Shown here piece by piece: positions 1 to 64,000 of a stretch of 64,000 bases of DNA. Origin of the DNA: Lingula anatina (lineage: Eukaryota; Animalia; Brachiopoda); NCBI GenBank assembly GCA_051362555.1, contig CM120644.1, forward strand, positions 4,906,954 to 4,970,953, written 5' to 3'. Within the stretch, counting starts at the first letter, position 1; every line of letters starts with the position of its first letter. Below the pieces are notes generated by a model. The model was not told where the DNA came from and ran no database searches. It saw nothing but the letters and a program-made list of their open reading frames with translations. Made by a program: the position numbers and the translations under genes.

Positions 1-228
1 GGATTTTATGTATAAACACGCACAGAGAAACAAATGCCAGTGGGATTTCTCTTGATATGATTACTGAAAAGAACTGCGTTTTCTAGATGGGTTTAATAGA
101 TACATGTACTTCATTGCCAGGACTTTGCCACTAACTGTAAACAAGCTCTTCATTGCAAAGTTCATTCAAGGACTGCCTCATATAGCACTGCTTTACTTGT
201 GGTCACATTGAAGAGACCACTAGACTTT

Positions 229-358
229 GGGAGCATGGGTTAATGCAAGTTTCAGGGAACATGGATTAATGCGAATTTCAGGGAGCATGTGTCAATGCAT
301 AATTCTGGGAGCATGAATTAATGCACATTACCAAGAATATGCATAAATGCATATTTCT
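229..358. repeat. Degenerate 26-bp minisatellite, about 5 copies
   Basis: Units resembling GGGAGCATGGRTTAATGCANNTTTCW start at 229, 255, 281, 307 and 333. Confidence 0.85.
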
Positions 359-802
359 GAATGAGTTGTGGTGGCTTGAAGTGGTATAGCACATACACCA
401 TAAGCATATTGTGGGATTATTTTGTGACTAGGATTTCTTACCACAAGGAGCCAGTCTAATCCTCCTCTTGTCCCGCCTGCTGCAATAGTAATCAAGATAA
501 TGCACCTTCTGTTATGTAATTAGACAAACTGCCAAGTTAGATAATTACAAGCTTGCTGGGCCCAAGTTGACTGGAAACACAACACGGCTGGAGTTAGACA
601 CTGCCTCAACTTGACATGAAAACAAATGTATAAATCCCACTGGTGCAAATCACTCTTGAAACTTTGCGATCGCTATATCCTCTAGCTTGCATACATAATA
701 TGTATATTCCATTGATTATTATTAGGCTTAAAGTACACTGCCATATCTATAGAACACTTCAAGCCTTTCTTTAAGACTGCTATAGCTATCTCTAGAAATA
801 AA

Positions 803-928
803 ATGAACATGTATTCACCAAAAATGATGATGTCCATGAAAAGAAAATTTTCTCAGTTGAGTGTCACAAATGAAGAGTCGGAGCCTGATGAAGACGTGGA
901 TGTTGAAATGACAGAGGTGAAGAATCAG
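803..928 (+). CDS. Candidate alternative first coding exon A (MNMYSPKMMMSMKRKFSQLSVTNEESEPDEDVDVEMTEVKNQ), phase-0 donor
   Basis: 42 open codons from ATG 803 (several in-frame Met, so the true start is uncertain) to CAG|GTATAG at 928/929. Protein-like composition (KRKF basic patch, acidic tract), followed by AT-rich intron-like DNA. Confidence 0.6.
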
Positions 929-2539
929 GTATAGTTTTATGTCCATTTTTCAATGCCCCTCATATGGTGGATAAAGAATGTACACTGCTGTTTATGCAAA
1001 CATGAATTGCTATATATTTCGCCAATATTTATTTATTGCAGATAAATCCATTAAAAGCATGTAAATATTTCAGCACCATGATAAAGTTTCAGATACTGCA
1101 TGGATTATATATGAAGTGCATATTTGTGAAATTTCCAAATTATTTTATGCATACCGAGGTGTTTTGTTGGCGACATTTACAGGTTTTACAGTTCATATTT
1201 ATATATTCCTCTGTCTTTGGACCGCTCCCCTTCTTTAACACCCCTCCCCCCTCATATCACCCCAACAACAATAACAACAACAACAACAACACAATTTTGC
1301 TGTAGTGTACAGTGATTATACACTGTGTATAGAGTGAAGAGACCCATTATAGATGTATGATAGCTTAGAATCGGCTCATTCACGTCCTGATAAGACATCT
1401 TCAATGTTTACCTGGGTCTAGTGTATCACAGCAATATTTGACATGTATATACTAGTACACACACTGATAGCAGCATCAAAGGGTTTTTTTTCATCTGGAA
1501 ATAGGTCACCCAGGGCATTGACCTAGATTTCTGCCTTAGACAGAAGGCTGGCTGAAGTTAACATGTGTGCTGTAAATTTATTGGATTTTCATATAATGGT
1601 GTTTACTGTGTTAACATTTCTGAAAATGTGAAATAATAATAATAATGAAGATGAGGATGATTGATGCAGAGCTTTAGCAAAATACCAGTATGTAGTTACA
1701 GACCTGCAAAACAAAAATAGATTAAGGAAAAAATGTTAAGAAGAATAAAAGGATGAAAAGAAATGTGAAAGGTATCAGTTTTAATCAAGGCAAACAGCTG
1801 TACATATTGAACCCCAGCTAAGGTTAATGTTGTGACATTTCTTCAATGGTGTACTCAGTACTACATATATTGTAAAACGTATCTCATATTATTATGGCTA
1901 AAACATTAATTGCTTTGATTTACTTCCTAACATGAAATTTGGATAACACTTTATAGGTAATCAAAAGCAAAAATCAATACGTAATACATGCTTTGAAGGG
2001 CAACAGCATTTTTTTCTGAACAAGAGACAAATATGTAGGGAGGTTGGGAGGGGGCGTGGGAGGTTTGCAAAGTGAATGTTTCAGAGGATTGTGTTAGGTG
2101 AGCTTGATTGTTGTGAAAGCTAAGCATTCACACCTGTATTGTGATTGATATTGGATGTGATGGCAGCAATGAGACAACATTGTGGCTTTGAACATAACTT
2201 CATTTCATTGAATTACTGGTACCTTTTACTGGAATTGTATATATCTGTATGTAATTGCGTTGCTTACTTGAAATTTATTTACTGCATTATGGTTAAACAT
2301 TGATAGCTTTCAGTGTCAATAGATACTTATACATTGATAATTAAGAATTTGGGTGCATGGAAAGATACAAGTGGTGAATTAAGTTGGTCCACATTTGAAA
2401 GGTGTCCCCAGGGTTTCAGATGTCTTACCCACAGGGTAATGCCTTACAAATCTGCTCAAACCCACAACAGAGAAGAGCACTTGGTTACTCAGTAATGATA
2501 TTTGTCAGTTTTAGACTATTGCACAAAATGTTGAGAATA

Positions 2540-2666
2540 CGGTAAAGTTTTGAAAATTTCGTCATACCCAGGAGTCGGGGAGAGGTAATTTTGAAAAATT
2601 AGTCGGATTTACACAATTAAAAATATTAATTAATTTTTAAGCGACGAAATTTTCAAGACTTTACCG
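2540..2666. mobile_element. MITE with TA target-site duplication (Tc1/mariner/pogo-like)
   Basis: TIRs CGGTAAAGTTTTGAAAATTTCGTC / GACGAAATTTTCAAGACTTTACCG, flanked by TA on both sides. Confidence 0.8.
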
Positions 2667-2998
2667 TAGGTCTGATGTGAATGATTATAGCTGCTATTTA
2701 TAACAAATAAATAATCTAAAATTTTTTTTTTACCTCTTTTGTCTTTTAAATAAGTGTAGAGAGAAAACTGTAGTAGAGTCATGACAGTTTTTTTTTTCTT
2801 TCAGTATTATAATCGCACTTTTAGGTATAAAAATTTCTACTTTTATTGTAGGCCAACAGCTTATTAAATACTTGTAGACCAAATTTGCAGTGCCACTTAA
2901 TGCAGTTGCTTCCTTAATATTAGCAGCTCAAGCACAGTGGAATTTAGAACTAAATACTTTTTTTTAAATACAGCCGGACACCCTGTAATATTGGTTAA

Positions 2999-3333
2999 AG
3001 GGATAATAACTCTTCGTATGAGATCTATATTTCACAATAAAAACATTGTGAATAATTCATAGAAATATTATATATTCTGTTTTACCATAAAAATGGCAGT
3101 TATAGCTATTATTCTGATATTTGAGCTTGTCTTTAGACCATGTGACCTCCACTGATGGCTATACTCTGCTAACATCTCTTAGGAGATTTTAACAAAAAAC
3201 CAAACTTTTTAGAAAAAAAACAGGGACTAACTTTGAATGTAAAAATGGATTCATTAACCATTGGTAAGTGGGAAAATTGTTGTTTACTCCAGGAAAATTC
3301 ATTTTTTGGCCAAAACGAAGAGTTATTATCCCT
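2999..3333. mobile_element. Non-autonomous TIR element with TTAA TSD (Kolobok-like ends)
   Basis: Perfect TIRs AGGGATAATAACTCTTCGT / ACGAAGAGTTATTATCCCT, with TTAA at 2995-2998 and 3334-3337. Confidence 0.8.
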
Positions 3334-3447
3334 TTAAGTGCTGTACTCTTCCTGACAAGAAATGGCAGAGAATGGAATGGGCAACATATGTCTACATATC
3401 TCTACATATGGGGTGCAATTAGATGACTTAAAGGACAGAGAGGCTTT

Positions 3448-3705
3448 GGCTTCGTTCACATGCAATGTCTATTTTCTAAAAGTCTATTTTCTATTCGCGC
3501 TATCTTATGATCATAGTCTGTGCCCTGAATATCCCGCGGCGTAATTACTGGCAGCGCGAGCCAGTTACTTAAAGTAACTTATAGTAACTGGCTCGCGCTG
3601 CCAGTAATTACGCTGCGGGATATTCAGGGCACATACCGTGATCATAAGACATACCACGAATAGAAAATAGAATTTAGAAAATAGACATTGCATGTGAATG
3701 CAGCC
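3448..3705. mobile_element. Fully palindromic MITE, copy 1 (PIF/Harbinger-Tourist-like)
   Basis: Near-perfect fold-back GGCTTCGTTCACATGCAATGTCTATTTTCTAA...TTAGAAAATAGACATTGCATGTGAATGCAGCC. Flanks are TTT/TTT. A second copy lies at 52235-52491. Confidence 0.9.
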
Positions 3706-4576
3706 TTTAACTTCCAACCTATCTGAACTTGATTGCACCCCTGCATGTTATTTTGTGAACCACTGAGACCCCAGCGTGAATTATGAAGGTTATTAGTTTT
3801 CTATTGGGAACCAATTTAGACATATTACACGTCCAAACAACTTATGAACATGAAAAACAAATCCATTATGAATTTCCCCCTACGTGGAGCTGGAGCCTAA
3901 AATCATTATAAATTAAGTTGTGCTAGGGATGTTACACATGTTTAGGTTGTAAAAGTAACACTGTATGACATACACAGCTGTCAGAGGACTTTATTAATTC
4001 TGTGTTCCATGGATAGGTTCATTTTTTATCCACCTGAGGGATATGTTTTTCATCCAATATGTCCGTTATTAAGTTTCTGAGTGCATGGTGCACTATTCAG
4101 ACAGGGTTAACCAACATTTGTTTCTTAGGGGTTTAGTTATATGAGAAAGGTTCCACCTGCTGTGTCTGTGAACAAGTTTTGAAGTGTGGTGTATCAGTTT
4201 GAAGTACTGGATAACATCTAAATGAGGCAGTTGCTGAGTATTGTTTTACGGACATCTTGTTTTGATATTATAGCTTCGTTGACAGCCACAAAGTCCAATC
4301 ATTCACAGACTGTTGTGTCTCCAATGTGAAATCTTGCTGATGTTTTGAGTGTCATTTGAGGACGTCCAAAGAAATTACGTTTAATTAACTAGTTGATATT
4401 TAGGTAACAGATAATGTGAAAATAATATTTGAAAATGTAATTGTGGACAGAAACATGTCAGAAGTTGAGTATTAACACAGAATTGCTTCATAGAGTGGAT
4501 GTCAAACTGTCTGATCATAAAAAGAAAAAACAAGATTGTTCATATACATATTATTTTTCCCTAACTCAAATCAAAC

Positions 4577-4601
4577 GGGGGGGGGGGGGGGGGGGGGGGG
4601 G
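4577..4601. repeat. Poly-G tract (25 nt)
   Basis: Direct reading. Confidence 0.9.
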
Positions 4602-6342
4602 AATTTGAGGTTATGTGACATTGTTCAAAAAAGTGAAATATGTGCAAATGATTGAATAACTAGTTATACATGAATGACGTCATAGGTAAATAAATAAATG
4701 AAAACCTGATTTAGTCTGATTTAGTCTATCCGGATATTTTCATATTTGTCAAGCACAGCAAATGAGGTACAAAGATAAAACATAATCTTCTTGCTATAGC
4801 AGTTGAGTGATAAAACAGCAGAAAGTAAATAGTTTATCATTCCTCTCCATACTTAAGCTCTTTCCCATAAAGATAAATGTGATGGCTTCTGATAAAATTT
4901 GAACTTTTTAAAGATTGGTCTCTACAGGCTCTGATAAATCTTTTCAACATCTGCAAGATAGACTAAATACCTTTGAAACTGAGATTAGGAGAAACCATTA
5001 CTCATTAAGGGAGTGTTAGGTTGTGAAAACACATTAACTATCATGTTATCAGAAAGTCCATTTTTATCCCAAGGGGTGTAAGTTTGGGAATACCCGGTAC
5101 TCTTGAGGGAGTGCATTTCTTATACAATACGAGATGATCCAAATGATCGAGAATCTCAAAAGTCGTAAGTTTTGAAAATGAGACATTACGACTGTAGACA
5201 AGACTTGACTGTCTTGTTTTTTAAGACAGAGGGGGAAAAAAAAGGTGTTATGAAACTGTGATATAAACCTCATCTTAAGACACAAATATTTGTGAATTGA
5301 TATAATGACTCGAGTCCTTTCTGACGCAAATGGTGAATTATTTATTTGTATTACGTGAGGCTTCAGCAGTCAGTGCAGCACCGGGTATTGATTTTAATTG
5401 TGTAAAGCTCAATGGATGTGGTGTATGGTGGAATTAATTTGAAATTTAGAGCCACTTGACAACTTAATTAGTTGTTTACTGAATTCTCCATTAGTTTTTT
5501 CTTCAGTGCACAAAAAAAAAAAAAAAAAAAAATGTCTCTCAAATTTAAGCAATAGATAAATATATATAAATACATAGGCAGATTGTGATTATGAGCTCAT
5601 CAGTTTTAACCTGAATTTAGAATGAGACTTTCTGTATAGAACATGATCTTTGCAGTGCCAGAGAGTCTTCTTGTCAATTTCCATAAAGTTGCTCAAATTC
5701 CAACAAAACTACCAGGAGTGCTGTTGAGATATTTCAAAGATGAATTACGAGATATTTCAGAGATGAATAGATTCAGTTGTATTATGTTATAAAAATTAAG
5801 TAGAAATTTCTTCTTCAATAAGCAGCTAATGATGATTTTATTTTTTTTTACCAGCAGTATTTTGATGTCTGACTATTTAATTGTTGAAATATTTATTTTC
5901 GTGAATATTTTGAGCAAGAATAAAAAGTCTGGGATACAGGAGACCCGCCTGAAATGTCATGTTCTGTGCAACACTAATTCTTAAATTATATCTGTCTATC
6001 TTCCTATCTATCTGTCTGTCTGTCTGTCTGCCTGTCTGTTTGTCCCTCTTCCCTCCATCCGTCCATTCATGACATTCAGTTTCGAAGCAACCAAACCATA
6101 CAATTCTGGAGAAATCTGAGATCTGCTGAAAGAGCCTTATGGTTTTTACATTTTATTGATTTGAAGCATTCAAGTGTCTGAATTAAAAAAAAAGATGGGA
6201 AGACTTAAACTTTCCATTTGATAGCAATCTACTAAGGGTCTATTTTGATCTCCGGATACGGATTTCCTAAGCTTTGGTCATTAATATGGATTCTGACTTC
6301 TGTGGGATGCTGAATGAAGAAAAGCTCGTCTTCTGGTGATTT

Positions 6343-6430
6343 CACCTGAGAGTGATCTCATTTTTAGTTTCATCTCTGGAAATCACTTGAGAGTGATCTC
6401 ATTTTTAGTTTCGTCTCTGGAAATCACTTG
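6343..6430. repeat. Local tandem duplication, about 41-bp unit, about 2 copies
   Basis: TGAGAGTGATCTCATTTTTAGTTTCRTCTCTGGAAATCACT is repeated head to tail. Confidence 0.85.
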
Positions 6431-9400
6431 GAAATAATAAGAAAATAAATAAGTAAAAAGATGAGAAAAATACTGATCATGGATGGATTTGGAGCTTGTT
6501 ATATTCTTCTTGCTTTAACTATTTTTCCTGGCTGCTGGTACTGTACTGAAAACAAAAAGAAAAAAATACTTTATTTTCATTCATATTTTCGATAACCAGC
6601 ACAACCAAACTTGTAAATTAGACTCTATGTGATGTTCAATGAGCAGTTTCAAGTAATGAGTTTTTAGTTCTCTGATGAAGAGAATTAAAGAGTGAGGAAA
6701 AACTGCTAGTGATGAGTTGCTGGGACCAGTTCAGTACTGTCTGGTTATATAAGTGGGTGCACCATAAAGCATAGAGCAAAAAAGATGAGAAGATTCTTAT
6801 TTTTCCCTTTATCATGATGTCTTCTTTTTTTACAGTGATGAGTGTGTCATGGAACACTGATGTAAGAGCGAGATTTATCTGATCGCTTCATCTGGTTCAA
6901 CAGTTTCTGTATCCACTGTCTTGTATTTGGTGTATCACTTGTCCTGCCAAGCCGTAGCAAATTTTCATCTGTGTGGAATAACAACAGAGTTGAGGGATAG
7001 AGATAAGAATGTTGTTTTTCTGTTTTCATTTTCATCACTGGAAATTGTCCTGGGTAGTCTGTCATACAGAGCCCCCTCCCCCCCTCCCCCTCCCTGCAGA
7101 GCAATACTGTGCAGATAGTTTCATTTGCATGTGAATCAAATGTAGGTATCATTTAGTTATTCATTCAGTTAAGCTTTGATTGACTCGAGACTCAAGAGAG
7201 GTAGAAAAAGAGAGAGAGAGAGAGAGATCATAACCCAAGGCGTGTTTGCACCTTTTAATGGACTCTCTCCTTCTCTTCTGTCTCATTTCTTACAGGATAA
7301 ATCTCCATGAAATCAATGAAATAGAGAACAGGGAAATCAGAATATTTCTTGGATTTTAGCAGCTGTGTTCTGAAAGTGGTTCTAATAATACTGTTTCGCT
7401 ATAGCACTTGTTTGATGGGTCCAATCCCTTGTGTGTTATTTATAATAAGAACATTTATTTCTCTGTACATAATGGGAATAAAGACACGGAGAAACGCAAC
7501 ATTTCTATCAGACCATTTCCTGGACAAAACATTGGAACAACACTTCTATCCTGGTATAGAAGATTTATTGAATAATAGAAAGTGTGAACACCCCATAATT
7601 TTCATAAGGGTTATGATTATTAACCTATAAGTCGAGATTTATTGAGTGAATATAACTGCGATTTTTCTGTGTTGGTTAAAAGGCCAGACTCCCAGACTAG
7701 TGAATACATTTTGGCTATCGTATATTCCAGGATACAGTTCCAAGGAGAAGTCCTTGGAGGAGGGTTGAATTGATGAGTTCAGTGCTGGGAAATTACCCAG
7801 ATTATTTGTGAGATAACCATTGAATTATTTTGAGCTATTAGATTGCCTGGACAGCTGAGCACAAGACGAAATTGAGATAGTGTTAATGTACATTACGGTG
7901 CTCTGTGTTGAGAAGATGGTAATTTGGTGGTATTAGCAAGTTACGAGGAAGAATGTAAAAATATTTGTCTGTCACGTAATTACAGGTAATCCAGGTAGTT
8001 GTTTACTACACCTGACGAGGATTGATCATTCGTTAGCCCAATTAACAGTACGATCTGGAGTAAATCTGCCATTTATGAGATGTTGGAGGAAATCACGAAT
8101 TTTTGAATCATTTATTCGGTGCGTAGGAAGCTTATTTCTTCAAAACATTACAGGGAGACATATTAGTAAGGATTTATTCACGTCATGGTTTCCTTTAGGA
8201 AGAAATGGGCATCGAGGAATAATTTGTTTATCACCTGGAATCAGGGACAACAGCTCCAAGTGTTAATAGTTCACAGTTTTAGCATCTAGAAAAAAGATCT
8301 AGTAGCGCTTTGTGTCTTGTGAAGACTTGTCATCCTATTGTGTTGCCTTAAATGAGTAATCTGTGTCAGGAACCGACTTTGACATTTTCGACAAAGGAAA
8401 AAAAAATGCTGTTATTGTTGAATTAACAATAACTGTCAAGTTATAATCTGTCTGTCTGTAACTGATTGTATATCAGGAGATATCATTACCTGACTACCTA
8501 AATACTTGAAAATAGATTATATTTCTTATTGATAGAAGCAGTTGATGCATTATAATGAGATTTTGCTTGGCTTTTTTTTCTGTTGTAAAGAATTGTCATA
8601 AATTCAAGAAGTAAAACGGGAAGTTTTTTCAGTCATCAGATAGAGGGGACTGTATATATTTTAATGTAGGGAAAGACAACACTGTCAAGGGGACATTGTT
8701 GTTATTACCTACTAAATAAGGAATTACACAACAATATGCGGCAATTTAGGTGAGTTAACAGGAAGCGGAGTTGGCAGCTTTAGGGCGCATGGAAAGTCAT
8801 TATTCTTACAGCAGCACCATTTTGTTTATTATCGACTTTGAACATTTCTTGTAACAGTGGGATGATATACTTCTCTTGAGCTGCTCCTAAATATTCTAAG
8901 ATTTGAACCTAAAAACACTGCATTTATTAGTTTGGTTAAATTGTTGTAAAAGTCATTCAAGGGATAATTAACAAAAGCAAGCAGTGACACAGACTGCACA
9001 GTACAAAGAAAAAAAATATATAAGTATTGCACAGATATTAACTATCAAACATGAAAACTCATAGTGCATGGATAAGTGTTAAAAAATAAAAATTAATGCC
9101 CAAATTAATTGTTACTCAAACTAAGAAAGTTAAGTTTGTGGAGTAAATTATTCTGTGATCCAGCTGACAAGCACCTGTTGACTGTCTATTACATGTGATA
9201 CAGCAGAAACCACAGTAGACATAATTACAAAAGTATCACCCTTGTATCACACACATACATTGTATAGACTCCAAGACACAACAGGGCCAGACAAGAACTT
9301 GTTCATGCATGTTACTGATGGACATTTACGCAAGTATTGATGCTTATTCCCTGGAGTTTTGATTCTGAATGACCTAAAGGAAGACGTCAGCCAACAAAGC

Positions 9401-11961
9401 TGGGTCTACCACAATAATGTGGATACGTCATATTTGATCAGTTCAGTGGAGTTCTACTTCATAAACATCCTCTGTGAGATAAATAATTATAAATAAGACT
9501 TGCTGTATGCTGTAAGGGCATCTGTTGACATAACAGAATGGATTTTGTGATTTTCACATTATTTGGGACGGAGACATTCGTGTACACTTTTGTTGTATAA
9601 TTACAGTTCATGGGTGGAAGTTCACATTACCTTATTTACAATTGTTGTACAATAGTCTGATTGGTCCGTGGTTAGAAGTTGGAATTACCTTTCATACATC
9701 ATTAGTGAATTGAATAGCCGATGGCAGATAGTATTTCCTGGAAATAACCTAGTAGCTCGGAGCAATGGGTGGAAATATTCTGCAAGGATTCACCAAATCT
9801 GTACACTTGGAGGGATCTTTACGACAAGCCATGCATATATCTGGTTTGGTTTGTTTGACATATACTTTGTGGACATTGGATTTTCCTACGTCATTTCACA
9901 TGATTTGATCTGTGATTTTAACTAGCCTGTTACAATTCCACTGAGGAATTTGGACCAATTTGACTGGATTTTAACCTGCGTTTTATCTGTGATGACATTC
10001 ATGACCTGACCAGCCCCAGGGACTAGGTTACATTTCTGCGTTGTTTTTAAATACTGTTTTTCATTTGTGGCAGATTACACTCAAATCAGCAACTTTTGAG
10101 TGGATATGGCTGATATGCCTTAATTACCTTGTCTATTTCTGTGAAGCAGCAGTGTCCGTTAACAGTGTACAAACACAACTCGTTACCATTAGTACAATAT
10201 AAAGAGAACAAACAACTCGCTACTTAACCGCTGTGCAAACATTCCTTGTATCTTGATTAATGACTGCGCTCTCTCGCCGAATCAATTGGATTAGCATCAC
10301 AAAAAGACAAGTTGGCAGTGAAGTTAGTTAGACCACAGCAAGTAAAGGTGTTATGTATGCGTATACAGGAAGACATACTATTAATAACCCAGGAGTTGGC
10401 AATTCCCACAGGTATATTTAGTATTTGTACATTTATTGTTGCACCTTGTGGCAATGTTTAAACTGAGCCGGTGAAAGTGAAAGGAGACTGCTTGAGGGAG
10501 TGCGCTGACCTGCCTAATGACCTGTGTCTTATCTGGACTCAGACGCGGTAGCTGATAACTTGTTGGTGGACAGATATCAATACTTTTAATATCACCCTGG
10601 AGCTGTGATGCCAGCCAGTAGCTGGGAGCTTTGCTTGGATGGATCTCGCTGAATTTCCTCTGCATAGGAAATGAGCCAGATAAGGTGATTAAAAAAAATT
10701 CCCAGAACTGCTAATGAAGTTGATTTTTGTGGCTAATCTTCGTTAGTCTACCTGATAGCAGTCCATTTATCAGAGGTCCCAGAATTCTTACACCCAGTGT
10801 AGGAGCCATTGCATCAGTTGTTTTTTATGCGAGGAATAGGGTCGCTCTTAAAGAAGGCATCTGATGGAACACTTTCATATTGACTGAGTGGATCTGGCTA
10901 CACCTGCACTGAGAGACGGCTGCTGATCATTTATTAAGGCATATCAGTATTAAATCTGACTTTGTTACCAATGTAACAACAGATTTGCTCCTTGATTTAA
11001 GTACAGAGATTTTCAAAAAGTTAACCACAACATCCAGAACAATTTGATTGATTTTTTACGTCTTTTGCGCCACCTCTTGCTCTGACCAGTGGTATTTCCT
11101 GATGCATTTATTCCTGTACATGTACTTTTCCTATATTTATACTTCCGTGACTGCATGCCCTGAATCAGTTGGAGCTTAGATTCAGACGCACGGAAATAAT
11201 TGTTGATTTTCTGGCTAGACGTCGCCTGTTGGTATAACTACAGGTAGATATTGACAGGATAAAGAACACACAGTGTGACGGTACGTTACTTTTGAACCCT
11301 CTGGCATGTGACACAGATTATAAGACAGTTCAAGCAGGTGAAGGAAGATAGGAGGGTGGACTCTTGTTTAGGTCAAGAAGATTGTACTGAAGGATTTTTG
11401 CTGAAACTGCGCCTTTTGCAGACAGTGATGCTAGCAGCGTAAGACAGTATTCCTGGACTTCTTATTGTAAGTTGGTGTAGAGCTGAGTAACTGAAAAAAC
11501 TGTTATTTTATCTGGCATAAATCTGTTTGAAAATACCTGTGATTCCCCCATCAGGAGACTATAGTGGCTTTAACATATTATAGCTCTTATGGTAAATCAT
11601 GGCATGACTAGACATTGACTTAATATACATATAATATAATATAACACCTGCAGGGAATTACGTCACGCCACATTTAGAATAAGAGGAAAGACTTTTCCTT
11701 CTTTCATGTGTAGAGCTGCCAGATAAGAGGGGGTATTGCACCTGACGCATAGTTAAAAAAGCTGGAGGCAAAATACACTGCAACTTAACAGGTTACTGAC
11801 ATTTGGAGTGCCATATTGAAAAGACGAGGAATTAACTTGCCTATATATTCAGCAGGTATTTTTTAAGGTGGCAAGGCATTACATAACTATTGAATTATTT
11901 TTTGAATTGTCATAAAAATAAGGAATTTAAAAACAGGATTTACTTTGTACGTCTGACTACC

Positions 11962-12390
11962 ATGCCAGTTAGAGAGCCGTGGGTAACGGAGGAGTCAGCT
12001 TTGCCTAAAAGTGACCCAAATCGAGCAGCTAGACCTGTGGATTTACTGCCTAATTCGAGTCCTAATCTGAGGAAAAAATTACAACCACAATCCCCGAGAA
12101 TGTCAAGTCCAAGTTTGCGTAGGAAGGTAGGTCCAGCGCCACCAGGTTTCGACCCTAATACGGCGTCTGCAGGAAGTCAGGTGACACAGACCAAAGTGGT
12201 GCCGTTTCATAACGACGATGACAGAAACTTGTTGCAGAAGACTCTGCAGCAACTGGCTATTAAACAGGGCAGCAACAGTCCGGTCAACCAGAGACGTTCA
12301 CAGAAGATGAATATGAGTCCTTGCAGCAGCCCGCGCACCCCACGATCAAGACCTAGGAGTCCATTTCTGGAGACGCTGAGTGAAGAATCG
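11962..12390 (+). CDS. Candidate alternative first coding exon B (143 aa, Ser/Pro/basic, disordered; MPVREPWVTEES...RSPFLETLSEES), phase-0 donor
   Basis: ACCATG start context, GC-richer than the flanks, protein-like sequence. Donor TCG|GTAGGG at 12390/12391, after which the ORF becomes AT-rich intron-like translation. Confidence 0.85.
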
Positions 12391-13994
12391 GTAGGGTTAT
12401 CAGTTTTTATCATTTATTTTTATCAGTATTGTTATTACAAGAATCATATGTGTCTAAAATCATTGACTTTCATCTTTGGTTTTTTAGCCTTCCAAATTTC
12501 TTTAAATGCTAGCTCTTACAGTACATACATGTATATAAATTATCCTATATTTCTACATGTATGATATTCATCTATATATATGTTTTCCCATATTCTATGA
12601 AGCACACATATTTCATATCTCTCTTCACCATAAGGGTTTGCACCTGTCAGAATGTGGATAGAGCGGAGATATGGATTTTTTTTTTTTTTTTGCTTTTATG
12701 TTTCTTGCCCAGTCTGCTGGCACCAGTCACCAGTTATGCTATAACTCATAGTGCGATGAAGGACAGGAGTTCGTAAAAATTTTATATTATTTTACTTCGG
12801 ATGTCTACTTTTGACATTGTCTACCATTACAGCAATACATTATTTGTATCAAGCGGCAGACAAAATGCTTGATTTTGTGCTAAAAGTTATTTGTCATTTG
12901 AGTGAAATATATTGAAATGCAAACACAAGTAAGGTGTTGAGTTCTACCCAGGCCTTGTTTTCTATCAACCCAGGAGGAACTTGGGCTTCTAGATTTTGAC
13001 ACTGTTTCAGTTATAAGGAACCATTGAGCTGAGGATATAGATCTGTCGGTATATTGTTTTTCTTACAAAATAGAAATATCTGCAATGCAAACATATTTTA
13101 TGCGAAATCTAAAATAAAGATTGGAGACAGGTGGGCTCTGAAACTTCATACATCTTGGCTTTATATAACAGTTTCAGGTGTGCAATCCACAGGTATTGAA
13201 TTAGAGGGTCAGGGCTTTATCTAATGGCAGCCGAGGCTGAACTCTAGTGCCCCCATTTATCAAACACCAGTGCTCTTTTACTTATAATTAACCTTTGGGC
13301 ATATTCTAGACCCAATATGTGAAAAATGCTTACATGTCTATTAGTACCCTGTAGTTGCCAGTGATATTTTGTTAAAAGAAAGGTGTAGAGAAACAGCAAT
13401 TATATTTGGCTGGTATTCTAAATCCCATGATAATTTTATACATAAAGAATGCTGGAGGTAGAATAGTGTGTTTTTGAAAAATTGTGTAGAAAATGTGCTA
13501 TAAATTTGGGCATTTTGTCAGGTCTGTTTATCTTTGTTTTATGTATTTCACATTGATTAACAGTATTACATATTTTCATTTTTCTGTGCACAAGAAACCA
13601 TGTAGTAGATTGCCTGCCATAGCCCACAGTCACTCATTTCAATGGAAGTGAATGATCACTTTTAATATTTATTTATATTTTAAATTCTGTTAACACCCCC
13701 ATGCAGTAAACACCTGTAGAACGGCTCAGGTGGGGATGGCAGAGGATGACCTTTAATATGGTGGCCAAAATAACCCCACCATCTATACATGTACAAGGTG
13801 CTTTTGTCCTCCAAACTGATTGCAAAATATGATATTTATTCAGGCTATCAGTCCTTAAACAGTGGCAATGATTACTTCAAAACAAAAAGCAGGGTGCAGC
13901 ATTTAGAAAGGGCTGGTGCACTCTGAGAGGTGAACTTTGAAAGGAAAAACATCTGCTGGCTTCTTGTGTCTTATTTTAGAATATTTCAAGATCG

Positions 13995-14039
13995 GGTGAT
14001 GGAGTCACATGATAGATCAGGTGATGGAGTCACATGATA
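13995..14039. repeat. 25-bp tandem duplication
   Basis: GGTGATGGAGTCACATGATA occurs twice, 25 bp apart. Confidence 0.8.
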
Positions 14040-14678
14040 AAGAAGGGAAAACATGTATACACAGGGGGATGTGACATGATTTCTCTTAATTTATTCCAAA
14101 AGGGGTCTATAGTGTGCTTTCAAAATAAATGCAGTAAACGGAAAATTAGATATTTTAAGATAGATACTAAATGAATATGCATGTAAATAATCAGTTAGAT
14201 AAGGATTCCATTTCTTGCAGAGGGTGCCAAGAAATTTATCCCAAAACAAAATATCTAGACTTAAAATGTTGGTCTCAAAGTTGAGATCAACTTTTGGTTC
14301 TTTAGTGAAAGAGGCCATGGGTGCACAGGTCTGCTGGAAAGAAGACCTCGGCTCATCAAAGACCCTCTCACATCTGCCTAACCTGTAATTTATTGGCAAT
14401 CAATTCTCCTTACACACGCAAGTGGCATTGTGACGAAGGATCGTGGCATTGATCTCTTTGAATACAGGGCTGGATTATTCCGCTTCATTTGGCAGACCAG
14501 TCAAGATGTCATCAGGGAGGAGTACTATTTATAATGGATCTACCTGCAATGTTATCAAGATGTTAGCAATGTGTTTTCTTTATAAAGATGTTATGCATTC
14601 ATGTGTAATTGAAATACTGACTAAGACACCTGTACTCATGCCAGTGTAGCTTGCATGCTTGCTTATGCACATATGCAA

Positions 14679-14681
14679 AAA

Positions 14682-14728
<47 letters not shown>

Positions 14729-14729
14729 A
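14679..14729. repeat. (AAAT)n microsatellite
   Basis: Direct reading. Confidence 0.95.
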
Positions 14730-16608
14730 AGATTAACAGGCTAGGTAGTTTAAATTGAAGATTAAATGTGCATAATTTGACAATTTTAGCTTTTAAATTG
14801 ATGATTTTTATACTTAAATGAGTTTGTAAAGTTTAGTTATATGATTTAGGCTATTTGGGGTTCAATTGATTCTTGATGTGCACTGAACATGAAGACTGAC
14901 CAAAAAACAAATTTCCAGATGAGTTTGAAAAACAGAATGTCTTTTCTGTAAACATTTCCCTGCAGATCTCAGACAAATTACTCCATTAATGGAAAGAGAG
15001 AGAGTCTGCAACAAAAGGTCAGACCCTTAAATATCCCAGTGCTCAGAAAAAGAGGAGAAAAAAAAAATGCAGAAAAAAAGTTATTGACCATTACAGGAGG
15101 ATACATGTTTCACTGGCGTCTGCTGGTTTTCAGGAGTTGGTCAACCTGACCTCCTCCAGCTCAATCTTCTTAGGGATGGTTTATTTAGGTGTTATCATCT
15201 GCTGAGAAAGATAGACTTGTCAGAAATTGTGTCTTGATTAATAACTCCCTCAACTGGGTATTTTTATCAGCATTAGCAATGTCATATTTGTCACATCTTT
15301 TGACTTGGCTAAAAATATCAACTGTATTTCTTTCAAGTCCACACTGAAAGTGTGTGATTCTGTCATCACACAACTGTTGTATCAGGTTTGAATTAGATTA
15401 AAATGCAATATATTTTGATTAACAATTAATTGAAAAGAGAAAACAAACAAACTTTTAATCAACTTCCATGGTACAGTTCCAGGAAAATCTTTCAGAATCA
15501 TGAAGACAAATATATATCCTTCTGGCTATATAAAAAATTATGATCGTTAACCTTAATATAGGAAACAGCCTCAGGGCCAGATGAGGATGTGGTGACATTA
15601 TGCCTGTGGTTCAAATAAAATGAATGTTTGTAGTAATAACATAATAAATTGATTAGGTAAATGAATAATGAACTTCATAATCATGCCAGAAATCAATTTA
15701 CTTTAGAGTAACACATGGCTGCAGTGACATAATGGTTTGATCTGCATATAACCCACTTGATAACAGAAGGAGAAATATATTTGAAAGTCACTCTTGTTTA
15801 GTGATCTTTTAACCTTGGTTTGACATTTTCAATATTATCAATTTGATATTGGGTGGCTATTGATATTGACCAAGAGAGAACATTATGGTATTCTGTAGGC
15901 CACTATTACAGATAATTGTCTTTCTCTCATCTTCTCTCCATCATATTAGTTTTTCTTTAAATTGAAAGTTGATTGGTTTTTATTGGACAACAGCATTTAA
16001 CAGGACCCATTTAATTATGCTTTAGAAGCTGGTTAGAGGTAAAAGAGAACCCTAGGGTGATTAAGATTGACCAAATTGATAACGAATCAAAGAGGGAGAG
16101 AAAAATATTTATCTTTATGTAATTTTTAAACTAGTCGTGTGTATGTCATGTATCTTGCTGTAGCAGTGCCTTGGAAAAAATATTGTTTTTTGTCTGTGTT
16201 TTTGGGAAAATTTTTGTGATGTTTTTCTTGGAAATAAAAGTTATTGTGGTGAGAAAACATGTATCAGATTGTGTTTATACTGGTAAGAAGCCTTTTGGGA
16301 TTTTGCTGGTTTTCTTTGTCTAGAATGCCATGTTTTGCAGCAAAGTACGAGTGTGTAATTTAAACCAACCCTGTGAGAATATGTCTCATTTAAAGTTCAC
16401 TTGTGGTTCTCAGTTTATTCTGTAATGAATGTAACACTTCGAGAACTGTTTGTGGAAAGTCCTCCAGAATGTCCTAGAACAGATTAAAAGAGAAAAACGT
16501 TATGTTCTAGGACAGATTTGAGAACAGTAACTGAGTGTTAAAAGAGACATATGGGGGTTAAGATGGGGAAGGTGGCACATGTTTCCATTCCTGGGTGTGA
16601 ACACCTGT

Positions 16609-16611
<3 letters not shown>

Positions 16612-16676
<65 letters not shown>
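16612..16676. repeat. (TA)n microsatellite
   Basis: Direct reading. Confidence 0.95.
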
Positions 16677-16678
<2 letters not shown>

Positions 16679-19032
16679 GTGTTGGAACTGGTGTAAGAAT
16701 TTGATGAGCTCCCTATAGGCACTCCCATTCCAGGATGAAAACATAATTGAACAGGGTCATTGGAGGGTGAATTGAACTAGACTTGTTTATGGATCTTTTC
16801 TGACATTTGACTTCAACTATTGTCACCACTGATTGGCTGATTATGACAGTCAAAATTTAATTTCAGCTTAATATCAGCGCCTTGCAGTTGTAGTGTGAGG
16901 GTTAATCAAATTACTCGACTGCTCACCAATTTTTCGATATGTCAACATGTTTACGTCCAGCTTTCATTACTATGGTGATGGGGACTCCAGAACTAATGGA
17001 TACCCTGGGGAATTGGGGAGTTTACGAAAGATGGGAGGAGGTTGAGGGGCGATGGTTGGACCAAGGGGGGGGGGGGGGGGTTCTCAATCACTCTCTCCTT
17101 GTTACTCTCTGTTATCTCTCTCTGTTTCTATTTTGCACACTGTTGTCTTTTTATTTCAGTTTTGTTTAAAATTGTTTAACATTCAAATTTTGTTTTGTTT
17201 TTTTTTATGGTATATGTCAGGGATGGAATGGTGGGGGGAGAGAAGGAGGAGAAGAGTTTGTAAAATATTATCAGTCTAGACACCCCGTGCACTTTTTCTG
17301 TCGATTGAAATGATGTATATTTGCAGTAATCCAAATAATTTTTCGTTCTAAGAAATAGACACCACAAGAAAGAATGCAACATATTACAGCTTTGAAATGA
17401 TCTCCATTATCACCAACCATCTCCTATAACTCTCCATTCAAAGGAAAGGTCAGAAGTATTACCTAGAATTTCCATTCCCAGAAAATGATGCCTTGGGGAC
17501 GAGACACTCATTAGGTTAGAAATGAAAGACAAATAAATACATTTGTAAATGAAATGGGTTACTGAGATGGTTTTATGTTTTAGATAGTTCAAAGTGACAG
17601 GTGCATCTTCTGATTTTTTTTAACTTTTGAGGAGTACAGCAATTTTTCACATATTAATTTCAAAACCATTTTATAATATCAATCTGTGGATTCCACATGC
17701 TCACAAAAGGCATACTTCTTTAATTACATCTTTTCAGTACTTTTAATTAGTAGAGTTTCTTTTGGGTAATATTGATCATCAAATTTGTTTGGGCTTGGTG
17801 AGTAAACAGCACAGAAATCTGTGTAAACATGTGATTAGATACTGAAGCCATTTAAGTTTGCTGTAAACATTTTAGTTTACTTCACCAAAATATCAATCTG
17901 AAGAGAAAAAATGGGATTTACAGATACAAATATTGCTGTACTCTAATGATAAATTGGCAGTAGTTTAGTTGAGATTTTATTGAAGTTCTAAGATGAAAAG
18001 GCTGGAGTTATAATCAAACTACATTGCATATAACTGTCACTGTTATGGCTGGAAGATTGCTTTAAATTTCTATTTTTCAGACTTAAATTTGGTGAAAATA
18101 AGTTTTCTTTTCAGTTGAAGATGCAGTAAAATGAAATAAAATTAAGAAGTAAAAAGCTTTTGTTTTGTAGATAGCTACAGAATAGAAGTTGATATTGAAA
18201 AGTGGGCTGTCCAAAAACAGAAAGAAAGAAAAGGAAAAAATGGTTTGTGACAACATGTTTTTCACATGAAAAGTGACCATCAGTTAACACGTACGATAGC
18301 ACAGAAAATGACCACCTCCTATCCCCTGATGATATCTTGACCCTGATGATAATTACAATAGAAACCCTTCATAAATCATGAACTCTGTCTCACCGTTTGT
18401 CCATGCTCGTCCTTTTGTCTGCTAGAGCTTCTAATAGGGTGATTGAGGACATCACTGTGAGAGTGAATTGTGTTAGGAGGAGGCTATAGTTTCATGAAAC
18501 ACATTGCTGTCATGTTTTGTTTGTTTCAGGCGCAAAAGATGGTGTGTGTTTGAGTGTGTGTGTGTGTGTGTGTGTGTCTGTGTCTGTTTATGTGTCCTAG
18601 TGGATTCTGCAGTATGTTTATAAAATTTATATATTGAAATAAACACATGTATTTTCTATTGCCAACAAATAATTGCCATGTGGACAATGTGATTATGCAT
18701 GGCCAGAAGCAGAAAAATAGAATACATGTGTTTGAATGTATATCCATGCCTGTGTGTGCACATGCATATGTAATGTCTCTCCACATATGCACATATGTAA
18801 TGTCCTTCCACTAATGTACACATGCACATGCATGCATGCGTGAAATCGTGACTTTACATATATGCAACAAAATCTGCCAAAAGGCTTGACAACAGCATCA
18901 CAAACACCTCACTGACACTTTTCTTAATTTTTTCCAGTTTTCATTAAAATTAATTCATTTAATGCCCTTTAGCATTTACACAATGTGTTGTTTCGGGTCA
19001 CATGTATGATCCAGTAGATGATGGCAGTTTAA

Positions 19033-19199
19033 GGGACCATTCAGAATAGGGGACTAACTAGTCAGAGGGTCAAATATGGCCGACCCAACTGAATACTTCC
19101 CATCTATTCAGTGTCTGTTAGTGGATTAGTTTGCAAGCTTTGTAGTGAGTCACCATATTTGACCTTCAGACCTCTTAGTCCCCTATTTGGAATAAGGCC
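19033..19199. mobile_element. Degenerate palindromic MITE with TAA TSD (PIF/Harbinger-like)
   Basis: Imperfect TIRs (AATAGGGGACTAA / TTAGTCCCCTATT; GGTCAAATATGG / CCATATTTGACC), with TAA on both flanks. Confidence 0.75.
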
Positions 19200-19454
19200 T
19201 AAGATTTTAGGATCAAGATTGGCTGGTCATTATCTGATGTGCTTTATCAAAGGGAGCATCTGTTGGATTAATTTGATAGATTTGGTTCTGCTTTGACACC
19301 CTGGCAACAGAGGCTGTCCTGTAATTTTAAACAGACACAAAATGTATTATTTTTTCCTTTGTAAGTACCCTGCACTTCCAGTTGGTTCCAAAGGTGTTTT
19401 CAATTAAAAAAAGAAAGTTGTCAGTGATTTAGCACATATGCACATCTTTGTTAA

Positions 19455-19455
<1 letters not shown>

Positions 19456-19493
<38 letters not shown>
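19456..19493. repeat. Poly-A tract (38 nt)
   Basis: Direct reading. Confidence 0.9.
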
Positions 19494-19496
<3 letters not shown>

Positions 19497-22225
19497 CTTC
19501 CAGACACTGGTCACTTCCAGACAGATTTGATCTCCGCTCTGTAGATATTATGCTTTGATCTGAAATGTTTTTTTCAAATTTCAAAGAACTTTTCCCCCCT
19601 CTTCAGGAAATAGAACATGAAAATATTTACTAAATTTTTTATGTTGATGGATGTACAAGTAATAAGCCATGTTTGACAAACATCAGGAGTGAAAAGGTCA
19701 CTTGTAACCATTATGGATGATTTGATGTTCTTTGAAAATAGGAATGTTTACACAACGCCTGTTGGCTCAAATTTGGTTTGAAGTCATCACTCAGTTCTTG
19801 TTCTGGGAGGGATCAATCCTGTAGTCAGCGATTTCAAAGAATTTTTGCTTTTTAAAAGTTCTTAAGAGAACTGGACCCTGTTTACTATGAAACCTGTGTG
19901 TTCTTTTGAAGAACTTAGATCAAATTTTGATTTAGAGCAGACCTTTCCCTTCAGCCAAAAAGGTAGTTTTTTTTTTTTTTTTTTTAATTTCCAAACTCCC
20001 ATCCCTCTGGGCTACCTGATGCAAGGCTGATACGTGTTTTTTGATGTTACTGCAGCTGTGCAGTTTGGAATATAGTAATGACCATCTTGCGACTCTAGGT
20101 ACTTTTGTTACAAAAACAGACAAGTTTATGTGTTTAGGAAGGCTTTTTTGTGGTGAGGTTGTAGATTAGAAATACTTCGGGTTGGTGACTTGCCATTTTG
20201 AAATAATGGCTTTCCTAAAAATAATTCAAGTTTCCATCTTTTAAAATCATTTCTTGATTGCAATCAATGAGGTAGATCACAGAAGTGTATGCTGTGCACC
20301 CAAAGTGCTGGAATGCAAATGTTATTATAGATTTCTCGCATCGCTTTATCCCCTTTAATTTCCATGACAAGATTGTGACCTGTATTAACATTTTGCTGAT
20401 CAACAACGATCTTCAGCCTGTGAAATAGGCTGGTAAAGCTCAGTCAGAAGATCAGTCACTGTGGACCAGCCTGCCAAAGCCAATATTGGAATCATAATTG
20501 ACAACTGTGATTATGAGAAATATCCCAGCGATAGAGCTCAGCAGCAGACAATAGAGAGAGGATATATTCAGTGTGATGGAAAGGCTGGTTTAGAGGACTG
20601 TATCTTTTCATTGATTTTGCCAGTCTGGAGGGTATGGTTAATTGGAGTAGAGAAGTTTGATTGAAAATTACAAGTCTACTTACATTTGAGCTGGATTTAC
20701 CTGGTCAGTGTTTTCTCTTAGAAATCGCTGTCATTGAAGTCTGATCAAAACTATATTATACAGTCAAGAAACTGCAAATGCAATTGACTGGTCAAGGATT
20801 ATGGTGGAACAAATTGGGTTTGGCGTGATCACGTTCTTGTTTTTCATAAATGCGTTCAAGAATAATTTTTAATGTTAGAAGAATACAAAAGGAGAGACAG
20901 TTTTTGCCATTGTATAAACTGAAAAAAAAAAAAAAAATGTTTCACATAGGTGTTTGAAAGCAATTCTCATTAATTCTGGTTTCACTTTCATTTTGGATTA
21001 CCATTGAATTATTTGTTTACAGGAGTATGGTTGGTGTTGGAATGATTTATCAAACAATCTAGCAGCAAACTTATAACAAGCAGAACTTCTGGATATGGAA
21101 GTTCTCATTCAACTAATTTTGAAGGACAATGGATTTTCAATCCAGGCTGTGAATTGTTCTTCTAGTTTATTCAGCTGTATTAAATTGGAGGTTTATTGAG
21201 AACTAATAAGTTGGTGAAGGGAATGATAGTTCAGCATTGAAGAGTTCTGATCACATCTATATAATAATAATAATCAACTTAATAAAATGCAGATTTCCAA
21301 GGCAATATGTGAAGAGTATTATAGTAGCTGCCGGCAGTTTTGAATAAAATGAGAGCCTCACGTCAGAGAAATATCAGAAGTATATTGAGTGACCATGATT
21401 TTCATTTGTATTGAGCAGCAGGCTTTCTAGCTCAGGGAATTGCTCTGTAATTGCTCTCCAAGAAGATTTTTAATAAGTGATTTGTGTGCTATGGCAATCA
21501 TTATGGAATTTCAGAGAAATGGTCTTTTCTCTTAGTTTTGATGATTGTTATTGACATTGTAGTTTAGGCCACATAATGACCAAAGAGCACATTGTAAGGT
21601 TACAGAAAGAAAAACAACCCAGCAATTTCAGGAGACTGGAATCAGCAGTAATGTCTCTTGTCTGAAACCTTATCTAGCCTCCACCACAAATGACAAAAAA
21701 TATTCACAGAACTGATCAGGAATTCTTGATTTTTTTAAGCAGAAATTAAACGCAGGTGACCAGTACGTGCACTTACTTTGACATGTCACAGTGTCTTGTA
21801 AGGACCAGTCTAAGATGTTTTACAGAGTTTTACCTTACATCCAGGAGCAGGCAGCTCATTATAACCAGGACTACACGTAATTATCAGAGATTACTGATGT
21901 GAAAACATCCTTGATATTGTATATATATTATTAGACATCCAGGAGCTAAACATTAGATTCGGGGATACTTATCAGTAATGTCTAATATATGAACACTGTT
22001 GATGTATTGATGTTAAAGGATATTAGATATATTGGAAGTTATTGCACAGTGGATTGAGCCAAGTTATTATAGTTATTATATTGCCATCCACACATTACAG
22101 GAGCAGGCACTTTTTAATATCACGTCCTGTTTATTGTCAATTATTGAAACACAGACCACGAGTTCAAAATAAACCCATAAAAGGCCCCACTAGAGGTCTG
22201 CTGCTGGATTATTAAATGCAATAAT

Positions 22226-22556
22226 CACGTGTGGATACACAATGTAAACAAGGATTTAGGAGTACTGCCAGTGTTGCCACTTTGGTCAGTGGTGGTCAGT
22301 TACGTAAGGATAAACAGGTCTATTGAATTGCTTACCTGATCAAGGGGAGATGCTCAGTTGGAGTAAAGGACAGTGACCTTGGACACCGCTCTTCTCTTAA
22401 TGTCATAGGTTTGCAAAGTAATTGGTTGGAAAATCAGTTTTAGCCCAGATAACCTTTCATGTGGACAGTTACTTCGATTACGTAACCCACTTTTGTAAAA
22501 CTGCCCAATACGCGACCTTGCCACATTGTGTTTACGCGCGACAATACACCTGCGCC
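22226..22556 (+). promoter_or_regulatory. Candidate promoter/5' UTR of exon C
   Basis: CACGTG at 22226, TTACGTAA at 22300 and 22478, Inr-like TCAGTT at 22354, and local CpG enrichment (CGCGAC, CGCGCG) just before the ATG. Confidence 0.5.
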
Positions 22557-22616
22557 ATGTACCTGGGAGGCTGCTGTGGCACGATGCATGGACGGCGTGC
22601 ATACATGCGAACAAGT
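22557..22616 (+). CDS. Candidate alternative first coding exon C (MYLGGCCGTMHGRRAYMRTS), di-cysteine plus basic N-terminus, phase-0 donor
   Basis: GCCATG Kozak-like start, 20 codons, canonical GTAAGT donor at 22617. GC/CpG-rich relative to its flanks. Confidence 0.75.
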
Positions 22617-23195
22617 GTAAGTATAGATATTTCTGTATGTCACTGCATGTTAAAACATAAGTTTTTTTACAATAGATACAATAGATTTGTGGTTGTTTGA
22701 AGTAGCTTAATAAAAAAAATTGGTGGCATTTCTATGCATTTTAGCACAGTTCTTTTCGGGACTCAAGGAAAACAAGCACAGTCAGGAAACTGCTGAGTGA
22801 TAAGCGTCAATTAAGTACTTATTACAAGCCTAAGTGGTCAAGCTATGTGGTCAAGCACCTGTTAATTGAACAAGCAGCAGGCCATCAATCATCTCACTTA
22901 TCCAATTAGCCGCTCAGCATGACAGGCAGGGCAAATTGTCAAGCTACTGGCTACATATAGCAGGCTGAATGTTTGTACACACTATTTACTACAATACTAG
23001 CAGCCAATCTTTGAAAAAAAAAAAAAAGAAAAGAAAAGAAAAAGGACTAGAAAGTATATTTTAAGGTTAATAAATATTATAATTTATTAAAAATTTTATA
23101 GCATATTGAATTATGATTATATAAATGTGTCTGGAGGAATCTCAATTTTTCTACCTCTCTCCCACCCCCCCTCACCTCCAAACCACATGAGTTCC

Positions 23196-23364
23196 CAGGG
23201 GCTGACAGAAGCCGTCTTCAGGGTCTTCAGCAGACGGTCAGAAAATTTCAAGTTTACCTTGATAGGCATCAAGTTTTTTTCTTTTGGAAGATGGTCAAAA
23301 TTTTAGGATGGAACAACAAAGATAATTTGGAAGACTATCAGAAGAAATCTCTGGATCAAAACTG
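23196..23364 (+). mobile_element. Degenerate copy of the CAGGGGCGG...CCGCCCCTG MITE family
   Basis: Aligns by eye with 29468-29634 (GTCTTC..AGACGGTCAG..TTCAAGTTTAC..CAACAAAGATAATTTGGAAGACT..CTCTGGATC). Confidence 0.8.
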
Positions 23365-24856
23365 AAATCTCAGTTTCTCTCCCACCCCACCCCCCCACCA
23401 CCACCACAGAAGTCACACCAGACTGAATAAGTTTTATTCTAAGCCATAGCTAAGGGTACCTGCCAGAATAATTCTTCTCCATGCATTTTGCATTGCAGAT
23501 AAATTCAGTATTTATCGACTTGAACTCTCTCTTATCTGAGATTTATCAAGCCGTAGAATTGGAAACATGCTACCAGATTTAACAAGCAAATTTCTTCAAC
23601 TAATGTTTGCCCGTAGGATGCTGGCACTTGATATGACAGTTTTCCAAAGTAAATTCAGAAAACGTGCCCTCAGGACCGTCTGAATCTACACCCATTACAA
23701 TCCATTCCTCAGAATAAATTGACACAATTTATCAATTGATCATGCTTAAGCAGAGAAGTCTATTCATTTAAAGTAAAGTGTGTCCTTTTCATATTTTGAT
23801 AGAATTGATTTTAAAGAAAAGCCAACAATAACAAGCGGTGACATTTATTGTCATCCCTTTTGATTTATTCATAAAGAAACCGGAGTTGTGCAAGGGGAAT
23901 TCAGCATCAGTAAACTCTTCAGATAGTGACAGAGCACACTGAATTAATGACCACATTTGATTTGGTATTCATATCCTTCATGCTGCATTTTGAGTCTCTG
24001 TCTCTCCTATTTATTTATTTATTTATTTTTTATTTTATTTTATTTTTTTTTGGGGGGGGAGGGTGGAATTTGGGTTGTTCAGGTGTTGTCATTCTTTTTT
24101 CACTACTATGTAATTGTTATTTTTGACAAATATTATTAACAATTGATATGATACCCAACACAATGGGAAAATATCTTGAAATGTTGTAGAATGTTTGTAG
24201 GCCTGCCAGCACTCTAAAGGTCACTCTCATAAAAGAAACGAAAACAGGTGAATGGTAAAATGAGAAAAAATTGGTTATATATCATTATGTTCTGAACAAA
24301 AGGGGAGGACATACACCTGGGCATTTAAAATAATTTTTTTCCTTGAAAATTTTATTTTTAAATTAGCTTTTTAATGGTCCAACAACCGCGTATTTATATT
24401 TACATGTACATTTTCACTGTTGCATATTAAGATACAACAATTATCTTATATTATTCACAGTATGTCTAAAAATCGTGATGCCATTCCACAATGCTTCAGT
24501 TGTCCAAACATTGGCAGCAAATTGTGTTACAGAAGAAAGGCTGCTTTCTCGCTCAACTAGGTCAATTTGGAACCTAGCTCACTGCTTCCTCATGAATTAT
24601 TTACCTAAAATTAGAAACAACATGTTACTGCTGTGATGCCTGAATTGTATCTGTCAGAATGAATGTATATTACTGTTCATCTTGCCTGTTTACAAAGTGC
24701 AATTTGATTAATGAATAAAAGCAAAATATTTTTTAAAAAAGTTTTCAAAATATGAATTTCTGCAGTTGATTGCCAAGATTGGAAAGAAGTAATGGGAAGA
24801 AACAGGGAAAAAAAATAAATTACTATACTAGTATATGTACAATTGTATGGTTCTTC

Positions 24857-24995
24857 TATTACCAGACTATACCAAATATACTAGTCTGGGCAAGTGCCCC
24901 TGTGTCCGTCTGTCCGTCCATTCGTCACACACTCAGTTCGCTATGCTGCCAAAACCTGCTTACCAGAGATCCATTTTAACAGGTATCAGATTTTC

Positions 24996-25027
<32 letters not shown>

Positions 25028-25090
25028 GGATCAAACAGTATATTTTTCTGTGCTGCCCAGGGGAAGCCCAATACTTCTGTTCGTGTTATT
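24857..25090 (+). mobile_element. Short Helentron/HINE (DINE-like) remnant
   Basis: 5' hairpin CCAGACTA...TAGTCTGG followed by a GTCCGTCTGTCCGTCC microsatellite, the typical layout of these elements. Family assignment is from pattern only. Confidence 0.5.
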
Positions 25091-28000
25091 TACGGTGATT
25101 AAATCTCCATTCTATTGCTGTAATTATTGGAGGACCATTAACAAAATGCCATCTAACTATTGATAGATGACTTAGATGTTTACGGACATTTGCCCTGTTG
25201 TTAGAGCACATCCTGATTGTCAGTGGCAGTTCTAGAAGGGGTATTGAAGTTGATCATAAAATGAAGCTGTTTTGTAATAAACTGACCAGGGATTTAAAAA
25301 GAGGTGATCAGAATTAAAAATAAATAGGGACTTTATCTTATAGGTTTATTTGTTATAAGGTTGGAGAAAACAATTAGTTCCTTACAGCATAACGTACAGC
25401 TGATATTTGGAAATGTAGAACAGGAAGACAGAAAATGTAATTGAAGCATACAGTAGGTGGGAAGTCCAATCTTTTATTCTACACATATATGGTATTGTAG
25501 CTTAATAAAAGTTATCCATCTCAGGGCCCGGGGGTGGGGTGGGGGGGGTGGGGGTGGGGTTACAGATTAATATGTCCTGATCTGTTTGCCACGTTTTTAT
25601 CTTTTTGTGTATTTTCACGACCTAGTGCTAATGGATCTTTTCTGGGCCTATTAACACCTTATCCCTCAAGAAATATTATACGATAAGAGCTTTGTAATCA
25701 ATTTGTATTGATAAATTGTCCACAGTTTCCTTTCAAGGAGTTACATCCTATTTGCCAAGAACGTTAATCGTTAATTGACGAAAACACTCTCCGAGGCATG
25801 AAAAGATTATTTGCTACGCAGGCAATAGAGTGGGCTGGGGAAGTGAGAGAGAGGCCTTCACAGCTGAATTTGCACTCGAGAAAAACAACCCTGGATTCTT
25901 CTTGTGTGTGGAAAGCGCCTACGTGACTTGAACAAGTTGTTTTTGACTATGGTTTTACTCTTGGGTCACGTTTTCATCCATTTATTATTTATTATTTTCT
26001 TGCACTCATGATTGACCTTTGACCTCAGGTGTTTTTTTTCCGTTCGATTCCACATTTTTGTGCCTAATGTTTGCTATTCAGATTACTATCCAGGGGAATT
26101 TGTGGCACACTACATGCTGTGTTTACATGAAAACATGCTGAATTTCCCAAAGCAATAAGATGTTTGCTCAGAAATAATATTTTTTAGTGGTGTCTGTTTG
26201 GGTTGTAAGTATCTACACTACATATTGTATTGGCTTGTTCTCCTCTGTCTTGGACTAAAAAATGTTTTATTCATCCCAGCCTCGATCCATCTTGTTGAAC
26301 AACAAACTCCTAGATATTGTGTGGGGTGTTTACACAATACCACATAAAAAGCTGCTTAGCCTAGAAGACTAGGAATAAAAGACTTGGTTTGTTAATTTAT
26401 TGATTCTGTTTTATTCCATTCATTAAACATTATTGCATGTGTATTTTGTACTTAGCAGTGTAGTCAGTGAGGTTGTTTCTCATCCTCAGCACAGAAAAAA
26501 ATATCTATAAGGACTTAAGTTAGCTAAGTTGATTAGAATTTAAAGATCTGTGTGCTCAGTAGAAAACACTCTAAAAATATGCCGAGTTCAAAGCTAGTCA
26601 TTGACATGAAAATTACTTGATTTAAAAAGCGTGTTACCTCGTATTGCTTGAAGCAACATTGCTGATTGAAAGGTGCTCGTTGTTAACGTTAATCTGTGAG
26701 CAGAAGAGAAAGTCGATGAACAGAATTTTTAACCGCAGTGATGGTTGCCTTCCAAATGGGAATTATATTAGATTACCCTGTACTAACCAATAAAACCCCC
26801 GTTAGATACAGCCCTAGCAGCATAGATTATTTATTACGGTTATATTGCAGTCAGTAGTCTTGAACTACTACTACCACATCTCATCCTCGTATCTTGGAAC
26901 AAATATTCCCATGAATTCCAAATTATTCCGCGTGCCAAAATATATTTTAAAAAATCTAAAACCCAGAGGCCGAAATCCCAAATGTTGATAGCTATTTGCA
27001 TTGAAAATCTTATCTGCAGTTAATTTTTATCTTTTTTTTTTTTGCCTAACAAATTCTCTTACATCATTTCTTGATTACTATTTTTCAAGAAAATGGAAGT
27101 TGAAGAGGAACTGGCTTTGATGCTCAGTTTGTTACCGAGTTTTGCTAATGGAAACAAAATAAATAGAGGAAAATTGATTCAGTTTCTAGCTGATGCCTCA
27201 GTCTTGTAATCATGATGCTCAGTAGAGCATTCTGAAGTATGGCAAGAGGTTGCTTCTTTTCTCTTTCTTTTTTCACCATTTCAGTTCTGTTTTACAATTT
27301 TCACCATATTTTTCATCATATCCTGCAGATGTAATGACTTATTCTAAAAGAAGGTAACCTGTTTTGGTTTTCTGAATTCCATGGCATTTTTTGCAGATGT
27401 AATATTTTGGGTTAAGTGATCAAACAAAGATGTGGCGGTGATAGAAATGATAAGCTTAATGTCAGACTTGTACCAAGACCTCACTTCTTGCTGATCCTAG
27501 TTTTCTGAGACTAGACCATTAAGCTTATTTACAAGCTCTTTTTCTCCCACTGAAAAGGTCGTGTTTTTACCGTACTGTTGGGAGTAATTTGATGAGAATT
27601 GGCCTCCAGCTGCTTGCGTATCAGCTCCCTGTAAGACAAAAGCAAAGTAAAATTGACATGTTCAATAAACATGCTTGATAATTATTTTTTTCAAAAAAAT
27701 TTAAAGCAATCTGACAACTAATTGCATTCTATTCACATTGGTTTGATAAAAAAAATGATTGCTACATATAATCAACTAATCTTTGCAAATTGTATAAGCA
27801 TTAGCATTTTAACAAAAATATCATAAAACTTGGTTAAGAAAAAAAAAAAAAACTGGATTGTTTCACAGGCTGAAAAAATCCCATGCATTGTCCTGCTGTT
27901 AAGGAATTGTAAGCATGGAGGCTTCAATTTGTTCAAATGTGTTCAAATATATTTCCATTTCAAGAATTTTGGACTCAATTTTTTGAAGTTGATGATCAAT

Positions 28001-29173
28001 AAATCTTCATAAGCTTCGGCACGTACTTGAAACACTTCAGTACCTCTAAATCTGGTATTGTAAAGAGAGACAGGAACTCGTGGGATAATTGACATTTGCA
28101 GACAATTGGTATTTTGAATTGTTGAGTGATTACCATCTCAGGGCAATCAGTTTACTAAAGAGGCAATGGCCTCTCTGTTGCATGATATTTTTTTCTGTTA
28201 AATTTTTCCTCTATTTTTAGAAATGTCCAGATAAAAGCATATTGCTGCACTGGAAATTTGACATGGAATTTTAATTATTTGCCATTTCCCAAATGGTGGG
28301 GATTGTTATTGATCAGTTCTCATGAAATGAAGCAACCTGTTCCTTTGAAGTTGCTATCAAGATTATTTCATTTTTTCTTCCTATCATTTTTCTACAATGA
28401 ATTTCCATTGAAAAATGAAATCTATTCAAGCAGCTTAGCCCATGCAAAAATTTTCTATCATTTTGTTGCATTATGGGTAATCAGTAAAGGAATGATTACA
28501 GTTTGTCTTAATAAAATAAAGAATACAAGAGATTGTCCATAATAGACTATTTGAAGAGGAATAATCCAGCAAGGATTTGGCTTATAGACAGCCATTTATA
28601 TTGGATTCTAGATATGATTTGATGAGACAATTATTAAGTGATTCCATGTATTAAGGATGAGCTGGTAGATCAAAGGCAGTCGTCATATGACATAGCTAGA
28701 CTGAATTTTATTATACAAGACCTTGATGAAGGTGATTTAAGTGTTTCATTTCCAATGCAGTCTGGTTTAAATTAAATGGATAAGATGGTAAGAGGTAAAA
28801 CTTGAGAGAAATTGAAGGGAGTCTAATACAGTGATTTTATTATCTATGTCTTTCCTTCATGTTAAATGCAAATTTTAATTTCTGGCTCAAATTTTGTTGG
28901 TGCAGCAGCTGTAGTTTGTCTGTACATTGCTTTCCGCACAACAGTGGGAAATGAGTGAAACAGATCTGCACCCATCACAGTGACAGCGTATCATGGGAGA
29001 TATGAGGGCTTGATCATTTAACCTCTTTGGCAATTACTGAGTAATCTTCCATTGATCACAGCAAAAACTCGGTCAATTGTCAGTTGTTGACTTTTATGTC
29101 AGGACAGAAAAGTAGAACGGAGATCATGTGATGTTGCAGACATTACTCTGTCGTCTATTTTTATATGGTTGTT

Positions 29174-29305
29174 CAGGAGCGGATCCAGAGATATTTTCTG
29201 ACAGTATTCCAAATTATCTTTGTTGATCCATCCTCCATTTTTGATGGTCTTCCAACAGAAAAAAAATAGATACCTGTCACTGTAAACTTTAAAATCTTTA
29301 AAATC
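29174..29305 (-). mobile_element. Truncated inverted copy of the CAGGGGCGG MITE
   Basis: Reverse complement of about 29510-29634 (CAGGAGCGGATCCAGAGATATTTTCTGACAGT..CCAAATTATCTTTGTTGATCCATCCTC). Confidence 0.85.
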
Positions 29306-29467
29306 TTATTCCGTCCCTGGTTGATGTTGATGTTAAGGCCACAGAGAACAGTAAGTGGAGCCAGCTCATGTAACTCTTCTTTCTCTGCTTGCCCTCCCAT
29401 CAGAGCAAAGAATTTCATCAGCTGTGTTATCCACTCAAGAGTTACAATAATTATAGTTTCTTAAAAC

Positions 29468-29634
29468 CAGGGGCAGATTTAGGCAGTCTTCTGGGTCTTC
29501 CGGAAGACGGTCAGATTTTCAAGTTTACATGGACAGGTATCTAATTTTTTCTGTCAGAAGACGGTCAAAAATGAGGATGGATCAACAAAGATAATTTGGA
29601 AGACTGTCAGAAAATATCTCTGGATCCGCCCCTG
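29468..29634 (+). mobile_element. MITE with CAGGGGC...GCCCCTG ends and 5-bp TSD AAAAC
   Basis: Imperfect TIRs CAGGGGCAGATTTAG / CTGGATCCGCCCCTG, with AAAAC at 29463-29467 and 29635-29639. Three copies occur in the window. Confidence 0.85.
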
Positions 29635-29905
29635 AAAACAGCAGCTATATTAACACATTACCATTCCAATACTGATGTGTCTAAAGCAAAATTTAATCTA
29701 AAAATATGAATAAAAATATTTGAGTGGTAACATCTCTGAGTCTTGCTGTTATTTGAAGAAAATATTATCTTAACTTTAACTCTGAGCTATTTTGATATCT
29801 TCTCTTTTTATGATATGCACTAGAGCCAGATAATTTTTTTTTTTTTTTTTTTGGCAAATATTGCAAACTTCTGATTTAGATTAAAACTGAGGATTGTAAG
29901 AATGA

Positions 29906-29952
<47 letters not shown>
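29906..29952. repeat. (AAT)n microsatellite
   Basis: Direct reading. Confidence 0.95.
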
Positions 29953-29953
<1 letters not shown>

Positions 29954-30496
29954 CGAAAAGATAATTTTGATGAAATATATTGAACACTCCCTCAGATTTG
30001 AGTAAAATGGGTGACAGCTTGTTTCACATCACTGCCTTTTCTTTCTTCAATTGACAGACAAACTAATATCCTTTAAAAAAATCAAGCTCGACCATACACA
30101 CGAGCATTTACAATTATAACATATGAATATTGGAAACCCGTAGCCATAAATCCTCTAGGGGCAATGGGAACATTTTGAACCATGGAATCAATAATGATGT
30201 GACTCCAATGTCAGCCATTGGCTGGCATAGACCAGCAACTCTAATGGCGTGTGTCAAACTTCATTCTCTTACAGTTGGTGCCATTCAACTGAGCCCCAAT
30301 GGAGAGGACACCAAGTTTTCTACAGTCCATAAAAGCAAAATATGCCAATATGTAAATATGTACTTTATTTTGGATTTATGAGGCATAGGACATCTTTTGT
30401 CTTTTTTTGCCTTTTAGTCTCTCTCTCTCTCATGACAAAGAACCTAGCTTAATTACTCCCATAGATATCAGGCCTAGTCAGGCATCTTAGGGCACC

Positions 30497-30598
30497 TTCT
30501 CTCTCTCTTTCTCTTGATTTCTCTTTCTCTCTCTCCTTTTTCTCTCTCTTTCTCTCTCTTTCTTCCTCCCTCTTTCTCTCTCTCTCTCCCCCCCTCTC
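30497..30598. repeat. Imperfect (CT)n polypyrimidine tract
   Basis: Direct reading. Confidence 0.85.
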
Positions 30599-30624
30599 AT
30601 GACAAAGTTCCTTCCTGCCATAGA

Positions 30625-32307
30625 CAGTGTATGAAATTCAAGAAAATTACTAGCCAGACCACCGGGCAGGTAACTCTGAAAAGTTACCAGCCCGGCCATG
30701 TAGTTACCTGCCCTATTTATGATAACCCCTAGAGTTAAGAGAGGTATGCTGAGGGGGTCTAGAATGCATTCTTGGGAGAGTAATTTGGAAATGAAAGGAC
30801 AATATCATGCCTTATGCATGGAAATTTAGAAATTGTTTGGAATTTCTACTGAATGATACCTTGTCAGTGTTGGATTTAGAGGGGGTCAAGGGGCTCCTGA
30901 CGCCCCCCTTTTAATTTCTGTAAAAAAAACTCACCTCTTGAAATAAGATTTTCACTAGTTGAATCATAGTTCTAAACCATACCAAATGGCACCATTCACC
31001 ATCTAAAATACCAAAAATTTTCAGGGCCCTTTAGCAGTCGGGGGAGGGCGGGGGTAGTCAATTCAGTTTATGTTCACCTTGCAGGCTGTCTCATTTCTTC
31101 GTCAATAATTTATTCATAACTTTTATTCCGATTTCGTGATATAATTTGATCATATTTTTTGCTTTTTTGTATAGCAACAAGTATGACCAAAAATATATAT
31201 ATTGTTGTCAAATAAATCGATCTCTGTGCTAACAATAAAGAAGAAAAAATTTAGCACGTAGGGTCCCTTTGAATATCGCTTTTAAGCTTTAAAAAGCGGT
31301 CGGGAACGGTCCTGCACGCTAATGGCCCATAGACAGTCCTGCAGGGCCCCGTATCTCGAAAGCATTGCTTATTGAGAATAGCTATATATATCACATAGAG
31401 GCTACAATATCATTTTTATATGGGGCGAGTATGGACGAGTTATTGGATCGAGATGCTTGCGCTCGGTCGCAATGCGTGATACTTTCGAGTTACGGTTTTA
31501 CGAAAAAAATGTTGCCGCTCGACTAATTGCAAATCGAAGTCACCTTTCCATTGGTCCCAATTTGTTCTCTTTCGTTTGGTTCTGTCGTAATCTTTGTTAG
31601 TTTTATTTCTTTCCTCAATTGTTTTTCTTTTGTGAACTTCTCTATCGGACTAGATAGAATTTTTTCATTTTTGACAGCCCAAGATGAAAGCACGTGGGAA
31701 AAGAACTACATCTGATGCACGGCGTAAACTCGTACGTTCACTCATAATTTTGGGATTCAAATTTTTTGTAAAACTCTCCTTTTATTTGCCTCCATTGCCT
31801 TTATTACTGTTGATTATAAGAACTTCATGTACCTATAAGTCGATTTAATCAATATCATAACTTTTTATACTTTCACATTTTTATTACTCTCAACCTACAA
31901 ATTGCTACTCGCGGTATCTCCTCTACACAAAACAATGACGTAACGTTATCTGCTGTGCACTGAAGCTGGTTAAGAACATTGTGCCTCGTTTCAAATTGTC
32001 TTTCAACTTCATATCACACAGACAGAACTTCGAAAACGAGGCCACTGAGAGGGAGACTGTTGGTTACATTTCGATACGAGCGTTCGATTGCAAGCTATGG
32101 TTAGTTCTTTGCTTCTATGAAAGTGGGTGAAAACAGTGAGTTTATTTGATATTTTGCTGAAATCGCTTGTGAACATAGACAAAATAAAAGGTGAAAATAG
32201 GCTGTAAAAACAGCCAGCCCGTCGGGCGGGTAATCTGCAAATCTTACCCGCCCGGCCTGAAAGTTACCAGCCTCGGGCTGGCGGGCAGGCGGCCATTTCA
32301 TACACTG
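30625..32307. mobile_element. 1.68-kb non-autonomous/composite DNA transposon with CAG...CTG termini and 7-bp TSD CCATAGA
   Basis: 13-bp TIRs CAGTGTATGAAAT / ATTTCATACACTG, CCATAGA at 30618-30624 and 32308-32314, and subterminal GC-rich motifs (AAAGTTACCAGCC, GGGCRGGTAA) near both ends. No transposase ORF. Confidence 0.8.
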
Positions 32308-34530
32308 CCATAGACCTCTGGTCCTAGTCAAGTATTTAACTGATTGCCTCAGAAGACAGGCGTTAGGCTTATATTCTATAATAAATAACCCACAGTCTGA
32401 AGAGAACTTTTGATAAATTGCATACAATAGACCAGTGAAAAATGAATAAATGTTGGTTATTTATAAATCAAGTAGGTGATTTATTATCTAGAATGATCTG
32501 CCTACAGACTTCACGGCATCAGAAAAATCATCAGTGACTGGTAATTTGTGACAGTAATCTAGCCGAGATGATATTGTCAGTCGAGAGAATCACATGCTTT
32601 GTGCTGCTTCAGTAGTGTCACGCCATAACACACTTTGCGATAACTTGCCATAAACTAACACTAGGAGTACACCAGGACTAATAAGAGTATTATTTAGTGC
32701 CTCCATCATTAATCCTGACAGAGATCAAGGCTATATGTGGGTAATGGTTGAAAGCAATAAAAAAAAAAGCGTGCATAATTTTTTATATGTTATTGTCAGC
32801 CTTAATACTTTGAAACCTGGTGGTATATGCTGTCAGTTGTAGGCTGGTATATGTCTATAGATTTCAGCATGAGTTATGTTTAATATAAGTTTGGTGAGGG
32901 AATTTTAAGTTGATTCACACACAGACTGGATATGTACTAATCCCACTTTGTATCACGCAAATGGGAGAGGAAAATAAGTTTTTGATTAATTATAACAGAG
33001 ACAGAAAATTGCTGATCATCTTGAACCCTCTTCTTAATAGATGGCTGTCAGTATTTTATGAGCCAGCCATTGAAAATGTGTCAAGGAATTTAATCCATGC
33101 AGTTATGAATTGATTATTGTAGGGGGAGACGTTAATCAAACTGTATCACGCTTGGTGTTTGAGCATTATATTTACACTACATATAATCGCTATTATATAT
33201 AATGGGCTTCGATCACACTATGGGGTAGCTAGAAGAGCTTTGCCGTCCAGGGGTTCAGTCATAATCTGCAATGACCTTGAGGGAACTTTGCGGCTAGATA
33301 ACTTTCATTGGTCAGTCTGAAAGGTGCAAAGTGCAGTGGTTTATCAAATTTATCTGAATGGTCAGAACTGGTCAGTTTACCCCAATTTTGGACCATCTGC
33401 AGGGGGTAATGGGTGAATTATCTAATTTGGCTCCAACTGGCATTAATAGGACTTTTTTGGCCAGATGTTAAGGATGAATTACTTCAGCCAAAGGAAATGA
33501 AACATTGGATTGTTTCATTGTCATACACCGTTTCATCATCAAGTTGGTGAAAAAATTATGAATTTCTGTGTACTAATGAGGCCAAACGCTGACACTTATG
33601 TTAACCAGTAGTATCAGTTATTAGACTTTGCTGCATATATGCATCTGGAATCTGGATGGTGCAATGCATCGCACCAGAGGCAAATGTGTAGGCACATATG
33701 AAGTTGGCAAATTGTCTACAGACTGATATCCATCATTTGTATATATATATATAGAAACCTTGGTTCACATTTATCAGTAAATGTGTATATAGAACAAAGT
33801 AGACATTCATCAGTAAAATACATATATATATCTAGAGAGAGAGAGCAATACACAGGCTGGAGTCTGCAATGGATAAGACTGAGGCTGAGTAAATAGACAG
33901 ATAAGGGTGGTCTGAGAGTTTTTGGGATAACGTTACCTACCGTCTGCACTAGAAGTAGCCATGCCTATTTAATATGAAGACTGGCTGTTGATTTCATTAC
34001 CCTGTGCATAGACTGGTTCTTTGGACTATTCAATGTCAGAAGGCCCACTAATGGCATAAATGGAAATGTTTTATAAGGATGCAATGGAACAGGCAATCTT
34101 GAACAACTGGCAGTCTACCAGTGAGCACAAGTGAGCACTACTTTCAAATTGTCAGAAAAAAATATTTTCTCAGAAAGTTTCGGGTCTGAGTATGATTATT
34201 TTTTTGGTACGTGTGCAGTTTCTGGAATAAGTCTACTCAATTCTTACAAGGCAGTAATTTTTTTATTGGCTGTGTGGGATAATTCTGATGGTGTCATAAG
34301 TGGTGCCAAGTTACTACTAACATAGCAATTTTCAGGAGTACAATCCCTGCAGGAGGCAGTTTTTTTCTCCCACATCTAAATAGTGTAATCCAGATGTGTG
34401 TACTTAAAATGCTACCATATTATATAAGTGATTTTTTTTTTTTTTTTTTTGCTTTTTTCTTGAAAGCAGAGATGCCTCTTCCTGTGGCAGTTTTACATAA
34501 GATCATAAATCAACGGATTTCAGCCAGTTG

Positions 34531-34544
34531 GTTGTCATGGCAAC
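34531..34544. promoter_or_regulatory. RFX X-box-like site GTTGTCATGGCAAC
   Basis: One mismatch from the palindromic X-box GTTGCCATGGCAAC. Confidence 0.35.
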
Positions 34545-37500
34545 TTGTGTAATTCTTGCACTGTACGGGATAACCTGGAAAAGACTTATTTGTTAGGGGG
34601 TTCTATCTCACTAACTCCAATTCTTATATCTGGCACTTTTGTCCTGTCTTATCATTTGGTAAAGATAAAAAAAAGAAAAGAGTTTGTCGGGATAAGTTAC
34701 GGAAGAGAAGGCCACATCCCGCAGACTGATCTGACAGATTGTAATACTTAGACCCAGGAAAGGATTTCATTTTAGTTTCCTGGTTGATAATTCAGCAGTA
34801 TCTTTGCAGATAATTTTACCAATTAATGGGTGATTTTTCTTATTCTCTGGATATTGGATCTTCATTAAAATGTACTGTTCCTGAAACCTGATTTTTCTGG
34901 GTGCACACAGAGACGTCTGCTCTAGGCACAATATCAAAAATCCAGCCAGTCATTTTTAGCATACATTAGGAGTCATGTTCAAGGAGCATCATTTTTTATT
35001 CTGCAGCCGGATGATTCTGCATGAACACAATTCCAACCCCCATCATACACAGGGGACCGATATTCATTCAAGCGCATTCACTTTTGGAGGGTAGAATGCA
35101 GCCTCAATAGGCACACAGTTTAACTAGGCCTTCCAGACCCGTGCCTCTTACTTTCAGCCCTAATTCTGTTTTGTTAACGTTACATCATATTTGAAGATTT
35201 TCTGGGTCAAGGTGAACCCTTGATACAAGAGGAGACTCCAGGGTGCCAGCTGCAGCTTATCTCCTGAACTTGTGTAGACATATATATAAAGAGTGAAAGA
35301 TTGTGCGGTCTGAATCTTACCACAGGGAGTAAGCTATTCAACACAGGTATTTTATGTGGTGAGATTTAGCACAGCTACAACTACTTCAGAATTGACTGTA
35401 TCTTTTTTATCTTCACACACAAAAAAAGGAAAATCCTGGATTTATTAGTTCCGTCATTAAGGCAAGGCAGTCATCGCGAGATCATAACTACAGTGTTTTA
35501 ATTGCAGCATCAAATGAGGGAAAAACTCAGGTGGTGATCGGATAGCGTGACCTCTGTTGACATGAGAGGTTCCTGTACGCTTTAAATCCTGCGTGTCCTC
35601 ATCAGACTAGGGTCATTATATCTGGGGACCGGAGCAGAAAGAGGGTACAGTAAGCACAGGTAGAGATGCAAACCCTGGGTGAGGCATTGAGGAGAGTTAG
35701 AAGATTATAGATAATAGGATCTGTCTGCCTTTCATATATATTGTATAGAGGAACAGTTTACGGTCATAGTCATGAGGGATCCATGTCTTGGTGATATTGT
35801 AAAGAATAATTGATGTATCCTGTGTATTGACGTGTAGGCGTTAATGCATGTTGCAGTATTGGATGGACAGATCAACAACTGCAGAATTCATAGATTTTTA
35901 CGACGAGATAAACAAACCATTGGTGTTCGATCATCTGTTTTGAGCATGAAACAAAAACTATGATTTTTTCATGTATCAAATGGACATGTGTGACTTTGTT
36001 TCATTATCAAAAAATCACAATTGGACATTTTTGAACTTTGGGCCTTGATAAAACCAGTAGTGAGCTTCTGTTTTTGTACACAGTCGGGTGTACTTTGTGC
36101 TTGAACAATCAGATGCATATGTGCATGTTCTTAAACCAGTGGTGCAGCGCTGACTTTACATGTATTGGAGTTGAAACTCCGGGCCCCGGCTACATACTTA
36201 TTTTCAAGAGATATATACGTATATCATTGGTAACAGTTCACCATGTACATGATCGTGTTATTGTCGCAGAATGATATCTGTGGGTGAAGTGAGGGTGACA
36301 TTTACAGAGGCACAGTGACAACAGCGGGAAGGGAGGCGTCTTCATGCAATATCATTGGTGCTGCATGTTTGAATATAAATACCAGTGATCATTTCAACGG
36401 AGGATGTTTTCCTGAGAAATCCCGGTGACTACCAGCAGAGTTTGTAGAACAGACTCACTATAAGGCAGCCTTACTAGGTTCCACGGTCTGACTGGTGGTC
36501 AATTTTTAACGTTCTACTGCGTATGGAATATGTACATGTTTTTACACTGTCGGATTTTTTATTTTTGTGCAGTGAGTTTGAGTGTCTATGCACTGGTGGT
36601 AAATGTCCCGCAGAGGCAATTACGACTGTAATTACCAATAGATAATTGGACATTTAGCTGCCGCATGGACTATTTAATCTAAAGAAATTGCCTTAGGTGG
36701 CAAGATAGCGAAAAAGCTGGAACAATGATTTTGAAATTTTAATGTTTGTAATGTCACTGTCTGAAATTCTTTTCCTGCTTTAGAGCAGTTATGAAGTGCT
36801 AAAATTCAGTATGTTTCTGAAATAGTTGAAGAATATCAAGGTAGGGTTTTTGAATGAAAAAAAAAAAAAAAAAAACAAACCTAAAGCAAGAACGGGATGT
36901 TTGAAACCAAATGATATCATGGTATGACAGAGATGCTAACCATGCTGTCTAAAACCATTATTAACTGAGGTTCAAAGATGCGATGAGCTATCAGTTGTAT
37001 TATATAAAGCTGGTGGCACTGGGGTATTATCAGCTGTTTTAAACAACGCCAACGTCACCGTTGCAGTGATACAGTATAACGCAAGGGGCTGTGGTTTTCC
37101 ATGAGGTAAAACGTGTACTGTATCAAACAGCATGCAAGTTGTGTAACCATGCATTGCTGCAGAACAGTCGTGATTTTAATTTTGTTCAGAAACCTTCCTA
37201 CTGCTGCAGTGAGTATTAACTAAACGTCAGGATAGTTCTGCCAGGCAGAAGATACTTTGCAATACATCATTCAGATTTTCACAATTTCGGAGGAATATTA
37301 TTGAGAATTCTGTGATACATTATTTCATAACGTGTCATTTACTAGACCACGCATTGGCAATTGCGGTTAACAGTGAGGGTTTCAAGACCTGTCACCCAAG
37401 GAGATTTCGGCACTTGGTGTAACACTCAGTTTTAAGCAACTTTAAAGATAAGGATAACAGTGTTGCCACTTGCTGTGGTGTCAGAAACATTAAAATGTCA

Positions 37501-37572
37501 GAGTCTAATTATAATTCACCGCGCTCAGTTCAAGTAGAGCCTGTTGTGTACAAACAGCGCACTTGGAGCGTC

Positions 37573-37629
37573 ATGGATCCGATACATGAGCACCACGAGG
37601 CGGAGCATCATGACGGGAACAGACCGGAG
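37573..37629 (+). CDS. Candidate alternative first coding exon D (MDPIHEHHEAEHHDGNRPE), phase-0 donor
   Basis: GTCATGG strong start context, 19 GC-rich codons, strong donor GAG|GTAAGA at 37629/37630, and Inr-like TCAGTT at 37525. Confidence 0.8.
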
Positions 37630-37669
37630 GTAAGAACGCCATTTTGAAAATCTTCGACCTTTTTTTCTC

Positions 37670-37862
37670 CATTATTGCAAATTTCATTCACTATCATAGG
37701 GTACTGGTAAGCATTGATAAATGTTCAAAATTGCAACCCTTGAAGGGTTAGAAAAATAAGGATATTTTGCTTCGATTATTGCAAATTTCACTAGATTAGG
37801 ATATGCAGTGGTGAATATTCATAATTGCAGCCTTTGAAGGGTTAGAAAAATACGAAAATTTA
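37670..37862. repeat. Degenerate tandem duplication of about 100 bp
   Basis: ATTATTGCAAATTTCA and AATTGCARCCYTTGAAGGGTTAGAAAAATA each occur twice. Confidence 0.7.
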
Positions 37863-38458
37863 TCTTCTCTTCATGGGATCTATAATTATTTCATAGAGTA
37901 GTCAACAGTATTCCCAGGGAACACTGTAATGGAAGATATACTGCATTTGTTGGTATCATTCTGAATTGGTAATTCTTCCAAGAGGAATTGAAATGAAATG
38001 GTTGCCTTAAATTTATGTAGATTAAAGACATCTATTTGAAATCAAATTAACATAGTCATATTTCAATCTATTTCTAGATTTACAATATTTGTCAGTAAGT
38101 GATCACTTAAGTTGGTCATTTTTTCTCTCTTCAGTAATGACAAGCTATAATGTATTTGAACTCTACATACTAGCAATTATATTTGGAAGTAAAGGTTAAA
38201 GCTAGTTGTGTATCAAAATAGCTATTTACCTTAAAATACAACATACTCTTTATTGCTACTTGAAAATAGTTGTAAAATAGAATGAGACTTCATATGAGGG
38301 TTGACTTGAAGTGAAGCTTTTATTTGATGTGGCAAGTTTTGAAAACATTAACATACCAGTATTAGTATATGCAAATCTGTTAGTTAACATGGTTTGTCCA
38401 TATCTTTCCATATACCTGTATGTTAAATACAAAAAAAAAAAAAAAAGACACCTGACGT

Positions 38459-38648
38459 GGTGACTGATTAATGAAGGATTTTGCTAAAATTTTCAGGGTA
38501 CATGTAGATCAAAAATGAGCTAAGTTAGAACTAATCAGATTGATTTTGGCGGTGATCCATTAATTAATTTATAATGTGAATTAAGGTGCCTTGGCGGAGG
38601 TCTGAGTTCTTGGCAGAGGTCTGAGTTTTGGAGTGTTTTTCTTAAGTT
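38459..38648 (+). mobile_element. Helitron/Helentron-like 3' end remnant
   Basis: Contains GATTTTGGCGGTGATCC and CCTTGGCGGAGGTCTG...GAGTG.TTTTCT..AGTT, resembling the end of a widespread rolling-circle element family. Recognised from memory, not by search. Confidence 0.45.
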
Positions 38649-40815
38649 GTTATTATTGTGAAGTTGGAGGTCACACATTACCTGTATTTGCCTATACTGA
38701 TAAGAAGTGAGTGTTGTTGATACCTCAGTCAGAGTTTACCTTAAAATTACTATCTAAAATGTTGTGTGATAGTTGTGTGATTGGTGTGGCTAATAAGGTT
38801 TGATAAAATAAGCATAGGAAATGTAGAACAAACTAATGATGAATAATGAATGGTCATTGATGGCAATAGATGATAACATATGGTAATAGATAATAACGCA
38901 GATAATGGTGATAATAATTAATGATAAATTTAAAACAATACAACGGGAAAATGTGTCAAATTGGCAATTTATAAATTAGTCCTTAAGTACAGAATATGGC
39001 GTGCAGTTATTGACATATTTCATAGATCAATAAAGTGTATAGAAAAAGCATTATATCTAATTGGCTGTGGCATAGCACACCAGGTTTTAAATAAGTTCCA
39101 GGTACCCAATGTAACAGAGAGACAATCAATAATCGGTTGCATGACGGATGTTCTCTGTTTCGTGACATAATGGAAGTTTAACTAAAATTGTTTTATTCTA
39201 TTAGCTTATTAGAAGACCGTGCACTGCTCTGTTATTGGTGGTATTGTTTTATAGCAGACAGATGGATTTTAAATTATGATTATTGGTGTGGTTTAACATC
39301 AAGTTTTCTTTGATGATTCTCTTTGATAAAACGCAAAATAAATAAATATATTAAATGGTGACCAAATTGGGAGGAAAAAAATGAAAAAAAGTTTAGGCTG
39401 AATCACCCTGTGTTTGTGAAGGTGATGCTCAGGCACCCAGCATACATTGTTTATGGGCTATGCAATGATTCAGGATCTTTTTGATGGAAGAAATTGAGAA
39501 TTTTGGGACATCGTCATAAATTTATAAAATTAGAACATTTCTATTGAGCAGTAGCAACTAAATTGGAAAGCAGGTTATATCCCATAGTTGTTTTCCTATC
39601 AGAAAAAGCATCACAAATGCTGCACAGATGGATTTTAATAAATCCAAAATTACATATCTGGAAAATCGATCATTTCCCCCACTGAAAAGATCGAGCCTTT
39701 ACGAGGATAATACTCTGCTACTCAGGGTGTTAATCAGTTAAGTGCTGGACCTAATAAATAGGTCTCAGATTCTCCAAAGCCAAATCCAGATAGAAACGCA
39801 CACTAAGCCACATAATGAGGCCCCTTAGCACATCTCAGAGTAATACCTCGCAAAAAAGCAGCTTCAATAAAAGCAGAATCGATTACTTAGCGCTCCTTCA
39901 GATACAGGATTGCAGAGTTATTAAGACCTAATATTGTAATCTTCTCGTCTCTGTCGGATCCTGTTGTTTATTTTAATATCTGAATCACATAATGAATATG
40001 TTTTTTGAAAGCGTGCTGGAAATTGATTCTTAAACTTTGAATGCACAGATCTATGCTATGACATATTTTTTTGTTAAAACTTGCTAGGGACTTGGGCTGA
40101 TGATAAAAACAATTATTTAATGATGGAAGTGATTACGTGGGCCATAACAATATCATCTGACATATTTTTTTCGTTTAGATTGTGTAAAGACTATTTGATG
40201 ATGCAAGTGATGGCATAACAATATAATATTAACAAACATTTGGGTTTTGTTTTAATGATGTGGAGGCTCCCTTGATGATGATAAAATAATTGTTTGATGG
40301 CACTATACTATGCTGTGCTACTACATATTTTTACTATTTTGATAATGCCAAAGGTTTGCAATGTGCCTTGCAATCTGGGAGGGGGAGGGGCTGGAAGGGA
40401 CGTGGCTTAGTTTGCAAGGTATTGCATTCAGCATAGGTCAGGTGAAATAAGGGCACCTGTCAACTTCTTTGCTGACCCCTTATCTTCAGATGACAAGCCT
40501 GGTGATATGACATTGGTGCAATTTATCACAATCCAGCTGTTTTTATTCCACCTTTATGCCATGTTATTCTGTTTTGAAGTGTTTAACTGACCTAGGTAGT
40601 GAGTTAGACATGGCGATATTGATGGTGGATAGATGAGTATGCCAAGAAAATATTTCTTGACATGAAATGAACTTCTCTAAGGTCAATTTGTTATTTGTCA
40701 AGTGAGTTGCGTGCCACTGTCTTAAAAGATAACTCAGGCTAGAAGAGAGCTGGCCTGAAGGGAAGGTCTTGTGAGCCAAATTTTTGATTTGTCACCAAAT
40801 CAAACATAAAGTGAA

Positions 40816-40816
40816 A

Positions 40817-40869
<53 letters not shown>
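40816..40869. repeat. (AAT)n microsatellite
   Basis: Direct reading. Confidence 0.95.
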
Positions 40870-40872
<3 letters not shown>

Positions 40873-41434
40873 TTTTCTATATAAAATCTATATAAAATAA
40901 TTGCGTGATTAAAATTGATGGACAAATGTGAAAAATGATAGAAAAGTGCACTTGAAATGCATTGGCACTTGTTTTGCTTCAAAATGAATTGACAAACTAC
41001 CTCTGTAAAGGAGTATATCCTTCAATTTTCAAGAAGTGTAATCTTTTTCTGGTTATTTTTTTCACTTTGATAAAGTAACATGAGATGAAAAATATAAGCT
41101 ATATGACTGTATTTTTCTAATATATTTTCATTAGACATATCTGTGAATATCCGTAAAAATCTATCAGTCGCCCTGGTAGAGGGTATATTTTCATGATGAT
41201 ACAACAAAATTTCCATGGCTCTCTCAGTATAAGGCTTTGCAATTTGCTAGGCAATATCAAAGCATCACTTTTATGTCAATACTTCAAAAGATTTTTTGAA
41301 CATCAGTGAACAGCCATCCTTCAGAAAAAAAAATGACACTAGGGGATTTCTCAAAAATGTCATTAAAGTTTAAGTGTGAAAATATTGGAACCGTACAGAA
41401 AAGTGAATAATTTTGGTCACATCAGTGACACTTA

Positions 41435-41650
41435 GGCTGTATTTCCAGAGCTTTTAGATCGATCTATCCCCGTGGGGAGTCTCACTAGATTACTGTCAGA
41501 TAATCCAGCTTAAATGTCCGTCCCGCCTACAACAAGCTGTAAGGGGGGTAATTAACTTTTGTGTCCGCCCGGCTGACAGCTATTTAGCGTGAACCCCCAG
41601 GGAGTTAGGTCGATCTAAAGTAGATCGATCTAATCTCTGGAAATGGGGTC
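41435..41650. mobile_element. MITE with TTA TSD, TAGATCGATCTA family (PIF/Harbinger-like)
   Basis: Imperfect TIRs ATTTCCAGAG..TAGATCGATCTA / TAGATCGATCTAATCTCTGGAAAT, with TTA flanks. Related to 59608-59874. Confidence 0.7.
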
Positions 41651-44600
41651 TTAAAGATTTTTTGAAATGTTTACATAAATGTTTTTTTTAATCAATTTTA
41701 ATAACTATTTTTTTCTTGCAATATTGGAGGTTACTGTAGCACAAAATAGCTTGAAATAATAGGGTCAAGACAAAGTAATGCAAATATTTCACAAAATGTG
41801 TGTATCTCTGATCTGACTCCAGTAGTTCCAGTGAAATGACCCACTGGATATCCTGCAAATATCCTGTCCTATGTATTGTTTGATAACCTTCTGAGATGGT
41901 CCCCGCAGTGATTATTATCGACTTTTATTAATGCGACAAAAACCTTAAAAGATTGCAATCACACAAACTTGTCAGAAAGCATTTCATTGGCTGCTGTCCT
42001 TATAAGATCATCCTTTTTTTTTAAACCAACTTCAAAATTTCCATTGACTATTCTGACAAAAGTGGGTCTTCTTTTTATTACGTGAAGCAAAATAACATTT
42101 GGAAGAGAAATTGCTTTATGTTATAAAGGAAGGTGATCTAATTTGACAATAGTTAAAGGCATTTTTTTCTTACAACAAGGAAATCAATCACTCGGGGAAG
42201 TGCTTTTCCTGGACAAACCTGTTTTTTTAAAATGAATTTCCTTGTTATGTCTGTTCTTCTCTGGACTTTCATTCTCATTAGGAAATTTTTCTGACAGAAA
42301 GATACTTGATTGGTAAATAGCTTTCATTAATAATGTGTTGTTTTATCAATGATTTGAAAGTGATAAATGGGTCTTAATGTGATTGCATGATTTGACGTAG
42401 AGAAAAATTGCTTCTATTGACCAAAAAACTTACGTTTGCCAAATAGATCTAAATGCAAAGGACTTAACAGAATCTACAATTGGCAATTTATAGAAAGGAT
42501 ATAATGCATATATATCACAAAAAAAAAAAAAAAAAAAAAAAAATTGTTTGTCATAAAAACAAAGGTGGTCCCAGATTGTGATTGTGTTAGCTGTGCAACA
42601 ACCACTGGAAGATGAACCATGTGCAGCATTGATGATCTTTGAGATCTTTTCAGCTATCCAGAGAGTAGTTCTTAATAATTCTCCTGTTACATGGTTACAA
42701 AGCTTGGTAAAGCTCAAAAGAGATTTAAAGAAATTGCTCTGACAAGTCTTAAGTGTGCGTGTAATTGGCAACAAGAGTATTAATGACAGTGCTTGACATT
42801 AGTGGTTTGAAAATTCAGTGTTTTTTTCTCTCAGATTGTTTGTGTAGTAGCACTGACTTAGATGAGGCGTTGACAGGTTTTATCAATTATTTTAAGTCAC
42901 TTAAACAGTTATGAATATCAACACATTTATAAATATTCATAATGAGCATAATTGTTTTTGATCCCATGATTTAAAAGTATTTTCATTATGGAATTGCGTG
43001 CCATAAAAAGTCGTAAATTTTATCGGTCTGTCATGTCCAGCAGCCTGCTGTAGCCTGGTGACAGTGGCATATTTAATATTTCCTGCGTAAGTGGCAACAT
43101 TATGTCCAGTCACCTTCAACGACCCGCGTAAACAGACTAATTAAACTGGAATGAACCCTTAAAAGAACGGAATAACAAGTGACTGCGTTATGATTACTTT
43201 CAGCAACAATTGGAGTCGTGGCTATAAATCAGACAGTTGTCCAGCATTTTTATCTGGCTTTAAGTCATCTCATACAGATGAATTGTTTTTCATCACAGTT
43301 AGAGTATTTATCAGAAATCATGTGATATAATGTATATTTATAGTTTCACAAAGATGATCTGTTTTATTTATTTGTTTACTGCAATATCAGTATGCAATTA
43401 TCAAGCCTTACTGCAGAATTAAGATAAGATTTTCCTCTCACAGATGTTTATTTCTTCAGCACACTATCTGGCTTGCTATTTCTCTAATTTTGATTTGTGT
43501 TTAAGAGCCTTGATTTCTTGGCCTGGTTTGTGAACTTATCCACAATCGCACTTTTTTAACAAGTGAAGAAAAATTAATGAAAAATAAAAATGCACCAACA
43601 TGTTCCTAAGAAACCACATCTGCTAGTTTTTCTCATCACATTTCTGTCATTTTTCTATATCGTGTCCAGTTCTTGATTTAAGAAGTCGCACACTCCTAGA
43701 GATGTGAATAAATGGCAGAAATAATTCTTTCTTTCCCTCACATCAAATTATTTGCTTTTAATATCGATAAAATGCCACATCTCCCAAAAATTGATATTCA
43801 ACTGGAAACAAAACAGAGATAAAATAGGAAATCTATCTCGCTCTGAACGGCGCCGTGGGTGGGAAGAAAATACCCTCAGGATAAAGACGACCTCATGATC
43901 AGAATGAATTCTGACAAAATCTGTGAGTTGAATAGAGAATTAATGAAAGCCATTCACCAAAGCTGACTTGTTTTGCAGTTAGGAAAGTGCACTTGGCTTG
44001 GGTCAGATATATATATATGGAGGAAGGAAATGATTTAAGGTGCACTTCCATCTAAAATGTGATGTTTTAACTTAGCTGGGTTGTTTTTTAACTGCCAGAG
44101 GAAAAGATATAAATTAAAGAATTTGACTTGGTCTTGATAAAGCAATTAGCAAGACCTGCCATTTTTATTGCTAAAAATATATTGTGTTATTATAGATGAT
44201 GTTATGATCATAATCAAAAATGCATTCACAGATATCAAAAATTAACCTTCAATGTTGCTATTCATCAAATTTAGAATGCTTTTTCTCAGATGAATTTCTG
44301 ACATTCTGGTCGATGTATCTTGGTAACACATTCATATCATTAAATCAGTTGAAGATGTTCACTTGTATTTTACTTGGTGCTTAAAAAGATTTATTACTAG
44401 GAGTTGTTTTGACAGTCTGTGGCCAAGCAGAAGACGCTTGTTTACTGGGAGTCTTTCTGTTATGAGTCTTTCTGTTGGGCAGACCCATGGAAAATCCATT
44501 ATTATTTTTATTATCCACTAGGGAAAGTAATCATCCTCAGTAATAGCATTCCAAGAAGCATGGGTTTAATTTGAAATGAAGTTTACTAAGAGAAGAGTCA

Positions 44601-44676
44601 TAGCAGTCATTGTCAGGTGAAAGTAATAATTCATAATATTTGAGCAACTTCAAATGATAGTCCACCCCCACTCTTC

Positions 44677-44708
<32 letters not shown>

Positions 44709-45247
44709 AAGAAATACGAAGAAAATGCTTAACTATTTTTGATTCCAAAGTTCTGAAAAGCAGCATGCCTTCATGCTAGAAGGCAAATTGATGTCAGTCT
44801 GAAAATGATAAATCTTGAAAAATGTCCGAAAAATGAAGCACTTGTTATTTAAAATAATTACTGTATTAAAAGCATATCTCATCTCTTGGCCATACAAAGC
44901 CCACGTCATGGCTCAGTTCATATCCTCAAACACATCCATAACAAGGTTTGAAAGAAATCTAAGTATACATAACATATTGTGGTAAATGGTTCTCAGATAT
45001 CCTATCTCTTTTGTAACAAGAAGCAGAGAGAAATGAACCGAGCTTCATATTTTCCATCCGTTATGTCAGCAAAAAGAATATTTTATGAAAGATTTCTGCC
45101 ACTTTATTAGAAATTTGAGAAGATAATGATTCTGTTTTATAGGAGATGAATCGATCTCGCTGTTGTCTCTGCTTCCTGCTTTCTGTTGCTTCCTCCTCTT
45201 TTTTCCTTCACATTAAAAAAAGAGCAATTGTGCAAAGAAAAAGAATT

Positions 45248-45250
<3 letters not shown>

Positions 45251-45309
<59 letters not shown>
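45251..45309. repeat. (CA)n microsatellite
   Basis: Direct reading. Confidence 0.95.
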
Positions 45310-45311
<2 letters not shown>

Positions 45312-46799
45312 GTCCTTTTCTAATACCCAAGAAAATAAGCCATTCCTTTGGTCTTTTTTTCTCTGAATAAGATAAAACAGATGGATTAATAAGTTAATAA
45401 AAGAAAATTGAACGATTAAAAGAAATGAAACAATGGATTAGTTTTTTGAGCATTTGAGATGGACAAGCTTTTCCATTCATTTCGAATTGTTTAGTTTATT
45501 TGTTTGCATTCAGGCACGCGTGTGAGTGCTTACATGTCTGTGTGTATGTATGTGCTCATATGCATTTTCTCATATGCATGTACACGTGTGTTGTTTATGT
45601 TTAAGCATGTGTGTGTGCGCATGTGTTTGTGTGTGTGTGTGTGTGTGCACGCAAGCACGTGTGTGTTAGCAAGTGGGAGAGGCAATCCATGGCATGGCAA
45701 TCATCAGAAGTTTTTATTTGTCTACTGTCTAATATTTACGCCATTTCCAGTAACTCAATTACCCAGTTCGTGATGTTATTATTGTTCAACACCTGAAGCC
45801 AATTGCAGAGAGACCACAGTTGAGATTATCTGTGAAAGCAATAAAAGTCCTAGTAGTGGTTGTTGTTGAGTGCTTTCCTTAGCAAATTGCTATGAAATGG
45901 TCATTGCCAAATGGTCATTGCCAACAATGTTGATGAAAAAATATTGCCTTTCATCGCAATTCAAGTCCATAATAACGACTGTCTTCTGTAAACTTGTCAA
46001 CACATTTTACTGGCTTAGCAGTAAAGCCATTACTAGTATTGATGCTGGAATTGTAAAATGATTTGTATTTTTTATCTGTTATGGGAATCCAAATGTCTGT
46101 CTTACAATCTGTTTTCTTCCTGAACTAGAGCCAGTATTGGTGTTTTATGAAGCTAGCAATTGCCTTTAGTTGATGGCTTAAATAACGAGTGGTCTATAGA
46201 TACTTTCCTTGAAAACAATACAGTGTAATGGCATTGCAGTTATTGTTGGTGTAATGGTGGTGAACTGTATAGACAGATGCTGCATTTGAAGTCACCTTAA
46301 TCTCTCTCTCTCTCTCTTTCTCTGTCTCTGTCTCCAGAGCCAAGATCTAATACTGTAAGATCTAATACTTGCAGGCCCCACCATTTATACAGTGTTGTTT
46401 ATAACATTGTTTTCCTCTGTGCTTTTATGTTAATTACTGACTGCAAACACAATCTCTCATGTCTTAACAGTTGAGTTTTACAGCTGAAAAAAAAAAGTTG
46501 TTTTATAGAAACGGGAACTGGTGGAGTTGTTTTAGTAAAGTGCATATGATTAATGACTTAAAATCACTTTGTATTGCTTAAAGCAAGACTGTGATAACTC
46601 TTCATAATATTTGGAGATAGTGTTAAAACACCTTGATGAAACAAGTGATTTTGACAAATTGCATTGTTTAAACAAACTTTGCTATCATGGAGTATATCAG
46701 GTACATTGTTTGACTTCTAATGAGTCAGATAAAGCAGCTGCTGTTATCATGTGAGATGAAATCTAATCAAAACTTTCACTCAACAATGCACACACTGCT

Positions 46800-46990
46800 C
46801 CCGTGGCGCCATTTTGTCTGCCAATTCAGGACATTCACCTCCGCTGAATTGTCTCACCATCCTGATGCTCTGATTGGCTGTTAGGCACCTGCCGTAGGGT
46901 GTGGGTTTTACAGCATCCCAACCTCGCCGACCTTTACCATGCTGCAGCTGCTGTGACAGTTTTTCTTAAAAAGGTTGAAGACAGTGAGTG
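46800..46990 (+). promoter_or_regulatory. Promoter/enhancer-like GC-richer island
   Basis: YY1-like CGCCATTTTG at 46808, NF-Y-type CTGATTGGCT at 46870, and possible donor ACA|GTGAGT at 46984. Confidence 0.35.
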
Positions 46991-48849
46991 GTCTCAGTCA
47001 TTTACTTAAGGACAATGTGGGAGATAGAGATAATGAGGGATACTGTATTCTGTATGTTACGTTTGGTGTGAAACTGCATCTACGTGACAGGGTTTCTGAT
47101 TTTTGTCAATGCAAATCTTGATGCAAAAGTAGACAAAGAACTCTGAGGAAAAGTTAAAAAAGTTGCATGCATGGCCATAAGCTCATTATAGCCCGGTGTC
47201 AACCAAAACTTAGTCTGCATCACATCAAGCTAGGGGTTAGAGCATTTCAAAGACAGATATAATGATATTTATGAAGCCTATCAATAATATGGACAGTGAC
47301 CAAACAGACTGAAGTTCAAGACACTGTGCTAAGTTATTCATCAATTTTCGACTCTCACTCTTTGATCTCTAATTCAAGGAAATGCATTCGTTGCCACACT
47401 GGGCTTGGACTTGAGCTAAAGAATGATGATTTGATAATGACGGGTCATAGAAACTGACAACTGAAATCTCAAGGCTGCTCATCTCAAAATCTTTTGAACA
47501 CCAATAAACTACATCGCCTCATCTGATGTCATCATTCCAAGGAAAAATAAAGAAAAAAAAATTGATCTTGCTGCTGGAAATAATAATCTAAGGACAATAC
47601 TGTAGGTTATACTTGGTTTGCAGGGGGGTCACCTGGAGCTCTTTCAAAATAAATTCATCATTAATAATAACTTCACAGGCCTCATGTGGCTCCATAAAAC
47701 TGACTAGGAATATGTTTGTGTCTTTTTTTTATGGTGACACGGCAAAATGGACAAGGATTGATAGTGGGTTATACAGAGTTGAGAAAGGCAAGTTTTTTGC
47801 ATGCATGGTGCTCAATATTTTTTTAAAATACCCAGATTCAAGGTCAGATATACGTGTTTGCTGTCTGCACCACTTGGAGGAAGGTAAAATATATAATAAC
47901 CGTGTAATTGCAAAGAAGCACACATAAAATTGGGGCATGATAAGCAGTTTAAAAATCTTGTGACCCTCCTGGGACGCAAACACCTGAGGGATATGTTTGA
48001 AAACGTCGAAGTAGGGAATGAAGGAAGGAACATGACACCCTTTGTCAACTTAAAAATACTGAACAAAGCAAGACAAGTTTAAAGAACATGTCAGATACTG
48101 AATGGAGGCGAAGTTTATGTTATAATATTGACTTGCTGCATTTTGTATTAGTTGTTGTGGAATACCAACATTGCGGTAGACTTGTGTTGAAGTAAAACAA
48201 GTGTATGCTGTCATGTGTTAAGAAAGAAAGTTATGCGTCGTGCTTTAATATTGACTTAGTGCAGGAAAGGTGGAATATGAGCTCTGGTCATTTGAGGATA
48301 TTTGAGGATATTTACTCAGGCAAACCTTCTCTTGGATACACAAAAACAGTAACATAAGGGATGAAAGTCAATAAGTAGGCCTATTATCTCTTTGGAGTTC
48401 AGTTTAAGGATCAGCATATATCTGCACCCCACGTCATCTGGGATGTTCGGAGAGCTCTCAAAAACAATTTCACGTTACTGATTTATCAAAGTAGCCTGTG
48501 TAGTTTTGATATTAACCAGGCGAGTTGAGCCCCAGGTGATTTTAGAAAAAAAATATTTGACGGGGAACTCTGATATGAGGGACTCGAGGAAGAGAGGCAG
48601 TGGGATTATAGAGATCCACACACCAATGTTACCAGGCATGCTATAAGCACACACAGGTATAAGGACACTTCAGGGGCACCTTTAGTGGTTTATATTTTTG
48701 GGATTTTGTTTTTTATGAGCCCATTTTTCCTCTCTGGAAGGGGTTTTCATATGGTACATGCCTTTAGGCAGGCAAACAGTGACATTGCTGCCTCAACAGA
48801 TGCAACAGATAGACACGTTTTTCATGTAAAAAAGCAACTGTGGAATTAA

Positions 48850-49100
48850 TCAGCCAATGGTTTGGTCTGTAGCTGATAATCTTGGAACAGCTCGTGACAT
48901 GCGCTGGATTGGGGTCACCCCTCCACACAATGCATTATACAGTGACTGTCCAAGGACGAACCCGGTGACATTTTGCTTTAATGAGGGGACATTCACTTGT
49001 CTGACATAAATTTTCAGTGAGTCAGCACTTTTTTTGACACTTGGGGCATTTTTGCTATAAATTGCAGATGTGCGTGCACGGGCACTGCTAGACGTAGTGG
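48850..49100 (+). promoter_or_regulatory. Candidate TATA promoter
   Basis: CCAAT at 48854, ATTGG at 48908, AP-1 site TGAGTCA at 49018, TATAAA at 49056, followed by GC/CpG-richer UTR-like sequence. Confidence 0.45.
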
Positions 49101-50996
49101 AGACGGACTTTTGTTTGTGCCTATTGAACAGGTGCCCCAGTGCTCTGAAGTGTGGTGTTGTCACGGAGGTCTGGTTTTGGCGAGACCGTGTTGCGGAGAC
49201 GGCTGAATATTTGTGTACAAAAAGGCTTACCTGGTGATTATTTCAATAGGTACAGCTATAGCATACTGCTATCATATTGTGTCTGATTTAAGATCTTGTT
49301 TAGTACTGTTGTTAATGCAGACACACATCACTGATGCAGTACGGTACTTTTGTTTTGTACTAGAAACTATAATTTGTAAATTTACCAGGATTTAACAGCA
49401 CTTTGTCAATTAAGAGGAAAATGATATTGTCTGTTGACATATGACCTAGAGGATATATTATCTTAAATCAGTTTATGTCTGACAACTCACTGCCCAGACA
49501 AAAACTCTGCAGAGTACAGTTTTAATTGAGCAACTCCTCTGCAAGACAACAAGCTGCCAACTTTAAATTGACTGATTATTTATTGAGATACGGGAAGGCA
49601 ATGTGGATGGGTCTTCTCTCCACATTGATCAGTCTTAGTTTCCCATGTATTTAACACTGACAATTACAGAGAGGTAATCAATCGAGAGAGAAGAGGAGCT
49701 ACAACCTTTGGGGCAAAAGAGCAAAACAGGCAAAGACATTTGGCAGACAGCCATAAATTTCCCAGGAATTCTAAGGAATTTTACGTTGTACCATTGAACA
49801 AATTTATTTGATTCAGAACTGTAGTTGGTAAGGATCTTCAGATGTGTTGGAATTTGTCTATGCTCGGCTCAACAAGATCCAGGAATTTCTAGGAATTGTA
49901 GGACCACTTGCATAGCAGCAGGACTTTCTATAGTTGTAAGACATTAATTTGTTTCCTTGAGGAGACATCAAAGATTCGTGCTGAAGTGATAATGCATGGC
50001 ATTTCATTTTGTGCAGATAAAATTGGTTATATATTTGGCAAATTACTCCAATGGACAATGAAATAAGGTCACATAGATATAAAGCATTTAAGAGGGAAGG
50101 TTAGAGATTCTGGGTAAAATTTTGGAAGAATTTCTCTCAGCACCACATTGGAATTTTATCGAATGGACAAACAAATGTGACAAAAGAAAGGCACCAACTT
50201 TGTGTCTGGGGACTTGTGTATTAGAATGGTTTACACCTCTACTGGGACAACTTTCACATTTGACATTGTCATATTGCCTCAGTTGTCTAGTTTAACTCTC
50301 AGACGTACAATTTTTTAAAAGTACTTGGCAGCTCTGATCTGCCGAGAGATGTATGCTAAGACCTCCAGGCTGTACTTAACACGTTTTAACAATCTTACAT
50401 ACACCATATCTGCTTAGTTGGCAGCACGCGACGCCTTATTGAGACATATTGGATTATAGGCCCAGCTGTGTGCGTTCTAGTGAGGATGGTCTTGGTTTGA
50501 GCACCTCTAGGTGAACATTAACACTACTTAACACGTATAACCATTGATGTCACTTAGATAAAGCTCTGATCACTTACCTGGACTTGATAAACACAAGATA
50601 TCGTTCCGCATTACCAGGACTGAAGCTGATATTGATATATACTGTGGCCTGAGAAGTATTTATTGGGGATTGCTGGGCTGAAGATTATCCAGGCGATTGT
50701 ACTTAGGATACATAAATTATTATTATCTGGATTGGGAGGTTTGTGACAGAGGTAGCTACAGGGAGAACTCGCAGCACTTTGTTCAGCATTGTTCTCCAGT
50801 GCCATTTAGACACTTCGATAGTTGCATGGAATTTCTCCGCAGGCATTCTCAGTAAATCCTGGATGTTTTTTATCTAATCAAATTCACTCTGGGTGAATAC
50901 CATAAACAACAGACCAGGAATTTTTATTGAGGAAGGGGTATTTTTATATACATAGACAGTTTCAGTCTAGGGTTTGAGGTGAAAATATCAGGGAAA

Positions 50997-51071
50997 ATGT
51001 ACTCGCTGAGGAAACAACACCCCACTCATACCATACAGGAGGACGTCTTAGATGACTGTTATGATAGAGAG
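50997..51071 (+). CDS. Candidate alternative first coding exon E (MYSLRKQHPTHTIQEDVLDDCYDRE), phase-0 donor
   Basis: AAAATG start, 25 codons, donor GAG|GTAGGG at 51071/51072, then a switch to low-complexity intron-like DNA. Confidence 0.65.
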
Positions 51072-51327
51072 GTAGGGGATCACATTAAATTACACATATA
51101 TATCATCTAATTATCCATTCATCTGTCCATCCTTTCATTCATTCTTTTGTCCATCTGTCCATCTGTCATTTGTTCATCTATTCCCATCCATAAATCTTTA
51201 TCTTTCTTTTCTTTTTGACTCCACCCATCTGTCCATTCTTTACTAGTGTTTGATTCATATTAATATATATATATATATCAACATTTTACTTCTTTTTTAT
51301 CACTGTGCTTTTCCATGTTCAATCAAT

Positions 51328-51360
51328 CATTCATTCATTCATTCATTCATTCATTCATTC
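51328..51360. repeat. (ATTC)n microsatellite
   Basis: Direct reading. Confidence 0.9.
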
Positions 51361-52234
51361 TTTATGACCTCAATAAATGTTTATGAATTATTAAAAAAAA
51401 AAAAATAAGATTCATTTGCAAAGATTCCTTGTGCTGAATATGTCTGACACAGAATTCTATGCATGTAATGAGGCTTACCATTACATAGATTAAGAAAAAG
51501 ATATACGAACATAATATATAACATGATATAATATTAAAGCATGAATGGCAAACTGTCAAGTCTTCCAGCATGTCTAAGTGTTACAAGGCATGTGTTAGAG
51601 TTGAACACTCACCGTGCTATTCAGATATGTTTAAACAGGCATAAAATATACATTTATGACTTTATAGTGTGGTTTATCACACAGTTACTGTCAGGAAGAC
51701 ATGCTTGACATTTTGCAGTTAACTTTATCTGAATATTTTTTTTTTGATGGAATAGGATCTTTTTAAAAATCATTTATATTTATATAGAACTTTGTATTTG
51801 TACACAGGAAAAATAGTCTAATAGTCTAATAGTCAGGTATTAGAAGCCCTGGTAAATTTTCTAAGTGGCAAAGGACATTTCTTTCTGGGACCTTAGGATT
51901 TGGATTGTGTCTTTGATTAGTGAGGAAGGTGTCGTAAATGTTGTCATTTGTGCTTATATTAAACTTGACATCCCCTAACCTGTACACTCAGCTTAAAATC
52001 TGACTTTTTAAAAATATCTTTTTCACTGGTGTTTATTTCATATATTGGACATAAGTGCTGGTTTAGCTCTTTTTGATTTTCAAAGATATACACCTGTCTG
52101 CACATATTTAAAAGTGACTTAGATTTTTAATTTTAATTAATTTTTTAATTTTTAATTTAGCTGTCATATGTTAAAAAGATTTTTTGTCATACATAATAGT
52201 GATAACGCTATAACAAGAGGATGATGGACTTTTA

Positions 52235-52491
52235 GGCTTCGTTCACATGCAATGTCTATTTTCTAATTTCTATTTTCTATTTGCGCTATCTTATGATCAC
52301 GGTCTGTGTCCTGAATATCCCGCAGCGTAATTACTGGCAGCGCGAGCCAGTTACTTATAGTAACTTATAGTAACTGGCTCGCGCTGCCAGTAATTACGCC
52401 GCGGGATATTCAGGCCACACACCGTGATCATAAGACATACCGCAAATAGAAAATAGAATTTAGAAAATAGACATTGCATGTGAACGAAGCC
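52235..52491. mobile_element. Fully palindromic MITE, copy 2, TTA TSD (PIF/Harbinger-Tourist-like)
   Basis: Perfect terminal GGCTTCGTTCACATGCAATGTCTATTTTCTAA inverted repeat, TTA at 52232-52234 and 52492-52494. Nearly identical to 3448-3705. Confidence 0.92.
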
Positions 52492-55400
52492 TTAGTCTAA
52501 ACTTTGAAATGCTTTACAAATTATGTGAATATTATGACAACTAAATCACTCCAATTGTTCCCCTGCTGCGTACATCAGTGCGTGGTATGTAACTAAAACT
52601 AGCTATAGTCCACCTGAAATCAAAATTGATTTGTTTTCAGCGTATCTTCTGAGGCCCCTAGGTGTTTTACGTCCTTTTTGGCCTTTGGAAATATGAATCG
52701 GTATTTCTGGTACATATTTGCACTGCACCAGGTGAAAGTGCACCCGTGTCATTTTTAAGAGCTTTGAAATAAAATTTTGTTAGAATTTTCAAGGATTATT
52801 TTATTAAGAATATTTAGATGATTATAAATGCAATGTCAGCACCTAACTTTCACAAAAGTATGCAACTGTTTGATCATGTGATCATGTTTTTCTTTACTGC
52901 AACTTTGAGCAATTCTTAAAACTTTCTAAAATTCACTTTAGAAGTTAAGGACCAAGATAACTCTTAAAATCAAAAACCGGCTAAAATCATGATTCAATAG
53001 AATTGATACCAGATAACCTAATTTTGTAATTTGTATCTTTTGATCCCTTAATGAATTGATAGTGTCAAGGCATTGTGCACAGATGTTCACTCTAAAAGAC
53101 TTATCTTTGCCGTGAGATAGAAGAGGCCGTAGCATACTAAAGGTACAGTTCTACTAGATTTACTACATGCAATATTCCACTTCCCCATCGTTTGTATAGC
53201 TCAAGGGCAGCAACTTAAAAAGTAGCCTTCTGCTTTTATTTGATCGTACCCATGTAGTTATAATGCCCAGCTTTATTCATGCGATAACCTTGTGATCCAG
53301 AAACTCACCTTACCTATCCCACACACATTGTTTATGTTTTATCTAAAACTATGGGAATATATTGATATGATTACTAGTATAATGATAATGATCGTAACAA
53401 TTAATGAAAATTATTATCATGAAGAATTCATAATGCATTCAAAATAACCCATTCCAATAGACATAACATTTATTAAAATTACAATATTGTGAAATGAACC
53501 TAGCCTGTCAGGTAATTTTTGCCTTTTATTGCAGTGGTCTGCTATGATATTGCTAACATTGTTCTGGTTAATAACACCACTGGCATAGTAATTGATGTAA
53601 ATGTTAGTTCTGTAATCACAATCTGTCTCAGCTAACACAATTAAGTACATCAGACATACAGGTAATATAAACTCGGTTATCTTGTTATTGGAGAGAATCG
53701 GTGTTGTAATAACCCCCTTAATTTGTTCAATCACTTATGCTTCTGTTTGTGGGTTTACACATAAATAAAAAATAACAAAAAATCTTGAACAACATATATT
53801 TGAATGGTAGAGGTGTGTGAAAATTTGGGAAAAATTGGTGAAACTGGGGAAACTTTCAGACTGCCATTTAATGTTAATAAAGGCAGTTTTAATGAAACAG
53901 TGTTTTTGCCCAGTGTTGGCAGTTTTTTTTTTTTTTTTTTTTTTTTTGGGGGGGGGGGGTATTCAGATAAACTTTAAAAAATTATTTCCTTTACTGCTTG
54001 CCTTTCAGCATTATTCTCTTTTTTTGCCTCTCTCATCTTTGCATATAACTTGATTGAAAAACATTTTGTCAGTCCCATTTACAATCATATTTATCTCTAG
54101 GGAGGAAAAAAAATTCTTATGCACTACTGTCTAATCAAACATGCAATAAATTCTGGGGACAGTTATTGCCTACTGCAGTAAAACTATAAGAGGATCTTTA
54201 CTAGCAGTAGCCAGCGATTTTCAGTCGATTTTTTTCTGAGAATTGTTTTCCTGGTTGATTTTATATCCAACTTATCAAAATGAGTCATTAATGTAATGAC
54301 TTCACTATCAGCCATCACAGACACACTTAGATACAAAAAAATTCAAAATCTGCTGATACTTTACGGCAATGTTCACCCCTAATTTGTTTTTTCTCATTGT
54401 TTCGTGACTACAACTTATCAATTTTTGCATCAATAACTTATGAATGGCCATTAGTTTGCTTTTAACTGTGCCTTCAATGAAGGAAATGTATTTGCCTCAT
54501 GTGGCAGTTGGGAATGTTTTATGAATGCCAATTATTTCAGAAGCTTTATTATCAGACTATCTGCTGAATGTGCACTTAACTTAGGTGGCAATATCTGTAT
54601 TTGATTACTTTTTTATTTGAATGACAAGATTTTTTTGTCTGTTTTTGGCAAACCTATTTACATATTTATGTATTTTTCCCTGCTGCAAGACACAATTCAC
54701 TTTGTTTTTGTTGGAGACTTGAGTGGAGAGTTTTGTGAAATTTGTCACTTTGAAGTAGACTGGGGCAATTTTAGCTAATTCGATATGAAATGGTGAGTGT
54801 TGTTCCTAAAGGCAAAGATGGAGTATAGAATAAGATTATCAGAGAAGACTTTTTACTTTATAATACTGTTAATATGAGAGGAATGTTAAAAGACAAGCAT
54901 GAAGATAGGTGAAAGTTAGTAGTAAGGCTTCTAGATCAAGACAAACCAGGTAGTTCACGTACAGCTAGCTGACTATGCAAGCCATAATGTGTACTTTTTA
55001 ACGTAATTTAGTAAATAAAAGTCCTTGCGTCTCTGGCGTATTTAGTCCTTTACAGCTAATTTCCTCAGAATAGCTGCTGGTATTTATGGGACATTAAGCA
55101 AGCAGAAATGCATTGCAGGTTTGAAAGGGTTTTTTATCCTTTTATTTGATTCCTTCTCCGATTTTATTTCACCATCTGCTAAATGGGTACATCCTGTTGT
55201 TTAGAGGGAAAATAATGAATTAATGAACATAAAAATGAAAGTTAAAGATGAAATGCAATTAATTTAAATCAAATTAGTAATTGATATTTGAATGTCGCCT
55301 TCAAAACAAATTGCTGTCATTGTATTTTTTTTTTCAAACCTAAATCTTAATTAGCTAATGCAGATCACTCATTTTTTTCCATCATACCTTTTTGGATAGG

Positions 55401-58400
55401 AATTATCAGTGATGATAACATGTTTCCCATTATCAATAACTTACAGTAAATGATTTGTCTAGATATTCTACCAGGGGATGTTATAAGAAAAAGATGGCAG
55501 ATCATGATTTATTTTTTGCTTTGACAATAAATATCATGTACCCTCACTGAACCTTAACAGATCAATTTGCCAATGTATAATTCCCAGTTGGCAATATTCT
55601 ACATGTCAAATCTAAAAGTACATCTACCGTGTACCTCTAGCAACGTGGCTTGCCTGGGAATCATTCAGCCAAAGAAATATTCATTAATTTCTCGTAAATA
55701 CACACGTAGAAAGTTCATAAAGTCTGTTTTAGTAAAGTGGTTTCAACTGCGTTTGCACAGTTGTTTCTTTGTATACTGATGCTGGAGTAAGTATGTGTGT
55801 GCTCGTTTTCTTCAGATATCTTTAAGGTTTAATGATAAAATCAATGCGCAAGTCGTCTCATAAGGCATGAATGCATACTTAATTCTATCAGTGTGCTTGT
55901 GTGTGTTTGCGTGAATGTGCATGCATGGGAGAGATTGAAAGGGGGTGCATTTGTACATGTATTGACAAATGCATTCTTGCATATATATTTCACTCTAGTC
56001 TCATGTGCAACTAAACAACTAAGTAGAGGCAAATAACTCACTTTGCAGAACAGGAGAGAAATGAAGCTGTTTGATATTGTGAGTACCCTCAGTAATTGCC
56101 TCATCAAGATTTCCTTTCCTTTGTTCACCCAATCACAAGCCAATCAGAAGAGTGCTTTTATTGATTGGGGGGGTTTGCTTTGAGCATGTTTACAACCTAC
56201 ACTCTAGCGAGACAGGTGACTTTTGACAAACACATTCTTGATGTGGAACTTTGATGTTGATACCAATTTTTTTTGTTACCACATATGTGGTTGAATGCAG
56301 AAATCATCCTGTTTGTTAAGTGGTTTCTGTTCCTCCACAAATTTGAGTGATTTCATTTAGTTGTCATCTTTTGCAATAAGTTACAAGGATAATTAAAATT
56401 GTAAATTTAGATAACACACTTTTTTGCATGAATTGCTCGATGCATTTCTAATATGATAAACCTCGTGACATGCTGCATAACTAACTTATAAAGTAAGAGA
56501 AAGTCGGTTTGCCTTTCTCTTGGCCCTGAAAGTTAACAAGCACCCCAAAAGTATCAATATTTGCCAGGGTGAATGCAGCCAATAGCAGTCAAATACAGTA
56601 ACTACAGAAGTTTCAGTTAGCGCTGATGTGAACGCAGCCAGTGACTCATAGCAGGGTATTTTCCTGGAGCTGAACTGGAGGTAAACATGTTTACATCGGC
56701 TCTGGTTCACGCTAGTGAGCAGTGTGCAGAAAGAAAAAAAAACTTAGCCAATATTGACATTTTGAAGTAACTTGTTTTTGTCATTTGATAAGCTAATCAT
56801 TAGGTTCATCGGCGGGCAGACAAGCAATAAGTTAATGGCCGTAATGGTATGATCTCTGTGAAATAACAACCAACACAGCCAGAGACACGTGCACATTTAG
56901 AATAAAAAAAGGTGTGAAGTAGAAATCGGCTAAATGTGGATTATTTATTTGACTTGCTTACAAAGTAGCCAATATACAGCCAAAAATAGATGTCAAATTT
57001 GTCAGGTTTATGTTTTTGACTTTGGTCCTGGCAAGCGTTTATTGACAAGTGCTGAAGATAAATTGTCAGAAATGTGCATGACAAGTTTTTAAGCACTGAG
57101 TTATGTCTGTAGTTTCATGGTCTTACAAGTTGCTTAGCTGTACACAAAAAGTTTTTGTTCTGCTTTTTTTTTCAGCTGAGATGATACTAGTAATTCAATA
57201 ATGGGCAGTTTCAATAGCATGCTTATTTTAGAGGGAGGGGGGATACTGGAAAAAATACAGGACTTTGACAAAAACAAGACTGACTCACTGTAACCTTATG
57301 ATACCAGATTTGAGTAACACGCTCATGACAATTTAGAGAAAAACACACAGGAAAAATGTAAACACTTGTATGATAATAGGCCTAAGTTATGAACAGGTTG
57401 ATTTCTGGTCCACACGCTGTTTATAAATTAGTCCAAGGCGTGGACACAACAGTTTGTGGTTTGGGATCTCCTTGGGGCTGATATTGTAGGAGCTGAAGAG
57501 GCGGAATTACGGATGTTGTAGAGATATTAAATGGATGAAGGGTTATGTCTGCCACAGGCAGTGCAGGTTGTTGTTTTGGGTCCCTGGTTTGTTATTATGG
57601 GTTTATCAGATCCTAAACAACCCTTCAATAACATGTCTTGATGATAGGTGAAATAAATGTGAGGACATCTAGTGCAGGTGGTTTTAAGGGTTCATCTTAT
57701 TTTTCAACTTTGCTGACACTAGCCATTCAATTTGCTAGGTTGATTTAATCATTATGATGTTTTTAAGATAGTTATCTCCAAGTTTTAATTTTTTTTAAAT
57801 AGATGCACCTGTTTATTGGGGGTTCTATTTATTCCCTGGCTGGCCTCATATAGGAAGCATTGTTGTTTTACTTTATGCACTTTAATAAGAAAGGGAAAAA
57901 TTAAGTGAAAAAGAAGAATGATAGAGGCAAAGAATGGATGTGCATATGGGGGAATTAAGAGATTGGGAAATGTTCAAGAGAGAGATACAATAGTTATACA
58001 AGAATATTAAAGCCATCTTTTCTGGCACCATTTCTTTCTTCTCTATTGTTATGGTCAGGTAACTGAAGATAAGATGTAACTTTAGGAGACAAAAGATTGG
58101 AAAAAGAAACCCAAGTTCAATACTAGAGTTTAATACTGATGCAAGGTGTCCTATACTCCCTGGGAAGTCTTTGTGTCAGAGAGAACAAAAATCAAAGAAA
58201 TCAATTTTAAAACTTTGAGGTGAGCTTGTTGCTCAAACATCTGTGATTTGAAAAAAAATTAATCATTAAAAATGAGTATTTATTTTACCATTCTATTTTT
58301 TCAAGAGTTATTATTGTACCCACAAAATCTTTTTCTACAGTGCCCCGTTCCATGTTATCATATTTTTCAGGTGGTGGGGGATGTTTTGATTAATTTAGTT

Positions 58401-59607
58401 CTTGTACAGTCTGTCTAATAGGAAATTGTCATATAGAGGCTTAATTAATATAGAACAGATGGGTAGTCATCTGGCAATGTACTTCACCATTGTTAAGACT
58501 CAAGTGGCAGTTAAAGGCAGTAAGAATACCTGAACCCTCGGTTGGTGGTTGTCTGTATTTTTTTTCTGATGATGTCCCTTTGTACCTTTACCCAGTACAC
58601 ATGATGTTATGAACATTTACCTCTCTGATAAGGACATGTTGAAACAGTCAGAAATGTTTGCAAAGAAGATAATGACTGGGTATCAACTGTTGATCATGAG
58701 CTATTACCAATTTTCCAGTCTCAAAATGAAGTGGGGATCTCAAACCTCAGTCAGTGATCACAATACGCCCTCCCACACACTGATTTCATTCATATCACAG
58801 CTGAACATTGGCATTTTCCCTGGATACAAATTGAACCATTCCCAGTGACCCTGAAGGGGAGACTTGAGGAGAACCATAGCAGATATATATGCTTTGAGAC
58901 CACAAACTGTAGGGGTTCTGCTTCCCCTGATAAAAAATCCCATCAGCCAGTTCATCCTACCTACCAGTAATCTGTGAAGTAGCTAAAACAATTTTGGCCC
59001 ATGTAATGTTATAATTCAAAAGCCATTTTATTTGAAATCTTTTTCATTATCCTAGCTCTACAGATGTAATTACAAAATGGGCTGCAGCAAGGCCATGTAA
59101 AATGAAAAAAAAAATCAATCAGTTGTGAAGAAATGAAGAAACCCTAATAGAAATAGGCAAAGTTTATCTGGATATATCTCCTGAGGAAGTCACTCTTTTT
59201 TTGTCAGATATTTATATAGGAGCAGATAAAAGAAAAAGGAAAGAAGAAAGAAAAAATGTGTAAAGAAGTGCAAATGGCCTTTTAAAGTGATACTCAGATA
59301 TATTTGTAATGTTCAAAGCAGTTGGGAAAGGCTGTCCTTATCTTTTGTTACAACATGAACTCAAAATCAGGGCATGTTTATACAGCAAAAACTTTTTTCT
59401 TTTGTTGAGTATGTGTATTTTGAAGCAACACGTATCAAGAATTGGTCTGGTAAAGAAGACAAATGCATCTGAAGAAATTCAATTTTTTTTTTTTTACACT
59501 TGCTCAGTACTCCATCCATCAACCAGTGACAGGTACAGGTAGTTGTAGTTCATATTAAATGGTCCATTAAGAGTCCTTGCTGACTTCATCAAAACTTCTG
59601 GTACTTA

Positions 59608-59874
59608 GACTGGGTTCCTATACCTAGATCGATCTAACAGGATCGATCCATCGCTGAGGGAGATTCTCGCTAAATTGCTTTCTGCTTAAGTGGCTTAGAT
59701 TTCTGTTGTGCCTACTGAAGCTGCTAAATGATAATTAATTACCTCCTAGCAGCTACAGTAGGCATGTTGATCAAACATCTACCAGTAAACCACTTAAGTT
59801 GATTGCAATTTAGCGAGAATCCCCTTGGAGATAGATCAATTCACGGTAGTACGATAGGGTCTGGGAATGGTCCC
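59608..59874. mobile_element. Degenerate palindromic MITE with TTA TSD
   Basis: Inverted arms GATTCTCGCTAAATTGC / GCAATTTAGCGAGAATC, CTTAAGTGG / CCACTTAAG and TGCCTACTG / CAGTAGGCA, with TTA flanks. Confidence 0.75.
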
Positions 59875-61029
59875 TTATACCCTGTACACTGACAGCAAGC
59901 AGAGTGCAAAGATCGCAGAAGACTTTGTGGTAGTCCTGGTATGGGTCTTGTGGTCTGTTTTCAAACACTGCCAGAACTTGCTGTAGATACTTGCATGGAG
60001 TCTGGGAGCTAGAGAGTGTGCTGCGTTTTCTCCAGTGGTTTAATGCACGGTACTTTTGGTTGCTAAAGTTAATGAAGAATATTGAATTTCTTCAGAACTG
60101 TCATTGTCCTTACGTCAGAATTTGTTTTAATGATATAGAAAATTTAAATCTTATTGCTTTATTTATTTGGCAGTTGAAGATATTAATAAAATATTCTTCT
60201 TGGTTTCTTTATGTTGCTGATTTGAAGGCAGATATGTGTTAACTATTGTGACGTCAGAATACCTTCATGCTAATAAACTTGTTCATTGGTTTTCATTTAA
60301 ACAAACTAGCATGCAGCTTAATCAATAAAAAAACCAGTCATTGTAAGGGTCAAAAACTGATTGATGCATGGAAACACAGGTTAAATCCAATAGCGGCTGT
60401 TATTAATATTGTCCCAGAGTGACTAGCTGCTCTCGAGTAGTCTGAAGTTGTCTGTTGAAATTACCCAGTAGCAGGTGCTCTGAAGACTTGTTATTGGAGG
60501 AAGTCCATTAAACAGCATCTGTGTTTTTCTTCTTCTGCAAAATTGGATTAAGAAGCGGGCAGTAATTGTGATGTTTTAACGCCAGTGGAATGAATATGAG
60601 GTGTACTAGGACAAGCATGTCTGGATAGGAAAAAAGGCAGTTATACACAGCCTGGTCATGCCCATGTAGAAAATTGATAACGTGAAGGAAACTTTGTGAC
60701 CCTTGACCTAGTTTTGGTAGCGAGTTGAACAAACTTTTATCACATGCTCCTTTGAGACGGTGGCTTTAGGGAAAGCTGGAAGGAAGGTTTATCACTGTGC
60801 CTCTAGTCAACTGTATTGAGGACTCATTGAGTGAAAGGAAAGCAAGGTGAATCTGTAAAGGAAACATTGCAGCTTGGGATTAAAGACTTAATTATTATTA
60901 TCAATCATATGTTAAGAATACTTAGGTGAAAGCAAAGTAAAGCTTGGGACCATTGCAGTGCAGTCAAGTCGTCCTCTGTTGAATTTTTTTTCACCGAGAC
61001 TGGTTTCAGCGTATTTTGCCCACACCAAG

Positions 61030-61326
61030 ATGTTATCTGAGCACACGTACCATCATCAGGCTACTGGGGGCCATGGTCGTCATAACAAAGTTCTTCCCTG
61101 TGTGGAAGTACCAGACAACAAAGCAGAAGAAGAAGATGAAGAGAAAGACCAAGTGTTTGAGTTAAACTCATTACCAAACATGTCACAGCACATGCACCCG
61201 AACAACCTGCAGCACTCGCAACACGCGCTACATGTGCATCATGCATGGGGGCATAACATGCAACATACCTCAGGACATGCCGTGCAACATGCATCGCAAA
61301 CCAAAGAAGGTTTGGCAGCAGAAGGG
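61030..61326 (+). CDS. Candidate alternative first coding exon F (99 aa, acidic then His/Gln-rich; MLSEHTYHHQ...KEGLAAEG), phase-0 donor
   Basis: AAGATG start, protein-like composition, donor GGG|GTATGT at 61326/61327. It lies inside the 147-aa track ORF. Confidence 0.8.
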
Positions 61327-61934
61327 GTATGTACATGTATATATGAGTTGAGAGAAAAGATCGAAAACATTCTGATTTTGAGGATTTTGTGTTTTTTATA
61401 GAGTTAATGCATACTGTCCTGTTCAGTACACCAATAAAACCATTTCCCCAGAATCCCCATGGGTTAGAGGTATGCCATTAACACAAACTTGATTTTCCGT
61501 TGGCATTACTCAAAGGATAAGGATTTTAAAAGCAATGTCAGAACCCTTCGAGGCAATGTTCACAGCACATCAATAGATGTGTCACGACAAAAAGACACCC
61601 AGCCATTAAGCTTTAATAACATCCTCATTAAGATCCGCGCGATGAAGTATTACCCTAGATGGCCATATTATGGCCTAGATTATGATGGATGACCTATAAT
61701 GACTAGCGGTAAATAAACCGTGATAGAACTGGATCCTTTTCTGTTATGTATAATATCTGAGAGTTACGCAATATATTTATCTCCAGCCAGAATAATTAGC
61801 ATCATTTCTTGATGGATGGATCGAACAATAAGTTCTGCTGACTGAACTTTTTGAACTTCAGTCCCGATATTTGATGAGGCATGGTGTGGATCGTGTAGGA
61901 GTCACGTAGCACGTTGACCTCAAGTTGAGATAGA

Positions 61935-63476
61935 TTAATTAGTACCACCAGCGTATACGCTGGCGGTACTCATGGTTTTAGTCCCGACCCGTCTCGTACA
62001 GCTCCGCCGGCTCCTGCGGCTCCGCCGGCTCCTGCGGCTCCGCAGTCGGGCGCCGGAAACAAGTCACCGTTACCGCTTCTCCTCCTAGACCGCCAGGACC
62101 TGTGTCCCCATCTCTTGGATTTAGGTCACATATAATCTCAACTTGAACACCCTGTTTTTTTTATCTCTGTCGGTGCATTGGCCTGGGCGTGACACTTGTT
62201 GAAACGCACCCTTGTCAAAATTTTTGAAAATTCAAGGCTAAATATCTCCCAAACCAAAGGAATTATGGGAAAAATTACTACAGAAGTCTGACCGAAACTC
62301 ATATGTGGAGATTCCAAATATGCCCTTGGATTTGACTTTTGACCTTTTTTTCAAGGTCAAACAAGCCAAAATTTTCTAAAAAATGGGAATTTTCTGCAAA
62401 AAAATATTTGTTTGTGCTATTTTTTGGAAACTACACAGATCTAAGCTCTCCTGTTACAGTGAGGGGTTACAATTGGGGACTCCTTTCATCTTTGGGAGTT
62501 TGGGGTCAATCGGTGCATTTTCACGGGAGAAGCAGCCATTAGATCCCGAAACTGAAAACTTGTTTTTATTCTGGAATGGTAAATGCCAGAAACCTTTTGT
62601 TCATCGCATTTTGTAGAACTTGTCAAGTGCAATACTGGAGGTGGTGTCCATTTTTTTGTTTTCGATATGGTTTAGGCATTGCGCTATATCAAAAATTACA
62701 ACATTGCAATATTCAGTGGGGAAAATGATAAATATTCCAAAATTAGCAGAGATATGCCCATAGTTACTATTGAACTTGAGTAAGAAGTCATATACTGGTA
62801 ATCTAACTGTGACCTTGAAATTGACCTTTGACCTACATTTCATGATGAACTGCACTTTGAAGTTTTCTGATCTTTATATCTCCAAAACTGGCAAAGATAC
62901 GCCCATAGTTACTATTGAACTTGAATAGGAAGTTATATACTGTTAATCTAACTGTGACCTTTAAATTGACATTTGACCTACTTTTCACCATGAACTGAAC
63001 TTTGCAAATTTTCCAGCCCTTATATCTCCAAAACTGGCAGAGATACACCCATAGTTACTGTTAAACATGAATAGGAAGTCATATACTGGCATTCTTATTG
63101 TGACCTTGAAATTGACCTTTGACCTACTTTTCAACATGAACTGAACTTTGCAAATTTTCTATCCCTTATATCTCGAAAACTGGCAGAGATAGGTCCATAG
63201 TTACTATTGAACTTGAATAGAAAGTCATAAACTGGCAATCTTACTGTGACCTTGAAATTGACCTTTGACCTACTATTTATGTTGAACTGCACTTTGCATG
63301 TTTCCTGGCCTTCATATCTCCAACATTGGTAAAGAAATGCCCATAGCTACTATTGAACCTTTATAGGAAGTCATATACTGTGGCCTTGAAATTGACCTTT
63401 GACCTACCTTTTTACCACAAACTGAACTCTGCATATTTTCGTGCCCTTCATATCTTCAAAACTAGCAGAGATCTGC
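61935..63476 (+). mobile_element. Helentron/HINE-like element with internal tandem array
   Basis: 30-bp hairpin AGTACCACCAGCGTATACGCTGGCGGTACT (61941-61970), a GC-rich short tandem (GCTCCGCCGGCTCCTGCG), then TGACCTTGA-rich tandem units. Confidence 0.65.
62757..63476. repeat. Tandem array, 145-146-bp unit, about 5 copies
   Basis: CCCATAGTTACT-type unit starts at 62757, 62902, 63048, 63194 and 63340. Each unit carries GACCTTGAAATTGACCTTTGACCTAC or a variant. Confidence 0.92.
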
Positions 63477-64000
63477 TCAGTGTTGTCCCTAGGTTTTCTC
63501 TTTTGTCAGCATACCGGTATATGCAATACTGATAATGCATTTCAAGGAAAACCAATAGGCCTATTGTCTAGAAAATCACAGGAGTGATCAGTGTTAGGAA
63601 AATATAGGTCAATTTGAACATCTCCTTGATTGGACCATTTTAACTGTTATGTTTTTTTGATTTTTTTTTTTTTTTTTTTTTTTTGTGCATATTTTGAGAA
63701 CTCTTGTTTATTGCATTTTATAGAGCTTGTCAAGCACAAGACTGGTGGTGGTGTCCAATTTTTTTTTATTATTTTTTTTGGGGGGGGGTGTCCTTACGAA
63801 TGTGCTTACTCCAGCTGGTGGTACAATATCCAGAGGCGGTATCGCCTCTCTGATCCTCTAGTTAATAACGTGTTCTGATCACAGAAAGCATCCGTTTGAT
63901 ATTGACAGGAAATTAAATGCTGATGTCAGCTTGTTTGTCAGTAAATAAGTCATTGCTTTTATTGCAGAGGCAATTAATTTTTAAAGGGTTAATGCAAGAG

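Follow-up and report, generated by a model that had tools for sequence, protein, structure and literature searches.

Here, we found that a 64,000-nucleotide stretch of Lingula anatina DNA (the window) carries alternative N-terminal tips of one AMPK gamma subunit. The database matches, from which the gene name is taken, place the window at the 5' end of the gene for an AMPK gamma subunit; four of six isolated + strand segments (Table 1) are joined to the gamma core in database models, and one of these joins is also seen in RNA reads. We consider it probable that the array consists of alternative AMPK gamma first exons, likely with separate promoters, to which segments 1 and 3 possibly contribute two more. 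Arrays of this kind are already known, and most of the Lingula isoforms are already in RefSeq. The new point is that the exon shared by the isoforms opens with a stretch near-identical to residues 39-51 of human gamma2a.

Table 1. Features of the window
Feature	Position	Strand	Description
Segment 1, candidate first coding exon	803..928	+	42 codons, basic then acidic patch; unannotated
Transcribed region upstream of segment 2 ATG, likely long 5' leader	11250..11961	+	Run X4 depth up to 7, one orientation
Segment 2, coding part of alternative first exon	11962..12390	+	143 aa, Ser/Pro/Arg-rich; N-terminus of X1 and X2/X3
Intron of segment-2 transcript	12391..64000	+	Holds segments 3-6; partner exon not in window
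Segment 3, candidate first coding exon	22557..22616	+	20 codons, Cys-Cys near start; unannotated
Segment 4 (corrected start)	37495..37629	+	45 aa; N-terminus of X5
Segment 5	50997..51071	+	25 aa; N-terminus of X8
Segment 6	61030..61326	+	99 aa, 16 His; N-terminus of X4

RESULTS

Identity of the locus

Segment 6 matches, over its full length and with 98% identity (97 of 99 residues, E=1.8e-56), the N-terminus of a CBS-domain protein of 754 aa that the database names AMPK gamma isoform X4. The same gene is annotated in Lingula anatina as LOC106170538 (RefSeq X1-X11; XP_023933005-13, XP_013405874/77/78), and its annotated N-termini include three further segments: segment 2 is identical to isoform X1 at 143 of 143 residues, segment 4 to X5 at 45 of 45 and segment 5 to X8 at 24 of 25, the database proteins of the latter two then continuing into the shared exon. 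RefSeq derives such isoforms by automated modelling with RNA evidence, and in these models the AMPK gamma core continues in frame from four of the six segments. The first-pass annotation had supposed that automated annotation might miss such segments, which is wrong for these four, and it had started segment 4 at 37573, where the in-frame ATG at 37495 gives the 45 codons that match X5. The LOC106170538 annotation includes neither segment 1 nor segment 3, and its X6, X7, X9 and X10 tips are not in the window. Summed over the four tips, 3 of 312 residues differ between the window and RefSeq, so the window likely represents another haplotype or assembly.

All ten members of the isoform X4 cluster were examined. 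Nine bear one of eight distinct tips followed by the same motif, with an identical 655-aa core in eight of these nine; the tenth, X11, starts inside the shared exon and has no tip. In the database isoforms, Pfam detects CBS repeats (E=1.4e-35; three stretches pass on their own), and the shared core gives a single continuous match of 312 residues to human gamma1 (E=1.5e-120). This core lies outside the window. By homology, the protein would bind adenine nucleotides and assemble with alpha and beta subunits.

Another gene family was considered on the strength of the Cys-Cys of segment 3, which we take to resemble that of calcium-channel beta2a. N-terminal exons of a calcium-channel beta subunit (SH3-GK core) were ruled out, as the segment 2 reads and four models join an AMPK gamma exon. 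The window also holds no convincing instance of the calcium-channel exon-1b motif (PMC3972191), and no convincing match to an ankyrin motif.

Arrangement of the segments

The six + strand segments had been described as open frames that begin with an ATG and close on a codon boundary at a GT (42, 143, 20, 19, 25 and 99 codons), with starts 10-15 kb apart, and this is what we find for all six, segment 4 being counted here from 37573. They are mutually unrelated, none of the 15 pairs falling in the top 3% of 300 shuffles; in a wider comparison of 45 pairs among 10 modules, the three flagged pairs all include modules from outside the window. The statement that the window contains no shared coding exon likewise held: the first 20 loose-end bases of the partner exon have no match in it at up to 3 mismatches, and the shared core finds nothing better than E=1.7 by tblastn. 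The central proposal, that the segments are alternative N-termini spliced to one phase-0 exon outside the window, stands for segments 2, 4, 5 and 6 by RefSeq, and for segment 2 also by reads.

Segment 2 in RNA reads

The read test covered 11250-12550. No reads of runs X1 and X3 aligned to this stretch. In run X4, 26 reads aligned, all with the first mate on the - strand, an orientation that would indicate + strand RNA for a library made by the common stranded protocol. Three reads of this one run leave exactly at the segment 2 donor and enter the shared exon, which in the database protein comes directly after segment 6, and depth drops to 0 past the donor; the join seen in reads thus concerns one of the six segments and the first shared exon. 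Read from its first loose base, the loose end would give Thr-stop. We rejected this reading because the alignment still includes the listed position, 12391, the donor G being also the first G of the exon; the depths add up accordingly, and in the database proteins the next residue is Asp. Should the shared exon be located downstream on this contig, the segment-2 intron would be at least 51.6 kb long.

Reads of run X7 over 11250-12550 show no junction. They differ from the window at five positions within segment 2, four at third codon positions and three silent. Upstream of the segment 2 ATG, 11250..11961 contains six short upstream ATG frames; the transcript start was not reached, and one run X4 read passes an end of the 11250-12550 stretch. 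No transcript start cluster was found in the run X4 reads over this stretch.

Could the pattern of the segments arise by chance?

An ATG, an open frame and a GT alone are at background: with a donor score >=2, we counted 18 phase-0 stretches on the + strand and 15 on the - strand. Once the criteria also took in GC content, a fall in GC at the donor and a purine at position -3, the phase-0 counts became 7 and 0, respectively, and the other strand and phase cells 3, 2, 2 and 0; from this background, one to three passes per cell are to be expected by chance. Across 288 threshold settings, the + phase-0 cell strictly exceeded every other cell in 268 (mean 8.6 vs 2.5-3.7), with filter features that were picked after the segments had been seen and a donor matrix of assumed frequencies. 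Phase 0 itself needs no special explanation, because any coding first exon must fit the phase of one shared acceptor.

This background bears on segments 1 and 3. A tentative alternative, to which we give real though lesser credence, holds that only the four annotated segments are exons and that these two are chance ATG-to-GT stretches picked by eye. Both are missing from all ten cluster members, the 15 comparable stretches on the - strand indicate how readily such frames occur, and each fails one of two sequence tests: segment 1 has the weakest donor score (1.2) and fails the GC-drop filter, and the codon score of segment 3 is ordinary (27% of the background is as high). However, the other four segments picked by eye all proved right, one of them with only 25 codons. 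Moreover, segment 1 has a codon score like those of annotated exons (0.7% of the background is as high), and segment 3 passes the exon-likeness filter, with a consensus GTAAGT intronic donor, 57% GC and a GC drop of 0.30. We keep segments 1 and 3 as possible alternative first exons; the Cys-Cys tip of segment 3, as a candidate, could be palmitoylated.

Searches with individual segments

A homologue search with segment 2 returned none among 384 candidates and one with segment 4 returned none, though both sequences are in the collection; the searches covered cluster representatives, the representative here being isoform X4. A full HMMER scan with segment 2 gave two repeat-driven matches, rejected as unrelated, and the ESM Atlas gave one 0.77 match without a family. 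There were no matches for segment 3 in the PDB, none in Rfam and none for the partner-exon pattern in metagenome contigs, and no convincing exon in the GC-rich stretch at 61.9-62.1 kb.

The shared exon and human gamma2

In all four matched isoforms, the tips are followed by the phase-0 shared exon, which opens DLSSFAMPVL. When the 13 residues that open the exon are compared by eye with residues 39-51 of human gamma2a, 11 are identical. The exon begins an extension of about 320 shared residues before a conserved Cys, with 10 SP/TP sites and three RPR-x-x-S motifs; the brachiopod extension is long and Ser/Pro-rich before CBS1, as in the gamma2-long type. An exon boundary of human PRKAG2 presumably falls before Asp39; a literature search for it by variant name found no paper. 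The start of gamma2c is placed in exon 2, and the reverse primer used for mouse gamma2c is the complement of the codons for D-L-S-S-F-A and stops precisely with that for Asp (PMC3477313). Human gamma2c starts at Met45, and in Lingula X11 the start is likewise the Met within this motif. One supplement file of PMC11879883 contains no match to the motif.

Inspected for a MAPK docking motif and a nuclear signal, segments 1, 2, 4 and 6 and the X6 and X7 tips show loose basic-hydrophobic patterns, by a permissive pattern without a control. A supplement row of PMC4670726 reports the region with the gamma2 docking motif as absent from cyclostomes and below, and this row concerns the residues ending at Asp39.

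DISCUSSION

We propose that segments 2, 4, 5 and 6 would serve as alternative starting exons, each joined in phase 0 to a single shared exon outside the window and each, we infer, expressed from its own tissue- or stage-specific promoter. The extension of about 320 residues and the CBS repeats are the same in every isoform, and promoter choice would alter only a tip of 16-143 residues. The CBS repeats of known gamma subunits bind AMP, ADP and ATP; the tips likely govern the site and timing of subunit production and add localisation or phosphorylation inputs, nucleotide sensing being left unaltered. This role is suggested by analogy with human gamma2 exon 1, which holds a nuclear localisation signal and a p38/ERK docking motif, and with fly loeI.

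It is also conceivable, if somewhat unlikely, that the tips are real and mostly by-products: selection would keep several promoters for control of expression, and the peptides would be neutral, lineage-specific exonised leader before the long extension. No tip has a relative outside Lingula anatina in the searches run, the tips are mutually unrelated and belong to no Pfam family at cut-off, and the tipless isoform X11 is annotated. Yet open frames of 143 and 99 codons have been maintained, most of the differences within segment 2 leave the residue unchanged or lie in third positions (a small sample), and particular tips have been shown to be functional in fly and human (PMC3435293, PMC4670726).

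We regard as improbable a reading in which the segments are internal exons that exclude one another, or come second to non-coding leader exons that they have in common, and in which one or a few promoters serve them all: the segment 2 transcript does extend 712 bases or more upstream of its ATG, to the edge of the examined stretch, with no start site mapped, and a pyrimidine-rich CAG lies ~150 bases upstream of segment 5, but no splice joint is listed in those 712 bases (run X4, low depth) and unrelated ATG-bearing exons 10-15 kb apart are the usual look of separate promoters. Alternative promoters are, besides, used by human PRKAG2 (PMC3477313).

Alternative first exons, likely with separate promoters, remain our preferred reading, and the shared exon raises a question of age. 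Since 11 of 13 motif residues match and an isoform starts at the motif Met in both species, the gamma2-type extension may predate the vertebrates. In reviews, the extensions of gamma subunits are described as unrelated and little understood (PMC11752127, PMC4995730). We give about even weight to the broader proposal that the long gamma2-type extension is no vertebrate invention and that lineages add their own first exons to it (up to ten in Lingula), wiring the energy sensor to various compartments and kinases. If this is true, human gamma2 would hold in this motif a functional element that has gone unrecognised, and gamma1 and gamma3 would have lost it. That a brachiopod has the 13-residue stretch from Asp39 in near-identical form points to a constrained, testable element within a human cardiomyopathy gene's extension, and to an earlier origin of this extension.

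How does this array compare with known systems? In UGT1A and the clustered protocadherins, many 5' exons are likewise joined to common 3' exons, and the variable exons are duplicated paralogues that encode folded domains. Unlike these, the Lingula tips are short, unrelated and domain-free, no related pair of the paralogous type being found among the six segments. Closer relatives are the AMPK gamma genes themselves, of which there are three in human and one reported in invertebrates (PMC11752127, PMC4995730), the latter being a single pro-orthologue (PMC4995730). Drosophila SNF4Agamma/loechrig is likewise a single invertebrate gamma gene with many N-termini, with 16 transcripts and six proteins (PMC3934941), and one unique N-terminus, loeI, is required in neurons (PMC3435293). 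Human PRKAG2 (AMPK gamma2a, 2b, 2c and 2-3B) also has several starts, from which its four variants arise (PMC3477313, PMC13142926), and a long extension in front of the CBS repeats. Since alternative N-termini of AMPK gamma are documented in fly and human and the isoforms are in RefSeq, the array is less surprising than was first supposed. The human variants enter at exons 2, 4 and 5, with one described coding tip before the motif, whereas the brachiopod models place eight distinct tips on one exon. The Lingula array is a well-filled example of how the single invertebrate AMPK gamma gene gains variety from alternative starts.

RESULTS

Over its full length, segment 6 matches at 98% a 754-residue protein that NCBI names AMPK subunit gamma isoform X4 of Lingula anatina. 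After residue 99 this protein goes on with the motif DLSSFAMPVL, as do the RNA reads leaving segment 2. All ten members of the protein cluster were examined: nine bear one of eight different tips (alternative N-termini of 143, 99, 45, 33, 29, 25, 23 and 16 residues) before the motif, while the tenth, isoform X11, starts at the Met inside it. The core of 655 residues is identical in eight of the nine tip-bearing proteins, and one lacks three residues. It bears CBS repeats and aligns with human gamma1 at E=1.5e-120; the gene is an AMPK gamma family member. The three residues missing from the protein of isoforms X2/X3 (P0005) lie in the shared extension and are present in the other nine proteins, and their loss is likely due to an alternative splice site.

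The RefSeq models show one gene with at least four tips in the window, eight overall, one phase-0 entry exon and one core. The first-pass annotation had proposed that all six segments splice to one common phase-0 exon downstream; the join to one common phase-0 exon holds for segments 2, 4, 5 and 6 (by models, and for segment 2 also by reads). The phase needs no separate explanation, since all splice to one acceptor. The tips of X6, X7, X9 and X10 were not found in the window (best E 0.14-1.0; two controls gave 2e-24 and 3e-47) and, as had been claimed, neither was the core.

Features in the window and their assignment
Feature	Position	Strand	Assignment
Segment 1	803-928	+	candidate tip
Segment 2	11962-12390	+	tip of X1, 143/143 identical
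Segment 3	22557-22616	+	candidate tip
Segment 4	37495-37629	+	tip of X5, 45/45 identical
Segment 5	50997-51071	+	tip of X8, 24/25 identical
Segment 6	61030-61326	+	tip of X4, 97/99 identical
Region upstream of segment 2	11250-11961	+	transcribed, at least 712 bases
Further phase-0 stretch	40361-40441	+	ATG to GT, passes filter
Further phase-0 stretch	48899-48964	+	ATG to GT, passes filter
Palindromic element, 225 bases	3483-3707		likely miniature inverted-repeat transposon
Palindromic element, 225 bases	52269-52493		second copy, 94% identical
Tandem repeat, 146 bases	62732-63472		about five copies
9/18-base repeat	62001-62043		in GC-rich patch adjoining the tandem repeat

Could such a layout arise by chance? 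All six segments do lie on the + strand, run from an ATG to a GT at a codon boundary and start 10-15 kb apart, and sequence comparison bears out that the tips are mutually unrelated; segment 4 is an annotated tip, with its start moved from 37573. The surrounding DNA is animal-like and rich in introns, with a GC content of 30-42% per kb. The ATG and GT criterion alone yields 18 phase-0 stretches on the + strand versus 15 on the - strand, which is not above chance. A filter adding GC content, a GC drop at the donor and a purine at -3 passes seven on + and none on -, including segments 2-6 and excluding segment 1, and the + phase-0 cell was largest in 268 of 288 threshold settings. As the filters were chosen after the segments were seen and the donor matrix was built from generic frequencies, this enrichment supports the array, short of proof. 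Of the two further stretches, the one starting at 48899 has a codon score in the top 0.1%, the highest among the unannotated candidates, and a weak donor; its longer frame gave no Pfam match.

Four of nine RNA runs carrying the same species label were aligned to 11250-12550 only. Runs X1 and X3 gave no reads there. Run X4 contributed 26 reads; in every one the first mate maps to the - strand, which under the common stranded protocol denotes + strand RNA. Coverage extends from the left edge of the examined stretch to the segment 2 donor, is interrupted at 12218-12349, and is zero past the donor within this stretch. Three reads exit at the donor into an exon reading D-L-S-S-F-A-M-P-V-L in the segment 2 frame. 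This partner exon was searched for in the window and is absent; since it lies outside, segments 3-6 must be left out of the segment 2 transcript. In reads, the predicted convergence of junctions was checked at segment 2, where three reads of one run join the shared exon; the other three joins come from automated models. The transcribed region upstream contains six ATGs with frames of 1-9 codons, a possible translational control.

From run X7, 35 reads aligned with 90-95% likeness, about four of them on the segment 2 exon; the 31 set aside match only a 33-base intronic piece (12404-12436) and have unrelated flanks. On the exon (11822-12130) its reads are only 90-95% alike despite the same species label, which suggests a diverged population or related species as the source; four of five coding differences from segment 2 fall at third positions and three are silent.

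Segments 1 and 3 have no counterpart among the ten cluster members. Segment 1 shows exon-like codons (top 0.7%) and a weak donor score, segment 3 a consensus donor with a GC drop and an ordinary codon score (27%). For each, the chance of being a real tip is about even or slightly better. The segment 3 peptide carries Gly-Gly-Cys-Cys near its start, then basic residues, which we take to resemble palmitoylated N-termini; if real, it would provide a membrane-anchoring tip for AMPK gamma. The suspicion that automated annotation misses the segments could apply to these two, which are absent from the models; most isoforms are already in RefSeq.

The segment 6 tip holds 16 His in 99 residues plus an acidic run, and its composition makes metal or pH sensitivity possible. 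In the X6 tip (P0012 residues 1-33; not part of the window), a stretch of basic residues precedes hydrophobic ones in alternating positions. By eye, no other tip comes nearer to the docking motif that ends the human gamma2a first exon; the pattern is permissive and had no control. In the shared extension (residues 100-240 of the isoform X4 protein, P0003), the motif RPR-x-x-S occurs three times, at core positions 25, 83 and 124, and these copies look like Akt or 14-3-3 sites; further short Phe-Arg and Phe-Phe motifs follow, by eye, the order of the human gamma2 extension.

DISCUSSION

Each tip is probably expressed from its own promoter, which would place AMPK gamma, reported as single-copy in invertebrates (PMC11752127, PMC4995730), under tissue or stage control. 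By analogy, the tip may alter localisation or kinase input, while AMP sensing would stay with the CBS core. The start of human gamma2a contains a p38/ERK docking motif (residues 28-37) that is missing in gamma2c (PMC4670726), PRKAG2 exon 1 encodes a nuclear signal (PMC3477313), the phosphorylated gamma2 extension binds 14-3-3 (PMC13142926) and the gamma3 extension is described as autoinhibitory (bioRxiv 10.64898/2026.08.16.744724). In the fly, neurons were reported to be rescued only by an isoform with a unique N-terminus (PMC3435293, PMC3934941). Neutral exonisation of the tips fits as well as function: no tip relatives were found outside L. anatina, in weak searches that failed to retrieve X1 and X5 of L. 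anatina itself as well.

The human gamma2 exon boundary presumably lies at Asp39. The supplement of PMC3477313 supports this indirectly, and of residues 39-51 of human gamma2a given there, 11 of 13 agree, by eye, with those that open the brachiopod shared exon; human gamma2c starts at the same Met as brachiopod X11. The adjoining docking-motif region is called absent below cyclostomes in a supplement row of PMC4670726, a statement that is not contradicted because it concerns the tip and not the shared exon. From this comparison of two species, the extension behind the docking-motif region looks older than vertebrates. The match is the one point beyond existing annotation. A literature search covering few subscription papers found none on Lingula isoforms, the shared motif, invertebrate gamma first exons or conserved long isoforms, and among the matches listed for Lingula and AMPK nothing on these isoforms appeared by title or abstract start.

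In summary, the array is real and was rightly spotted for at least four of the six segments; it is a known gene design, mostly annotated, and its modest interest lies in the entry exon, which is conserved, and in two possible tips absent from the annotation. The Lingula gene shares its working with fly SNF4Agamma and human PRKAG2 and, because its tips are mutually unrelated, is unlike duplicated variable-exon arrays.
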